Assembly: GCA_963666215.2 (NCBI GenBank)
Contig: CAXWPL010000005.1
Location: 1,376,001 to 1,440,000, forward strand
DNA: 64,000 bases
DNA from: Acidobacteriota bacterium
Lineage (GTDB): Bacteria > Acidobacteriota > UBA890 > WLXD01
Reading direction: 5' to 3'
The position numbers were made by a program, and so were the translations under genes. Below are positions 1 to 64,000 of the stretch, one piece after another. Under the pieces are notes generated by a model. The model was not told the origin of the DNA. It saw nothing but the letters and a program-made list of their open reading frames with translations, and ran no database searches. The first letter of the stretch is position 1, and every line of letters begins with the position of its first letter.

Positions 1-39
1 TGCTCCATCACCCCTACCAATGCCGAGCGGCGGGGTCAC

Positions 40-246
40 CCGCCGGCGTTCTCAGGTCTCGGACCGCGACTGAAGAGCCACTCGAAGCGCTCGGACGAGG
101 AGAGTGAGGAGCATGAAGAATAGCTTGGGCATGGCCGCACAGGCTGATGGAAGCGCCTCGGGAACGCAACAGCCATTCGCGCCAGGGGTGAACACTCGCG
201 CTCTAACCTGGTGATTTCAGGTGCGGATCTGTTTTGAGGAGCGACA
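40..246 (-). mobile_element. 5' end remnant of IS481-like element (copy a)
   Basis: Ends in GTTTTGAGGAGCGACA (rc TGTCGCTCCTCAAAAC), matching the IR at 19994. Minus strand reads MPKLFFMLLTLLVRALRVALQSRS, similar to the N-terminus of the transposase at 20210-21265. Confidence 0.7.
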
Positions 247-523
247 CCCGGCCGGCATCGTCGAGTCGCGGGCGAGGTCGCTTCTGCTTCAGCGCGTCGA
301 CCTGCTGTTTCAAGGCGACGTTCTCTAGAACAAGATCGGACCGCGACCGAAAGACAAGTCGGTGCGCTCGGAGAACGATCGTGAGGAGCATGAGGAAGAG
401 CTTGGCCATGGCCGCATAGACTGACGGAAGCGGTTCGGGGACGCAACAGCCAATCGCGCCAGGGGTGAGGACTCGCGCTCTAATCTGCTGATTTCACAGG
501 CGGATCTGTTTTGAGGAGCGACA
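247..523 (-). mobile_element. 5' end remnant of IS481-like element (copy b), tandem with copy a
   Basis: Same terminal IR at 508-523. ORF MAKLFLMLL...LENVALKQQVDALKQKRPRPRLDDA is homologous to LENIVLKQQVEALKRKRPRPQLDDAD of the full element. Confidence 0.8.
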
Positions 524-1123
524 GGGCAATACGGCCGTGGGGGGCGTCTCCTGGGACAAGGCACGCGCTTTCTGCGCCTGGGTCGGCGGACGGTTGCCGA
601 GCGAGGCAGAGTAGGAATAGACCGCTCGGCGGGGGGGGGGCTCGAGGACTCCCTCTACCCTTGGGGAGATGAAGTTCCAGTCTGTGTCGCAGGAGCTCCG
701 AATGGAGCTGAGTTCGGGAAGGGCTACGACACAAAAGGGGCCTGTACCTACAACCAGACCTTCGACGTCGGCAGTTTCAGCCCGAATGGCTATGGACTCT
801 TTGATATGGCTGGGGGTATGGAAGAGTGGGTGGAGGACATTTGGCACAAGAGTTATCGCGGGGCGCCCGGGGATGGCAGTGCCTGGTTGGGGGATGGCCC
901 TCCCAAGAAGGTCGTCCACCGCGGCGGGAGCTGGCCGAGCGTCTTCGCTTCTAATCTGAGGGTCTGCGACCGTCCCCTTGGAACTCCGCCGACCTACGGG
1001 CTAGCCTATTTCGGTTTTCGCTGCGCTCGACATGTGCCTGGGATCTCTGGCGGTAGCAGTCAGGCACCTCTGCGGCCGACAGGCACTTTCTCTTTTTCTG
1101 CGTCGAATCACCCCCTGGTCTAA
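524..1123 (+). pseudogene. FGE-sulfatase (SUMF1/EgtB/PvdO, C-type-lectin fold) domain fragment with internal stops
   Basis: Reads VSWDKARAFCAWVGGRLPSEAE*E*TAR...YPWG...PNGYGLFDMAGGMEEWVED...RGGSW...GFRCAR. 5' end is cut by the IS end. Confidence 0.8.
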
Positions 1124-1495
1124 GGTACGTGGTAGCCCGCGGCCATGGAGAGTTGCAACTTTCCCAGCCGACGGACCTCCGTGAGATTTCGTTCGAGGTG
1201 AGGATTAACTATCTGAGGCGGGTCAAGGAGGTGACCCCGATAGGCGGAAAGGATCGTGCAACTAGAGACCTAGCCAAGTCGCTCGAGGAGAAACGCTTCG
1301 TGTGTGGTTGGGAAAGCGGGGCAAGCTACACCGACGTTCTTCTTCGCGTGGTCGTACACATTCCGCCTGTCTGATCTTCGCTGGCAGAGCGTAGAGAAGA
1401 TGATCCTGGTCGTCTCATGAACTTGGTGTCGAAGGCAGTCAACCCTGTGAAGTGCCAACCGAAACCTACTTAAACAGGGAGGCCTTGGCACAGGG

Positions 1496-2701
1496 ATGTC
1501 AGAGCCCTTCGCCCATCTCGGAATACCGGTCGACGTACCGGCCTGGCCGCTCCTGGAGCTCGGGACCTTCTACTCTCGCTCCTGGGCAGCGGTCGACTTC
1601 TTTTTGTTCTTTGCACTGTTCACAGGTGTAGCCCGAGCTACGGTAGGGCGTCGGCTGGGAGGTCGCGAGGGACAGCTTGTCTCGATCGCGCTGGGGGCGA
1701 TGCTGGCCGTGGCGGCACTCGGGCTGGAGTTCGCTCTCGGTGTCAACCTGACAGCCTTCGGTGGCGTTGCGGTTACCGTCCTTGTGCTGGTGGTCGGCGT
1801 CGTCGTGTTCCAGATTCTCCGCACGGTAGGCCTTGGGCTGGGCTCAGCGATGGCGATTTCGGTGCTGGCTTTGGGACTCGGCTCGTCAGCCATCCGGCCC
1901 GACGGAGTAATCGCTGATCTAGTCTTCCTGATCCAGCTTGCAGCATTCATCGCTCTGGGCTATCTGGGCTTCCGTGCGGTCTCCGCCATCGGTCAGCACT
2001 CCTCGGGCAGAAGATTGAGACAATTCGCGGACCACATCGAAGAGGGCACGGTCGACGGCTATAGGAGTACTCCGTACTGCGTTGGCGCTCGCCCTCTCGG
2101 CGATCAACTACAGAGGGCATGGAGGACCATCACGCGTCGTTTGCGGCCGAGCACGGAGAAAGCGCAGAAGGACTCGGGACAGATCCTCAAAGAGCTACGG
2201 TTCGTCCGAGAACTGCTGAGCCACGAAGCACTCACCGACGAGGACCGGCGGAAGATCGCCACGACTCTTCGACGGGTTCCCCACGAGCGCCATCGGCTGA
2301 GGGTGGATCTCGATCGGGTTCGGCGGCTGGATCGGTCTCTTCTCCGGTTCGACGTCGAAGCTTGTGAGGAACTCCGCAAGAGAGTAGCCGGGCTCTCACC
2401 GAACGAGCAGGGACGACTCGCGCAGCTCATCGTCGAAGAGCGAGACAAGATTCGCATCGGGGAGCGCATCGAGCGCGCGGAGCGGTTCATCCGTGGCTAC
2501 GATGCCAACGCCGCGAACTCCCTAGAGAAGGCTGCTGAGGAACTCACCCAGGCCCGCCTCCTTGAGGCCCGACAGTCGATCGAGGTCGCTATCCGGTACG
2601 AGGAGGAGGCGATAGCCATGGTGATCCGTCTCGAGCGCGTGGAGGACATGTTGTTACGGTTGACGAGGCTCGAGATCAAGGAGGTCACCCGCGGGACTTG
2701 A
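1496..2701 (+). CDS. hypothetical membrane protein (N-terminal multi-TM region, C-terminal charged helical/coiled-coil region)
   Basis: 401-aa ORF with upstream GGAGG; hydrophobic segments over the first ~165 aa; Arg/Glu-rich C-terminus. Confidence 0.75.
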   Translation: MSEPFAHLGIPVDVPAWPLLELGTFYSRSWAAVDFFLFFALFTGVARATVGRRLGGREGQLVSIALGAMLAVAALGLEFALGVNLTAFGGVAVTVLVLVVGVVVFQILRTVGLGLGSAMAISVLALGLGSSAIRPDGVIADLVFLIQLAAFIALGYLGFRAVSAIGQHSSGRRLRQFADHIEEGTVDGYRSTPYCVGARPLGDQLQRAWRTITRRLRPSTEKAQKDSGQILKELRFVRELLSHEALTDEDRRKIATTLRRVPHERHRLRVDLDRVRRLDRSLLRFDVEACEELRKRVAGLSPNEQGRLAQLIVEERDKIRIGERIERAERFIRGYDANAANSLEKAAEELTQARLLEARQSIEVAIRYEEEAIAMVIRLERVEDMLLRLTRLEIKEVTRGT

Positions 2702-2896
2702 CGTCAGCGATCGAGCGCGTGCCAAGAAATTGGGATCCCATGGGGGACTGATGGGGGAGTGAATTCCCCTACAGAACGCGGAGAGCGCGGACTACGCTAG
2801 AAAGCGCGCGTCCGGTATCGCGCCTCAAGTTCCGCGTTTTCTGTCGTTTAGAGTCGTGTGGCATCGCTTCGCATCGCTGTTCCAGAACCCCGCTAC

Positions 2897-2955
2897 GGGA
2901 CTCAAAATCCCCCGAGGGAAACCTCGTGAGGGTTCGAGTCCCTCCCCCGGTACCA
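2897..2955 (+). tRNA. 3' part of tRNA-Leu(CAA), lacking 5' acceptor and D arms; probable att core
   Basis: GGGA-CTCAAAA-TCCC anticodon arm, long variable arm CGAGG-GAAA-CCTCG, T arm GAGGGTTCGAGTCCCTC, ends CCCCGGTACCA. Upstream sequence cannot form a D arm. Confidence 0.85.
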
Positions 2956-3041
2956 TTAGAAACAAACGACTTACGAAGATTCGACAAAACTCGCGACATG
3001 CCCATATTTGGCCGATTGTCCCTTTTTTGTCCCTGCGGCGG

Positions 3042-4148
3042 GGCGTTGGTGTATGAATCGGCGTCGACGCCCACGCTAGGATCGGCTCGGGATCCCGACC
3101 ATTCATGGAGGGGGGCGATGTCATGGCCGCACGCAAGTCGAGCCGAGTCAACCGCGAGTACAAGACAAGTACAGAGTCCGGAACTGGAGCGAGTACGAGC
3201 GGGGCCTCAGGAGCCGTGGGGATGTCACGATCTGGCTGAGCGAGGCGGCGATCGCCGCGTGGACGCCACCGAAGAACGGTCTCCGCGGAGGCCAACGACA
3301 GTACTCGAACCTCGCGATTCTGACTGCGTTGACGCTGCGAGTCGTCTTCCGGCTGCCGCTTCGCCAGACCGAGGGATTCCTGGACTCGCTGCTGAGCTTG
3401 ATGGGCCTGGGCCTCAAGGCCCCGGACCACACCACACTCTCGCGCCGGAACGAGGACGTCGAGGTGCCGCCCCTGAACCGAGCCCACGACGGCCCGATCC
3501 ACCTGGTCGTCGATTCCACGGGGCTCAAGATCCTGGGTTCTGGCGAGTGGAATGTGCATAGGTACAAGGCATCGAGGAAACGCCGGGAGTGGCGCAAGCT
3601 GCACCTCGGAGTGGATGACGAGGGCTTCATCGTGGCGGCCGAGCTCACGGCGAGTAGCGAAGGCGACGCCTCCACCCTCCCTGATCTACTTGCCCAGGTT
3701 GAGGTTCCAATCCAGCGTTTCACGGCAGACGGGGCCTATGACCACAGGTCGATCTACAATCGGGTCGTGGCGGCCGGCACAGAGGACATCATGATCGTGA
3801 TCCCACCTCGTCGTTCCGCGGTGTGCGCCGGGCCCACGGACGGCCCGTGGGCCCAGCGAGAAGCGGCTCTTCAGAGGATTCGTGAGGTCGGACGACGAGA
3901 GTGGCAGAAGGAGTCGGGTTACCGACAGCAGGCTCGCGTTGAGAACGGGTTCTTCCGATACAAGTCACTGCTCGGAGGCGACCTGAAGGCGAGGAACAGC
4001 AAGGCGCAGACGAGAGAGGCCATGATCGGGTGTCACATCCTGAACCGGATGGCAGGGCTCGGCAGGCCAGAGTCCTACGCTGTGTCGTGACGGAAGGGCC
4101 GGGAAAAGCGGCCCAGGCTCGCTCTGGGTCGAATCGTGCAACAACGCC
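3042..4148 (+). mobile_element. IS5 family (IS903 group) insertion sequence
   Basis: IRs GGCGTTGGTGTATGAATC and rc GGCGTTGTTGCACGATTC resemble IS903 ends; DDE transposase inside; no clear TSD. Confidence 0.85.
3123..4090 (+). pseudogene. IS5/IS903-group transposase with a 1-nt frameshift near 3165
   Basis: YRVRNWSEYERGLRSRGDVTIW...LPLRQTEGF...VDSTGLK...WRKLHL...ADGAYD...SGYRQQARVEN. The ATG at 3123 is out of frame with the 3329 ORF. Confidence 0.8.
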
Positions 4149-4239
4149 CCTCTGCAGCGGACCAGCGTGTGGTGCTGACGGACGATCGCGCAGTGCTAAT
4201 GCTGTGGCCAACTTGCTGGCCTGTCCAGCCCCGCGCTGA

Positions 4240-5193
4240 CTACAACCGGATGTCCAGGACATCATTGAGGTACTGGACGTTGTGGTCCACGTTGTGGGCC
4301 ACGCTTCCTTCCCCGGGGCGCGGTTTGCCGTAGTCGAGGGACACCCAGCCGGTGAACTTCTTTTTTCGAAGGATTTTCGTGAAAGCCACGAAATCCACAC
4401 CACCCGTGCCCAACTTCTTGTAGAGATTGACCCGTGCGTGTTCCTGCCGTGAAGGTGTGGGGCCCTGGTACCCGCGGTATTTCGCCGCTACGTCCTTAAA
4501 GTGTATGGCCGCTACGCGATCATAGTGCTTGCTGAGGAACTTTACCGGATCAATACCGCCAAGTGTCAGATGCGAAGTATCCGCGGTCAGGTAGACGTAT
4601 CGCGGGTCGGTCAGCTCCAAGACGCGATCGACCTCCTCCTGCCGTTCCAGGGGTGACCAGAGGTGAGGGTGGGGAGCGAGCCTCACTCCGACGTCAGCAG
4701 TCTGTTTGCCCAGCTCGTTCAGCGCCTTGGCCATGGTTCGCAGTTGCTCGTCGCTGATCGTCCCTCCCTCGCGGCGGGGGCCCAGGTTGATTTTGAAATG
4801 CGAACAACCGAAGTGGGCAATGAAGTCGCGGGCAAACTTGGCGTGCTCGGCGATCGCCTCCTTCACCTTGGAAGGATCGGTGAAGTTGTCGGCTATCGGT
4901 GCGCCACCATTGGAGCATGTCGCCATGCGAATGCCGGCCGCATCCAGCAGCTCCTTGAGGGCCTGCGGCCGGTCAACGTATTTGAGGATGCTACCCCGGT
5001 AGGGCTCGATTCCCTCGAAGCCTCGGCGACCGCAATCGCGTATGGCTTCCTCAACGCTGTCGGGCCACATGTTTCCAACGTGGGCGACGCGGAACGTTCT
5101 CCCTGAGTGAGGGCGAGCAACCGTCTTTCCCTGTGCGGAGCCGACTACTGTCGCCGCTACTCCTGCGGCCAGGAATTCTCTTCGATTCATCAT
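4240..5193 (-). CDS. Tat-exported sugar phosphate isomerase/epimerase (IolE/xylose-isomerase-like TIM barrel)
   Basis: NRREFL Tat motif; HPHLWSPLE, DTSHL, HFKD and LGTGGVDF motifs. Confidence 0.85.
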   Translation of the reverse strand: MMNRREFLAAGVAATVVGSAQGKTVARPHSGRTFRVAHVGNMWPDSVEEAIRDCGRRGFEGIEPYRGSILKYVDRPQALKELLDAAGIRMATCSNGGAPIADNFTDPSKVKEAIAEHAKFARDFIAHFGCSHFKINLGPRREGGTISDEQLRTMAKALNELGKQTADVGVRLAPHPHLWSPLERQEEVDRVLELTDPRYVYLTADTSHLTLGGIDPVKFLSKHYDRVAAIHFKDVAAKYRGYQGPTPSRQEHARVNLYKKLGTGGVDFVAFTKILRKKKFTGWVSLDYGKPRPGEGSVAHNVDHNVQYLNDVLDIRL

Positions 5194-5502
5194 GGTCGTA
5201 CCTCACTTCGCTTTAAGGATGGAAACCATCCTCGGACTCGACTGTCTCCGAGGTCGTTTTTTTAGTGGCCTCAGTGTACACGCTTGGATCTCTCCAATAA
5301 AACCTAAAATTCCGACGCAGCGGTCGGTGGCGCGGAGTCTGAGTCGGAACATCCAAGTTCTCCTAGTTTGCCCGATCATAACCGGCATATCCACGAAACG
5401 GTCCGTGACCTGAGCAAGGGCAGATGGTAGGCTCTGCATTCACCTAATTCGAGCAGCTTGAGAATGGGCGGCACATGGGGCGCCGTGTCCAGGAGGCCGC
5501 CA

Positions 5503-6595
5503 ATGAAGAAGAGGGCTTATATCCTTTGTGGTTTTCTGGGGCTCGCTTGCCTGCCGAGCTTCGCCGCGAAAGACGACATCCCCAGAACGCCCGGCGGCAG
5601 GCCCGATCTGTCCGGTAATTACGACGTCTCCAACCTGACCCCGTGGGAGCGAGATCCGAAGTATGGCGACAACCTCTACATGACAGGAGACGATGCGCGA
5701 AAGATCGAGGACGCGGCCGCGACCGTCCTCGCCGAGGACGATGCTTCCAGGCGGGCTGCGGATCGCGGCGCGCTCCCGAGCGTCGGAGACGAGAACTTCC
5801 GCGGTGTGGGTGGGTACAACCGATTCTGGATCGATCGCGGCACCAAGACCTTCACCGTCGACGGGAGGTATCGCACCTCGGTTCTCACCGATCCTCCCGA
5901 CGGCCGCTTCCCACCAAAGACCGACGAGGGAGAGAAGCGCCTAGCGGCGCTGCCTCAGTTCTCCTACGAGAACAGCGGCACGGCCTGGTGGCTCGCATCG
6001 GGAGACGTTCCCTACGAGGGGCCCGAATCGCTGACCCTCCCAACTCGCTGCATCTACCATTCGAGAGCCACCATCCCGGTCTCGTCGACGTCCTACAACA
6101 ACCTAAAGACGATCACCCAAACCGACTCCACGGTGGTGATTCTCATCGAGTGGATGCACTGGGCTCGCATCATCCGTCTCGACTCCGAGCACCTAACCGC
6201 CCGACATTCGCACCTACGCCGGAGACTCGATCGGATGGTGGGAGGGAGACACCCTCGTGGTCGACACCGCCAATTTTCTGCGCGATCCCCCCTTGGCGGC
6301 GAGTGACCGCCGACGTGCGCCGGGCAACAACTCCGCCTTCTCTGCGTACGAGCCTGACGATGGGCTCCACGTCGTCGAGCGCCTCACTCGCCTCGACCGC
6401 GACGCCCTCTTCTACGAGTTCACGGTCGAGGACCCCGACTACACCGCACCCTACAGCGGCTCTTTCACCTGGCCGCGAACCGACAGCGGGCTCTACGAGT
6501 ACGCATGCCACGAAGGGAACTACTCGATGGGGAACACCCTGCGTGGCGCTCGCTTCTTGGAAGAGCAGTGGTACGAAAAGCAAAGCGCGCGGTAG
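5503..6595 (+). pseudogene. conserved secreted hypothetical protein (IPRT-PDLSG...EYACHEGN family), frameshift near 6200
   Basis: RBS AGGAGG before ATG 5503. The two frames together align end to end with the intact paralog at 51914-53005. Confidence 0.8.
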
Positions 6596-6650
6596 GGGCG
6601 ATGAGGCCCCACAGAGGCACACACCTCCCCCAAGTCTGAAGGAGACCAGT

Positions 6651-8573
6651 ATGAGATGGATGGTTGTAGCGATGCTATGTGCGTCTTTGGTAGTCGGCTG
6701 CGGCGCCGGCGAGGAGCCGGCAGCCGAGGCACCGGCGGCGGACTCCGTGCCCGACGCTGCAGCCGCGGCACCCAATCCGACGCGGAACGCCTACTTCGGC
6801 GATCTCCATGTACACACCGGCTACTCACTCGACGCCTTTGTCTTCGGCACCACAGCAGATCCCAACGCAGCCTACGAGTTCGCCAAGGGCGGCGCGATCC
6901 TGCATCCGGCGGGCTTCGAGATGAAACTCGACCGGCCACTCGACTTTCAGGCGGTGGCCGATCACGGCATGTATCTCGGCATGCTCCCGGCAATGACCGA
7001 TCCCTCTTCACCAGCCTACGGTCACCCCATTGCCGAGGGCGTGCGCACTGCACGCTCGGCCGATGAGAGACGCGCCAACTTCCTGGCCGTAGGCCCCTAC
7101 ATCGCTCGAGAACCGGGAACCGAAGAGCACCTCAACATGGATATCGTGCGCGGCGCGTGGGAGGAGATCCAGGCGGCCGCCAACCGGCACAACGATCCTG
7201 GGACCTTCACCGCCTTGATCGGCTATGAATACACCTCTGCCGGCGGAGAGGGAAACAACCTGCACCGCAATGTGATCTTCCGCAGCACCGCGGCCCCCAC
7301 AGTTCCCTTCACCCGCTTCGACTCATCCAACCCTGAAGATCTTTGGGCCTCAATGGACGAGTGGCGCGCCCAGGGCATCGACTCGCTGGCCATTCCGCAC
7401 AACTCGAACGCCTCAGGGGGTCGCATGTTCGAGCTCGACTACTTCAACGGTGGTGCGATCGACGATGCCTACTCGGAGCTGCGCTCGCGCAACGAGCCGG
7501 TGGTCGAGATGACGCAGGTCAAGGGTACCTCCGACACCCATCCGGCGCTGTCGCCCAATGACGAGTGGGCCGAATTCGAGATCATGCCGTACAAGATCGG
7601 TAACGTGATCCTCAGTCAGCCCGAAGGCAGCTACGTACGCGACGCCTACCTCAGAGGACTGGCGATCGCAGACGGAGGGACGAAAAACCCCTACAAGTTC
7701 GGCGTCATCGGCTCGAGTGACACCCACGTCGCCGCGGGCTCCTTCGAGGAGGACAACTACTGGTCGAAAACGGGCATTCTGGACGCCACAGCGCGGTTGC
7801 GCGGCTCGGTGCCGGGCACGGGAGTGAACGCCACCTCCGGCGATCCCTCGCAGCAGTCCGACTCCTCCATGCGCACCAGCGACGGCTCCGGCCGGACCTA
7901 CCGCGACACCTACTACCACACCTGGGGTGCGTCGGGCCTCGCCGGCGTATGGGCGGAGTCAAACACACGCGAGGCGATCTTCCAGGCCTTTCGGCGCAAG
8001 GAGACCTTCGCCACGTCGGGTCCGCGCATTCGTGTGCGCTTCTTCTCTCGGGCGGGGACCACCAGCGCCGATCTCGAGGATCCCGATTTCCTCACCAAAG
8101 CCTACGCAGAAGGCGTGCCGATGGGTGGCGACCTCTCCACCTCGAACGGGGCTGCACCAACCTTCGCGGCCTGGGCGCTGCGCGATCCGCTCGCCGCTCC
8201 GCTCGACCGGCTACAGATCATCAAGGGTTGGTCGGAGAACGGGAACAGCGAGGAGATGGTTTACGACCTCGCCTGTTCGGGCGCCGCGGCCGTCGACCCC
8301 GCCACCCATCGCTGCCCGGACAACGGGGCGAGCGTCGATCTCGCCACCTGCGCCATCAGTGCGGACGTCGGGGCCAACGAGCTCACAGGCGTGTGGACCG
8401 ACTCCGACTTCGACCCGGCGCATCGGGCTTTCTACTACGTGCGGGTGCTCGAGAACCCGACCTGCCGTTGGTCGACCTGGGATGCGCTGCGAGAGGGCGT
8501 CGAGCCGCGCCAGGACATGCCGTCCACAATTCGGGAGCGAGCCTGGTCTTCACCCATTTGGTATAGCCCGTAG
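6651..8573 (+). CDS. DUF3604 domain lipoprotein (PHP-like putative metallohydrolase)
   Basis: RBS AAGGAG; lipobox LVVGC; FGDLHVHT, NLHRNVIFR, IPHNSN, GSSDTH and ERAWSSPIWY motifs. Confidence 0.85.
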   Translation: MRWMVVAMLCASLVVGCGAGEEPAAEAPAADSVPDAAAAAPNPTRNAYFGDLHVHTGYSLDAFVFGTTADPNAAYEFAKGGAILHPAGFEMKLDRPLDFQAVADHGMYLGMLPAMTDPSSPAYGHPIAEGVRTARSADERRANFLAVGPYIAREPGTEEHLNMDIVRGAWEEIQAAANRHNDPGTFTALIGYEYTSAGGEGNNLHRNVIFRSTAAPTVPFTRFDSSNPEDLWASMDEWRAQGIDSLAIPHNSNASGGRMFELDYFNGGAIDDAYSELRSRNEPVVEMTQVKGTSDTHPALSPNDEWAEFEIMPYKIGNVILSQPEGSYVRDAYLRGLAIADGGTKNPYKFGVIGSSDTHVAAGSFEEDNYWSKTGILDATARLRGSVPGTGVNATSGDPSQQSDSSMRTSDGSGRTYRDTYYHTWGASGLAGVWAESNTREAIFQAFRRKETFATSGPRIRVRFFSRAGTTSADLEDPDFLTKAYAEGVPMGGDLSTSNGAAPTFAAWALRDPLAAPLDRLQIIKGWSENGNSEEMVYDLACSGAAAVDPATHRCPDNGASVDLATCAISADVGANELTGVWTDSDFDPAHRAFYYVRVLENPTCRWSTWDALREGVEPRQDMPSTIRERAWSSPIWYSP

Positions 8574-8611
8574 CCTCAGAAGACGAATTCCAACTGCCGT
8601 AAGCGGCCGTC

Positions 8612-8864
8612 TCAGGAGAAGCTACTCCGGGCTTGTCCCATGAGGTCGTCTGCGAGGTGTTTGTCTCCAGCCCACGAGACGCCGCTTAGAAAGACGCCAG
8701 CGCACGGGACTCGCAGGTCGACCCAGCCGAGAGAACCGACGGCGCCCAGGTGACGCACCCAGCTGCCTTCCGGCGCCAGATTCCAACCGAGCCCATACGG
8801 ACCTTCCTCTCGGCTAGCGCCGTAGGGGTCGGTCGGAGGCGGTCGATCTGCGAGCTCGGCGGAC
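8612..8864 (-). pseudogene. serine hydrolase/beta-lactamase-family C-terminal fragment
   Basis: YGLGW...HLGAVGSLGWVD motif; truncated at the oriIS copy. Confidence 0.5.
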
Positions 8865-9124
8865 GGGTAGGAAATCGCTTTTCTGAGCATGAGGAGCATG
8901 AGGGTTTTCGGAGGCCTGGGCGAGAGCTGGAGGTCCTGGGGGTGACTTCTCGGCGGCTCGACAGCAGGATTAGAGTGCGCGGGCCTGGCGGCAGGTGGGT
9001 CGCGAGAGTGCTTGGAGGCGTGCGCGGCAGCGGGGCCCCCAGGGAGTCCCCGGAGGGGAGCCAGAGGAGTCGAGGGTCCCCCGGGAGCGTCAGGCGCTCT
9101 TTGTGTCGGCAGGGATGGGTGTCT
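8865..9124 (-). mobile_element. IS91-family oriIS/3' end, copy 1
   Basis: GGGTAGGAAATCGCTTTTCTGAGCATGAGG... repeated six times in the window; preceded by GGAC. Confidence 0.8.
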
Positions 9125-9400
9125 TCATATGAGCTTGCTCGATTCCGAGGGCGTGCCGGTCGCCTACGATGTGGATGCGCCCTACGGGCTCAGCCGCACC
9201 GGCGGTAGCTCCGCCGCCGGTATCCTGCGCCATGCTTCCGCCCTGTGCGCCTTGACGGCGCCGAGCGTTGTCTCCTACCTACGCCTCGAGCCCCACCGCT
9301 GGAGCTCGGCATGGAGCAACCTGGGCTGGCGCGACCGTGAGGCGTTGGTGCGGATCTGTCCCTTGAACGAGATCGCGGGCAAAGGGCTCTCCGATCAGTT
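9125..9400 (+). pseudogene. glutamine synthetase-family internal fragment
   Basis: HMSLLD...GILRHASALCALTAPSVVSYLRLEPHRWS...DREALVRIC. Confidence 0.75.
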
Positions 9401-9942
9401 GCGTAGCGGCTCCGGCCACCAGATTTCCGTGATCGACCACAGCGGCCGTGTGCAGCACCATCTCCACGATTTGGAGCGTGGTCCCGATCAAGGCGTATCG
9501 GGTCCATCGGCGTGTGCGGTCTGGGAGTGACGGGGTGGCCCGAAGGGCCACGAGGCCGGCGAAGAAGGCCACGAAACCCACCAGCATCAACGAATGCGAG
9601 CGCACCTAGGCAGGATGCCCCAGCATCTCCTCCAGGGTGCCGTCGGGATGCTGCGGTCCCCCGACCAGCAGGAGCACGGCCGCAAGGACAAAAGCTGGAC
9701 GCCAGAGCGCTACGCCGCTCATGCGTCAACTCCAGTGGCGCTGATCTCGTAGTGGCCGAGCCGTGTGCCGACGCCAAGCGACACTGACCCTCCTTGGATG
9801 GGTGACTACGCCTGGGATTATAGGTCGCAGCCGAAGGAGCCGCGCATGTCAGTGAGGATCGTGTGCAGTGATATGACCGAAGGTGACAACCCGCTGGAGC
9901 GGGAAGGGAAGAAAAGTAGAATGATCCCCTGCGAGTTGGCTG

Positions 9943-10455
9943 ATGCTGCGGTGGATCGACGTCAGGGAGTCCAACGTCACGGTTCACCTCTCCGGGTCGG
10001 GGGCTCCAGGTGCGCCGGCCGGCCACGTGATCAAAGCCCCGGTCGCAGAGGGGTCAGTCGAGGACACCGATACGCCGCACCTGGCGCTCGTGATCGATGT
10101 CGGCCAGCTTCGCGTCGTCGATCCAGGGCGGTCGAGCGACGAACGCCAGAAGGTGCGGGGGCAGCTACTCGGGCCCGAGGGGCTCGACGCGGAGCGTTTT
10201 CCTCGGATTACCTACCACTCGCTAACGATCGACCGAGTCGAGGCCGGCGTCTGGCTCGTGCAGGGCGAGCTGGAGATGCACGGGCGGTTCCTGCCGCTGA
10301 ACGTACGCGCCGTGCGCCTCGGAGATCGCTTCACGGGGACCACGACAGTGTTGCCGAGCGACTTCGGGATACCACCCATGCGCGCCGCCGGGACCTCGAG
10401 GATTGTCGGTAGCAATGTGCGGGTCGACTTCGACATCGTTCTGGAAGCGCCCTGA
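9943..10455 (+). CDS. YceI-like protein (start uncertain)
   Basis: LDAERFPRITY, VQGELEMHG and SDFGIPP motifs. Confidence 0.7.
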   Translation: MLRWIDVRESNVTVHLSGSGAPGAPAGHVIKAPVAEGSVEDTDTPHLALVIDVGQLRVVDPGRSSDERQKVRGQLLGPEGLDAERFPRITYHSLTIDRVEAGVWLVQGELEMHGRFLPLNVRAVRLGDRFTGTTTVLPSDFGIPPMRAAGTSRIVGSNVRVDFDIVLEAP

Positions 10456-10541
10456 GTCTTGAGACGCTTGGGCGGTGGCGCCCTTGATGTACCAAGAGCG
10501 GCCTCGGTCGTTGTCAGCGCGACTGTTAATGGAACGCGGAG

Positions 10542-10800
10542 CTACTCGCGACGTCCTGCCACCGCCGCCGCTTTTTCCTCCATGCGGGCGGTGCCCAGCA
10601 TGCCTCGCATCGGCTCTTCGTTGCCCTCGTGACAACCGTACTCGTAGATTCTGTCAGGCGTCAGCGTGAGATAAATGACGGCCGTCCATGGTGTGCTCGT
10701 CCACGTCCTTGGATCGTCGAGGGTGACCTCGTACTTGATGGTGTCGGCAGACACACGACTGAGACGCTCGACCACACGCAGGTTGTCGGCGGACCCCAGA
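10542..10800 (-). pseudogene. C-terminal fragment of the EYxCHEGN hypothetical family
   Basis: LRVVERLSRV...YEVTLDDP...IYEYGCHEGN. Confidence 0.7.
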
Positions 10801-10974
10801 AAGCGTGAATACTCGTTCATAGTTTTGTCTTCCACAGAGTCTGAGATCCCGCTGTCAAGACTGTCTCGGCGTTTTCGCGTCGACCCCTCCAGTCCAGCTT
10901 GGTATCTCTCGAAGTGCCGCCGTCCGTCGAGATCTGGCGCAACGCACGCGCGGTCGAAATCGCTCGAGTGTACA

Positions 10975-12009
10975 ATGCGGAGCATCCGTATAGCCTTCCC
11001 AAGGAGTTGCCATGCCAACAGGTCGCGTCGCCCAGCGTCCGCAGCCGTTGCCGTCCTCGCGTTCTTCGCCTTCTCGGCCGTCACGATTGGAACGCCGACC
11101 GCTGCCCGTGGTCAGCGGCTGACCGGTCCGGACCCGGCCCAGATGGAGGACGCGCCCGATCTCGGGTATCGTCCCATCCCCCACGGCTTACAGATTCGCG
11201 ATGACGTCGAAATGGGGGCACCGACCGCCGTCGCCTGGACAACCAAGAACCGCCTCTTGGTCTTCAACCGTGGCCCGAATCCGCTGATGGAGTTCGATGC
11301 TGACGGCGCCTTCGTGCGGTCGTGGGGCCAGGGGCAGTACGTCAGACCTCACGGGATGCGTCTCGACGCCGAGGGCAACATCTGGACGACAGACGTTGGT
11401 GGCCATACCGTGCGGAAGATGAACCCGGATGGTGAGGTGCTGATGACGCTGGGCGTCCACGGGCAGGCCGGCGACTGGGACGAGGCGACGAACACACGAC
11501 GGCTCATGGAACCCACGGACCTCGCCTTTGGCCGGTCGGGTGAGATCTATGTCGCTGTTGGCCACGGCCGAGGTGAGCCGCGCGTGCTGAAGTTCGACCG
11601 TGGCGGCACGATGCTCACCTCGTGGGGGCGAGCAGGGACCGGCCCGAGCGAGTTCGACACCCTGCATTCGATCGTGGTGGACGCTCAAGGGCTCGTGTAT
11701 GTGGCCGACCGACAGAATCGACGCATCCAGATCTTCGAACCCGACGGCACCTACGTCACAGAGCGGCCCTACAAGGGTCTCCCTTGTGGACTGTATGTCG
11801 CTGACGACCAGCAGATGTACATGGTGAGCGGACACGCCGGCGAGATACTTCGCCTCGACACGAACGGCAAGGTCCTAGGGGCCACGGGGCAGCCAGGCAT
11901 GGGACTGGGGGAGTTCGGTGAGGCCCACTACATGACGATCGGGCCCGACGAGGTCATCTGGGTTGCGGATACGGCCAAGCCAGCCTTGCACAAGTTCGTG
12001 AAGAAGTAG
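10975..12009 (+). CDS. NHL-repeat beta-propeller (peptidyl-alpha-hydroxyglycine alpha-amidating lyase-like)
   Basis: RPHGMRLDAEGNIWTTD, PTDLAF and HSIVVD...VYVADRQNRRIQIF motifs; close paralog at 43121-44161; start uncertain. Confidence 0.85.
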   Translation: MRSIRIAFPRSCHANRSRRPASAAVAVLAFFAFSAVTIGTPTAARGQRLTGPDPAQMEDAPDLGYRPIPHGLQIRDDVEMGAPTAVAWTTKNRLLVFNRGPNPLMEFDADGAFVRSWGQGQYVRPHGMRLDAEGNIWTTDVGGHTVRKMNPDGEVLMTLGVHGQAGDWDEATNTRRLMEPTDLAFGRSGEIYVAVGHGRGEPRVLKFDRGGTMLTSWGRAGTGPSEFDTLHSIVVDAQGLVYVADRQNRRIQIFEPDGTYVTERPYKGLPCGLYVADDQQMYMVSGHAGEILRLDTNGKVLGATGQPGMGLGEFGEAHYMTIGPDEVIWVADTAKPALHKFVKK

Positions 12010-12170
12010 CGAAACGGGTGGTCGGGTGAAATCAGGCGTGCGTGGGTTTCTTGCGTGGCCTCGAGGGTGAGTGGAGCGGCAGGTGGGTCGCGAGGGTGAC
12101 GTCAAGTCCGGGCTTCGGATCATCTCTCGTGACCTACAAGAGGGGCACCTGCTCAGCCTGAACGACAAGA

Positions 12171-14163
12171 GAGGGCAATGTCAGAGGGGGCGTTGGGGCC
12201 GTCCGGAGAGAACGGCGCGCACGGTGCTATCGCAACGGCTGAGCGCGGCGGGGGAGGGCAAACACGAACAGATTGCTGGCGCGGCTGGTGCGGAGCTCGG
12301 GAGTCATGAGGGCGTTGGTCAGTCTGCCCGGGCCGGTGCTGACGGCTACGTACTGGCGTCCGTCGACAGCGTAGGTGATTGGAAAGCCCATCACCGGGGA
12401 TCCGAGATTGATCTCCCACAACACATCGCCGGTCTCCTGGTCGAAGGCTCTGAACCGCCCGCCCTGGTCGCCGCCGAAGAGGAGTCCGCCGCCGGTGCTG
12501 AGCAGCGAGAAGGTCGCGGCCCGCGTTTCGTAGATCCACTTCGTCTCGCCGGTCTCTACCGAGATCGCACGCACGGTTCCGAGCTGGTCGGTGCCCGGTG
12601 CCAGTTGGTGATCGACAGCGAGCGAGTAGAACGGGCTAGATTGAACCATGGACATCGCCCGTTCGCTGCGGAGATTGTCGGTCGCCAACATGACCGCACA
12701 GGCCTGGCGAAGCGGGAAATACATGGTCTTGGTCAGTGGGCTGTAGGTGCCGGTCTCCCAATCCTTGCCGCCCGCCCAGGTCGGGCAGATCAACGCCTCC
12801 TGCTCCATTTCGGTGAAGATGACCTCCAGATTCTCGGTCACCTTGCCGGTGGCGGGGTCGATGTCGCTGATTACGTTTTGCGCGATGGTCGGCGTGGCCC
12901 AGAGAAACTCTCCGGTCTCGCGGTCGAGGGTGTAGACCAGGCCGGTCTTGCCCGGGATTCCGGTCACGACCTTGCGCACCTCTCCGGGCTGAAGTCGCGG
13001 GTTGATCCAGCGGACGCTGTCGGGGTCGGGGCTGACGACGGTGTCGAGGAGGATGCGCTCGAAGACGTGGTCGAGATCCCAGTGATCGTTGAGGTGCTGG
13101 TAGTACCAGCTGATTTCGCCGGTGTCGACCGCGAGCGCGAGGGTCGAGTTGTGGTAGAGGTGGGTTTTGTCGGTGCCGCCGAGCATGAACTTCGGCGCCG
13201 GCGAGGTGACCCCGGTGCCGATATAGACCAGCTCGAGCTCGGGGTCGTAGCTCGGCGGCATCCAGGTGCCTACATGGCGTCGCCTCTCCTGGGGCACGTC
13301 GCCCCAGGTCTCGTCGCCGGGTTCTCCCTGGGCGGGTATCGTGCGCCGCCGCCACACCTCTTCGCCGGTGTGTGCGTCGTGGGCCAGGATGACGCAGGCA
13401 TCGGGGCCACCGCTGGGTCGGCAACTTCGTCCAGAGATGAGCTTGCCGTCGGCGACGATGGGGCCCGCGCTGTGATGGGCCGGATTAACCTTGTAGTCGA
13501 GGATCTTGGTCTCCCAGGCGAGCTCACCGGTCGTTGCATCGAGCGCGTAGGCGTAGAGGTCGGCACTGGTGTTGAGGATGAATCGGCCGTAGATGGCAAT
13601 GTTGCGGGACTTACGGGCGAGAGGGCCGCCGTAGCCCCAGACATCATCCGGCAAGTCTCGTTTGTACTCCCACAACAAGTCCCCTGTCGCGGCGGAGAGC
13701 GCCTGAATTGTGTCTTCTGTGTTGGGGACATAGAGGACGCCTTCGTAGGCCAGCGGCGTGAGCTCGGCGGTTCCCGGAGCGAGGGCGCGAGTCCAGACCA
13801 TGCGGATCTCGTCCACGTTCTCTCGGGTGACCTGGTCGAGCGGGCTGTAGCCCCAGCTGTCGAGGGTGCGGCGATAGTTGATCCAGTCCTCCGGCGCCGG
13901 ATTCGCGAGCATGGCGTCGGTGACCGGAGTGAGCTCTGTCGACAGCGTGGCGGCGGTCGTCGTGTCCTGGCCGAGGGCGACCGAGACCACTAGACAGGCA
14001 GCGATCCCACTCAGCACGAGTCTCGCGCGGCAAGCAGAATTCATCGCTCGATTCATCGTTGGCCCCTCCTGGGTACTGCGAGCTGGCGTGAGGTGACGCT
14101 GTCGCAGCGCGCGAGGGATCATGGTCTGCCGGTATGGCTGTCGTCAAGAGGAGTCCAGCCGGC
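12171..14163. repeat. ~2-kb direct repeat, copy 1 (copy 2 at 44724-46716)
   Basis: Near-identical nucleotide sequence at an offset of 32553. Confidence 0.95.
12227..14056 (-). CDS. PQQ-dependent dehydrogenase (alcohol dehydrogenase-like beta-propeller), copy 1
   Basis: RBS AGGAGG before MNRAMNS; signal peptide; YSPLDQV, TPLAYEG, WDLD, CPTWAGGKDW and PITYAVDGRQYV motifs. Confidence 0.9.
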   Translation of the reverse strand: MNRAMNSACRARLVLSGIAACLVVSVALGQDTTTAATLSTELTPVTDAMLANPAPEDWINYRRTLDSWGYSPLDQVTRENVDEIRMVWTRALAPGTAELTPLAYEGVLYVPNTEDTIQALSAATGDLLWEYKRDLPDDVWGYGGPLARKSRNIAIYGRFILNTSADLYAYALDATTGELAWETKILDYKVNPAHHSAGPIVADGKLISGRSCRPSGGPDACVILAHDAHTGEEVWRRRTIPAQGEPGDETWGDVPQERRRHVGTWMPPSYDPELELVYIGTGVTSPAPKFMLGGTDKTHLYHNSTLALAVDTGEISWYYQHLNDHWDLDHVFERILLDTVVSPDPDSVRWINPRLQPGEVRKVVTGIPGKTGLVYTLDRETGEFLWATPTIAQNVISDIDPATGKVTENLEVIFTEMEQEALICPTWAGGKDWETGTYSPLTKTMYFPLRQACAVMLATDNLRSERAMSMVQSSPFYSLAVDHQLAPGTDQLGTVRAISVETGETKWIYETRAATFSLLSTGGGLLFGGDQGGRFRAFDQETGDVLWEINLGSPVMGFPITYAVDGRQYVAVSTGPGRLTNALMTPELRTSRASNLFVFALPRRAQPLR

Positions 14164-14339
14164 CGCAAACACGCCGCCGGGACCACGCACCCGGACCGCC
14201 GTTCCGGCGGGATGATGCCGCCCTCCTGAAGCAGGCCTAGCTCTCCCGCGGTCGCGAAGCCCTTAGCTCACTCCACCCCGGAAACTGCGCTCGCAGCCAA
14301 CGGGATGCGCTTTCTCGCAGCCATCAACAGGAAGGCCGA

Positions 14340-14665
14340 GCTTGAGGTATTCGCAGGGCTAACAGGCCGCGAGACGGCACAAGATGCCCCCAGTCGTGAG
14401 GTGTGGGCCATCTGCGGCAGAAGGGCTGGAAAGAGCTTCATTGCGGCGTTGGTGGCCGTGTTTTTGACGACGTGTAGGAGCTACAAGCTCGCTCCGGGGG
14501 AGCGTGGCGTGTTTATGGTGATCGCCGCTGATCGTCGACAAGCAAGGGTAATTCGTCGGTATGTTGGCGGTCTCTTGCACTCGATACCGGTGCTCGAACA
14601 GCTCATAGAAAACGAGACGAAGGAATCGATCCAGCTCACGACCGGCGTGGACATCGAGATCCACC
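14340..14665 (+). pseudogene. phage terminase large subunit ATPase fragment
   Basis: REVWAICGRRAGKSFIAA (Walker A-like), LAPGERG and IAADRRQARVI. Confidence 0.7.
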
Positions 14666-14869
14666 TCGCTGTCCGGAAGACGACCTCATCGATCTGCTGA
14701 CTGGTCAGATGATCCGAGTCGTGTGGCCCGACGCTGACGTTTGGGTGATCGAGATCTCGTAGGGGGGGGGCAGCTCCCCCCATTACAGACAAGGGCTTGG
14801 TTTCACGCCCACGCGCCGCGGTGGGGGAGCCGCCCCATCTGAGTAGGGTGCGAGGCGGGTGCGTACGAC

Positions 14870-14994
14870 GGGGAGGAAATCGCTTTTCTGAGCATGAGGA
14901 GCATGAGGGTTTTCGGAGGCCTGGGCGAGAGCTGGAGGTCCTGGGGGTCACTTCTCGGCGGCTCGACAGCAGGATCAGAGTGCGCGGGCCTGGC
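14870..14994 (-). mobile_element. IS91-family oriIS/3' end, copy 2 (short, GGGGAGG variant)
   Basis: Same repeat; preceded by CGAC. Confidence 0.8.
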
Positions 14995-15271
14995 CGATCA
15001 GGTGGCGATCATGGTCATCGCCGTTGTCACAGCGGTCTTGGTCATGTTAGTTTCGGCAAAGCCCATCGGAGATTTCGTCGAGCGACACCCGACCTTGAAG
15101 ATGCTCGCTCTGAGCTTTTTGCTCTTGATCGGTACGACGCTGGTGGCGGACGGCCTCGGGTTTCACTTTCCGAAGGGCTACGTCTATTTCGCGATGGCGT
15201 TCTCGGTGTTCGTGGAGATGCTCAATATGAGGTTGCGCAAGGTGTCTGCCCCCGAAGTCGCAGGGGGCTAA
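14987..15271 (+). pseudogene. TerC-family membrane protein C-terminal fragment
   Basis: FVERHPTLKMLALSFLLLIG...PKGYVYFAMAFSVFVEMLN. Confidence 0.85.
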
Positions 15272-15288
15272 TGAGGAGGAAAGCAGTG

Positions 15289-16323
15289 ATGAGAATGTTT
15301 CTTGCGGTGAGTACAGTAGCCCTTTGCCTTGTTCTCGTCGCGTTCTCGGTGCCGCCGCCCGCCCTAGCTCAAGACGTCGGGCTGTGCGTGTCGGAACGTT
15401 TTGCGGATCAGTTGACCGATGTGGTTGGGCAGTATGACAACGCGACCATGATTCGCTTCGGCGATCGTGCGGAGCTGGTGGAAAAGGTCGGGGGCTGCGA
15501 TGCCGTCATCGCGGCGGCCGGAGGAGGTACGGACGAGATCCTTCGCGCCGGGTCCCGCTTACGGTGGCTCCAGACCGCGAGCGCCGGGGTCGAGACCATT
15601 CTCCGCTCCGACGAGCTGGTTGCTTCGGATGTGATCTTGACCAACGCGAAGATCCTGCAGGGGCCGGAGATTGCCGATCACGCCTTTGCGCTGCTCTTGA
15701 CTCTCACTCGTGACATCCGCTTTTTCAACACTCAGGTCTCGTGGAATCGCGAGAACCGTCTTCCCATCATCGAGCTGCGCGGTAAGACAGCTCTGATCAT
15801 CGGCCTGGGGGGAATCGGCACGCAGATCGCGCAGCGTGCAGCGGCGTTCGAGATGCGCGTTCTCGCGATCGATCCGAAAGATATTCCGATGAGCCGGGAT
15901 GTTGCCTATGTCGGCAAGCCGGACGAGCTCGACGACTTGTTGCCGCAGGCCGACGTCGTCTTTAGCAGCGTGCCACACACGCCCGCGTCTCGCGGCATGC
16001 TCGGCAAGGAGCAGTTCGCGGTGATGAAGGACGGTGTTTATGTCGTCAACGTGTCGCGCGGTCCGATCATCGACACCGAGGCGCTGGTTGCCGCTTTACG
16101 CTCTGGCAAGGTGCGTGCGGCGGGTCTCGATGTCACCGACCCCGAGCCCCTGCCAGATGGTCACCCGCTGTGGTCGATGCCCAACGTCGTCATCACGCCA
16201 CACATTGCGACGCAGTCCGACCACTCCATCGAGCGGCGAGTCCTCCTCTTTCGCGACAACATCGCGCGTTTCCTCGAGAACCGACCCTTACGCAACGTGG
16301 TTGACAAGAAAAAGGGGTACTAG
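15289..16323 (+). CDS. D-2-hydroxyacid dehydrogenase family protein with N-terminal signal-like peptide
   Basis: RBS GAGGAGG; GLGGIG, NVSRG, LDVTDPEPL and ITPHIA motifs. Confidence 0.9.
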   Translation: MRMFLAVSTVALCLVLVAFSVPPPALAQDVGLCVSERFADQLTDVVGQYDNATMIRFGDRAELVEKVGGCDAVIAAAGGGTDEILRAGSRLRWLQTASAGVETILRSDELVASDVILTNAKILQGPEIADHAFALLLTLTRDIRFFNTQVSWNRENRLPIIELRGKTALIIGLGGIGTQIAQRAAAFEMRVLAIDPKDIPMSRDVAYVGKPDELDDLLPQADVVFSSVPHTPASRGMLGKEQFAVMKDGVYVVNVSRGPIIDTEALVAALRSGKVRAAGLDVTDPEPLPDGHPLWSMPNVVITPHIATQSDHSIERRVLLFRDNIARFLENRPLRNVVDKKKGY

Positions 16324-16498
16324 ACCAGCGTTTCCAAAGTTCGTGCTGCATAGGTCGAGCTCATTCTGTTCGCTGGCCAGGCGCGGCGACGCAGGCATAT
16401 TGGGCAATATGTCGAGGAGCGCGGGGGCGCCTAGCCAACGCCGCCAGCGGACAGAAGGGGCCGAGATATGTGCGCGAACTTTGGAAACGCTGGTCTAG
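16320..16498. mobile_element. CTAG-flanked hairpin MITE-like element A
   Basis: 24-bp perfect IR CTAGACCAGCGTTTCCAAAGTTCG, further inner stems, and a core shared with element B. Confidence 0.75.
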
Positions 16499-16531
16499 AT
16501 TCAGGCGTGGTACTACCACGCCTGAATCTAG
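16495..16531. repeat. perfect palindrome (18-bp arms, 1-nt centre) bounded by CTAG
   Basis: CTAGATTCAGGCGTGGTA-C-TACCACGCCTGAATCTAG. Confidence 0.9.
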
Positions 16532-16580
16532 TTTGCCGTTGGCGCCGCGGACGGCGCACTTGGGCGTTGCTTCCTATTCG

Positions 16581-17122
16581 CTGATATGGAACGACCTTTG
16601 TCAAGCACCCAACGCCCCATAGTTACCTTTTCGGGCAGAGCCGAATGACCGTGTTCCGTCGTGAGGTCGTGCACTCTTCGTTCGCGAATCCGGGAAAGGA
16701 CTCCCTGTCGCATAGCGAAAGCGCGAATCCTCGGATCGTGCCTCCCGGGGTCCACGCCCTCCACCCACTCGAGTCGTTGTTGTTTACCTGCCTTCTTGCC
16801 CTTCGCGAGTCGCCTCGAGAGGTCGGTTCGGGGTCCAGGCGGCTGGCGTAGCCATTCCGAAGGGACTTGGCCTGGAGGCCGAAGCGCCCTCTCGACAGAA
16901 TTGAGCATGGCAAGAAGCGGGCGCATGTTAGTTCGTGCCGGTGCCTTCCTGCAGTCGCGGGTAGAGGTAAAGAACATCCCACAGGAAGCCGACGAGCTCG
17001 CGAGCCATCGCAACGACAGCCTTGGGCGCCGGCTTGCTGGAGCCCAGTACGAAATGGAGATAGCGACGATGCAACCGAAGCTGCGCCTTGTCTGCCACAG
17101 TACAGATCTCCTGGGGTTGGCC
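16581..17122 (-). mobile_element. IS110-family remnant: transposase C-terminus plus ~350-nt 3' non-coding region and right end
   Basis: KAQLRLHRRY...KPAPKAVVAMARELVGFLW is an IS110 C-terminal motif; the end reads TTGACAAAGGTCGTTCCATATCAG. Confidence 0.7.
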
Positions 17123-17317
17123 CTGTTCGAGCAGGCCGCAGTCCAAGTACCGGTACACCACCCTTGCGACCACGCTGCGCAGGTAGCCGAAGGTCGGCTC
17201 GAAACGATCTTCGTAGACCTGGAGGAAGCGCTCAAAGTGGTGTGTCAAGGCGCGGTACGCCACGCTCCGCTCCGGCCGCCGCCGGCGATAGACCTGGCTG
17301 TGAGCCGCCTCTGCCAT
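17120..17317 (-). pseudogene. IS91-family transposase N-terminal fragment
   Basis: YRRRRPERSVAYRALTHHFERF...YRYLDCGLLEQG, the region preceding the Zn-binding domain; fused in frame to the IS110 tail. Confidence 0.75.
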
Positions 17318-17499
17318 TGCCTCCCGTCGAAGACAAGAGACGGAAAGCGGCGCTCAGATCTGGCACCGATCGCACCTAATGCTCTTCCGCCCCGAGCTCG
17401 GCTTCCGCTCGAACCTCGCTGGGGAACGACCGTGGGCGGCAGCTTTCCCCCGGCTGCTGCAGCTGAGTTCAACGCTGCGTGCCTTGATACGATCGGTCC

Positions 17500-17706
17500 A
17501 TGAGGGTCTCAGAAACACCCAGCGTCATTCATTCGGATCCTGAGATCCTCGGTGGCGCACCCGTTTTCCGCGGTACGCGGGTCCCGGTCAAGAATCTCTT
17601 CGACTACCTGGAAGCTGGCAATCCACTCGAGAGGTTCCTAGATCACTTCCCAACGGTTTCGCGCGAGCAGGCGTTGGCGGCTCTAGAAGAGGCAGCTGAA
17701 GGCCTC
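17500..17706 (+). pseudogene. DUF433 antitoxin, 3' end replaced
   Basis: IHSDPEILGGAPVFRGTRVPVKNLFDYLEAG...FPTVSREQA. Confidence 0.85.
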
Positions 17707-17789
17707 GGAAGAGATCCGAGCCAGCTACCCGACGGTGAGCAAGGAGGCTCTTCAGGCCGTTATGGGCTTCGCGTCCCCGCACTGTTAGG

Positions 17790-17935
17790 GTATGGGCTTT
17801 GAAGACGCCGTCCTCGCAGAACAAACCGACGATGCTTTCGGCGTCGCCGTCGACCACCGCGTGACAGTATCTGGCGGTGAGCTCTCGGATTTCGTCTTTG
17901 TCTTCGAGTCTTGTCAGTCGGTCTTCGGGTTTCAC
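17790..17935 (-). pseudogene. SnoaL/NTF2-like N-terminal fragment
   Basis: RLEDKDEIRELTARYCHAVVDGD...LFCEDG. Confidence 0.65.
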
Positions 17936-17952
17936 TTTTCCACCGGGCGGTG

Positions 17953-19935
17953 ATGGCTTCAGATAGTTATAACACCGCAGGTGGCGTGCTGGCGGCATTG
18001 GCAGCCGCCACGTTGGCATCCGCTACCCTCGGCCAGCAAGGTGCAGCTGACGGCGAATGGCGTCACCACGGTGCCGACCACGCCTTCACCCGTTACTCAC
18101 CGCTCGCCCAGATCGACGCGGAGAACTTTTCTCAGCTCGAAGTGGCCTGGAGCTGGGAGTCTGCCGAGCACGGCGTGGTGGAGAAGCCAGGGCACTTCAA
18201 GGGCTCCGCGCTGATGATCGGCGGCCGCGTCTACGCGGCGACCAGTCTCTGGCAAGTGGCGGCTCTCGACGCCGGCACCGGTGAGGCCCTCTGGATCTAC
18301 GACCCGAAGAGCTACGAGCGCCCGAAGGCATCGTATTCCACCCCTCGTGGCATCGAGTACTGGACCGACGGCGCCGATGAGAGAATCCTCATCGCTACCG
18401 GCGCTAAACAGCTGATTTCGATCGATCTTGCGACCGGGCGACCCGATCCTCGCTTCGGTGAGAACGGCATGGTCGACATGTCGCGAGATCATGGACGCCG
18501 AGACATACTCCTGCAGAACATCAGCCCCGGCTCGCCGGGGATCGTGGTGCGCGACACCTACATCGTCGGCTCGAGAGTCAAAGACGGGCCCCTGCGCAAG
18601 AAGGGTATTCCGCCGGGCCACGTGCGCGCCTACGATGTGCGTACCGGCGAGCTCAAATGGCGCTTTCACACCATCCCCCAGGAGGGTGACGAAGGCACCG
18701 AGACCTGGGCGAACGACTCGTGGAAGTGGCACGGCAACACCAACGTCTGGGCGCCCTTCGCCGCCGATGACGAGCTCGGAACCGTCTACATTCCCACCTC
18801 GACGCCGTCGAACGACTTCTATGGCGGCACGCGTCACGGCGACAATCTCTATGCCGAGAGCCTGGTCTGTGTCGACGCGGAGACGGGGGAGCGCGTGTGG
18901 CACTTCCAGACCGTGCATCACGGCATCTGGGACTACGACATCGCATCGGCTCCGAATCTGGTCGATGTGGTCGTCGAGGGTCGACTCAGAAAGGCCGTGG
19001 CCCAGGTGTCGAAGACGGCGTTTACCTATGTCTTTGATCGCGTGACCGGGGAGCCTCTGTGGCCGATCGAGGAGCGCCCCGTTCCGCCGTCGACGGTACC
19101 CGGAGAGAAGCTCGCCGCAACCCAGCCCTTTCCCACCAAGCCGCCGCCCTTCGACCGCCAGGGTGTGAGCATCGACGATCTCATCGACTTCACCCCTGAG
19201 CTGCGCCGTGAGGCGCTAGAGATTGCAGAGAAGTTTGTTCTGGGTCCGATCTTCACTCCTCTCATCGTCACGGGTGTTGGCGGCAAGCTCGGTAATCTCG
19301 TCCTACCCAGCCTCGGTGGGGGAGCAAACCATCCGGGGGCATCCGTCGACCCCGACACCGGCATGCTCTACGTGCAGTCGACCACGGCTCCGTCGGCAAT
19401 GGGCTTGACGAAGCCCGACCCGGCGCGCAGCGACTGGAGATATGTGAAGGACTCGGTAAGGACCCAGGGGCCCCAGGGGCTGCCGCTGGTCAAACCCCCT
19501 TATCGCCGCATCACGGCTATCGATCTCAGAACCGGGGAGCACGCCTGGCAGGTGCCGTTGGGCGAGGGACCGACCGATCACCCCGCGATCAAGCATCTCG
19601 ACCTCGGTCCCCTCGGCAGTCGCCCTTCGAGCGGCCGCAGGGAGGGCGGTCTTCTGCTCACCAAGACCTTGCTCATTACCTATGTCCCGCAGTGGGAGAG
19701 TTGGGACGATCGCTCGGCAAGCGGCAGCATCCTTCAGGCCTACGACAAAGCGACCGGCAGGGTGCTGGCGGAGGTGGAGACGGAGGCCACCCTACACGGG
19801 GTGCCGATGACCTACATGCACCAGGGCCGCCAGTACATCGTCGTGACGGCCGGCGGCGGCGGGTCTGGTACTTCGGGGGCGCTTTTCGGCGACCAGACAG
19901 AGAAAGCGCAGCTCGTGGCCTTCGCGCTCCCCTAG
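17953..19935 (+). CDS. PQQ-dependent glucose/quinate-type dehydrogenase (start uncertain)
   Basis: RYSPLAQID, PPGHVRAYDVRTG, HHGIWDYD, WPIEERPVP, TQPFPTKP and PMTYMHQGRQYI motifs. Confidence 0.9.
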   Translation: MASDSYNTAGGVLAALAAATLASATLGQQGAADGEWRHHGADHAFTRYSPLAQIDAENFSQLEVAWSWESAEHGVVEKPGHFKGSALMIGGRVYAATSLWQVAALDAGTGEALWIYDPKSYERPKASYSTPRGIEYWTDGADERILIATGAKQLISIDLATGRPDPRFGENGMVDMSRDHGRRDILLQNISPGSPGIVVRDTYIVGSRVKDGPLRKKGIPPGHVRAYDVRTGELKWRFHTIPQEGDEGTETWANDSWKWHGNTNVWAPFAADDELGTVYIPTSTPSNDFYGGTRHGDNLYAESLVCVDAETGERVWHFQTVHHGIWDYDIASAPNLVDVVVEGRLRKAVAQVSKTAFTYVFDRVTGEPLWPIEERPVPPSTVPGEKLAATQPFPTKPPPFDRQGVSIDDLIDFTPELRREALEIAEKFVLGPIFTPLIVTGVGGKLGNLVLPSLGGGANHPGASVDPDTGMLYVQSTTAPSAMGLTKPDPARSDWRYVKDSVRTQGPQGLPLVKPPYRRITAIDLRTGEHAWQVPLGEGPTDHPAIKHLDLGPLGSRPSSGRREGGLLLTKTLLITYVPQWESWDDRSASGSILQAYDKATGRVLAEVETEATLHGVPMTYMHQGRQYIVVTAGGGGSGTSGALFGDQTEKAQLVAFALP

Positions 19936-19993
19936 TGGGTGATCCACCTCTGTCGCCGCGGCCACCTTGGCCCATCTTCGAAGAACCGCACCC

Positions 19994-21380
19994 TGTCGTT
20001 CCTCAAAACTCGTCCGGCGGCAGAAAGGTGGTTTCGTAGCCACGGAGTTCGGCCAGCACCCCGGTCTGAGCTCCCCCAAGGACGACGGCAACGGTCGAGA
20101 TGAAGGACGACTCGTGGGCACTCCGCTGCTGGCGCTATCAGCGCCCAACGAAGCCCCTTGTCTCCAGAAGGCAGCCTGCGGAGGAGAAGCCGAGTCAGGA
20201 GCGCGATGTTCAGGCGGCTTCGCGCCACTCGTATCGGTGATGGAGCCCTCCGACACGAGGCATCGAGACGACCTTCGCGGTCGGCGCCGGGGGCGATGTC
20301 GCGGGTCGGCTAGACGGAGTGTCCTTGCCGAGGCCGAGATGCGTGCGGTCCTGGTGGAAGTAGGCGATGTATGCGCGAGCGAGCCGAACAGCGTGGCGCT
20401 CGTTGAATACGACCACGTGATCGAAGAGTTCGCGGCGGCACCCGCCGATCCATCGTTCGGCCACAGGATTCTGCCATGGACTGCGATACGCGGTTCTGCA
20501 CGGCTTCGTACCCATCGACCGGACGAACCCGACTACCGCCTCACTGAAGATCGAGTCGCGGTCGAAGATCAGATGCCTCGGCGCCGTATCGAACGGGAAG
20601 GCTTCTCGCAGCTGCTGGATGACCCAGGCGGCGCTGGGGTTAAAGGTGGCGTTGAAGTGGAGGATCTGTCGTCGGTCGTGGTGGATGACGAACCAGCAGT
20701 ACAGGACCCGGAACGAGGCGGTCGGAACCGTGAAGAAGTCCATCGCCGCGATGCACTCCTTGTGGTTGCGCAGGAAACTCAACCACTGTTGGACGACATC
20801 GGGACTTGCAGGCCGTCGCGGCATGTGCCGGGAGACGGTGGCCTCGGAGACGGTGAAGCCCAGCTTCTCCAGTTCACCGTGAATTCGCGGAGCTCCCCAG
20901 TCGTTTTCCAGAGCCATCCGACGGATCAACTCGCGGATCTCGCTGTCCATTCGCGGCCGCCCGGGGCCACTCTTGGGTCGCGAGATCTCAGTCCAGTAGC
21001 GCCGAAAGCGCTCACGATGCCACTTCACGACGGTCTCCGGCTTCACAATGATTAGGCGTTCGGCCCAGCCGCTCCAGGCTCTTCTCATTGCCACCCAGAA
21101 TACGCGGTCCGCGTCGTCGAGCTGCGGGCGAGGTCGCTTGCGCTTCAGCGCCTCGACCTGCTGTTTCAAGACGATGTTCTCGAGAACGAGCGAGGACTGC
21201 GACCGAAGAGCCACTTGAAGGCCCCGGATCATGAAGGTGGTGAGCAAGTAGAACACTCTGAGCATGGCCCGCGGAGGTTGACGAAGTCGGCTGCCGGCCG
21301 CAAGAGACAGCCACTCCCGCGTCCGAGCGATCGGCCCTAAACCGTTGATTCCAGGCGCGGATGCATTCTGAGGAGGGACA
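19994..21380 (-). mobile_element. IS481-like element (integrase-core transposase), apparently complete
   Basis: TGT...ACA ends, with IR TGTCGTTCCTCAAAAC and rc TGTCCCTCCTCAGAAT. Confidence 0.8.
20210..21265 (-). CDS. integrase core domain (rve) transposase
   Basis: WGAPRIHGEL, AMDFFTV, LIFDRDSIF, PWQNPVAER and GGLHHRY motifs. Confidence 0.9.
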   Translation of the reverse strand: MLRVFYLLTTFMIRGLQVALRSQSSLVLENIVLKQQVEALKRKRPRPQLDDADRVFWVAMRRAWSGWAERLIIVKPETVVKWHRERFRRYWTEISRPKSGPGRPRMDSEIRELIRRMALENDWGAPRIHGELEKLGFTVSEATVSRHMPRRPASPDVVQQWLSFLRNHKECIAAMDFFTVPTASFRVLYCWFVIHHDRRQILHFNATFNPSAAWVIQQLREAFPFDTAPRHLIFDRDSIFSEAVVGFVRSMGTKPCRTAYRSPWQNPVAERWIGGCRRELFDHVVVFNERHAVRLARAYIAYFHQDRTHLGLGKDTPSSRPATSPPAPTAKVVSMPRVGGLHHRYEWREAA

Positions 21381-21412
21381 ACCGGCAATAAACTACCGGC
21401 CGAACGGGCCCG

Positions 21413-22202
21413 CTACAGGTTGGAAACAGATCCGCCGCCGACCTCCAAGGTTGCGGCGTTGATATAGCGAGCATCCTCGGAACTGAGAAAGAGCACGGTA
21501 TTGGCGATATCCTCGGCTTGGACCTTACCTTCTAGAATTTGGATGTACTCGCGTACGTGTTCGAGCCAGTGGTAGCCTTCCTTGTTGACTATTAGGCGCG
21601 GCCGGATGGTGTTGACCCTGATGTTCTCAGGCCCGCCCATGCTCGCGGTGACACGGGTGAAGCCCTCGAGCCCGGCTTTGGCCGCCGCGTAGCTCGACAC
21701 GTCGAAACCCCCGCGAATCTCCAGCATCTTTTCTGTGAAGCCCGACCCTGCGGCACCGGATGAAATATTGGTAATCACTCCGCCGCCGGCGGCGGCCATA
21801 TGCGGCCACACGGCCCGGGTTACGTAGAAGGGGCCCGTCAGGTTGACACCGATAACGCGGTCCCACGTCTCGTTGTCCTCCAACCTCATCGGTTCTCCGG
21901 CTTTTCCGCCTAATCCGCCCCCGCCGGCGTTGTTGACCAAGATGTGGATCGCTCCGTAGGTTTCGACGGTTTGCGCTATTGCCGCCTCGACGGACTCGTG
22001 GTCGCTTACGTCACAGGTAATGAAGGTGGCGTCGCCTCCCGCCTTGCGAATCCCGTCCTCCACGGCTTGACCCTTATCCTGCCGTCTGGCCAACAGTGCC
22101 ACCCTTGGCACCCTCCCGGGCCAGCACCTTGCCGGTGGCCTCCCCGATGCCGCTGTTACCGCCAGTAACGACGGCGACCTTGCCTTCCAGTTTCTCAGCC
22201 AT
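21413..22202 (-). CDS. SDR family oxidoreductase (1-nt frameshift near 22100, possibly a sequencing error)
   Basis: MAEKLEGKVAVVTGGNSGIG in a different frame from VNNAG and YAAAK; RBS AGGAGG. Confidence 0.8.
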
Positions 22203-22266
22203 TTCGCCTCCTATTCAAGCAGTTGATTTTGCCAAGCGGGCCTGCGCCAGAATCTCCGGGACAGGA

Positions 22267-23730
22267 TTACGCTATCAACCCCTCTACCACTTTCGGCCCC
22301 TCGGCGGGTCCGATCAGGCGCTGATCGAGGCCCTGGAACAGGTAGGTGAGCCGTTCGGCGTCCAGGCCGAGCTGGTGCAGGATGGTCGCCTGCAGGTCGT
22401 GGACGTGCACCGGGTTCTCCACGGCGTAGTAGCCGATCTCATCGGTCGCGCCGTAATTGAGGCCCGGTTTGATGCCGCCGCCGGCCATCCACATGGAGAA
22501 GGCGTGCGGGTGATGGTCGCGCCCGATGTAGTCGCCGTACTTGCCGCCGCGGTTCTCGCGCATCGGAGTGCGGCCGAATTCCCCGCCCCAGACGATCAGC
22601 GTCTCGTCCAGCAGGCCGCGTTGTTTCAGGTCCTTGACCAGAGCCGACATCGGCCGGTCGACTTCCTTGGCGCGCTTCGGCAATTCGTATCGGATGTCCT
22701 CTCGCAGCAGCGAGCCGTGATGGTCCCAACCCCAGTGGAAGAGCTGCACGTAGCGCACACCGCTCTCGATCAACCGCCGCGCCAGCAGGCAGTTGTTCGC
22801 GAAGGACACCTTGCCCGGCTCGGTGCCGTACAGGGTGTGCGTCGCGTCCGGCTCCTTGGAGATATCCATCACCTCGGGAACCGAGATCTGCATACGGTAG
22901 GCCAGCTCGTATTGGGAGATGCGAGCCAGCGTTTCCGGATCGCCGAACTTCTTCTCCTGTAGCTCGTTCATATCGCGCAAGCCGTCGAGCGTCCTGCGCC
23001 GCATGGAGCGGCTGATGCCTGTCGGGTCGCTCAGGTAGAGCACCGGATCGCCCTGGGTGCGGCACTGCACGCCCTGATAGACCGAAGGCAAGAATCCGCT
23101 GCCCCACACGCTCTTTCCGGCGCTGGGAATCCTGCCACCGCTGGCGAGCACCACAAAGCCCGGCAGGTCCTGGTTCTCCGTGCCGAGTCCGTAGGTGACC
23201 CACGAGCCGATCGAGCCGTAACCCAGCCGGGAGTTGCCCGTGTGCATGAACAGCTGCGCGGGCGCGTGGTTGAAGTGATCCGTCTTCATCGACCGGACCA
23301 CGGCAATGTCATCCGCGACGGTTGCCAGGTGCGGCAGAATCTCACTCATCCAGGTACCGGCCTGACCATGCTGCTTGAACTCGAACGGGCTGCCGAGCAG
23401 CTTGGGCACTCCTTTGATGAAGGCGAAGCGCTTGCCTTCGAGGAGATCCTGCGGGCAGTCCTGGCCGTCGAACTTCTTGAGCTCGGGCTTGTAGTCGAAC
23501 AGGTCGAGCGTCGAAGGCGAGCCCGCCATGTGCAGGTAGATGACGGCTTTGGCCTTGGCAGCAAGATGAGGTGGCTTCGGCGCGAGAGGATTGCTGACCG
23601 AGTCCTCCTCTGCCTCGAGTAGACCGGGGCCCGCCAGACCTGACAAAGCAGCACCAGCCAGACCGATCTGGCAGCGCTGGAAAAAATGACGGCGAGTCAG
23701 CGTTTGTTGGAGTTCGAGGTAGGGGTTCAT
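22267..23730 (-). CDS. DUF1501 domain protein (Tat signal)
   Basis: TRRHFF; GSPSTLDLFDYKP; WDHH; GEFGRTP; GRDHHP. Confidence 0.9.
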   Translation of the reverse strand: MNPYLELQQTLTRRHFFQRCQIGLAGAALSGLAGPGLLEAEEDSVSNPLAPKPPHLAAKAKAVIYLHMAGSPSTLDLFDYKPELKKFDGQDCPQDLLEGKRFAFIKGVPKLLGSPFEFKQHGQAGTWMSEILPHLATVADDIAVVRSMKTDHFNHAPAQLFMHTGNSRLGYGSIGSWVTYGLGTENQDLPGFVVLASGGRIPSAGKSVWGSGFLPSVYQGVQCRTQGDPVLYLSDPTGISRSMRRRTLDGLRDMNELQEKKFGDPETLARISQYELAYRMQISVPEVMDISKEPDATHTLYGTEPGKVSFANNCLLARRLIESGVRYVQLFHWGWDHHGSLLREDIRYELPKRAKEVDRPMSALVKDLKQRGLLDETLIVWGGEFGRTPMRENRGGKYGDYIGRDHHPHAFSMWMAGGGIKPGLNYGATDEIGYYAVENPVHVHDLQATILHQLGLDAERLTYLFQGLDQRLIGPAEGPKVVEGLIA

Positions 23731-23776
23731 GGTTTTTTTCTCTGGATCAGCGCTCCGCGTAGGGGACAGGCACAAG

Positions 23777-26150
23777 CTACCGCTTCGTCAGTGTCTCATC
23801 GAGGTTGAGCAGCACATTGGCCGCCACCACCCAGGCGGCCCGATCCGCGTCGTGCTCTGTGGGCCGGCCGAGGTACGGCTGCCTGAGCGCCTTCAGACCG
23901 ACGTCGATGTGCTGCCCGCGGTTCTTCTCCCGATTCCGACTCGCGTAGACAGCGACCACGTTCTTTCCAGGCTTGATGGCCGCCACGGCGTCCGTGTAGA
24001 GCGGAAACTCCGTATGGGTGTCGTACTGCTGGGGCGGATGGGCCGCAGGGACACCGTTCACGAACGCGTCGAAAGCGCATTGATAGCGCATCTCGAACTT
24101 GTAGTCCATGAGACCCTCCGGTGGCACATCGAACTCGATCCGCATCCAGATCCCCTCGGTGTCCCAATCGCTCACCACCTCGATGTCCTTGTTCGAGCCC
24201 TTCTGGTCCTCGATGTAGCCAAAGGTCCCTGAGCCGGTGCGCCACTCCGAATCGTCAAGGTCGGCATGGGCCCAGTTGCCGGGAGGCTCCTTGGTGGTGT
24301 AGCGCCACTGCGCGCCGGCGCCGCGGGAATCCTCCACGAGCGTGGTCAAGCGGCCTTCCTCGTAGAGCGTGTCGTCGTAGTTGAGGAGCTGGCGGGCACG
24401 GCGGGAGTCGTTAGCTAGCTCGGCCTTGGCCTCCGCGTGCAAACTCACGATGCGCTCGACCTCTTCGTCCGACGGGGGCCGAATCAGAGTTGTCTGGAGG
24501 GCGTGGCGTGCCCGCTCCGCGGTCGCTGGCCCGGCTTCTTCCAGGGTGCGCAGCGCCAGGTGCTGTGCGGCCTCCATGAACACCGGGTCGTTGAGCGACG
24601 CTAGCGCTTGAAGCGGGGTGTTCGTCCTGATCCGGCGAACGGTGCACACTTCTCGGGAGGGCGCATCGTAGGCGATCATCGAGGGATAGGGAGCGCTGCG
24701 TCGCCACAAGGTATAGAGACCGCGCCGGTAGCGGTCTTCGCCGGCGCTGGTCTCCCAGCGTGTGAGGGTGTCGTTGACCATCTGCCAGATGCCATCCGGC
24801 TGCCAGGGCATGACGGGGGGGCCGTACATCTTCTCACTCAGCAGGCCACTGATGGCGAGGGCCTGATCGCGAACCATCCCGGCCTCGAGCCGAACACGCG
24901 GGCCGCGCGCCAGCAGCCGGTTCTGCGGATCACGATCCGCCAGCTCGGCCGTGACCTCCGAGGCTTGTCGGTAGGTCGCCGACGTCACCATCGTTTGGAG
25001 AATAGCCTTGATGTCCCAGTCGAGGCGCATGAACTCCGTGGCCAGCCAGTCGAGCAGTTCCGGATGAGTGGGCGGAGTGCCTTGCGCGCCGAAGTCTTCT
25101 TCCGTCTCCACCAGCCCGACGCCAAAAAGCTTGGCCCACAACCGGTTGACCATGACGCGGGCAGTGAGCGGGTTCCCTTTGTCGACAATCCACTTGGCCA
25201 GCCCAAGGCGGTTCGGAGGGGCGGCCTTTGGCGCGGCGTGAAACGCCGTGAGCACGGCGGGCTGAACCTCAGCGCCCTTGCTCAAGAAGCTGCCCCGCTC
25301 ATGGATATTCGTGGCACGGCGCTCGTCGCCCACCAGGTCGCGCATTATCAAGGCGGTCACGTCCTCTCCGAGGTCGAGCGTGGGGCGATCGTCGAACTGG
25401 TCGTGATCCTCGGTCTGGTTGAAGAAGGCGTAGAGCTGGTAGAACTCCTTCTGTGGGATGGGGTCGTACTTGTGGTTATGGCACTGCGCGCACCCGAAGG
25501 TCAGGCCCATCCACACCTGGCCCGTTGTGGCCACGCGGTCCTTGACGGCGAGGTCGCGGAACTCTTCGTCGTCGGTACCAGCCTCGGTGTTGGTCATGGT
25601 GTTGCGGTGGAAGCCGGTCGCGATGAGCTGCTCCTTGGTGGGCACCGGCTGAAGATCCCCTGCTAGCTGCAAGACCGTGAAGCGGTCGTAAGGCATGTTG
25701 GCGTTGAGCGCGCGGATGACCCAATCGCGGTAGGGCCACATTGTGCGCAGGCCGTCCTGCTCGTAGCCTTTCGAGTCGGCATAACGAGCCAGATCCAGCC
25801 ACATATCGGCCCAGCGCTCACCATAGCGCGGCGAGTTGAGCAGCTGGACCACCGCCTCTTCATAGGTCAGCGGAGGCTCGGCCTGTTCTTCGGCCTCGGT
25901 TCCTGTCTCCGCGGCCTCGCTTTCTCCTACTCCTTCGCTCTCCGGGGCCGGCGGCGCTTCCCTTGTGAAGGCTGCTACCAATTCGGGGTCGGGCGGGAGC
26001 CCCGTCAGGTCGAGAGCCAGGCGGCGGATCAGTGTGTATTCGTCAGCCTCCCCAGATGGACTGAGGCCCTCGCTCTCCAGACGGGCCAGGACAAAACGAT
26101 CGACTTCGTTACGGGCCGAGTCCTCGTTCGAGATTTCGGGCAGTTCCGGG
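23777..26150 (-). pseudogene. DUF1549/DUF1553 (PSCyt2/PSD1) protein, 5'-truncated
   Basis: LIRRLALDLTGLPP, YGERWA..WLDLARYADS, CAQCH heme motif, HPELLDWLA and TNTPLQAL; the frame extends to ~26150 with no start codon. Confidence 0.85.
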
Positions 26151-26303
26151 CACTCGGCTCTGGTCCGGGTGACGCACTGGCTCAGCTCGCTGAGCTTCTT
26201 CGTTCTGGTCCTCAGCGGCGTTGCGATCCTGCTGGCTCACCCACGGCTCTACTGGGGCGAGGCGGGAGCCCTGGGGTCGCCGTCCCTGATCGACCTACCT
26301 CTC
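26151..26303 (+). pseudogene. cytochrome b/b6-domain N-terminal fragment
   Basis: HSALVRVTHWL...LSGVAILLAHPRLYWGE. Confidence 0.65.
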
Positions 26304-27162
26304 TCCGGCGCCCCTCTACCACGCCGCTCCGCTGGGCTTCACCGCAGGCACGCAGCGCCAGGGTGGCACTGTCGTCGTCATGGAGCGCTTCGACGAGGAG
26401 CTGGCGCTGCGTTATATCGAGCAGTACGACATCACCGTGAGCCAATGGGTGCCGACGATGTTCGTGCGCATGCTCAAGCTCGAAGAGGAGGCTCGCCACC
26501 GGCACGATCTCTCCAGGCACAAGAGGGCGATTCACGCCGCCGCTCCCTGCCCTGTCGTCGTGAAGCGACGGATGATCGAGTGGTGGGGACCGATCCTGCT
26601 CGAGTACTACGCTGGCACCGAGGGCAACGGCGGGCGACGAGATCGCGGCCGCGAGCGAGGGCGTCGTCTACTTCGAGCAAGACCCCGAGATCCCACTCTT
26701 CGAGTACCACAACGCGAAGAGAAGACCGTCGGCTCGCGGAATCCCCGCAACGAGCGCTGGACCACCCTCGGCGACGTCGGCTTCGTCGACGAAGACGGCT
26801 TCCTCTTTCTCACCGACCGCAAGGCGTTCATGATCATCTCGGGCGGTGTCAACATCTACTCGCAGGAGATCGAGAACGCCCTGGCCATGCACCCCAAAGT
26901 CGCCGACGTGGCGGTGATCGGAGTGCCCAATGAAGAGATGGGCGAAGAGGTCAAGGCGGTAGTGCAGCTCCGAGAGCCGCTGTCGGCCGGCGAAGAGATC
27001 GCCCAGGAGTTGATCGCCTACTCACGTGAGCAGCTCGCGGGCTACAAGGTACCGCGCTCGGTGGATTTCGAAGAGGAGATGCCCCGACTGCCAACGGGCA
27101 AGCTCTACAAGCGCCTCCTGCGCGACCGCTACTGGGGCAACCACGGCTCCCGCATCGTTTGA
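26295..27162 (+). pseudogene. acyl-CoA synthetase C-terminal fragment with internal deletion/frameshifts
   Basis: PLYHAAP, HAAAPCP, EYYAGTE, TLGDVG, IISGGVNIY and PTGKLYKR motifs. Confidence 0.8.
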
Positions 27163-27380
27163 CGCTGCGCCGTCCTCGGCGCCATGTTGTCTACGCGCAG
27201 GCAGTGATAGCAATCACTTTCCGTAGGCTAGCCGAGGGGCTCTCCGGGCCTGATACTCGCCAAGTACTCCTCGCTGGGCTCAGATCGAATCCCGGCGACC
27301 GCGAGACGCTCGCTCCCTCGATAGAGGAGACGCGCTTGGGCTTCGGTCCCTCGTACTCTCTTCGACCTGGGATGACGCCT

Positions 27381-27794
27381 TCAGGGCACCACCTTGAAGG
27401 CATTGCGACCTCTCCAGCGGTAGATCTCGAAGTCCGTCCGGTCGGTGGTGAAGACAAGAGCGGTTTCTAGCTCCTCGGCGAGAGCGACCAGGGTCGCGTC
27501 GGCGTAGTCCATCGGCAGGTCTGCGTACTTCGTCACCAATTGACGGCAGCGATCGAGAGCGGCGCGGCTCGAAGGAACGAGCACAGCGCCCCCTCGGAGG
27601 AAGAAGTCGAGACAGGTCTCGATGCCACGTGGCGCGCGGCTCAATAGGTGGGTCGCCTCCGTGAGCACGGCCTCGGTGCTGACGACCGGCCCTTGCCAGT
27701 CCTCGAAGAAGTCTACAAACTCTCGATGTCGCGTCTGGCTGAGATCGAGCAGAGAAACCAGAGCACCGGTGTCGAGAAGAAGCTCACCGGCCAC
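27381..27794 (-). CDS. PIN-domain (VapC-like) toxin
   Basis: LLDTGAL, EAVLTEA, PMDYADATLV and FTTD motifs. Confidence 0.9.
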   Translation of the reverse strand: MAGELLLDTGALVSLLDLSQTRHREFVDFFEDWQGPVVSTEAVLTEATHLLSRAPRGIETCLDFFLRGGAVLVPSSRAALDRCRQLVTKYADLPMDYADATLVALAEELETALVFTTDRTDFEIYRWRGRNAFKVVP

Positions 27795-28032
27795 GCCGGA
27801 GGCTCTCCAGTACGTATTCGCGGTGCCTCTCGGCGAGGTCCGAGACTCCGGTCTCGACCGAGCCGAGCAGACTGCTCACGGCGCGAGCAGCGGACGCGTC
27901 CGCTCGCAAGTGGAGGAATTCCTCGAGCGCCATCCTCACCACTTCCGAGCGCTTGCGCCGCATGCAAAGAGCGGCCTCCTCGAGAGAAGCACTCAGATCA
28001 TCGGGTAGGCGGACCGTCAGTTGCTCCGACAT
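27784..28032 (-). CDS. ribbon-helix-helix (CopG-like) antitoxin
   Basis: QLTVRLPDDL...RSEVVRMALEEFL; overlaps the toxin start. Confidence 0.85.
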   Translation of the reverse strand: MSEQLTVRLPDDLSASLEEAALCMRRKRSEVVRMALEEFLHLRADASAARAVSSLLGSVETGVSDLAERHREYVLESLRRGR

Positions 28033-28357
28033 GGGCTATCCTCTTGCTCTGTTGTTACCACTGCTATGCAGTGCGATGCAATGCTACCACCGCGCGGGAG
28101 TGGATCAGCGTACTCGAGGCCAGCTAGTGTCCTGTATCAGTGGTTCGTTGCGTAAATCGCGCGGTCATTTTGTGTGCTGCCAAGGCGAGCCGCCGAAGTC
28201 ATATCGGGAATATTACGAGGAGGAGCAACGACGGCAGCGCGCAAAAGGGCCCGCGAGTTGCGTGACGTACTACTGTTACAGGACACTAGAAGCCGATCTT
28301 CATCCATCCCCTGAAGGGGGCTCGGCTCGCCGAGATCGAACAAGACCTCGAATCCTA

Positions 28358-28498
28358 GGGCCTCGTTCGCGCTTTTCAGGACCAGAACGATCACTTTGCC
28401 TTCATCCTCAAACGGTCCGGATATCCAAAACTTTGAATATCGATGCATTTTTTTGAGTATGGAGTTCTAGCTAAAACACAACATATGGTATCCGACCT
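28358..28498. repeat. copy of the TonB-receptor upstream region (matches 60319-60459), with one NrdR-like box
   Basis: Near-identical 141 nt, including ACACAACATATGGTAT at 28476-28491. Confidence 0.9.
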
Positions 28499-28499
28499 T

Positions 28500-30988
28500 C
28501 CGTCACCGCCGAACTGGAGGGGCTGGGGGCGGCCGAGCTGGCGACCACCCTGAATCCGGGGCAGCGCCGCGGCGTCGACCTCACCTTGGCGGGAGGAACC
28601 GCCGAGGAGATCACGGTCACCGGCGAAGCGCCGATGATAAGCAAGTACGAGACCGGCTCCGTCAGCTCAATGAAGCCGGAGGTGACCGAGAACGTTGCCT
28701 TCCAGAGTCGCTTCTATGCCGCCACCATTCGCGCGCTTCCCGGCGTGGTGAACCAGTCACAGCGCGACACTCTTCCCGCAGTCAACGGCGGCATTCACAT
28801 CGAGACGCAGGTCTTGATCGAAGGTGTGGACACCTCGAACACGCGCCGCGGGGGCGAGGCGCGCGTGATCATGCCGGCGTCGGCGCTGTCCGAGACCAGG
28901 CTCGAAACGATGGGCTTCGGCGCCGAGTACGGCCGGGCGACCGGCGGCATCATCAACTCGACCGTCAAGACCGGCACCAACAACTTTCACGGCGACTTTC
29001 TCTACGTCGGCCAGAACCCGAAGTGGAGAGCCGAGGACCAGTTTCAGTTGGAGCGACCGGACGACCAGATCAACAGCTACGAGGCGTCGCTGGGCGGGCC
29101 CATCTTGCGCCAAAAGGCGTGGTTCTTTGCCGCCTACGCCGAGATGACCGAGAACCTCCTGGACCAATTAGCGAGCGGCGACGTGGTTGACAACAGTCGC
29201 ACCTCGGAGCCCCGCATCCTCAAGCTCAACTACCAGCCTAGCGATCGCCACCAGCTGGCGGGGACGTGGATCGATTCGCGCGGCTTCTCCCTCGCCAACA
29301 CGTCTCGCACCGGCAACCGTGATGCCATCACGCACCGTCCGCTCTACGCGAAGGTACTGACCGGGGGCTGGAGCTTCGCGGCTACCAGCTCGACCTTCAT
29401 CGAGGTCAAGGTATCCGAGCGCAAGGATCTCTTTCCTCGCACTCTCAAATTCCCCAAGGATCCGGCGACACTGAGCCCCGAGAGCTCCGACAATCCGGTC
29501 GACAACAATTTCCGCTACCGCGATCTTGCGCAAAGTAACGTTCGCTTTAACGGCGTGGTGAGCGGGCAGGGGGTCGGCCACAACGACTTCCCTCGCGACA
29601 CGGCGGGGGGCTCAGCGACTTTGTTCAAGGGGCGCAACGAGATCAAGTTCGGCATCGACATCCAGGATATCGCGTACGAGAATTTCGGCGACATAGGCAA
29701 GGAGTATCGCGGCAGAAACTTCTGTTTTGAATGCCCCGGAGGCTACCAGACACCGCAGCGCATGCGGGTCTTCCAGGAGTCCTTGCCGTCGCGTAGCGAG
29801 GGTCTCGAGAGCTCGGCCTATGTGCAGGACCGCCTCGACGTCGGTGATCGCTTGAGCCTCCACATGGGCGTGCGTTACGACGCCGAGACGATCGATAACG
29901 ACGTCGGCACGCGGGTCCACGATTCCGACGACATCGCACCCCGTCTGACCGTGGTCTACGACGTCAATGCCGACGGCAAGCTGCTGGTGCGCGGCAGCGT
30001 CGGGCGCTACTACCAGAGCATCGGCCTGGATTTCGCCTTCCGCGAGTTCAGTGTGCTACCCACTGGGACCCAGAGCTACGACGAGTTCAATTGGAACAGC
30101 GCCACCGAGCGCTACGATATCTTCCGCACGAGCAGGAGGCCGGCGGGCGAGACCCAGACCCTGTTTCCGGTCGACCACCCCCACAAGGACCAGGTCGCGG
30201 TTGGCGTGGACTGGCAGCTGGCGCGGAACTGGGTCTTCAAGTCGAACCTGGTGTACCACGAGACCGACGACATCTTCTTCGGCAACGACCAGTACATGGA
30301 CAACGGCACGGGCATCGCGCGCGTGGTGCGCAACTGGCCCGGTGCCTTCCGCGAATATACGGCGGTCAGCCTCGAGCTCAATCGCAGGTTCCGCGGCGGC
30401 TGGACGTTCGTGTCCAACCTGACGGTGGGCAACGCCGAGGGCAATGCGGCCAACGAAAACAGCAACAATGACCTGTTCGAGGGCCTCGGCGGCCTCGAGC
30501 TGCCGAACCAAACGGTGCAGGACGCGGGTATTGCACCTGGCGCGACCGACGCCACCTCCAGGTTCCGGGCCGGGCGCCTGCGTCACGATATCGATCGGCT
30601 CAACCTCATCGCTATGAAGCGCTTTCAGTTCGGCAGGCAGGCCCTGACCCTGGGTGGCTTTTTCGCCGTCAGCTCCGGCAGGTACTTCGGCGGGACTGCC
30701 GCCACCACCGTAGCGCATCCGGTGACCGGTCTCGAGATCGACACCAATACCCGCGTCGAGGCGCGCGACGGCCAGCAGCTGGAGGGCATCTATACGCTCG
30801 ACCTCTCGGCCATGTGGTCGTTTCCGATCAAGGGTCCGGTGGAGGGGCAGCTGGGCTTAGAGGCCGCCAACATCACCGACCAGCAGGAGGTGCTCGAGAT
30901 CGACACCAATACCCTTCAGCCCATCAACTCGCTCTTGGCCTGGCAGGTGCCGCGCGAGTTTCGTTTGAAGGTTGGGATTCGTTTCTAG
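28500..30988 (+). pseudogene. TonB-dependent receptor paralog 1, lacking signal peptide and most of the N-terminal domain
   Basis: Colinear with 60885-63375; AEYGRATGG motif; C-terminal Phe; the segment equivalent to 60460-60885 is deleted. Confidence 0.85.
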
Positions 30989-31001
30989 GTTTCTGAGCTC
31001 T

Positions 31002-31050
31002 GTCTCGAGGCGGGTGGCGTGGTTGCGTCCCCGCCTCGAGACGGTCTTTC
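31002..31050 (+). terminator. putative intrinsic terminator
   Basis: GTCTCGAGGCGGG / CCCGCCTCGAGAC stem followed by a short TCTTTC tail. Confidence 0.5.
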
Positions 31051-31105
31051 GGCCCGGGTAGCCCTGGATCTTCGTCTCGACGAGATGGCGGAGGTGAGCT
31101 AGCCT

Positions 31106-31288
31106 CTAGCCTGGATTATTCATGAAGCTCCTACTGCGGTGCCGCAGCTGCCCGAATCTACTGCGTTGCGCTCGTTCGGGCTCCTCGACGTACTGCCAAA
31201 TACGCCTGCGGTGCCCTCGGTCGCGACGCCTTGTATCTCCGGGCATCTGCGGCACCTCGCTACGGACCTCATGAATAATCCAGGCTAG
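31106..31288. mobile_element. CTAG-flanked hairpin MITE-like element B
   Basis: 20-bp perfect IR CTAGCCTGGATTATTCATGA; absent from the paralogous site, which has a single CTAG at 63493-63496. Confidence 0.85.
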
Positions 31289-31338
31289 CTCTCCCCATTA
31301 GATCAAAACAGGAGAACGACATGATCCTCGGCATACAC

Positions 31339-31416
31339 CTTGGGTTCAAGGGGTCGTCGCAACGTTGCCTTGGTGAGCAGAGTGTACAAACTCATCGAAG
31401 ACTTCGGCAGGGGTTC
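31339..31416 (-). mobile_element. IS30-family end fragment (near copy of 31831-31908)
   Basis: CTTGGGTTCAAGGGGTCGTCGCAAC...GGCAGGGGTTC. Confidence 0.85.
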
Positions 31417-31830
31417 TGAGCGGTCACGGTTTCGTGGACACCAAGTTAAGCCCCATCGGGGCAGTTCCTATTCTGCATCAGTTCGGGTAGTCAGCTTCGG
31501 ACGAGGCTGTGCGAGGTTCGGGGAGCGCAGCCTCCCTTCGGATCCGACCGCCGGTCGCGCGTGAGTTCACGCTGCCCCTTCGAAGGCCTCGGGGCTCAGG
31601 AATCCGAGCGTCGAATGCTGGCGTCTCAGGTTGTAGAACACTTCGAGGTAAGAAACCGCTTCGTCGTGAGCTCGCTGACGAGTCTCGAAGGGTCGGTCCC
31701 AGACCTCGGTCTTGAGACTGTCGAAGAAGCTCTCCAAGACCGCATTGTCATAACAATTTCCGACGCCGGACATGCTGCAGCGAAACCGCAGCTCAGCCAG
31801 CCGATCCTGGTAAGCCTTCGAGGCGTACTG
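31417..31830 (-). mobile_element. IS3-family remnant (integrase C-terminus plus right IR)
   Basis: QYAS...SMSGVGNCYDNAVLESFFDSLKTE...FYNLRRQHSTLG; IR TGAGCGGTCACGGTTTCGTGGACA. Confidence 0.85.
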
Positions 31831-33282
31831 CTTGGGTTCAAGGAGTCGTCGCAGCGTTGCCTTGGTGAGCAGAGTGTACAAGCTCATCGAAGACTTCGGC
31901 AGGGGTTCTCCAGCCGAGGGTCTTGCGGGGTCGGCCGTTGAGTGCGAGCGCGACCGCGGCGAGGTCGTCGCAGGAGTATCTGACAAGGTCGGTGCCCTTC
32001 GGGAAGTACTGGCGTAGTAGTCCGTTGGTGTTCTCGTTGGTGCCCCGCTGCCAGGGGCTGTGCGGGTCGCAGAAGTAGATCGCGAGGCCGGTATCGACGC
32101 GGAGTTGAGCGTGTTGAGCCATCTCGGCGCCCTGGTCCCAGGTCAAGGACCGGCGGAGCTGCTCGGGCAGCGTGGTGATTGACACCGCGATCGCGTCACG
32201 GACGGCTTCGGCGCCGTGCCCGGCGAGGGCCGGCCCGTTCTTCACCCTCGATTCGGTCCCGTGCCCTTCCATGCGGGGCAGGTGCAGCAGCATCGTGAAC
32301 CGCGTAGTGCGTTCGACGAGGGTCCCGATCGCTGAGCTCTCGAGCCCGACGATCAGGTCGCCTTCCCAGTGACCCGGCACGGCCCTGTCGGCGGCTTCGG
32401 CGGGGCGTTCGCTGATCATGATCTCCGGAGTTACAAATTTCTTGCCTCTCCCCCGGGTTCGCGCATGCGGCACTCGTAGCGCTCGCCCGGTTCGCAGGCA
32501 CGCGACGAGCTCGCGTTTGAGGGCTTCTCGACCTTGGATGTAGAGCGCTTGGTAGATCGCCTCGTGAGAGATCCGCATCGACTCATTATGGGGGAAATCA
32601 ATCCGAAGCCGGTTCGAGATCTGCTCCGGACTCCAGGATTTCGCCCAACGCCGATCCTGGCGACGGCCGTGCCGACGGCCGATCCAACGCACATCCGGAC
32701 CCGGCACCAGCTCCCCGTCAGGCCTTGCGATCACGCCGGCGAGGCGGTTCTGCACGTACTCACGCAAGGCATCGTTCGCGGCAAGCTTGGAGACCTTCGG
32801 ACGGCTGGCGCGCCGCTCCGCGTGCCACTGCGCAGTCGTGGCCCGATAAGTTACGGCACGGCTGCGAGTCGCCGCGTTGCGGCGCAGCTCCCGCGAAATC
32901 GTCGACGGTGAACGACCCAGGCGGCGAGCGATCTCACGTACCCCAACATGCTGAGCGTGAAGGATGGCGATCTCTTCACGCTCGGCGAACGACAGATAAC
33001 GCCCCGACACCGGAGCCAACGAGATAGGTCGCATTCCACCAGCTTGCCTGAACCATCTCGACCCGACAGCCGGCGACACCCCAGCCTCTGTTGCGGCGTC
33101 CTCGCTGGACGCCCCACGAGCGATCGTCTCCCAGAACCGGATCCGGTCCTCGCGCCGCGCTGTCGAGGGCCGGCCAGGTGACCGCATCTGGCCACGCATC
33201 GCTCGAATCGCACCCTGACACTTGCCAACTCCCATCGAAACACCTCCATCACGAGATGTTGCGACGACCAGTTGAATCCGCC
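31831..33282 (-). mobile_element. IS30-family insertion sequence
   Basis: Ends CTTGGGTTCAAGGAGTCGTCGCAGC and GTTGCGACGACCAGTTGAATCCGCC. Confidence 0.9.
31838..33235 (-). CDS. IS30-family transposase
   Basis: RBS GGAGG; RYLSFAEREEI, PGHWEGDL, SLTWDQGAEM and PWQRGTNENTNGLLRQYFPKG motifs. Confidence 0.92.
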   Translation of the reverse strand: MGVGKCQGAIRAMRGQMRSPGRPSTARREDRIRFWETIARGASSEDAATEAGVSPAVGSRWFRQAGGMRPISLAPVSGRYLSFAEREEIAILHAQHVGVREIARRLGRSPSTISRELRRNAATRSRAVTYRATTAQWHAERRASRPKVSKLAANDALREYVQNRLAGVIARPDGELVPGPDVRWIGRRHGRRQDRRWAKSWSPEQISNRLRIDFPHNESMRISHEAIYQALYIQGREALKRELVACLRTGRALRVPHARTRGRGKKFVTPEIMISERPAEAADRAVPGHWEGDLIVGLESSAIGTLVERTTRFTMLLHLPRMEGHGTESRVKNGPALAGHGAEAVRDAIAVSITTLPEQLRRSLTWDQGAEMAQHAQLRVDTGLAIYFCDPHSPWQRGTNENTNGLLRQYFPKGTDLVRYSCDDLAAVALALNGRPRKTLGWRTPAEVFDELVHSAHQGNAATTP

Positions 33283-33615
33283 CACCACACCGCCATCTCG
33301 GTGAAAGACATGGAGAGGTCACTGGCCTTCTACCGGAATTTGCTGGGCATGGAGGTGCTCTCGGACCAGAGCTGGGAGAGCAGTCCAGAGAACAACCCGA
33401 AACCGGAAAAGATTCTGGATCTCGAGAACCCCGCTGCACGACAGGCCATGCTGAGGTGTGGAAACGCTCATATTGAGCTGTTCGAGTTCAGCAAGCCGGA
33501 ACCCGCCCCCATGGCAGTGGACCGGTCCGTGCATGATCATGGGTACACGCACTTCAGCCTGGATGTGAAGGACGTGGATGCGGAATACGAGAGGCTGCTG
33601 GAAGCCGGGGTGGAC

Positions 33616-34082
33616 GGGTAGGAAATCGCTTTTCTGAGCATGAGGAGCATGAGGGTTTTCGGAGGCCTGGGCGAGAGCTGGAGGTCCTGGGGGTCACTTC
33701 TCGGCGGCTCGACAGCAGGATTAGAGTGCGCGGGCCTGGCGGCAGGTGGGTCGCGAGAGTGCTTGGGGGCGTGCGCGGCAGCGGGGCCCCCAGGAGTCCC
33801 CGGAGGGGGGCCAGAGGAGTCGAGGGTCCCCCGGGAGCGTCAGGCGCTCTTTGTGTCGGCAGGGATGGGTGTCTCAGACAGGCTCATAGACCAGCTCGGG
33901 GGCTGGCGGTGGTCTCGGCGACCTGTGACGTGTCACCGGAGTGGGGAGCGCCGGGCAGCGTTTGAGTAGAATCCCCAGTACCTCACGAGCTGCTGCGAGG
34001 GGTCGGGAATGTGCTGTGCGGCCAGGAGAGCATGTTGTCCACCGTGTCAGCGTCGATCCGTCCCTTCTCGAGCAGCATCCTG
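33616..34082 (-). mobile_element. IS91-family oriIS/3' end, copy 3, with two internal transposase pieces
   Basis: Preceded by TGGAC. 33951-34016 matches 47312-47377 and 34013-34082 matches 47591-47660, linking the repeat to the HUH transposase. Confidence 0.85.
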
Positions 34083-34572
34083 TCGCCATCACCGAAGCAG
34101 AGGCGGCCTCGGCCAATGCCGCCGTCGAGCGGGCCCGCGCCGCCCTGCGGCGGGCGGAGCTCGATCTCGAGTACACCCGGATCCTGGCCCTGTCGACGGC
34201 GTAGTCGCCCGCAAGAGCGTCGAGTCCGGGGAGATTCTGCACCCGGGCCAGGCGGTGCTCGCGGTGGTCGAGATCGACAACGTGTGGGCGGTCGCCAACT
34301 TCAAAGAGACTCAGCTCGAGCACATGCGGCGGGGCCAGCCGGCCAAGCTCAAGGTCGACGCCTACCCCGGCCACGGCTTCCGCGGCCACGTCGAGTCGAT
34401 CGGCGCCGCCACCAGCTCGAGCTTCACTCTGCTCCCGCCGGAGAATGCTCCAGGCAACTTCGTCAAGGTGGTGCAGAGAGTGCCGGTCGAGATCATTCTC
34501 GACGACCCTCCGGATCCCCAGCGACCGCTGCGCGCCGGGATGTCAGTGGTCGTCACCGTCTCGACCCGCTAG
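34083..34572 (+). pseudogene. HlyD/EmrA membrane fusion protein C-terminal fragment
   Basis: VWAVANFKETQL...FTLLPPENAPGNFVKVVQRVPV...LRAGMSV. Confidence 0.85.
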
Positions 34573-34615
34573 CCGCCGGTGGTAGGATTGGCGTTTATCA
34601 AGAAAGGGGACTTTT

Positions 34616-36427
34616 ATGCGAGTCGATTCGGGGCTCTTGCTCTGCTTTCTCTTCACTCTGCTTACCGGTGCTGCAGAGCAAGCCTCCGGCGCAGACCCGG
34701 ATCCGGCTGCGCGGAGCGCTCTCTTCGGCGATCTCCACATCCACACCACCTATTCCTTCGATGCGTTCATGAGTGGTGTGCGTACGACACCCGATCATGC
34801 CTACCGATACGCCAAGGGAGAGGCGATACCCAATACCGACGGCTCGTTCCGACTCTCGGGACCGCCTCTGGACTTTCTCGCGGTCTCCGAGCACGCCAAG
34901 TATCTGGGCTCACATGCTCGCGTGCTCGAGCCCGGCAGCGGGACCTACGACCACGTTGCGAAGGCTGAGCTCATTACCCGATCCGGCGGCACGTTCGTCA
35001 GAAGGGAGCGCTTCTATGAGCTGGTCGACGAGTACCCCGAGCTGATCGACAAGAAGCTCGTGGCCGGTACCTGGCAGAAGATCGTCGACGCCGCCGAGCG
35101 ACACAACGACCCCGGCACCTTCACCGCCTTCATCGGCTACGAGTACACGCCGAACCCCAGCGGAATGCATCTGCACCGCAACGTCATCTTCCGGGGTCAG
35201 GCACCGGAGCTGCCGTTCAGCTCGCTCGATTCTCCCAACCCCGAGGATCTGTGGAGCTGGCTCGACGACATGAGAGCGCAGGGCTTCGAAGCGCTGGCCA
35301 TCCCGCACAACACCAACCAGAGCAACGGCCAGGCGTTCCAGGAGCAGACCTTCGAGGGCGGGGTCATCGATGCCGGCTGGGCTGAACAGCGGATGCGCAA
35401 TGAGCCGCTGGCGGAGATCTCGCAGCAGAAGGGGACCTCGGAGACACATCCCTCGTTGTCGCCGAACGACGAGTGGGCCGAGTTTCAAATCGTTCGGTAC
35501 TACCTCAACAGAATCGAGAACAAAGATCCCATCTCCATATTCAAGGGCGGTTATCTCCGCGACGCTCTGAAGACGGGCCTGGAGATGGAAGAGAAGGACG
35601 GGTTCAATCCGTACAAGTTCGGCTTCATCGGATCGAGCGACAGCCATGTCGCCGCGGGGGCCTTCGAAGAGGACCGTCGCTTCTCGGGCGGCTCGAATAC
35701 CCCGCGGGGACGCGGATCGGCACCCGATGGTGACTCTTGGGAGGGGTTCTGGACGCCGCGTCAAGCCACCTTTGGTACCGGCGGCGTCGCCGGCGTCTGG
35801 GCCGACGAGAACACTCGCGCATCGATCTACGATGCCTTCCGCCGCAAAGAGACCTTCGGCACCTCCGGTAACCGCATCAAGGTCCGCCTCTTCGGCGGCT
35901 TCGACCTTCCTGCCGGGCTTCTCGGCGATCCGAGCCCCATCGCCACCGCCTATGAGAGCGGCACACCCATGGGCGGAGTCATCGAGCGCGGCTCCAACTC
36001 GGCGCCTAGTTTCCTGGTGTCGGCCATGCGAGACCCCAACGCCGGCTGGCTCGATCGGGCTCAGATCGTCAAAGGGTGGATCGAGGGCGGAGAGGCCAAG
36101 GAGCGGGTGTACGACGTGGCCTGCTCCGAAGGCCAGCGACCGGACCCCGGATCCCACCGCTGCCCGTCCAACGGCGCCAAGGTCAATCTCTCCGATTGCA
36201 GTGTGAGCCGGGACAAAGGATCGGTAGCTCTCGAGGCGATGTGGACCGACCCCGACTTCGATCCCGGCCAGCGGGCGTTCTACTACGTCCGGGTTCTCGA
36301 AAACCCATCCTGTCGTTGGTCGACCTGGGATGCTCTCAGGCTCGGAATCGAGCCGAACCCCGACCTGCCCGCGATCCACCAGGAGCGCGCCTGGAGCTCG
36401 CCGATCTGGTACGCGCCGCCGATATAG
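34616..36427 (+). CDS. DUF3604 domain protein
   Basis: FGDLHIHT, HLHRNVIFR, IPHNTN, GSSDSH and ERAWSSPIWY motifs. Confidence 0.88.
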   Translation: MRVDSGLLLCFLFTLLTGAAEQASGADPDPAARSALFGDLHIHTTYSFDAFMSGVRTTPDHAYRYAKGEAIPNTDGSFRLSGPPLDFLAVSEHAKYLGSHARVLEPGSGTYDHVAKAELITRSGGTFVRRERFYELVDEYPELIDKKLVAGTWQKIVDAAERHNDPGTFTAFIGYEYTPNPSGMHLHRNVIFRGQAPELPFSSLDSPNPEDLWSWLDDMRAQGFEALAIPHNTNQSNGQAFQEQTFEGGVIDAGWAEQRMRNEPLAEISQQKGTSETHPSLSPNDEWAEFQIVRYYLNRIENKDPISIFKGGYLRDALKTGLEMEEKDGFNPYKFGFIGSSDSHVAAGAFEEDRRFSGGSNTPRGRGSAPDGDSWEGFWTPRQATFGTGGVAGVWADENTRASIYDAFRRKETFGTSGNRIKVRLFGGFDLPAGLLGDPSPIATAYESGTPMGGVIERGSNSAPSFLVSAMRDPNAGWLDRAQIVKGWIEGGEAKERVYDVACSEGQRPDPGSHRCPSNGAKVNLSDCSVSRDKGSVALEAMWTDPDFDPGQRAFYYVRVLENPSCRWSTWDALRLGIEPNPDLPAIHQERAWSSPIWYAPPI

Positions 36428-36649
36428 TGGCGTCGCGACTGGGCATGCGCTTGAACCAGAATTGCTGATATGACATATTTGGGTTTCTTCATAGCCGCGA
36501 CAACGCGCTAGCAGGAGGTTGGTGGAGTCGACATGACGGCAGCCAGGCTCGCCGAACGACGGGTGACCTTGGGCCTGTGTCTCCTTCTCTGCACGCAGGG
36601 TACGTCCTTCGCCGGGACCTTCACGGCCGCAACCGAGGCCCACATCGAC

Positions 36650-36998
36650 GGGTAGGAAATCGCTTTTCTGAGCATGAGGAGCATGAGGGTTTTCGGAGGC
36701 CTGGGCGAGAGCTGGAGGTCCTGGGGGTCACTTCTCGGCGGCTCGACAGCAGGATTAGAGTGCGCGGGCCTGGCGGCAGGTGGGTTGCGAGAGTGCTTGG
36801 GGGCGTGCGCGGCAGCGGGGCCTCCAGGAGTCCCCGGAGGGGGGGCCAGAGGAGTCGAGGGTCCCCCGGGAGCGTCAGGCGCTCTTTGTGTCGGCAGGGA
36901 TGGGTGTCTCAGACAGGCTCATAGACCAGCTCGGGGGCTGGCGGTGAGTGAGCGAGGGGCTCCGGCTCTTGGGGTTCCGCCTGGATTCCCGCCAACAA
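36650..36998 (-). mobile_element. IS91-family oriIS/3' end, copy 4
   Basis: Preceded by CGAC; includes the transposase tail LAGIQAEPQEPEPLAHSPPAPELVYEPV*. Confidence 0.85.
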
Positions 36999-37002
36999 GG
37001 TC

Positions 37003-37156
37003 CTCGGCGCACCCGTTTTCCGCGGTACGCGGGTCCCGGTCAAGAATCTCTTCGACTACCTGGAAGCTGGCAATCCACTCGAGAGGTTCCTAGATCACTT
37101 CCCAACGGTTTCGCGCGAGCAGGCGTTGGCGGCTTCTAGAAGAGGCAGCTGAAGGC
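37003..37156 (+). repeat. internal copy of the DUF433 gene at 17500
   Basis: Near-identical to ~17548-17703. Confidence 0.85.
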
Positions 37157-37695
37157 TTTTGGCGGCCTGACATCGTGGTGAGTAATGCCGGTATATTCGG
37201 CGCCGGTGAAACGATCGACACCTTGAACCAAAACAAATGGGACCTTGGGTTGAAAGTGAATCTTACCGGCGCACAACTGTTGCTCAAACATTCGATCCCT
37301 TATCTGAAGCAAGGCATCAATGCATCCGTTATCATCATGGGTTCACGAAACGTAAACGCCCCGGCCCGGGCGCGGCCGCCTATTCCGTTCCCAAAGCCGG
37401 TTTAACCCAATTGGCCCGGGTGGCCGCACTTGAACTGGCCGGCGACGGCATACGCGTAAACGTCATTCATCCCGACGCCGTTTTCGACACCGCCTTATGG
37501 ACCCCGGAGGCCCTCGCCCGTTCCGCCGAGCGATACAGCATGACGGTGGAGGAATATAAACGCAAAAATTTAATGAAAACCGAAATCACCTCCAAGGATG
37601 TTGGCCGGATAGTGGCTGCGGTAGCCGGCCCCGTTTTCTCCGAAACGACCGGCGCCCAACTACCGATCGACGGCGGCAACGACCGGATTATTTGA
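37154..37695 (+). pseudogene. SDR C-terminal domain fragment (bifunctional aldolase/dehydrogenase type), frameshifted
   Basis: VVSNAG, PGPGAAAYSVPKA, GIRVNVIHPDAVFDT and TTGAQLPIDGGNDRII. Confidence 0.75.
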
Positions 37696-37724
37696 CATTT
37701 CCCCCACTCGCTCGACAGGAGAAA

Positions 37725-37784
37725 TCCCAATCGGAGTTGGGATCCACGCAGAGGGTAAAATGCAGGTCCCAACTCCGATTGGGA
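37725..37784. repeat. REP/REPIN-like inverted doublet
   Basis: TCCCAATCGGAGTTGGGA ... TCCCAACTCCGATTGGGA: an 18-bp perfect IR in which each arm is itself a hairpin. Confidence 0.7.
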
Positions 37785-37798
37785 CTTGAAAGGGAAAT

Positions 37799-39316
37799 GT
37801 GAAAAGCACCTTGATCTTCAATATCTGCCTCTTCTTTTATGCTTACCTCATTGCGCCGGTTTTTGCCGCCAAACAACCCAACATCGTGGTTTTTCTCGTT
37901 GACGACATGGGCGTCATGGATACCTCGGTTCCGTTCATGGCCGACGCAAAAGGTCAACCGGAACGACATCCGCTCAACAATCTGTATCGCACGCCCAACA
38001 TGGCTCGCCTGGCCAGGCAGGGAATTCGTTTTCGCCAATTCTATGCCAACAGTGTCTGCTCACCCACCCGGGTCTCGATTATGACCGGCCAAACATCGGC
38101 GCGACATCGCACCACCCAATACATTAAACCGGAATCGAACAACGCCGGAACGTATGGCCCGAAAGATTGGCAATGGGAGGGGATCACCGCTAAACACCAA
38201 ACCCTCCCTGCCCTTCTCCGTAAGGGTGGATACCGCACCATTCATGCCGGGAAAGCCCACTTCGGGTCAAACAACTCCTTTGGCGCGTTGCCTCAAAACT
38301 TTGGTTTCGATGTCAACATAGCCGGGCGCGCTATTGGACTGCCGGGCAGTTATTATGGAACCGATGATTTTACTCGTTTCGAGAACGGCAAGGCATTTCG
38401 ACCCGTCCCGGGTCTGGAAAAATACCACGGCCAGGATATGTTCCTCACCGAAGCCCTCACCCTGGAGATGAACGCCGAAATCAAGCGGGCCGTGGACGAG
38501 AAGAAACCGTTCTTTGCTTACATGTCACACTATGCCGTACATTCACCCTTCCAGTCGGACAAACGATTTGCCGCCCATTACGCGGATACACCCGAGTTGA
38601 GTAAGCAGGCCAAGGCCTTTGCCACTATGATTGAAGGCATGGACAAATCACTCGGAGATATTCTCGACCAACTGGAACGATTGGGAGTTGCGGAGAATAC
38701 GTTGGTCTTCTTCCTGGGTGACAACGGGACCGACGCGCCACTCGGTGCTTCCCATGGGATTGTCTGCGCGGCACCCTTACGAGGTAAAAAGGCAACCCAT
38801 TACGAAGGCGGCCTGCGGGTTCCATTCATCGCCGCCTGGGCGAAACCGAATCCGAAGAAAGCCGTGCAGAAAAAACTCCCGATCCCGGCCAACCTGCTCT
38901 CCGATCAAGTCGGAAGGATTTATGATCTGTTTCCAACCATTCTCAACTTGACCGGGATCAAATACGAAGGCTCGATCGATGGCGTCGATCTGTCTTCACT
39001 ACTCACCGGGGCAAAATCAAAGCAGACGCCCACCTTCCTGATGCATTTCCCCCACAGCCATCGCAGCAGTTACTTCACCGCTTATCGGGAGGGAGACTGG
39101 AAATTGATCTATCACTACCACAAACCGAAAACACAACGTTACCAGCTATTCAATCTGGTCCAGGACCGCAGCGAATCGAAAAACCTGGCCAAAAGCCAAC
39201 CGAAACAGCTTCGCCGGATGATCGAAGCCATGACCTCCGCCCTGACAGATGCCGATGCGCAGTATCCGGTGTCGAAACAAGATTCCAAGATTGTTTTAAA
39301 ACCAATGATCGAGTAG
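37799..39316 (+). CDS. arylsulfatase (S1 formylglycine-dependent sulfatase)
   Basis: PNIVVFLVDD, CSPTR motif, GKAH, GDNG and YEGGLRVP. Confidence 0.92.
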   Translation: MKSTLIFNICLFFYAYLIAPVFAAKQPNIVVFLVDDMGVMDTSVPFMADAKGQPERHPLNNLYRTPNMARLARQGIRFRQFYANSVCSPTRVSIMTGQTSARHRTTQYIKPESNNAGTYGPKDWQWEGITAKHQTLPALLRKGGYRTIHAGKAHFGSNNSFGALPQNFGFDVNIAGRAIGLPGSYYGTDDFTRFENGKAFRPVPGLEKYHGQDMFLTEALTLEMNAEIKRAVDEKKPFFAYMSHYAVHSPFQSDKRFAAHYADTPELSKQAKAFATMIEGMDKSLGDILDQLERLGVAENTLVFFLGDNGTDAPLGASHGIVCAAPLRGKKATHYEGGLRVPFIAAWAKPNPKKAVQKKLPIPANLLSDQVGRIYDLFPTILNLTGIKYEGSIDGVDLSSLLTGAKSKQTPTFLMHFPHSHRSSYFTAYREGDWKLIYHYHKPKTQRYQLFNLVQDRSESKNLAKSQPKQLRRMIEAMTSALTDADAQYPVSKQDSKIVLKPMIE

Positions 39317-39421
39317 CCGAGTTGGATGCCCCGCCGTGGGGCACACTACAACGTATCCAGAGGGCTCACCACACCCAGGGGCCTAGCGCAGCAGGCGAGC
39401 CCAGCTGATGCTCCGCCGCCG

Positions 39422-39542
39422 GGTTCCTAGATCACTTCCCAACGGTTTCGCGCGAGCAGGCGTTGGCGGCTCTAGCAGAGGCAGCTGAAGGCCTTATCCG
39501 CAATTGCGACTGCTTCTCGATGAATCGGTTCCTCGGCAGCCT
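39422..39542 (+). pseudogene. 3' end of DUF433 copy plus start of its DUF5615 PIN-like toxin
   Basis: Matches 17633-17704, then MRLLLDESVPR. Confidence 0.7.
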
Positions 39543-39601
39543 TGCGCGAGCTGGATGCTGATCGTGGAATCGGATCCGAGAGTCCGCGGTAGGCTTAGGA
39601 C

Positions 39602-39844
39602 ATGGAAGCTGCGTCTGATACCTGGCAGGACTTCATTGCTGTCGATCCAGCGATATGCCACGGACGGGCCTGCATACGGGGTACCCGCGTCATGGTGTCT
39701 GTGATCCTAGACAACTTGGCTGCGGGACTATCGGCGGAAGAGATCCGAGCCAGCTACCCGACGGTGAGCAAGCAGGCTCTTCAGGCCGTTATGGGCTATG
39801 CGGCCGACCTGGCACGGGAGCGCATCGTTGACATCTCGTCGTAG
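39602..39844 (+). CDS. DUF433 antitoxin
   Basis: IAVDPAICHGRACIRGTRVMVSVILDNLAAG...SYP. Confidence 0.9.
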   Translation: MEAASDTWQDFIAVDPAICHGRACIRGTRVMVSVILDNLAAGLSAEEIRASYPTVSKQALQAVMGYAADLARERIVDISS

Positions 39845-39853
39845 AGGCCCGTG

Positions 39854-40000
39854 GTGAGGCTCAAGGTCGACGAGAACCTCCCCGTCGAGATTGCTCAGAG
39901 TCTCGGTGAATCCGGCTATGACGCTCAGACGGTCCCGGACGAGGGCGGCGCAGAGGACGAAACCATCAGCGCCCGCTGCTTGGCTGAAGATCGCGCCCGC
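39854..40000 (+). pseudogene. DUF5615 PIN-like toxin, truncated
   Basis: MRLKVDENLPVEIA...GYDAQTV...GAEDETI. Confidence 0.75.
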
Positions 40001-40024
40001 TCTCGGGTAGAGTAGACTCAGATC

Positions 40025-42589
40025 GTGCTTCGGACCGTGAAAGCCGAGATTGCAACCATCCTTCTTGCCCTCGTTCTCGCTCTTCCCGTGTCGGGTTACG
40101 ACCTCTCGCCGGAGCTGCGTCAGCGGGTCGATCGACTGATCGCCGACATAGAAGCTACCCCGACCACGGCCACAAACGCCGTTGAACGGGTAGCCATCCT
40201 TTGGGACTGGGCCAACGCCGTCTCTCTGCAGGGGGCAGTGGTGCCGAAGAACCTGCCGAAGATCGCTTTCGGCATCCCGTACCCCATCCCAGGGCTCCAG
40301 ACCTCTCTCCGGCAAATCAAGGCAGTCGATACCTATGCTCGCTATCTCGCCACGATCGAACGGGACCCCGGGGCGTTCGGAGAGGTCTCTGTCGAGCCTG
40401 CGTCCGCCGTACACGCCGGCTCCTGGCAAACCGTCCGCGTGGTGTGGAAGGTCGGCAGTTTTGGACTACCCGAGGGCGGCGGTGTGGTGGCCAGCCAGCA
40501 CTATGCCGGCGGTTATGGCCGGCTCCAGGTCGACGACCCTGACGGTGACAACTACGTCTCGGCTACGACCAGCAACCCGGCAGTCCGCTTCGAGCTCGAT
40601 CGGGCTGCGGTGTGGGGTTCTTACGGCGGTTTTCGAGGGCCAGAAAGCTTCCCCATGTTTCGCGTGCGCGGCGGTGCGCTGCGGGCCGGAGATACCGTCG
40701 CCGTGGTCTACGGCGATCGCTCTGGGGGCGGTCGGGGGCTCGAGATCGGGATCTTCTCCAACGACGCCATCGCGCTGCCCCTGCTCGTCGATGCGGGTAA
40801 CGGTGATCTCCACGAGCTGCCGCTTCCGACCTTCGAGGTCGTCGGTGGCGAGGCCTACGGAGTGCACGGTTTCGCCCCGTCGATCGTAGCTAGCGGAGAG
40901 GAGCTCACGATCTCGGTGCGCAGCGAAGATCGTTTTTACAATCGGGCAACGGAAAAGATCCCGGGCTATGAGGTCCTGCGCGACGGCGAGAAGATCGCCG
41001 ATCTCCCCGCCGGTCAGGCGCTTCATGATCTGCCGCTGCGCTTCGCCGAGCCGGGCGTAGCCCGCGTTTCGTTTCGCAGCCCCGACGGCAAGATCGTAGG
41101 TTCCGCCAACCCGATCTGGGTCCGCGATCGCCCCGTCGAACGGATCTATTGGGGCGAGACCCACGGTCATTGTGGCTTTGCCGAGGGTCAGGGGACTCCC
41201 GAGGGCTACTTCGCCTTCGCCCGCGACGACGCTCGGCTCGACTTCGTCACCTTGAGCGAGCACGACCTCACCATCACCGATGGTCATTGGAAGTATCTCA
41301 ACGACGCGGCTGAGCAGTTCCACCGCGAGGGCGAGCTCATCGTCTTCCCCGGCTACGAGTGGTCGGTCAATCGCCAGCGAGGTGGGCATCACAACGTTTT
41401 CTTTCGTGGTCCGGGATTCGATCGTGTCGCGGGACACGAAGCGCCGGATCTGACCATGCTCTATCGGGGGTTGCGTGAGAAGCACGATCCCGAGGATGTC
41501 CTGATCATCCCGCACGCCCACCAGAACGGGGACTTCCGACTTTCGGATCTCGGCATGGAGCGCCTGATCGAGATCATGTCGGGGCACGGCACCTTCGAGT
41601 GGTTTGGGCAGCGCTACCTCGAGCATGGTTACCGTGTCGGCTTTGTCGGAGCTTCGGACGACCATAGAGGACACCCCGGATACTCGCCCGGTCATCAGTC
41701 GACGGCCGGCGTTCGTTCCAACATCTTCCAGTTTGGGGGCCTCGCTGGTGCCTGGGCACCGGCGAAAAGCACCGATGCGGTGTTTGACGCTCTGAAGGCG
41801 AGACGCGCGGTCGCTACCACCGGCGCCCAGCGGATCATTCTCGACGCTCGCCTCAACGGCGGTGCGATCGGCAGTGAGCTGGCGCAGTCCGAGACGAGAG
41901 AGGTCGAGGGTCGGGCCATCGGCACCGGTCCGATCCGTACCATCGAGCTGCTCAGAAACGGCGAGGCGGTGGGGAGCTATGACACCGGGGAAGCAGCGGC
42001 GGCAGAGGCGCCTGCCGGCGAGGTTATCGTGCGCTTCTACTCCGAGTCCTACGTGACCATTCGAGACAACCCGCGCGGCCAGCACACCTGGCGCGGCAGC
42101 CTGCGGGTCGAGAACGGTCGACTCCTCGGTGCCCGCTACCTCGGCACCCCCCACCGCGATTCCGACCAACTCGAGATCGAAGGTGATGAGCTGCGCTTCG
42201 ACCTCGCCACCCGCGGGTCGAGCCGTGCCATCGCCCTCACCCTCGAGGGCGCTTCGGCCTCGACCCGCCTTGCCTTCGATCTCGATGCGGTTCGCGAGCG
42301 CGGCACGGCGCCGACGCAGGTGCGGACTCCGCAAGAGTTTCCGGCCACGACGTTTTCGCTGGTCGTTCCCACCGCCGAACGAGTGCCGAACGAAGAGGTT
42401 CTCGAGGCTGGCCGCTACCGCGATCGAGTCAGCGTCGAACGGGCGGCAGGCTTCCGCGACGACGTCGAGTTCAGCTTTTCCGATCGCGGAGGTCAGCCGG
42501 GAGATTGGTACTACGTCCGCGTCGAGCAGGTGGATGGCCATCTGGCCTGGTCGAGCCCCTGGTGGGTCGGAGGCGAGCCTCCTCGTTGA
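40025..42589 (+). CDS. large secreted DUF3604-like PHP-fold protein
   Basis: Signal peptide; WGETHGH, LDFVTLSEHD, GHHNVFF, IPHAH, ASDDH and YYVRVEQ...AWSSPWW. Confidence 0.75.
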   Translation: MLRTVKAEIATILLALVLALPVSGYDLSPELRQRVDRLIADIEATPTTATNAVERVAILWDWANAVSLQGAVVPKNLPKIAFGIPYPIPGLQTSLRQIKAVDTYARYLATIERDPGAFGEVSVEPASAVHAGSWQTVRVVWKVGSFGLPEGGGVVASQHYAGGYGRLQVDDPDGDNYVSATTSNPAVRFELDRAAVWGSYGGFRGPESFPMFRVRGGALRAGDTVAVVYGDRSGGGRGLEIGIFSNDAIALPLLVDAGNGDLHELPLPTFEVVGGEAYGVHGFAPSIVASGEELTISVRSEDRFYNRATEKIPGYEVLRDGEKIADLPAGQALHDLPLRFAEPGVARVSFRSPDGKIVGSANPIWVRDRPVERIYWGETHGHCGFAEGQGTPEGYFAFARDDARLDFVTLSEHDLTITDGHWKYLNDAAEQFHREGELIVFPGYEWSVNRQRGGHHNVFFRGPGFDRVAGHEAPDLTMLYRGLREKHDPEDVLIIPHAHQNGDFRLSDLGMERLIEIMSGHGTFEWFGQRYLEHGYRVGFVGASDDHRGHPGYSPGHQSTAGVRSNIFQFGGLAGAWAPAKSTDAVFDALKARRAVATTGAQRIILDARLNGGAIGSELAQSETREVEGRAIGTGPIRTIELLRNGEAVGSYDTGEAAAAEAPAGEVIVRFYSESYVTIRDNPRGQHTWRGSLRVENGRLLGARYLGTPHRDSDQLEIEGDELRFDLATRGSSRAIALTLEGASASTRLAFDLDAVRERGTAPTQVRTPQEFPATTFSLVVPTAERVPNEEVLEAGRYRDRVSVERAAGFRDDVEFSFSDRGGQPGDWYYVRVEQVDGHLAWSSPWWVGGEPPR

Positions 42590-42654
42590 CGTCGATCAGC
42601 CTGGCCGCGTACTGGCTGGCGTCATGTTTTGGCTTGCAAGGGCTCGTCGCCAAC

Positions 42655-43015
42655 GGGTAGGAAATCGCTTTTCTGAGCATGAGGAGCATGAGGGTTTTCG
42701 GAGGCCTGGGCGAGAGCTGGAGGTCCTGGGGGTCACTTCTCGGCGGCTCGACAGCAGGATTCGAGTGCGCGGGCCTGGCGGCAGGTGGGTCGCGAGAGTG
42801 CTTGGGGGGCGTGCGCGGCAGCGGGGCCCCCCGGGAGTCCCCGGAGGGGGGCCAGAGGAGTCGAGGGTCCCCCGGGAGCGTCAGGCGCTCTTTGTGTCGG
42901 CAGGGATGGGTGTCTCAGACAGGCTCATAGACCAGCTCGGGGGCTGGCGGTGAGTGAGCGAGGGGCTCCGGCTCTTGGGGTTCCGCCTGGATTCCCGCCA
43001 ACAACCTGCGGATGG
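42655..43015 (-). mobile_element. IS91-family oriIS/3' end, copy 5
   Basis: Preceded by CAAC; transposase tail IRRLLAG...ELVYEPV*. Confidence 0.85.
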
Positions 43016-43021
43016 AAGAGA

Positions 43022-43121
43022 GCTTGGGGACGTCGACCTCGCTGAGGCGCGCAAGCGCCTCAGCCACCAGGAATCGCTCGTTGTAGACGGGGACGATGAC
43101 GCTGAGCGTCGCGCTGTCCAC
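43022..43121 (-). pseudogene. glycosyltransferase family 2 N-terminal fragment
   Basis: LSVIVPVYNE motif. Confidence 0.7.
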
Positions 43122-44161
43122 TACTGCTTCACGTACTTGTGCAGCTCAGGCTTGATGGTGTCGGCGACGTAGATGTCGCCGTTCTGCGCGATCGTCATGT
43201 AGTGGGCCTCACCAAATTCTCCGAGTCCGGGACCGGGTTGTCCCGTGGCCCCGATGGCCTTGCCGTCGGCGTCGAGGTGCAGGATCTCCCCAGAGAAGCC
43301 GCTCACCATGTACATCTCCTGATCCTTGGTGATAAACAAGCCGCACGGGAGTCCCTTATAGGCACGCTCCGAGAGGTAGTTGCCGTCCGCGTCGAAGATC
43401 TGCACGCGTCGGTTCTGCCGGTCGGCGACGTAGACGAGCCCGTCAGCGTCGACCACGATCGAGTGCGGCGTATCGAACTCGCCCGGCCCGGTTCCCTCGC
43501 TGCCCCACGTCGTGAGCAGCGTGCCACCGCTGTCGAACTTCAGGATCGCGGGCGGGCCCTTGCCGTGCCCGATGATCAGGTAGATCTCGCCATTGAGTCC
43601 GAACGCCAGATCGGTGGGCTCCATGAGCATTCCACTGTCCGCGCCGACTTCCCACTCTCCGGCCTGCTCATGGACCCCGAGCGTCATCAGTACTTCGCCA
43701 TCGGGACTCCACTTCCGCACCGTGTGCCCGCCAACGTCGGTTGCCCAAACGTTGCCCTCCGGGTCGAGGCGCATTCCGTGCGCCCTGACGTACATCCCCT
43801 GGCCCCACGAGCGCACAAAGACGCCATCGGCATCGAACTCGGCCAGCGGATCACGACCGCGATTGAACACGATCAGGTGATTCGTGTCGGTCCAGACGAC
43901 GCCGGATGGGGCGCCCATCTCGAGCTCTGCGGGAATCTGTAGCCCGTGGGGAGCGGGGCGATACCCGAGATCAGGCGCGTCCTCCATCTGCGCCGGGTCC
44001 GGCCCGTCCAGCCCGATCTGTCTCCCGGGGAACGGGTTCGGCCCGAAATCCGGTCTGGCTTCAGCGTGCGCCTCCTCGATCGGTGCGTCCTCCATCGGCG
44101 CGGAACCACACGCGGTGAGCAGCGGGAACAGCAACGGCAGGACGCTGATGGTCAATCGCAT
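43121..44161 (-). CDS. NHL-repeat lipoprotein (PAL-like)
   Basis: RBS AAGGAG; lipobox LTAC; paralog of 10975-12009. Confidence 0.88.
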   Translation of the reverse strand: MRLTISVLPLLFPLLTACGSAPMEDAPIEEAHAEARPDFGPNPFPGRQIGLDGPDPAQMEDAPDLGYRPAPHGLQIPAELEMGAPSGVVWTDTNHLIVFNRGRDPLAEFDADGVFVRSWGQGMYVRAHGMRLDPEGNVWATDVGGHTVRKWSPDGEVLMTLGVHEQAGEWEVGADSGMLMEPTDLAFGLNGEIYLIIGHGKGPPAILKFDSGGTLLTTWGSEGTGPGEFDTPHSIVVDADGLVYVADRQNRRVQIFDADGNYLSERAYKGLPCGLFITKDQEMYMVSGFSGEILHLDADGKAIGATGQPGPGLGEFGEAHYMTIAQNGDIYVADTIKPELHKYVKQ

Positions 44162-44234
44162 AGGTTCTCCTTCTAGGCTGAGCGACGGGTCCTACCATAC
44201 ACCGAGAGCCACATCGGGAACACGGCTCCCGCGC

Positions 44235-44720
44235 TCACGACAGCACGTAGCTGACGACGGTCACGAACACGCAGGTCCCCAGCAGGATGTAGCCGAAGGG
44301 TCGTCCAAGAACGCCGTCGCGCGCCGTCAAGGTGCCGATGCGGAAGACCGCCAGCACGAACAGCATGGCGGGAAACTGAAGCACGAAGAAGTGCGGCTCG
44401 GCAACCAGCCCCTCCGGTGTCACGGCGGCGGCACCCGCAACGAACAAGACGTTCAAGATGTCGGCCCCGACGATGTTACCGACGCCCAGCTCGCCCTCTC
44501 CCTTCAGCGTCGCCGTGACGACGATAACGAGCTCGGGCAGCGAGGTGCCGAAGGCGACGAGCGTCGCAGCAATGATGCTGGGTGGGACCGCAAGTCGCTC
44601 TGCGATCTCCGTCGCGGATGAGATCAGAAACGCCGATGCGATGACGACGACGGCGACAGCAATGGCCAGGCTCGCGCCCGTCGCTGTCTTGCCTCGAAAC
44701 TGGTGCGCGTCGCCGGGGGC
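44235..44720 (-). pseudogene. Ca2+/Na+ antiporter (YrbG-like) C-terminal fragment
   Basis: ATLVAFGTSLPEL...GNIVGADILNVL. Confidence 0.85.
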
Positions 44721-44723
44721 GTT

Positions 44724-46716
44724 GAGGGCAATGTCAGAGGGGGCGTTGGGGCCGTCCGGAGAGAACGGCGCGCACGGTGCTATCGCAACGGCTGAGCGCG
44801 GCGGGGGAGGGCAAACACGAACAGATTGCTGCCGCGGCTGGTGCGGAGCTCGGGAGTCATGAGGGCGTTGGTCAGTCTGCCCGGGCCGGTGCTGACGGCT
44901 ACGTACTGGCGTCCGTCGACAGCGTAGGTGATTGGAAAGCCCATCACCGGGGATCCGAGATTGATCTCCCACAACACATCGCCGGTCTCCTGGTCGAAGG
45001 CTCTGAACCGCCCGCCCTGGTCGCCGCCGAAGAGGAGTCCGCCGCCGGTGCTGAGCAGCGAGAAGGTCGCGGCCCGCGTTTCGTAGATCCACTTCGTCTC
45101 GCCGGTCTCTACCGAGATCGCACGCACGGTTCCGAGCTGGTCGGTGCCCGGTGCCAGTTGGTGATCGACAGCGAGCGAGTAGAACGGGCTAGATTGAACC
45201 ATGGACATCGCCCGTTCGCTGCGGAGATTGTCGGTCGCCAACATGACCGCACAGGCCTGGCGAAGCGGGAAATACATGGTCTTGGTCAGTGGGCTGTAGG
45301 TGCCGGTCTCCCAATCCTTGCCGCCCGCCCAGGTCGGGCAGATCAACGCCTCCTGCTCCATTTCGGTGAAGATGACCTCCAGATTCTCGGTCACCTTGCC
45401 GGTGGCGGGGTCGATGTCGCTGATTACGTTCTGCGCGATGGTCGGCGTGGCCCAGAGAAACTCTCCGGTCTCGCGGTCGAGGGTGTAGACCAGGCCGGTC
45501 TTGCCCGGGATTCCGGTCACCACTTTACGCACCTTTCCCGGCTGCAGCCGCGGGTTGATCCAGCGGACGCTGTCGGGGTCGGGGCTGACGACGGTGTCGA
45601 GGAGGATGCGCTCGAAGACGTGGTCGAGATCCCAGTGATCGTTGAGGTGCTGGTAGTACCAGCTGATTTCGCCGGTGTCGACCGCGAGCGCGAGGGTCGA
45701 GTTGTGGTAGAGGTGGGTTTTGTCGGTGCCGCCGAGCATGAACTTCGGCGCCGGCGAGGTGACCCCGGTGCCGATATAGACCAGCTCGAGCTCGGGGTCG
45801 TAGCTCGGCGGCATCCAGGTGCCTACATGGCGTCGCCTCTCCTGGGGCACGTCGCCCCAGGTCTCGTCGCCGGGTTCTCCCTGGGCGGGTATCGTGCGCC
45901 GCCGCCACACCTCTTCGCCGGTGTGTGCGTCGTGGGCCAGGATGACGCAGGCATCGGGGCCACCGCTGGGTCGGCAACTTCGTCCAGAGATGAGCTTGCC
46001 GTCGGCGACGATGGGGCCCGCGCTGTGATGGGCAATATTAACCTTGTAGTCGAGGATCTTGGTCTCCCAGGCGAGCTCACCGGTCGTTGCATCGAGCGCG
46101 TAGGCGTAGAGGTCGGCACTGGTGTTGAGGATGAATCGGCCGTAGATGGCAATGTTGCGGGACTTACGGGCGAGAGGGCCGCCGTAGCCCCAGACATCAT
46201 CCGGCAAGTCTCGTTTGTACTCCCACAACAAGTCCCCTGTCGCGGCGGAGAGCGCCTGAATTGTGTCTTCTGTGTTGGGGACATAGAGGACGCCTTCGTA
46301 GGCCAGCGGCGTGAGCTCGGCGGTTCCCGGAGCGAGGGCGCGAGTCCAGACCATGCGGATCTCGTCCACGTTCTCTCGGGTGACCTGGTCGAGCGGGCTG
46401 TAGCCCCAGCTGTCGAGGGTGCGGCGATAGTTGATCCAGTCCTCCGGCGCCGGATTCGCGAGCATGGCGTCGGTGACCGGAGTGAGCTCTGTCGACAGCG
46501 TGGCGGCGGTCGTCGTGTCCTGGCCGAGGGCGACCGAGATCACTAGACAGGCAGCGATCCCACTCAGCACGAGTCTCGCGCGGCAAGCAGAATTCATCGC
46601 TCGATTCATCGTTGGCCCCTCCTGGGTACTGCGAGCTGGCGTGAGGTGACGCTGTCGCAGCGCGCGAGGGATCATGGTCTGCCGGCATGGCTGTCGTCAA
46701 GAGGAGTCCAGCCGGC
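44724..46716. repeat. ~2-kb direct repeat, copy 2
   Basis: Near-identical to 12171-14163. Confidence 0.95.
44780..46609 (-). CDS. PQQ-dependent dehydrogenase, copy 2
   Basis: Differs from copy 1 at four residues: LVV/LVI, NPAHH/NIAHH, PGEV/PGKV and RASN/RGSN. Confidence 0.9.
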   Translation of the reverse strand: MNRAMNSACRARLVLSGIAACLVISVALGQDTTTAATLSTELTPVTDAMLANPAPEDWINYRRTLDSWGYSPLDQVTRENVDEIRMVWTRALAPGTAELTPLAYEGVLYVPNTEDTIQALSAATGDLLWEYKRDLPDDVWGYGGPLARKSRNIAIYGRFILNTSADLYAYALDATTGELAWETKILDYKVNIAHHSAGPIVADGKLISGRSCRPSGGPDACVILAHDAHTGEEVWRRRTIPAQGEPGDETWGDVPQERRRHVGTWMPPSYDPELELVYIGTGVTSPAPKFMLGGTDKTHLYHNSTLALAVDTGEISWYYQHLNDHWDLDHVFERILLDTVVSPDPDSVRWINPRLQPGKVRKVVTGIPGKTGLVYTLDRETGEFLWATPTIAQNVISDIDPATGKVTENLEVIFTEMEQEALICPTWAGGKDWETGTYSPLTKTMYFPLRQACAVMLATDNLRSERAMSMVQSSPFYSLAVDHQLAPGTDQLGTVRAISVETGETKWIYETRAATFSLLSTGGGLLFGGDQGGRFRAFDQETGDVLWEINLGSPVMGFPITYAVDGRQYVAVSTGPGRLTNALMTPELRTSRGSNLFVFALPRRAQPLR

Positions 46717-47054
46717 GCATCCAGGGCGCCAGTCCCCTAAGACGGCGCAAACGGTGACCACCGGCTCCGCCCTGATGCCGTCGCCCGGCTCGCCATACGG
46801 AGCGCTGCGTCATGACTGATCGACTGATGGCAATCAGGCGGTCTCCGCCTCTGGAGCTAGTAAACATAAGGGTTCAACCGCTGTTGACTCGAAGGGTGTC
46901 ACGCCTTTGTCACCCCAAGAGCCGCCGTTTGGCGCTTCTGGGCTTGATTCGGCACCGTCCACGGTGTGTCGCTGCGGGGCGGCTCTACACGCCAGACTCA
47001 CGGATCGCTGCGCTGCTGGTCACCTCATCTCGGGCAACACCACCAGGCGCGCCG

Positions 47055-47305
47055 TAACCTCGTCGAGGCAGTCCTCGCCGACGCCGGCCACAGCAACACA
47101 GACGCACCGCGGGCTCTCGAACTAGCTGCCGACGGGTTGGCCCAGGCGGTTCTGGTTCGGGACAGCGCATATCAGCGCCTGGTCGAAGCAGGCGGCCCGA
47201 TGACCTCCAGCGGGCGCACTCGCCGCGTGTTCCAAGTCTGGCTTCAGGCCGCGGATAGGGTCGACAAGCACGTACGCCTCGTCGGCTTGAAGCGGGTGCC
47301 GCGGA
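47055..47305 (+). pseudogene. possible phage small-terminase-like/hypothetical fragment
   Basis: Helical protein ending ...DRVDKHVRLVGLKRVPR, reminiscent of the small genes that precede this terminase type; weak call. Confidence 0.3.
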
Positions 47306-47311
47306 GCTGCC

Positions 47312-47865
47312 CCGGGCAGCGTTTGAGTAGAATCCCCAGTACCTCACGAGCTGCTGCGAGGGGTCGGGAATGTGCTGGGTGAGACGGGCGATGAAGTCCA
47401 GGACATCCCAGCGGGCCACAGTGCCGTAGGGGCTGGCCGTGCGCCGCGGCCGCGCCGAGTAGACGGCCTCTCCGCTCTCAGCATCCCACTCCAGACGGGC
47501 GAGGACGAGGGGGCAACGAATCATGGTTCGGCCGAGTCGTACCGCGCCCTGGCGGTCCTCAGCCCGCACCGAGCCGTGGGTCCACAAGCCGCTGTGCGGC
47601 CAGGAGAGCATGTTGTTCACCGTGTCAGCGTCGATCCGTCCCTTCTCGAGCAGCATCCTGAGCACCTCGGCTCGGAAGAGGCGCTCCACCTTCTCAGCGT
47701 CGAAGTAGAGAAGGTGTCGAAAGGTCCCGTCAGGGAGCCAGGCACCATCGGCCATCAGGACGTGGATATGTGGGTGAAATCGCAACAGCTCCCCGGACGT
47801 CTGGATGAAGCCGTCGGATCTCCCGATGAGCTTGGCCAGATGCGCACGATCGCGAAAGAAGTGCT
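47312..47865 (-). pseudogene. IS91-family (HUH rolling-circle) transposase central fragment
   Basis: IQTSGELLRFHPHIHVLMADG (HUH), WPHSG and LDFIARLTQHIPDP...VRYWGFYSN. Confidence 0.88.
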
Positions 47866-48018
47866 CCCTCGTCTTCGGGGGATCTCCCCAGCCTAGGGTC
47901 TTCTGCTGGGACCTCAGAGAGAGGATGTCCCTTCTGGCAGTAGCCCGGCGCCCTACGAGTGGGCGCCTCAGTTGCGGAGAAAGGGTGTAGACTGTGACGC
48001 AACCCGGGAGGATCCACG

Positions 48019-49959
48019 ATGTCGATGCCCTCTGTTCGCGCGGCAGCGCGCCTCCGCTGGCTGCTGCCGGGGCTCGTCCTCTTCGTCGCTGCGGCCTACG
48101 CAGAGGACGACTGGCTCTCGCACTTCGGCCAAGGCGCCGGTCCCCCGAACTGGGTCGGTGACCTGACGCCGGTTACGGCGGCGGACTGGAGTTACGCCAA
48201 GGCGGCTCATCTTCTTGAGCGCGCCGGCTTCGGCGGCACTCCGCAGGAGATCGAGCCGCTGGCTGCGATGTCTCCCGAACAGGCGGTGGCCACCCTCGTC
48301 GACTACGATTCGATCGATGCGGAGGCACTTCTCCCCTTCGAGGAGTCAGGCGTCTTCGGGCCGGAGATGCTCGCCGATCTCGCCGACGGGCTGAACTTCC
48401 GCGGGGCGCTCGCGCGCGCTCGGCAGCGCGGCTCTGTCTATGGTGTCGAGCCGCGCGAGGGCGGAGTTCGGCCCTACCAACCAATCGTCGACGTCAGCTA
48501 CTACCGCAAGTACGCCCCCCGTCACGAATGGCTGCGGGTCGCGAACTGGTGGGCCGAGCGCATGATGCTCACGCCACGTCCGCTGGAAGAGAAGATGACC
48601 CTCTTCTGGCACGGGCACTTCGCCACCGAGCAGGAGAAGGTAATGGACTACCGCCTCATGCTGGATCAGAACACCATGCTGCGCGAACACGCGACGGGGA
48701 GCTTCCGCGATCTCCTAATCGGTGCCTCCAAAGACCCGGCGATGCTGATCTACCTCGACAACCGCAAGAACGTGGTCGGCCACGCCAACGAGAACTATGC
48801 GCGCGAGATCATGGAGCTCTTCGCGCTGGGTGTGGGTAACTACAGTGAAGACGACATCAAAGAGGCGGCGCGGGCCTTCACCGGGTGGCGCAACGAGGGA
48901 CGGCGCTTCGTCGACGATCGCCAGCTCCACGACGCGGGCGAAAAAACCATTCTCGGGCGCACGGGGAACTTCGACGGCGAGGACGTGGTCGACATCCTAC
49001 TCGGGCAGGAGGTTTGCGCTCGCTTCATCGCGGGCAAGATCTACCGCTTCCTGGTGCGCGAAGATCTCGGTGCAGACCTCGAAGAGAGCTTGGCGGCGAT
49101 CTTGCGCGACGCTGACTATCAGATCGCGCCGCTGTTGCGTGCGATCTTTCTCAGTCGGGATTTCTACGCGCCGCCCGCCTTCGCCACTCGGGTCAAAGGG
49201 CCGGTGGGGTTCTTGGTCTCGACCTACCGCAAGCTCGGGCTCGAACGGATGCCGGGGTCTCTCTATTTCCCGCTGGTGTCGACGCAGCTCGGCCAGGCGC
49301 TCGGCGATCCTCCAAACGTCGCCGGATGGGCGGGCGGTCGCTCCTGGATCAATCCGTCGACCCTCATCGAGCGCGGCAATGTGATCGGCTACCTCCTCTT
49401 CCCAGAACGCCAAGGTGAGGCCTATCGCTACGGACCCTTCGAAGCCCGGTACCAGCGTTACCAGTTCGCGCCGATTGGAGCCTACGAGCGTGATCGAGTC
49501 GCCGCAATGGGCGCTGCAGCCCCCTCTTCTGAGGGAGCGATGATGGCGGAAGGACCGTCGGGGGCGATGCCGGAGGGTGTTATGGCTACCGACATGAAGA
49601 AAGCTCCCTCGGCGACGATGATCAACGAGACACCGCGCCACGACGTGCCCCTGGGTGTTTACAACGGCATGAACCGGGCCTTTCGCACCATCCTGCCGGT
49701 CGATCAATCGCCTGCCGACTTCGATCTCGCCTCGATGCTGAAAGAGGCGGACGTGACGACGACCGCGGATGCCGTCGGCTATTTGAGCCTGCGCTTTCTA
49801 CGCCTCCCGCTCGACGCCTCTGATCGTCGAGCTCTGGAAGCTTTTCTGCGCGATCGCACCGGCGATGAGAGCCTCGACTTCGCCGCCCCGTCTCTGGAGC
49901 GCGATCTACGCGAGCTGCTCCACCTCATCCTGTCGACGCCCGAGTACCAGCTCGGCTGA
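48019..49959 (+). CDS. DUF1800 domain protein
   Basis: HLLERAGFG, EKMTLFWHGHFAT, PAMLIYLDN, NENYAREIMELF, PPNVAGW and PEYQL motifs. Confidence 0.9.
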   Translation: MSMPSVRAAARLRWLLPGLVLFVAAAYAEDDWLSHFGQGAGPPNWVGDLTPVTAADWSYAKAAHLLERAGFGGTPQEIEPLAAMSPEQAVATLVDYDSIDAEALLPFEESGVFGPEMLADLADGLNFRGALARARQRGSVYGVEPREGGVRPYQPIVDVSYYRKYAPRHEWLRVANWWAERMMLTPRPLEEKMTLFWHGHFATEQEKVMDYRLMLDQNTMLREHATGSFRDLLIGASKDPAMLIYLDNRKNVVGHANENYAREIMELFALGVGNYSEDDIKEAARAFTGWRNEGRRFVDDRQLHDAGEKTILGRTGNFDGEDVVDILLGQEVCARFIAGKIYRFLVREDLGADLEESLAAILRDADYQIAPLLRAIFLSRDFYAPPAFATRVKGPVGFLVSTYRKLGLERMPGSLYFPLVSTQLGQALGDPPNVAGWAGGRSWINPSTLIERGNVIGYLLFPERQGEAYRYGPFEARYQRYQFAPIGAYERDRVAAMGAAAPSSEGAMMAEGPSGAMPEGVMATDMKKAPSATMINETPRHDVPLGVYNGMNRAFRTILPVDQSPADFDLASMLKEADVTTTADAVGYLSLRFLRLPLDASDRRALEAFLRDRTGDESLDFAAPSLERDLRELLHLILSTPEYQLG

Positions 49960-49969
49960 GGAGCGAGAG

Positions 49970-51244
49970 ATGAAGACGAACGAATGCCCCCACTGTACCT
50001 CGACCGCAGATGATGCGGGATGGACACGCCGTGACCTCATCGGACGCGGCCTCAAGACCCTCGGTGTGGGAGCGGGGCTACCGCTTTTTCTGCGCGAGAC
50101 GTCGCTCGCCATGGCGCTCAACGAGGTCGTGGGCACCGACCCGACGCACCCGGAGCGCATTCTGGTCGTGCTGGAGCTCTCGGGTGGGAACGACGGGCTC
50201 AACACCGTCGTACCCTACACCGATGACGAGTACTACAAGGCGCGGCCGACGATCGCGGTCGCGCCTGGAGATGTGCTCAAGCTCGACGATCGCTTCGGCT
50301 TCCATCCCAATCTTCTGGGTTGGGAGCGCCTCTTCAAGGATGGGCAGATGGCGGTTGTGCACGGCTGCTCCTATCCGAACCCGAACCGATCTCACTTCGT
50401 GTCGATGGAGTTCTGGCACACCGGCGTCCCGCACGGTGCCGAGCCCCAGGGGTGGCTAGGCCGCTTCGCCGATCGCTACCACCCCGACCCAGAGAAGGCC
50501 TACATCGTCAACATCGCCAAGGAGCAGACCAGGGCCGTTGCCAGCGGCCGACACGCCCCGGTGGTCTTCACCGACCCGGATCGCTTCGTACGACAGGGGA
50601 GCGAAGAACAGAAGATGATCTTCAAGGAGCTCGAGCGCGAGAGAGAGGCCGGCGCCAATCCGTCGCTCGACTTCGTGCGCGGCATCGCCACCACCGCCGG
50701 AGAGAGCTCGGAGTTCATCCGCACCGCCTGCGCGGAGTACCGCTCCCAGGTCGACTACGGCTACGGAGAGGTCGGCGTCGACATGAAGCGCATCAGTGCC
50801 ATGATCGCGGCCGAGGCGAAGACCCGCATCTACTACGCCAGCCTTTCCGGATTCGACACCCACGTCGCACAGGCTGGCGCCCACGGCGGGCTCTTCAACC
50901 GCGTGGGCGATGCCGTCTACGGCTTCATGCAGGACATGGAGCGCATCGGCCGCGCCGACGACGTGTCGGTGCTGCTGTTCACCGAGTTCGGTCGCCGTGT
51001 GAAGGAGAACGCCAGTCGTGGCACCGATCACGGCGTGGCCTCACCGATGTTCATCGTCGGCAAGGGTCTGAGTGGCGGCTTCTACGGCGAGCACCCCTGC
51101 CTCACCGACCTCGATGAGGGCGACCTCAAGATGACCACAGACTTCCGGTCGGTCTACGCCACCATGATGAAGGAGTGGATGGCGTACGACGATACGAAGT
51201 CGGTGCTCAGGGGGGATTTCCCCACTCTGGAGATCTTCTCCTAG
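49970..51244 (+). CDS. DUF1501 domain protein (partner of DUF1800)
   Basis: TRRDLI Tat-like motif; LSGGNDGLNTVVP, NRSHF, GFDTH and EFGRRVKENASRGTDHG. Confidence 0.9.
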   Translation: MKTNECPHCTSTADDAGWTRRDLIGRGLKTLGVGAGLPLFLRETSLAMALNEVVGTDPTHPERILVVLELSGGNDGLNTVVPYTDDEYYKARPTIAVAPGDVLKLDDRFGFHPNLLGWERLFKDGQMAVVHGCSYPNPNRSHFVSMEFWHTGVPHGAEPQGWLGRFADRYHPDPEKAYIVNIAKEQTRAVASGRHAPVVFTDPDRFVRQGSEEQKMIFKELEREREAGANPSLDFVRGIATTAGESSEFIRTACAEYRSQVDYGYGEVGVDMKRISAMIAAEAKTRIYYASLSGFDTHVAQAGAHGGLFNRVGDAVYGFMQDMERIGRADDVSVLLFTEFGRRVKENASRGTDHGVASPMFIVGKGLSGGFYGEHPCLTDLDEGDLKMTTDFRSVYATMMKEWMAYDDTKSVLRGDFPTLEIFS

Positions 51245-51344
51245 CCGCTCTCCCCCTGTAGGCTCAGAAGAATCGGGAATCAATAGAGGTAGAGAGTCCT
51301 CACTACGGGCGACGAAAATCGTCCAAGCTCAACGCGTTCACGTC

Positions 51345-51730
51345 GTTCACGATCTTCGCGAGCTCTGGACCGCCGGCATACCAGCTCGACACGCCTGGCG
51401 CATTGCTGAATTGTGTGGACGCAACGCCTGTCTGCCTCACGCCTGTATGCTCGCAGTTCAGCAAGAGTGCCGCATTCTCGAACACTTCTGGATGTTGCGC
51501 CAGCCATGTGCCACTTCGTGATCCGTTGTTATGGTGGCCGCTGGTGCCGAGAAAGGTGATCGTCCGGGGTCTCTGTTCCCGCGGCACCCGAGCGAAGAAG
51601 TCAGCCAAGCCGATCGCCGTCGCCATACCGGTTCCGTTGTCGTTGGCGGCTTCGAACCAGCCATCTCGATGGGCAACGACAAAGATCGTTTCGTCCGTCA
51701 TGCCAGGCAGGGTGGCCCTCCTCCAGGCCT
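51345..51730 (-). pseudogene. M28 peptidase internal fragment
   Basis: VVAHRDGWFEAANDNGTG...FLGTSGHH. Confidence 0.7.
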
Positions 51731-51913
51731 AGGGAGAAGGTCGGAACCCGGCTCCCAACCGGGTAGAACTGCGTGCGGAGATTGCCTGGCGCCGGCTTCG
51801 ATGCCTACATGCGGCACAAGCGGGCGGAGATCGAGATCATGAAGGATCTCGATCGCGACGATCGCTGTGCCCGTTACGCGGAGGTCTACTAGGCGGTCCG
51901 CTGCGACCTTCCG

Positions 51914-53005
51914 CTATCGCCCCGCCGCGCCCGTGGCCTCGGCCTCTAGGAAGCGGGCCCCACGGAGAGTGTTTCCCATCGAGTAGTTGCCCTCGTGGCA
52001 AGCGAACTCGTACATCTTGTCGGTGGTGGCCGGCCAGGTGTACTCACCGCTGTAAGGCGTTTCCCAGTCACCGCTCTCGACGGTGAACTGGTAGAGCAGA
52101 GTGTCCTCGTCGGTGCGAGTGAAGCGCTCGACCACGTGCTGATCGTGCGGGGGAGAGGGCTCGCCGAAGAGGGTCATCTGCAGCCAGGTCTCTTCGAGGA
52201 AGTTGGTGGTGTCGACCACCAGCGTGTCGCCCTCCCACCAGCCGATCGAGTCGCCGCTTCGCGAGCGAATCTCCGGTGGGGCGTGCTCGGGCTTGGCCTC
52301 GGCCATGCCCAAGCGAATCACTCGTGCCTCGTGCATCCACTCCACCAGGATCATCAGGTGGCTCTCGGTCTGCACGATGGTCTTCACATTGTTGTAGTTC
52401 TTGGGCAGCGCCGGAATCGTCGCCTCCAGCGAGAAGATGCATCGATCGGCAATCGACAGTACCTCGGGCCCGTCGTAGGGTCCGACTTCGCGGTCGCGCC
52501 ACCACGCGACAGCTGTGTTCTTCTTGGAGAAGCGGATCTGCTCCTCCGCCAGATCGCGCCGGTGATAGAGGCCCTTCCGACGCTCTCGCCCCCTCTCGGT
52601 GAGGGGAGGAAAGCGCCCATCGGGCGGATCGGTGAGGAGAGAGGTGCGGTACTTGCCGTCGACCGCAACCGCCTCGGTGCCGCCGTCATGGTAGAAGTCG
52701 TTGTAGCCGCCGAGTCTGCCGGTGACCGGCGGAGCTTGGCGGTTCGGGTCGCTGGGTCGTGCTCGCTCGGCCGTCCGGGTGGCTGCGCTCACCCTGATCT
52801 CTTCGGCCTCGGCCGCGGTGAGGAAAAGGCGCTCTCCGAGCTCGGGACTTCTCTGCATCCGTGTCAGCGTGCTGATGTCGTAGTTCCCGGAGAGATCCGG
52901 CTTGCCGTCGGCGGTCCGCGGAATGTCGCGCTCGGATGCGGCTCCGACCGAGCTCGCTACCACCACGATGAGGGAGGCGATGAAACAAACTACTCTGTAG
53001 CTCAT
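51914..53005 (-). CDS. conserved secreted hypothetical protein (IPRT-PDLSG...EFACHEGN family)
   Basis: Signal peptide; intact paralog of 5503-6595. Confidence 0.85.
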   Translation of the reverse strand: MSYRVVCFIASLIVVVASSVGAASERDIPRTADGKPDLSGNYDISTLTRMQRSPELGERLFLTAAEAEEIRVSAATRTAERARPSDPNRQAPPVTGRLGGYNDFYHDGGTEAVAVDGKYRTSLLTDPPDGRFPPLTERGRERRKGLYHRRDLAEEQIRFSKKNTAVAWWRDREVGPYDGPEVLSIADRCIFSLEATIPALPKNYNNVKTIVQTESHLMILVEWMHEARVIRLGMAEAKPEHAPPEIRSRSGDSIGWWEGDTLVVDTTNFLEETWLQMTLFGEPSPPHDQHVVERFTRTDEDTLLYQFTVESGDWETPYSGEYTWPATTDKMYEFACHEGNYSMGNTLRGARFLEAEATGAAGR

Positions 53006-53209
53006 GATCGTTCTTCAGTATATACCCGCCGCCGGTGACTCGCGATCAGAAGATCGCGGGTGGGAATTGCCGCGGGGGCGTCGAGGCGCGTAGAGTGGTT
53101 GTGATGATCTGGTTCGAGGTTCGCCAACGCCAGTCGAGTCACTTTCGAAGTAGTCGCATGATTCCTCTTCTCCCCATCAAGGATTCGTCAAGGCGCTCCA
53201 GCATACATC

Positions 53210-54667
53210 TCACCCGGACCGTGCGCGAATCTCTTCGAGCTGCCGCCGAGTCTTTTCGTACCGCTGGCGGTTGATGCGGTACTGAGCGTAGAAGCAGGCG
53301 GCAATGACGCCCGGAAAGATCGAGAGAGGCGACTCGATCAAGCCCAGCCAGTAGATGGTGTCGGCATCGACCGCGCCCGGCTGCGCGTTTTTCGGAAAGC
53401 CGATGAAGGTCAGCGATAGAGCGGCGATCCCCTGACCGAGCGAGTTATCGAGCTTGGCGAAGAAGGTCCGCGCGGCATAGAGCGTGCCCTCCTGTCGATG
53501 ACCGATGCGAACCTCGTTCTCGTCCGCGATGTCCGCCAACGCCGACATGACGCTGATGTGCAGAATGCTGCCGGAGCCGGACGAAAGGGCCTGGAATCCG
53601 GCGACCGCCCACATCAGCCAAGGCGAGCCGTTCTCCGGAAACGTGCCCATCAATCGGAGGACCACCGGCATTGCCGGGAAGACCGATAGTCCGAGCGCGG
53701 TGAGAACGATGGTACCCCGCTTGTCGAAGCGGGTGTGCAGACGCGCCGCGAACACGAACCCGGTGACATAGCCGATGAACGATCCGGTGAAAAGCAAGGT
53801 GCCGATGTCCTCCGACCGCAGCTCCCAGTAGAAGATGTTCATGTAGTTGGTGAGCGCCAGGCGCAGGCCGAACATCAGCGACAGGGCGACGACGGCGATC
53901 ATCAGCATCCGGTAGTTGCGGTTCGACAAGGCGGAAGCGACGTCGCGACCGAATGCGCGAATCGAGAACCCCTCCAGATCTTCGGGTGCCTGCGGCAAAT
54001 TCGGAATACGGTCTCTGGTGAACCACGCGGAGCTGAACAGCACGATCAGGACGAAGAGAGCCATCACCATCGAGAAGCGCGGATAGGCGTCCCGGTTCAA
54101 CAGCCCATTGGTGGCCACCGCCACCGAAGCGAAGAAGAGGACCGTGTTGAGCTTGAACAACCCCGCACCGCCCAACCAGTAGAAGAGGTTGTTGTAGCTC
54201 ATGATGCGGGAGCGTTCGATGTAGCCGCTCGACAGCTCGGCGCCCATCGCCAGGTGAGGCACGTGGTACACGGTCATGAACGTCCGCAGGCTGATGGACC
54301 AGATGAGGAACCACCCGAAAAGCTGGTTTGGCGTCAGGTCGTCCGGCGGGTTGAAGACGCAGAAGAAGCTGAGCGCGATGGGTATCGGCGAGATCAACAT
54401 GAAGGGATGACGCCGCCCCCATCGTTTGGAGCGATAACGATCCGAGAACGAGCCGAACAGAGGATCCGAGATGGCGTCGGTCAGCAGGGCGATCGTAGGC
54501 ACCAGACCCGCCAATAGCACGTCCAATCCGAGCACCTGGTTGTAGAAGAGCAGGCCGAGAACCGACAGCGAGTAGAGCGACATGTTCTCGGCCGCGGCAC
54601 CAATGCCGAAAGCCAGCCGAGTGCGGGTCGGCACGGTCCTTCCCGGGACCGGTTCGCCCCTCGTCAT
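53210..54667 (-). CDS. MFS/GPH (MelB-like) transporter
   Basis: DAISDPLFGSFSD, WGRRHPF, PHLAMGAEL and ADIADE...RQEG motifs; multiple TM helices. Confidence 0.88.
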   Translation of the reverse strand: MTRGEPVPGRTVPTRTRLAFGIGAAAENMSLYSLSVLGLLFYNQVLGLDVLLAGLVPTIALLTDAISDPLFGSFSDRYRSKRWGRRHPFMLISPIPIALSFFCVFNPPDDLTPNQLFGWFLIWSISLRTFMTVYHVPHLAMGAELSSGYIERSRIMSYNNLFYWLGGAGLFKLNTVLFFASVAVATNGLLNRDAYPRFSMVMALFVLIVLFSSAWFTRDRIPNLPQAPEDLEGFSIRAFGRDVASALSNRNYRMLMIAVVALSLMFGLRLALTNYMNIFYWELRSEDIGTLLFTGSFIGYVTGFVFAARLHTRFDKRGTIVLTALGLSVFPAMPVVLRLMGTFPENGSPWLMWAVAGFQALSSGSGSILHISVMSALADIADENEVRIGHRQEGTLYAARTFFAKLDNSLGQGIAALSLTFIGFPKNAQPGAVDADTIYWLGLIESPLSIFPGVIAACFYAQYRINRQRYEKTRRQLEEIRARSG

Positions 54668-54935
54668 CGTTCTCCCATCGCTGATCCGCAGTCTATCTCT
54701 ACCCCCGACACTGGTGTTGTCGGCGGCTTCGCACTACCATGAGGCCTGCTTCTTGGACCTGTGAACCGGCTGCAACACACTCCCGGACTAGTCCCGTAGA
54801 GGAGCTCTATGCACGCCGTCGGCACCTCGGCGTGGGTGAGGCACCTGACCAAACGCTACGGCCGCTCGGACGGTCCTTGGGAAAGCGCGTCGGTCTATTG
54901 GGTGATGATCTCTACCGCCGTTTGGTGCTGGGGGA

Positions 54936-55146
54936 CGGGTAGGAAATCGCTTTTCTGAGCATGAGGAGCATGAGGGTTTTCGGAGGCCTGGGCGAGAGCT
55001 GGAGGTCCTGGGGGTCACTTCTCGGCGGCTCGACAGCAGGATTAGAGTGCGCGGGCCTGGCGGCAGGTGGTCGCGAGAGTAGTTGGGAGCGTGCGCGGCA
55101 GCGGGCCCCCCCGGGAGTCCCCGGAGGGGGGCCAGAGGAGTCGAGG
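54936..55146 (-). mobile_element. IS91-family oriIS/3' end, copy 6
   Basis: Preceded by GGAC; same repeat. Confidence 0.8.
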
Positions 55147-55183
55147 CGCCGCGGCCGCGCCGAGTAGCGTAGCCCGATCGCCC

Positions 55184-58100
55184 TTACCAGGTATCCAGGA
55201 ACTTGTACCGCCCGCGGCGCAGGGGCTCCGAGTCAGGCACCGACCTCAGCCCGTCTGCGATCCAGCGGCGCGTTTCCGCGGGGTCGATCACATCATCTAT
55301 TCCGAACACGGCGGCTTTGTTCAGCGCGCTGCCGCGCTCGTAGGCCGCTTCGAGGAGCTGCTGGTACTCCTTCGCGCGTTCCTTGACGTCCTCGATCTCA
55401 GCCAGGGCATCGCGATTCGACAGCAGGATGGCGGATTCCAGGTTCATGCCGCCGTGCTCGCCTTCGGGCCAGGCGACGGTGAAGATGGGAGCTCGCGAGC
55501 TTCCGGTCAACATTGACATGGCGCCCAACGCATAGCCCTTGCGTAGGATGACGCTGAAGCGGGGCGTCTCGAGGTTGGCGCCGGTCACGAACAAGCGGCT
55601 GCAATGTCGAATCAAGGCGGTTTTCTCTACCTCCGGGCCAACCATCATGCCCGGCGTGTCGACCAGAGTGAGGATCGGAATGTTGAAGGCATCGCAGATC
55701 TGCCAGAAGCGCGCCGCCTTGTCGGAGCCGGGGCTGTCGATGGCCCCGCTGATGTAGGCGTTGTTGTTGGCGCTGAGCCCGAAGGGATGGCCCTCGATCC
55801 TGATGAATGCGGTGACCATGCTGACGCCGAACTCTTCTCGCAGCTCCAAGACGGAACCCTTGTCGGCGAGAAGATGGATCAACTCGCGGATATCGAAGCT
55901 GCGCATGCGGTTCTCAGGGATGACATGGCGCAGCAGCCGCTGGTCGGCACACTCCCAGGATTCGATCGAGCCCTGGAAGTAGGAGAGGCACTTCTTCGAA
56001 GCGGCGATCGCCTCGTCGTGGTCCTTGACGACGACGTCGACGGTGCCGGCGGGGGCGAGGTCGCACATCGGGCCGACCTCTTCCGGCAGGAACACGCCCA
56101 TGCCGCCACCTTCGATGGTCGACGGACCGCCCATCGCGATCAACGAGTCTTCGGTCGCGATGATGATGTCGGTGAGTCCCAGAATCGCAGCATTGCCGGC
56201 GTAGCACCAACCGGCGGTGACGCCGATCATCGGCACCTTGCCACTGAGCTGTGCCATCTTCTCGAAGGTGCGCACCGCTGGGAAAATGTTCGGGGAGCCT
56301 TCGGTATCGCCGGAGCGGCCGCCGGCGCCCTCGGCGTGGAAGATCAGGGGCAGCGACAGCTCGTTGGCCAGCTCTATCATGCGGTCCGTCTTGTCGTGGC
56401 CGCGCACTCCTTGGGTTCCGGCGAGGACCGTGTCGTCGTAGGAGAGAAACATGGTGCGGGCACGCTTCTCGTCAAAGAGATCGCCGTTCACAGAACCGAT
56501 GCCCGCGACCAGGCCGTCTGCCGGCGTCTTGCGAATCAGCTCTTCCAGAGGCCGCTTCGTCCTTTGCCCGGCGATAGTGAGCTGCCCGTACTCGACCCAG
56601 GTGCCGGGGTCGATCAGCATCTCGATATTCTCTCGCACGGTGCGACGGCCCTTAGAGTGGCGTCGCTCCACGGCCTCCGGACGATTCTCGTCCAGGCCAG
56701 GCTCGCGTCGATCCAACACCGCCTGCAGGTTGGGCCGAATGGTGTCCAGATCGATCTCGCGGGCCTCCTCTTCGATGGCTTCACCGACCTCCATCGGCTC
56801 GATGAAGGCGAGAGGATGCTCCTCATACACCGCCTCACCAGTGGCCACAGTCAACCGGCGGACCACGCCGCCGATCGGGGCTCTTACCTCGTGCTCCATC
56901 TTCAACGCGCTCATGACGACGAGAAGCTGGCCTTGGCGAACCCTGTCGCCTTCGGCTACGTGAATCTCGATAACAGTCGCCTGCAGCGGCGACGGGACCG
57001 GTTCTGTACCCGGTGGCGCGACGACAGGCGCCGCCATCGGCTTGCCCATTTGCCGCGTGGGCTTTCCCTTACGGAAGTAGTCGAGCGATGCGAGGGGGTC
57101 GCGCTTGTCGATGGCGGCACCGGCTCGGCTCGTCCCTGCCGGTGCGACGGCAGTGAGTTGAACCATGTTGTCGTCGAGCCAACGGGTGGTTGTGTTTTGA
57201 GCCACGAAGTCCTCGTGACGCAGGATGTTGCGCAGCAAGGGTAGATTCGTCTCGAGACCGCCGATCCCAAACTCACCAAGCGCTCGGCCGAGGCGCCTTC
57301 GCGCGACTTCGAATTCGTCCGACGTCGAGTGAGCGATGACCTTCCCCAGCAGCGAATCGAAATTGGGGTTGGCGACAAAGCCTGGAGAGGCGTAGGTGTC
57401 GATACGGATTCCGGGACCGGAGGGCAGGTGAAAGGACGTGATCTGCCCACCGGCCGGCTTGAGGTTCCCTTCTGCCCCCATCCGCTCCGCATTCACTCGT
57501 GCCTGGATGGCGAATCCGCGCGGTTGCGGGACCGATGCCGATGTCAGACGAAGCTCCGCGATGGTCTCGCCTCCGCCGAGTCGCAGCTGCACCTGCACGA
57601 GGTCCACTCCGGTGACCTCTTCGGTCACCGTGTGCTCCACCTGCAAACGCGGATTTGCCTCGATGAAGAAGAAACGATCGCTGTGCGAGGCATCTACCAG
57701 GAATTCGAAGGTTCCAAGACTCTGGTAGGCCAGGCTCTCAGCCATACGGACAGCTGCGTCACAGATCTCTTGCCGAGCAACCGGGCTCAGACTCGGGCTC
57801 GGAGCGATCTCGACAAGCTTTTGATGCCTGCGCTGGACGCTGCACTCACGCTCTCCGAGATGAGTTACCGCTCCGCTGCCGTCGCCGATGACCTGGACCT
57901 CTATATGGCGAGCCCTCGGCATGAGCTCCTCGACATAGACCGCGCCGTCGCCGAAAGCCGAGGCTGCCTCGGACTGGCAGCGTGCGTGTGCCTCCTCGAC
58001 CTCTTCGAGATTGGTGACCACCCGCATCCCGCGCCCTCCGCCACCGCTGATTGCTTTGATGACCATGGCGGCGCCGTCGCCAAGACTCCGCAGGAACTGT

Positions 58101-58531
58101 CCCGCCTCGCCCGCCGTGACCGGCCCGGGACTTCCTGCCAGGACAGGCACCCCCTTCTCCCGAGCCAGCCCCCGCGCGCGTGCCTTGTCACCGAGAAGCT
58201 GCATTGTTTCGACGGAGGGACCGACGAAGGTGACGCCTTCCTCGGCGCAGCGGCGGGCGAGCTCGGCGCTTTCGGCGAGAAAGCCGTAGCCAGGATGGAT
58301 CGCGTCGCAGCCAGTCGATGCTGCGATCGCCAGGAGGCGCTCGATGTCGAGATACGCGCCAGCGCCCTCTCCTACAAGCGGACAGGCTTCGTCTGCGCTG
58401 CGCACGTGGAGCGACTCGGCATCGTCGTCCGAGAAGACGGTCGCGCACGCCAATCCCAGCTCCTCGGCCGCGCGAGCGATGCGGATCGCGACCTCACCCC
58501 GGTTGGCGATCAGTAGCTTTCTCAGACCCAT
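55184..58531 (-). CDS. single-chain acyl-CoA carboxylase (biotin carboxylase + BCCP + carboxyltransferase)
   Basis: LLIANRGE, HPGYGFL, CSVQRRHQK, NPRLQVEH, ALKMEH biotin site, VLAGTQG and VDTPG motifs. Confidence 0.9.
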   Translation of the reverse strand: MGLRKLLIANRGEVAIRIARAAEELGLACATVFSDDDAESLHVRSADEACPLVGEGAGAYLDIERLLAIAASTGCDAIHPGYGFLAESAELARRCAEEGVTFVGPSVETMQLLGDKARARGLAREKGVPVLAGSPGPVTAGEAGQFLRSLGDGAAMVIKAISGGGGRGMRVVTNLEEVEEAHARCQSEAASAFGDGAVYVEELMPRARHIEVQVIGDGSGAVTHLGERECSVQRRHQKLVEIAPSPSLSPVARQEICDAAVRMAESLAYQSLGTFEFLVDASHSDRFFFIEANPRLQVEHTVTEEVTGVDLVQVQLRLGGGETIAELRLTSASVPQPRGFAIQARVNAERMGAEGNLKPAGGQITSFHLPSGPGIRIDTYASPGFVANPNFDSLLGKVIAHSTSDEFEVARRRLGRALGEFGIGGLETNLPLLRNILRHEDFVAQNTTTRWLDDNMVQLTAVAPAGTSRAGAAIDKRDPLASLDYFRKGKPTRQMGKPMAAPVVAPPGTEPVPSPLQATVIEIHVAEGDRVRQGQLLVVMSALKMEHEVRAPIGGVVRRLTVATGEAVYEEHPLAFIEPMEVGEAIEEEAREIDLDTIRPNLQAVLDRREPGLDENRPEAVERRHSKGRRTVRENIEMLIDPGTWVEYGQLTIAGQRTKRPLEELIRKTPADGLVAGIGSVNGDLFDEKRARTMFLSYDDTVLAGTQGVRGHDKTDRMIELANELSLPLIFHAEGAGGRSGDTEGSPNIFPAVRTFEKMAQLSGKVPMIGVTAGWCYAGNAAILGLTDIIIATEDSLIAMGGPSTIEGGGMGVFLPEEVGPMCDLAPAGTVDVVVKDHDEAIAASKKCLSYFQGSIESWECADQRLLRHVIPENRMRSFDIRELIHLLADKGSVLELREEFGVSMVTAFIRIEGHPFGLSANNNAYISGAIDSPGSDKAARFWQICDAFNIPILTLVDTPGMMVGPEVEKTALIRHCSRLFVTGANLETPRFSVILRKGYALGAMSMLTGSSRAPIFTVAWPEGEHGGMNLESAILLSNRDALAEIEDVKERAKEYQQLLEAAYERGSALNKAAVFGIDDVIDPAETRRWIADGLRSVPDSEPLRRGRYKFLDTW

Positions 58532-58696
58532 CTGATTCCGTCTCCTGGCTCGCAGGGTCAATCGACCTCCAAGGCCCTGAGGTACTATAGAGCATGCAGG
58601 CGATGCCAAGTTCTTCGGTCTGGCGTCCAGCCCGGTCTGTCGGGAAACTATGAGATTCTCCTTCTCACCACCCGAGCTCCCGGTGTCTAGGAGTGG

Positions 58697-60307
58697 ATGA
58701 TGAGGACTCCCGATGTCAGCCTGATCAAGACCCTGAACGAGCGGGCCGAAGCTGTGCCCGACGCGGTCTACGTCGTCGATATCGACGACCGCGCGCTCAG
58801 CTACGGCGAGACGGTTGACCAGGTACGTCTGTGGGCCGGCGCCTACAGGCGCTTCGGTGTTGTCGCGGGCGAGCATGTCGTCACCATGCAGCTCAACACC
58901 ATCGAATCGATGCTGGGGTGGCTCGGCTTGGCCGCCTTGCGTGCTGTGGAGGCGCCCATCAACATCGACTATCGGGGCGCTCTATTGACCCACGCCCTGA
59001 ATCTGACCCGCGCGCGGATCATGGTCGTGCTGGAGCGCTACGCCGAGCGACTGATCCCGATCGCGGACGATCTCGAAACCCTCGAGCAAGTGATCGTGCT
59101 CGATGCCGACAAGCCGCCGACGCTGCCCTTCGAGGTCAGCTCGGGAGAAGAGCTTCTTCGAGAAGTGGAGCCGGTATCGGCGCTCCGAACGCCGGCTCCG
59201 TGGGACATCATGGCGATCCTGTTCACTTCCGGCACTACCGGTCGGTCAAAAGCCGTGCGCCTGCCTTGGGCGCAGATCCACGCCATGAGCACGGGCTCCT
59301 TCCGGCTCGAGGATCTCGGCCCGGAAGACGTGATCTACAACCCCGGGCCCACCTACCACGTGGGCGCGAAAGTGCGTCCCTACCTGGCTGCCCTGGTCGG
59401 AGGTCGACATGTGATGCGGCCCTACATCAGCGCCAGTGCACAGTCGAAGGAGTACCTGAAGTACGGTGTCACCACCGGTGGCCCCGTAACCGCCTGGCTC
59501 GCTGAGCCGCCGCATCCCGACGATCGGGACCGACCGCTGAGGAACGTCCTGGCTCCCTACAAGCTGCCTTACGTCGACGAGTTCATCCAACGCTTCGGCT
59601 GTCGCCGCATCGGCTGCTTCAACATGACCGAGGTGAGCTGCCCGATCAGGTTTCGCGGCTGGGACTCGGTCGTCTATGACGACGAGGGTCGGATGAGCTG
59701 TGGGGTGATTCGTGACGGCTACGAGGCGCGGGTCGTCGACGGTCACGACCAGCCGGTCGAGCCAGGTGTGGTCGGGGAGCTGATTCTCAGGTCGGATGTG
59801 CCGTGGTCCCTGAACGCCGGCTACCTCAACAACCCCGAGGCAACAGCGGAGGCTTGGCGCAATGGCTGGTTCCACACTGGCGACGCCGTCATCTGCGACG
59901 CGGACGGTAACTACTACTTCATCGACCGCACGAAAGATTGCATCCGACGGCGCGGCGAGAACATCTCCAGTTTCGAGGTCGAGGCCTACGCCGCCGAGCA
60001 TCCGGCCATTGCCGAGGCTGCGGCGGTGGCGGTGAAGAGCAGCGCAGAGCCGGGCGCGAACGAGGAGATCAAACTGGTCGTCCTGCTCGCCGAGGACGAG
60101 ACACTCGATCCGGCTGAGCTGATCGCTTGGCTGATCCCCCGCATGCCGCGGTTCATGATTCCGCGCTACGTAGAGCTCGTCGACGAGCTGCCACGCACGC
60201 CTACTTTGAAGGTGCGCAAGAAAGTGCTGCGCGACGCTGCGCTAAACGAGCACACTTGGGACCGAGAAGCTGCCGGTATCGAGCTACCGCGGCTGCTCCA
60301 CCTGTAA
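58697..60307 (+). CDS. AMP-binding acyl-CoA ligase (CaiC-like)
   Basis: FTSGTTGRSK, WFHTGD, DCIRRRGENISSFEVE and LPRTPT motifs. Confidence 0.9.
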   Translation: MMRTPDVSLIKTLNERAEAVPDAVYVVDIDDRALSYGETVDQVRLWAGAYRRFGVVAGEHVVTMQLNTIESMLGWLGLAALRAVEAPINIDYRGALLTHALNLTRARIMVVLERYAERLIPIADDLETLEQVIVLDADKPPTLPFEVSSGEELLREVEPVSALRTPAPWDIMAILFTSGTTGRSKAVRLPWAQIHAMSTGSFRLEDLGPEDVIYNPGPTYHVGAKVRPYLAALVGGRHVMRPYISASAQSKEYLKYGVTTGGPVTAWLAEPPHPDDRDRPLRNVLAPYKLPYVDEFIQRFGCRRIGCFNMTEVSCPIRFRGWDSVVYDDEGRMSCGVIRDGYEARVVDGHDQPVEPGVVGELILRSDVPWSLNAGYLNNPEATAEAWRNGWFHTGDAVICDADGNYYFIDRTKDCIRRRGENISSFEVEAYAAEHPAIAEAAAVAVKSSAEPGANEEIKLVVLLAEDETLDPAELIAWLIPRMPRFMIPRYVELVDELPRTPTLKVRKKVLRDAALNEHTWDREAAGIELPRLLHL

Positions 60308-60436
60308 CGGCTGGAACGGGGCCTCGTTCGCGCTTTTCAGGACCAGAACGATCACTTTGCCTTCATCCTCAAACGGTCCGGATATCCAAAACTTTGAATA
60401 TCGATGCATTTTTTTGAGTATGGGGTTCTAGCTAAA

Positions 60437-60494
60437 ACACAACATATGGTATCCGACCTGCGTCAGCCCCCCCCCAGTACACAACATGTGGATT
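60437..60494. promoter_or_regulatory. tandem NrdR-box-like sites
   Basis: ACACAACATATGGTAT (60437) and ACACAACATGTGGATT (60479), 42 bp apart. Confidence 0.6.
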
Positions 60495-60651
60495 GGCATT
60501 GTATTCGCAACAAGATCTCTAAACATTGTGTCAACTCGACCGGCATGAGGTATCATTACCAAAAGAATTCGAGTAGTGGCTACGTTAGGCCGCTGTGCCC
60601 ACAGAACGGCTCGGTGGTCACGCCAAGGTCGAGAAACTGGAGGACCGGATC

Positions 60652-63375
60652 ATGAAGGCAATCGCACTTAGGTCACTTATTTGCATCTGCGCCATCGCCG
60701 TCTGCGCTCTACCGCTATCGGCGGACGGTCCGTCGACCGCAACCATCGACGGCCGCGTCCTCGACGCCCAGGGGCAAGCCCTGCCCGGGGCGACGGTGAC
60801 CCTGGTCGGTCCGCAGCGAACGACGAGCACCATGTCCGATGCCGCAGGGCGCTATCGCTTCGCACTCCTGCAGGCAGGGGAGTTCACCGTCACCGCAGAG
60901 CTGGAGGGGCTGGGGACGGCCGAGCTGGCGACCACGCTCGCTCCGGGTCAGCGCCGTGGCGTCGACCTCACTTTGGAAGGGGGAAGCGCGGAAGAGATCA
61001 CCGTCACCGGCGAAGCGCCGATGATAAGCAGGTACGAGACCGGCTCCATCAGCTCACTGAAGTCGGAGGTGACCGAGAACGTTGCCTTCAACAGTCGCAA
61101 CTATGCCTCCACCATTCGCGCGCTTCCCGGCGTGGTGAACGTCGAAGATGCCGACCATCTTCCCGCACTCAACGGCGGCATTGAGAACGAGACGCAGGTC
61201 TTGATCGAAGGCGTCGACACCTCGAACACGCGCCGCATGGGCGAGGCGCGCGTGATCATGCCGGCGTCGGCGCTGTCCGAGACCAGGCTCGAAACGATGG
61301 GCTTCGGCGCCGAGTACGGCCGGGCGAGCGGCGGCATCATCAACTCGACCGTCAAGACCGGCACCAACAACTTTCACGGCGATTTTCTCTACGTCGGCCA
61401 GAACGCGAAGTGGAGAGCCGAGGACCAGTTTCAGTTGGAGCGGCCGGACGACCAGGTCAACAGCTACGAGGCGTCGCTGGGCGGGCCGATCTTGCGCCAA
61501 AGGGCGTGGTTTTTTGCCGCTTACGCCGACTTGAGCAACAACAGGCTGGACCAATTAGCGAGCGGCGAGGTGGTTGACAACAGTCGCAGCTCGGAGCCCC
61601 GCATCCTCAAGCTCAACTTCCAGCCCAGCGATCGCCACCAGCTGGCGGGGACGTGGATCGATTCGCGGGGCGACGGCATCACCGCGCCGTCTAAAAGCGG
61701 CGACATTGCTGCCATCACGGCCCGTCCGCTCTACGCGGAGGTACTGACCGGGAGCTGGAGCTTCGCCGCTACCAGCTCGACCTTCATCGAGGTCAAGGTA
61801 TCCGAGCGCAAGGATCTCTTTCCTCGCACTCTCAAATTCCCCAAGGATCCGGCGACACTGTGCCCCGAGTGCTCCGACAATCCGGTCGACAACAATTTCC
61901 GCTACCGCGATCGGGCGCAAAATAACGTTCGCTTTAACGGCGTGACGAGCGGGTCCGGGATCGGCCACAACGACTTCCCTCGCGACACGGCCCATGGCTC
62001 TGCGACCTTGTTCAAAGGGCGCAACGAGATCAAGTTCGGCATCGACATCCAGGACATCGGGTTCACCAATTTCGGCAACGTGGGCAAGGAGTATCGCGGC
62101 CAAAACTTCTGTTTAGAATGCCCCGGAGGCTTCCTGAAACCGCAGCAGTTGCGGGTCTTCGTGGAGTCCGTGCCGTCCACCAGCGACGGTATCGAGAGCT
62201 CGGCCTATGTGCAGGACCGCCTCGATATCGGTGATCGCTGGAGCCTCCACATGGGCGTGCGCTACGACGCCGAGACGATCGACAACGACGTCGGCACGCG
62301 GGTCCACGATTCCGAAGACATCGCACCCCGTCTGAGCGTGGTCTACGACGTCAATGCCGACGGCAAGCTGCTGGTGCGCGGCAGCGTCGGGCGCTTCTAC
62401 CAGAACATCGGCCTGGATTTCGCCTTCCGCGAGTTCAGTGTGCTACCCACTGGGTCGCAGAGCTACGACCGGTTCGATTGGAACAAAAAAACCCTGCGCT
62501 ACGACAAGTTCAAGTTTTCCAGGTCACCGGCGGGCGTGACCCAGACTCTCCAGACGGTCGACCACCCCTACAAGGACCAGGTCACGGTTGGAGTGGACTG
62601 GCAGCTGGCCCAGAACTGGGTCTTCAAGTCGAGCCTGGTGTACCACGAGACCGACAACCTTTTCTTCGGCAACGACCAGTACATCGACGGCGGCACGGCC
62701 GTAGCGCGCGTGGTTCGCAACTGGCCCGGTGCTTTTCGCGAGTATACGGGGGTCAGCCTCGAGCTCAATCGCAGGTTCCGCGGCGGCTGGACGTTCCTGT
62801 CCAACCTGACGGTGGGCGACGCCGAAGGGAATGCGGCCAACACCAACACCAGCAATAGCCTGTTCGGCCTCCTCGGCGGCATCGAGCTGCCGAATCAAGC
62901 GGTGCAGGAGGCGGGTATCCCACCTGGCGCGACCGACGCCACCACCAGATTCAGGGCCGGGCGCATGCGTCACGACATCGATCGGCTCAACCTCATCGCC
63001 ATGAAGCGATTTCAGTTCGGCAAGCAGGCCCTGACGCTGGGTGGCTTTTTCGCCGCCAGCACCGGCAGGTACTTTGGCCCGTCTTCCCCCACCGACATTG
63101 CGCATCCGGTGACCGGTCTCGACGTCCAAACCACTACATTCACCGCGCCGCGCGACGGCCAGCAGCTGGAGGAAATCTTTACTCTCGACATCTCGGCGAT
63201 GTGGTCGTTTCCGATCAAGGGCCCGGTGGAGGGGCAGCTCGGCTTCGAGGTCGCCAACGTCACCGACGAGCAGGAGGTGCTCGAGATCGACACCATTACC
63301 CTCGCGCCCATCAACTCGCTCATTGCCTGGCAGGTGCCGCGCGAGTTTCGTCTCAAGGTTGGGATTCGCTTCTAG
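60652..63375 (+). CDS. TonB-dependent receptor with N-terminal carboxypeptidase-regulatory-like domain, paralog 2
   Basis: RBS GGAGGA; signal peptide; GRVLDAQGQALPGATVT, AEYGRASGG and C-terminal RF. Confidence 0.9.
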   Translation: MKAIALRSLICICAIAVCALPLSADGPSTATIDGRVLDAQGQALPGATVTLVGPQRTTSTMSDAAGRYRFALLQAGEFTVTAELEGLGTAELATTLAPGQRRGVDLTLEGGSAEEITVTGEAPMISRYETGSISSLKSEVTENVAFNSRNYASTIRALPGVVNVEDADHLPALNGGIENETQVLIEGVDTSNTRRMGEARVIMPASALSETRLETMGFGAEYGRASGGIINSTVKTGTNNFHGDFLYVGQNAKWRAEDQFQLERPDDQVNSYEASLGGPILRQRAWFFAAYADLSNNRLDQLASGEVVDNSRSSEPRILKLNFQPSDRHQLAGTWIDSRGDGITAPSKSGDIAAITARPLYAEVLTGSWSFAATSSTFIEVKVSERKDLFPRTLKFPKDPATLCPECSDNPVDNNFRYRDRAQNNVRFNGVTSGSGIGHNDFPRDTAHGSATLFKGRNEIKFGIDIQDIGFTNFGNVGKEYRGQNFCLECPGGFLKPQQLRVFVESVPSTSDGIESSAYVQDRLDIGDRWSLHMGVRYDAETIDNDVGTRVHDSEDIAPRLSVVYDVNADGKLLVRGSVGRFYQNIGLDFAFREFSVLPTGSQSYDRFDWNKKTLRYDKFKFSRSPAGVTQTLQTVDHPYKDQVTVGVDWQLAQNWVFKSSLVYHETDNLFFGNDQYIDGGTAVARVVRNWPGAFREYTGVSLELNRRFRGGWTFLSNLTVGDAEGNAANTNTSNSLFGLLGGIELPNQAVQEAGIPPGATDATTRFRAGRMRHDIDRLNLIAMKRFQFGKQALTLGGFFAASTGRYFGPSSPTDIAHPVTGLDVQTTTFTAPRDGQQLEEIFTLDISAMWSFPIKGPVEGQLGFEVANVTDEQEVLEIDTITLAPINSLIAWQVPREFRLKVGIRF

Positions 63376-63388
63376 GTTTCTGAGCTCT

Positions 63389-63437
63389 GTCTCGAGGCGG
63401 GTGGCGCTCCGGCGCTCCCGCCTCGCGACGGTCTTTC
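63389..63437 (+). terminator. putative terminator hairpin
   Basis: Homologous to 31002-31050. Confidence 0.45.
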
Positions 63438-63659
63438 GGCCCGGGTAGCCCTGGATCTTCGTCTCGACGAGATGGGGCAGGTGAGCTAGCCTCTAGCTCT
63501 CCCCATCAGATCAAAACAGGGTAAGATCGCGCCCAGTGCGCTGGATGCCGCTTCTTGGTCTCGCGATGCTCTTGGGGTTCTTGGGACCGGGATCTTCTGG
63601 CCAGAGCGATCGACCACGAATCCTCGTCGAAAGTCCCGACCTGAGGACGGGCGAGCATG

Positions 63660-64000
63660 TGCCCCGCGACTACACACCCGACGGCCGTAATCTCTCTCCC
63701 CCGCTCACTTGGAAGAACCTACCCGAGGGAACCAAGGAGATCGCAGTCGTCTGCGCCGACTTCGGTGCCGGCAATCCTCCCCCCTGGGTGCACTGGGTTA
63801 TCTACGGGATTCCAGCAAAGGTGAACGGGCTGCCAATTGGCCTGCCGATCCAAAAGGACGAGCCCCTGCCCGCCGAGCTCGCGAACGCCAAGCAGGGCCT
63901 GAACAGCTGGAAGCTGCCCCTCTATCGAGGCCCCGCACCACCCCCCGCCAAGCCACATGTGTACCACTTCACCGTCTACGCGCTCGATGCACAACTGAAT
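63660..64000 (+). CDS. YbhB/YbcL (PEBP) family protein, partial
   Basis: DGRNLSPPLTW...WVHWVIY...YRGPAPP...HVYHFTVYALD; start not evident and runs off the window. Confidence 0.8.

Follow-up and report, generated by a model that had tools for sequence, protein, structure and literature searches.

ISCR elements, as reportedly described by Toleman et al. in 2006, encode an IS91-like transposase, and their truncated copies are said to keep one end beside unrelated genes, with terIS lost. IS91 and IS1294 carry oriIS 3' of tnpA, adjoining a tetranucleotide with T at position 2; passages in PMC13181058 name GTTC, CTTG, GTCC, GTAC and GTCG among the family's targets and describe how the bottom strand is moved and how failed termination mobilises DNA past terIS. 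IS801, another IS91-family element, is known from many partial copies that retain the ori end: PMC3189936 describes, in the portion relevant here, ori-end miniatures of 229, 360 and 679 nt, the ascription of most genomic fragments to reorganisation and not to transposition, and the experimental demonstration of premature termination of rolling-circle transposition, and PMC6354349 mentions eight ori801 on a single 131-kb plasmid. According to the same portions, one-ended transposition occurs with an IS801 derivative whose ter end has been trimmed, toxin-antitoxin systems lie nearby, and the targets are GAAC, GGAC, CAAG and CGAC, of which GGAC and CGAC occur in the present genome too. Eukaryotic Helitrons share the HUH two-tyrosine rolling-circle logic and one constant end; in the sections of PMC4778049 that deal with this, the other end arises anew by truncation and read-through, and insertions abut.

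The window analysed here is the whole 64-kb stretch of DNA, part of contig C5 of an uncultured acidobacterial lineage. In it, a 14-mer motif (at most one mismatch) occurs six times, always on the plus strand, at 8865, 14870, 33616, 36650, 42655 and 54937 (copies c1 to c6); the chance expectation from shuffles was 0.01, and six copies were reached in 0 of 100 shuffles. The first-pass annotation had described six repeats with the same start and strand, and we find the same, with the sixth at 54937 where 54936 had been given; copy 2 (14870) is the GGGGAGG variant, as described. Alignment of the copies gave an abrupt common left edge, upstream of which 'AC' is all that the otherwise unrelated left flanks have in common. 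Measured from the shared (G)AC, which begins 3 nt ahead of the motif, c1 to c6 retain about 126-380 nt before they break off, at varying lengths as had been claimed, into unlike DNA. Genome-wide there are nine such ends, all on one strand and within 112 kb of contig C5, keeping 31-583 nt; the three outside the window lie at window-equivalent 66936, 116149 and 120714 (the last of 31 nt), and none was found on the other four contigs. The nine ends are co-oriented, whereas both orientations occur among the IS30-like copies of that region. Eight of the nine stubs retain at most 380 nt of an element of ~1.76 kb, for which uniform independent breaks would give (380/1760)^8, or about 5e-6, as an arithmetic estimate. 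DUF3604 genes stand directly left of c1, c4, c5 and a ter piece at 118xxx, and the two 6005-nt units between stubs have nothing in common besides the stubs in DNA or translated comparison.

Each repeat is an oriIS-type (3') end, and all stem from a single insertion sequence of the IS91 family, a rolling-circle element with a Y2 HUH transposase. Its tnp gene, on the minus strand, encodes ~435 aa with a zinc finger and the Y2 HUH domain, and the common end lies ~270 nt beyond the tnp stop codon. The Pfam Y2_Tnp profile matched 46988-47785(-) at 1.3e-13, and an internal transposase fragment at 47183..47812(-), codons 168-378, carries the motifs HPHIH and YWGFYSN as read from the translation. This match, the position of the end and the target tetranucleotides described below uphold the earlier reading of co-oriented, IS91-type oriIS ends 3' of tnp. 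The closest full-length relative, P0004 (438 aa, 83% identity), contains PF14319 (zinc-binding) and PF04986 (Y2 HUH), the domain pair of the IS91 family, which is thus assigned to the present element with the N-terminal domain judged via P0004. Against NCBIfam NF033538 'IS91 family transposase' (cut-off 125), P0004 scored 169 bits; the window's own fragment scored 55.6 bits, under the cut-off because it is only a fragment. Against ISCR clade Ia (NCBIfam NF052416), P0004 scored 164 bits where the cut-off is 925, and, in further difference from ISCR, neither resistance genes nor an integron context turned up here. Compared with plasmid-borne relatives, the transposase reaches no more than 40% identity.

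Searched by tblastn with P0004, 15 of 16 HSPs fell on the C5 minus strand as collinear pieces, which bears out the claim that copies and transposase fragments share a strand. Codons 1-66, 168-378 and 401-438 are represented by pieces inside the window, and the transposase tail ...EPLAHSPPAPELVYEPV noted for the longer copies is present. No intact tnp was found in the assembly, only five partial Y2_Tnp matches; with genome completeness at 91.7%, one could have been missed in assembly. A putative ter end was placed from just two copies with unlike flanks, at window-equivalent 118541 and at copy L003 of a second genome (G001, below); no direct repeats were found around the c8...118541 pair or around L003, and no copy was matched to an empty site on both flanks. 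Folded for hairpins, neither strand of the oriIS end did better than shuffled sequence (z of +1.0 and +0.2). Among 80 metagenome loci with related transposases, the oriIS motif was found downstream of tnp in one (L058). A retroelement or group II intron, also considered for the pattern of a constant 3' end with variable 5' truncation, was abandoned, since Rfam at the gathering level had 0 matches in the window and the encoded protein belongs to the Y2 HUH transposases.

On the tnp strand, 5'-GTNN adjoins all nine ends in this genome and all three intact ends in G001, a second, independently assembled MAG whose record names Thermoanaerobaculia. Over these 12 ends GTCC was seen four times, GTCG three times, GTCT twice, and GTTG, GTGT and GTAC once each; all place a T at position 2 next to oriIS, as IS91-family targets do, and two of the points were confirmed by empty sites in G001. 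The left-flank tetranucleotides are GGAC for c1, c3 and c6, CGAC for c2 and c4, and CAAC for c5; when the left flanks of c1, c4 and c5 were compared more widely, no common motif was found past the tetranucleotide. A glyoxalase gene (33301..33615, +; intact, 168 aa, in G001) is interrupted by c3 after GGAC, and a DUF1800-type gene, compared with the G001 locus, is interrupted by c4 after CGAC, leaving its first ~14 codons (36608..36649, +). Both homologues are uninterrupted in G001 at the exact entry points, the DUF1800 one in a locus with the order HlyD-DUF3604-DUF1800-DUF1501, and the left junctions of c3 and c4 are, on this comparison, true insertions into genes. The rest of the cut glyoxalase gene is absent from this genome, and the 5.3 kb left of c3 are syntenic with G001 host DNA. 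The copies in G001 are dispersed, in both orientations, with first breaks at 315, 352 and 363 nt. Neither the element nor close synteny was found in 25 other genomes of the class, and an empty-site search found no homologue spanning the junction of L003.

Because the genome is metagenome-assembled, with the organism at ~4-8x in the runs examined, and because such a repeat collapses short-read contigs at its borders, the mosaics might in principle be consensus chimeras merged from reads anchored on one multicopy IS. Junctions were checked on short-read contigs from four metagenome runs (two studies). Contigs from X1-X3 bridge c5-left (31 nt), c5-right (35 nt), 37156/37157 (52 nt) and 39381/39382 (34 nt), and contigs from X1 and X3 bridge 47182/47183 (155 nt), all with 0 mismatches; each of these five junctions is thus spanned by at least 31 nt either side in two or three of the four runs. 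Thinner bridges were obtained at 34082/34083 (30 nt) and 47812/47813 (29 nt), joints matching the structure of c7, outside the window, were present in all four runs, and two joints, 33761->44724 (side 23) and 36333->33612, agree with neither assembly. Since the contigs bridge several junctions, the repeats are not a consensus chimera, and the chimera that the first-pass annotation had named as its own refutation did not appear at the five. G001, assembled independently, also has similar truncated copies and one identical deletion junction. For the checked junctions an artefact is largely refuted, and we regard it as very improbable overall.

What follows each break differs from stub to stub. 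Stub c1 (8865..9124, +; 263 nt from 8862) ends short of the tnp stop codon and is followed by an internal glutamine-synthetase fragment (9129..9365, +; Gln-synt_C profile 154-231 of 344) that is broken on both sides, with no IS DNA at its right break. Stub c2 (14870..15005, +; about 126-139 nt) runs into a TerC C-terminal fragment (15002..15271, +; profile 129-177 of 178) and then an intact 2-hydroxyacid dehydrogenase gene (15295-16323). Stub c3 keeps 299 nt and continues, over 33616..34082 (+), into three collinear transposase scraps joined by deletions with microhomology of 10, 1 and 4 nt; two pieces of 69-70 nt match 47309-47377 and 47591-47660, in agreement with the claim that copy 3 runs on into transposase sequence. 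Beyond it lie the C-terminal 128 aa of a HlyD-family protein (34186..34572, +; 84% to G001 residues 276-403 of 404) and an intact DUF3604 gene (34616-36427). Stub c4 (36650..37005, +) consists of 352 nt to which 7 nt from tnp codon ~252 are joined, then a DUF433 gene fragment (37006..37156, +, equal to 17554-17703), a C-terminal short-chain dehydrogenase fragment (37420-37692) and an intact sulfatase gene. Stub c5 (42655..43032, +; 380 nt, including tnp codons 401-438) ends ...GGGGAC(G), occupies the 150-nt spacer where two convergent genes have their stops; it is a candidate for a miniature that was born short. Stub c6 (54937..55146, +; 213 nt) lies between the stop of a 1230-aa carboxylase (55184), 37 nt further on, and the start of an MFS gene (54634). 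Of the right-hand DNA listed earlier, glutamine synthetase, TerC, HlyD, DUF433 and the carboxylase 3' flank stand, but the GT2 gene after copy 5 does not, as Pfam gave 0 families for 42918-43121(-). As a separate observation, one truncated gene, an AMP-binding fragment at 26380-27159, is remote from any stub.

Most right-hand fragments are what is left of a gene's C-terminal end, and intact genes in the same orientation come next. Only one of the nine stubs has a ter-like tetranucleotide at its right-hand break; for c6 and c8 the setting is a plausible intergenic spacer, but a terminal ter-like tetranucleotide is missing, and c1-c4 do not fit miniatures of the IS801 type because their right flanks are truncated genes. 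At the seven junctions with both parents known, three show microhomology of 4-10 nt (10, 4 and 7 nt) and four show 0-1 nt. The IS bodies hold several deletions each, and the adjoining host genes are intact ORFs.

Some derivatives occur more than once. A 5' piece of the IS at 17120..17442(-), with tnp codons 1-66 and 125 nt upstream, lacks the final ~50 nt of the ter side and leads instead into a DUF433 gene (17443..17802, +), which has a 240-nt deletion relative to the copy at 39xxx. The same ter-less::DUF433 fusion, at 17442, recurs at window-equivalent 68166 and 89211, the DUF433 part alone is found again at 39422, and the ter-less lineage with the DUF433-DUF5615 pair occurs four times in the genome. 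At 39382..39945(+), a 47-nt tnp scrap is joined through 7-nt microhomology to a DUF433-DUF5615' segment that is also present at window-equivalent 68357-68878. None of the three right ends of shared cargo segments is at a ter-like tetranucleotide, and the deletion junction of c4 (IS352|codon-252) is identical in G001 copy L002. There is some evidence here that defective derivatives were propagated, and the toxin-antitoxin-like pair may have travelled with a ter-less copy as non-autonomous spread. Unlike in IS91/IS1294, however, mobilisation is read solely from the shared ter-less::DUF433 fusion, the segment ends are not at canonical tetranucleotides, and no orf121 was seen.

We consider it probable, at roughly 60%, that an IS91-family element entered this low-GC region repeatedly and that all copies are now defective, some born short and others trimmed by deletion. 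The element would have entered the 112-kb low-GC, IS-rich and pseudogene-rich tail of C5 at least nine times, always in one orientation and each time next to a 5'-GTNN target. Stub c5, and perhaps c6 and c8, would have been born short through premature termination of rolling-circle transposition, as for IS801, and c1-c4 would have been trimmed by illegitimate, partly microhomology-mediated deletions that set out from within the element's first ~130-380 nt and extend to the right, across tnp and into the adjacent DNA, so that the left-hand gene stays intact and only the C-terminal end of the right-hand gene survives. Further decay would have followed after a few of the defective derivatives had been copied. 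The microhomology at three of seven junctions is typical of illegitimate deletion, and C-terminal remnants with intact genes downstream point to deletion running rightward from the IS. The identity of the element, its ends and targets, the checked junctions, the two empty sites and the shared derivative junctions are seen directly; we infer the order of events and the split between born-short and deleted stubs. As the assembly contains no intact transposase, the stubs are inert in this genome unless the enzyme is supplied in trans. The clustering of stub lengths, including the G001 breaks, is not predicted by random deletion, and early template switching after oriIS nicking may account for it; the co-orientation of all nine ends and their clustering are likewise beyond what decay alone explains. 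Several deletions per IS body beside intact ORFs are compatible both with decay in place and with copies that arose in defective form.

The first-pass annotation had proposed non-autonomous stubs that collect gene pieces as Helitrons do; in such a reading, host gene fragments would be gained by template switching or read-through, and the patchwork would be cargo moving with the stub. Every patchwork does lie on the side toward which rolling-circle displacement proceeds, the stubs are mostly 126-380 nt long, which early template switching would produce, truncation and read-through are documented for Helitrons in sections of PMC4778049, the DUF433-DUF5615 lineage is multi-copy, the glutamine-synthetase fragment is doubly broken, and the missing parts of the glyoxalase, HlyD and DUF1800 genes are absent from the genome, as would be expected of incoming blocks. 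Yet each stub with its patchwork is single-copy, the ter-less::DUF433(-DUF5615) segment being the only multi-copy chimera, no fragment has a parent gene of at least 80% identity in this genome, ter-like tetranucleotides are as scarce at the right ends as given above, and no transposase is present as driver; the intact co-oriented genes after the fragments are a deletion signature, microhomology occurs at the junctions, and truncated genes exist away from stubs too. In contrast to Helitrons, there is no helicase domain and there are no amplified chimeric families. The proposal did not hold up as stated: it is weakly supported, and we think it unlikely. A related reading, in which stubs and patchworks were born during rolling-circle transposition by a template switch within the first few hundred nt after the oriIS nick, giving chimeras of oriIS and foreign fragments, strikes us as rather doubtful; if true, bacteria would have their own equivalent of fragment capture by Helitrons, and there would be an explanation for the clustered stub lengths in two genomes, for the strict co-orientation and for multiple deletions being found in IS bodies only.

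The co-orientation and the clustering in 112 kb would also be explained by a tandem array from one-ended transposition, with units of oriIS and cargo, ending at a pseudo-ter, inserted at the tetranucleotide/oriIS junction of an earlier copy; that junction would be the transposase's best cleavage site, and the left tetranucleotide would be the end of the neighbouring unit. GGAC, CGAC and CAAC are reported, in parts of PMC3189936 and PMC6354349, as IS801 targets and ends of one-ended products, the abutting Helitron insertions of PMC4778049 offer a parallel in the portion cited, and the dispersed G001 copies would make the array form specific to this region of C5. The units would nevertheless reach 18.7 kb with ter-side IS pieces in their middle, the syntenic 5.3 kb left of c3 look resident and not like cargo, the glyoxalase remainder was not found after the last unit, and all internal deletions would still be required, so that such an array seems improbable to us. 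Repeated invasion followed by decay remains our preferred reading.

Within the portions of PMC3189936 and PMC6354349 that treat them, the closest precedent is IS801/CRR1 and the ori801 fragments of Pseudomonas syringae plasmids. In difference from IS801, the present element is found in another phylum and on a chromosomal contig, not a plasmid, no copy is intact, all are co-oriented, and the stub ends mostly lack a ter-like tetranucleotide. The situation is thus one already known from plant-pathogen plasmids and not a new gene-collecting machine; as it stands, this is an annotation-level result with no new mechanism. It extends the IS801/ISCR picture, in which ori-end fragments mark plastic, mosaic DNA, to an uncultured acidobacterial lineage and a chromosomal setting, and it supplies two clean empty-site comparisons. 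Evidence for IS91-like transduction is termed 'circumstantial' in a passage of the Helraiser paper (PMC4778049). The first breakpoints, clustered 126-380 nt from oriIS in two genomes, hint that nicking at oriIS provokes rightward deletions or template switches, which, if confirmed, would matter for understanding how genes next to IS91/ISCR elements are remodelled by them.

The 14-mer of the shared repeat was found in six copies in the window, all on the plus strand (c1-c6, starting at 8865, 14870, 33616, 36650, 42655, and 54937), against an expectation of 0.01 in shuffled sequences and with six or more copies in 0 of 100 shuffles. When aligned, the copies show a sharp left edge preceded by only 'AC' in common, and the first-pass annotation of six repeats with the same starting base and strand was correct. 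From this edge they are 97-99% identical until each breaks off at its own point, retaining 263 (c1), ~126-139 (c2), 299 (c3), 352 (c4), 380 (c5), and 213 nt (c6) relative to the longest copy. Three further ends lie just beyond the window on the same contig, C5, at 66936, 116149, and 120714 in window numbering (the last of 31 nt), and no repeat end was found on the other contigs of this genome (4.65 Mb, five contigs, 65% GC), in which the window occupies C5 positions 1376001-1440000. All nine ends are on the plus strand within 112 kb, whereas nearby IS30-like copies occur in both orientations, and eight of the nine stubs keep at most 380 nt. The start-to-start spacings of c1-c2 (8862/14867) and c4-c5 (36647/42652) are both exactly 6005 nt; these two intervals, compared at the DNA and translated level, have only the stubs in common.

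In minus-strand reading, it comprises the 3' end of a gene, whose product terminates in EPLAHSPPAPELVYEPV, plus ~270 nt. The minus-strand fragment at 46988-47785 matches Pfam Y2_Tnp (1.3e-13) and contains HPHIH and YWGFYSN. Protein searches identified 108 relatives among 406 candidates, including full-length proteins of 414-450 aa with PF14319 and PF04986. The best relative, P0004 (438 aa, 83% identity, C-terminal end AHSPPELEIVYHTI), scored 169 bits with the NCBIfam model 'IS91 family transposase' (cut-off 125) and 164 bits with the ISCR clade Ia model, below its cut-off of 925; plasmid-borne relatives annotated as IS91 family differ in sharing at most 40% identity with this transposase. Of 16 tblastn HSPs of P0004 in the genome, 15 are scattered collinear pieces on the minus strand of C5, among them codons 1-66 at 17120-17317(-), codons 168-378 at 47183-47812(-), codons 401/408-438 in c5 and c4, and scraps in c3. 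Genome-wide, the five Y2_Tnp matches are all partial, the best belonging to a different, itself truncated element, and no intact transposase was found in the assembly. Together, the profile matches, the collinear pieces, and the partial Y2_Tnp matches identify the shared end, located 3' of the transposase gene (tnp), as the IS91-family oriIS end recognized at first pass, with no intact transposase assembled. On sequence grounds, the family assignment is secure. A second, different IS91-family transposase remnant, a 234-aa C-terminal part (Y2_Tnp, 110 bits), lies outside the window on the minus strand (C5 contig positions 1328187-1328891).

The tetranucleotides directly to the left of the nine ends are GGAC (four), CGAC (two), CAAC, AGAC, and ACAC, which on the tnp strand read 5'-GTCC, GTCG, GTTG, GTCT, and GTGT. 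According to PMC13181058, the IS91 family targets GTTC, CTTG, and GTCC, in which the second base is always T, and GTAC and GTCG serve IS91 as minor targets; PMC3189936 lists GAAC, GGAC, CAAG, and CGAC for IS801. The same end was identified in a second MAG, G001 (6.78 Mb, Thermoanaerobaculia bacterium per the public record), in four dispersed copies in both orientations (93-96% identity), all internally deleted, with first breaks at 315, 352, and 363 nt and GTCT, GTAC, and GTCG at three ends; none of 25 other genomes of the class carries the element. G001 and the window lack synteny (genes 70-89%, common IS elements 95-100% identical), but comparison of the two supplies two empty sites. The c3 insertion follows GGAC and interrupts a glyoxalase gene, of which G001 has an intact version (168 aa); the remainder of the interrupted gene is absent from the window's genome. 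The c4 insertion follows CGAC and interrupts a DUF1800 gene near codon 14; of the G001 order HlyD-DUF3604-DUF1800-DUF1501, the window's genome retains only the C-terminal 128 aa of HlyD, DUF3604, and these ~14 codons of DUF1800. The ter end would lie at window-equivalent 118541, up to which one copy from each genome agrees before they diverge, and this two-copy boundary suggests an element of roughly 1.76 kb.

Six metagenome runs from two studies contain the stretch, as short-read contigs with the organism at ~4-8x, and contigs of X1, X2, X3, and X5 were compared with window 33201-53200. In X1-X3, zero-mismatch contigs bridge the left (41575-42682, 31 nt inside the repeat) and right (42998-44003, 35 nt) junctions of c5, as well as the DUF433-fragment right junction (52 nt) and the sulfatase/tnp-scrap junction (34 nt; both 37105-39415). 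The PQQ-segment/tnp-fragment junction is bridged by contig 46459-47337 in X1 and X3, and that between c3 debris and HlyD with 30 nt, one below the criterion applied. Joints matching the structure of c7, an end outside the window, occur in four of four runs. The clipping into a full-length transposase that would mark an assembly chimera is therefore not what the junctions seen within 33201-53200 display, and the feature is real. Two joints found in neither assembly, both with short sides (23-31 nt), connect a 149-nt stub to the PQQ-segment left edge (33761 to 44724) and a DUF3604 3' region to an oriIS start (36333 to 33612); these may be strain variants or derive from other genomes.

As first annotated, unrelated DNA follows the stubs: a 79-aa internal glutamine-synthetase piece (c1); the last ~50 residues of TerC and an intact dehydrogenase gene (c2); three transposase scraps, the HlyD tail, and an intact DUF3604 gene (c3); and a DUF433 fragment, a short-chain dehydrogenase tail, and an intact sulfatase gene (c4). 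Stubs c5, c6, and c8 lie within ordinary-sized spacers between complete genes. Truncated genes also occur away from any stub (e.g., an AMP-binding fragment, 26380-27159), three other IS types are present in the window, and the part of C5 from ~1.27 Mb to the end, which includes the window, has 61-64% GC, down from 65.5%, and loses the steady negative GC skew, all of which places the stubs in a generally decaying, plastic contig tail. The cumulative GC-skew minimum lies at ~1.26 Mb; the tail may represent a large island or the joining of unlike DNA, or it may be a replication landmark.

Several other repeats were observed in this region. Four DUF3604-family paralogues (~70-75% identical where alignable; 6687-8573, 34616-36427, 40025-42589, and window-equivalent 116423-118264) each lie directly left of an IS piece (c1, c4, c5, and a ter-side piece at 118302-118541), the fourth between c8 and the ter piece; no motif common to their flanks was found. 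Two copies of a 2-kb segment carrying a PQQ-dependent dehydrogenase gene (12171-14167 and 44724-46719) are 99.2% identical, each with an IS91 piece 0.5-0.7 kb to its right, and the adjacent NHL-repeat genes are mutually inverted and only 76% identical. An IS30-like element (31340-33282; HTH_38 and rve) has at least 13 copies of ~100% identity in G001 but is missing at the orthologous G001 site; its other copies in the window's genome lie in both orientations. A ~180-nt repeat (16320-16498 and 16528-16582), adjoined by a 37-nt palindrome (16495-16531), looks MITE-like; G001 contains many copies at 96-97% identity, in both orientations, and the window's genome contains several. TonB-dependent-receptor-like paralogues (28586-30988 and 60595-63375) are 89% identical over 2.6 kb, and only the latter has an N-terminal carboxypeptidase-regulatory domain.

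Some shared structures are evidence that defective forms of the element were mobile. The junction from IS position 352 to codon ~252 is identical in c4 and the G001 copy L002, and c4 has a second break 7 nt after it. Copies at 17442, 68166, and 89211 all lack the final ~50 nt on the ter side and are fused there to DNA leading into a DUF433-DUF5615 pair, each with different further deletions; part of this segment recurs at 39422, joined to a tnp scrap. The DUF433 and truncated DUF5615 gene pair (39602-40012, also 17500-17802), to which the ter-less IS lineage is fused, looks like a toxin-antitoxin module. Since read-through into the flank is expected of an IS91-type element that has lost ter, as described in PMC13181058 and, for CRR1, PMC6354349, this fusion is a plausible case of cargo mobilization; segmental duplication could also have generated the copies. 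It is the only such case here, and the Helitron-like capture system initially proposed has not been demonstrated. Of the nine stubs, c5 alone breaks at a ter-like tetranucleotide (GGGGAC, then G), the ends of the other eight having none, and none of the three shared cargo segments examined has one at its right end. Microhomology at the seven junctions with both parents present is 10, 1, 4, 0, 0 (~7 with a 3-nt shift), 0, and 7 nt. This breakpoint pattern is in line with PMC3189936, in which Bardaji et al. conclude that most genomic IS801 fragments arise by reorganization; the same source describes experimental IS801 miniatures of 229, 360, and 679 nt from premature termination.

Each IS body carries several deletions while adjacent genes remain intact. 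Our preferred guess at a mechanism is early termination or template switching promoted by nicking and strand-displacement synthesis at oriIS, which would yield born-short copies and rightward deletions. The short stub lengths, the deletions confined to IS bodies, the co-orientation, the DUF3604 neighbors, and the 6005-nt spacings keep bolder readings alive. The state of the feature, with many ori-end fragments in mosaic DNA, has already been described for IS801/ISCR-type elements.
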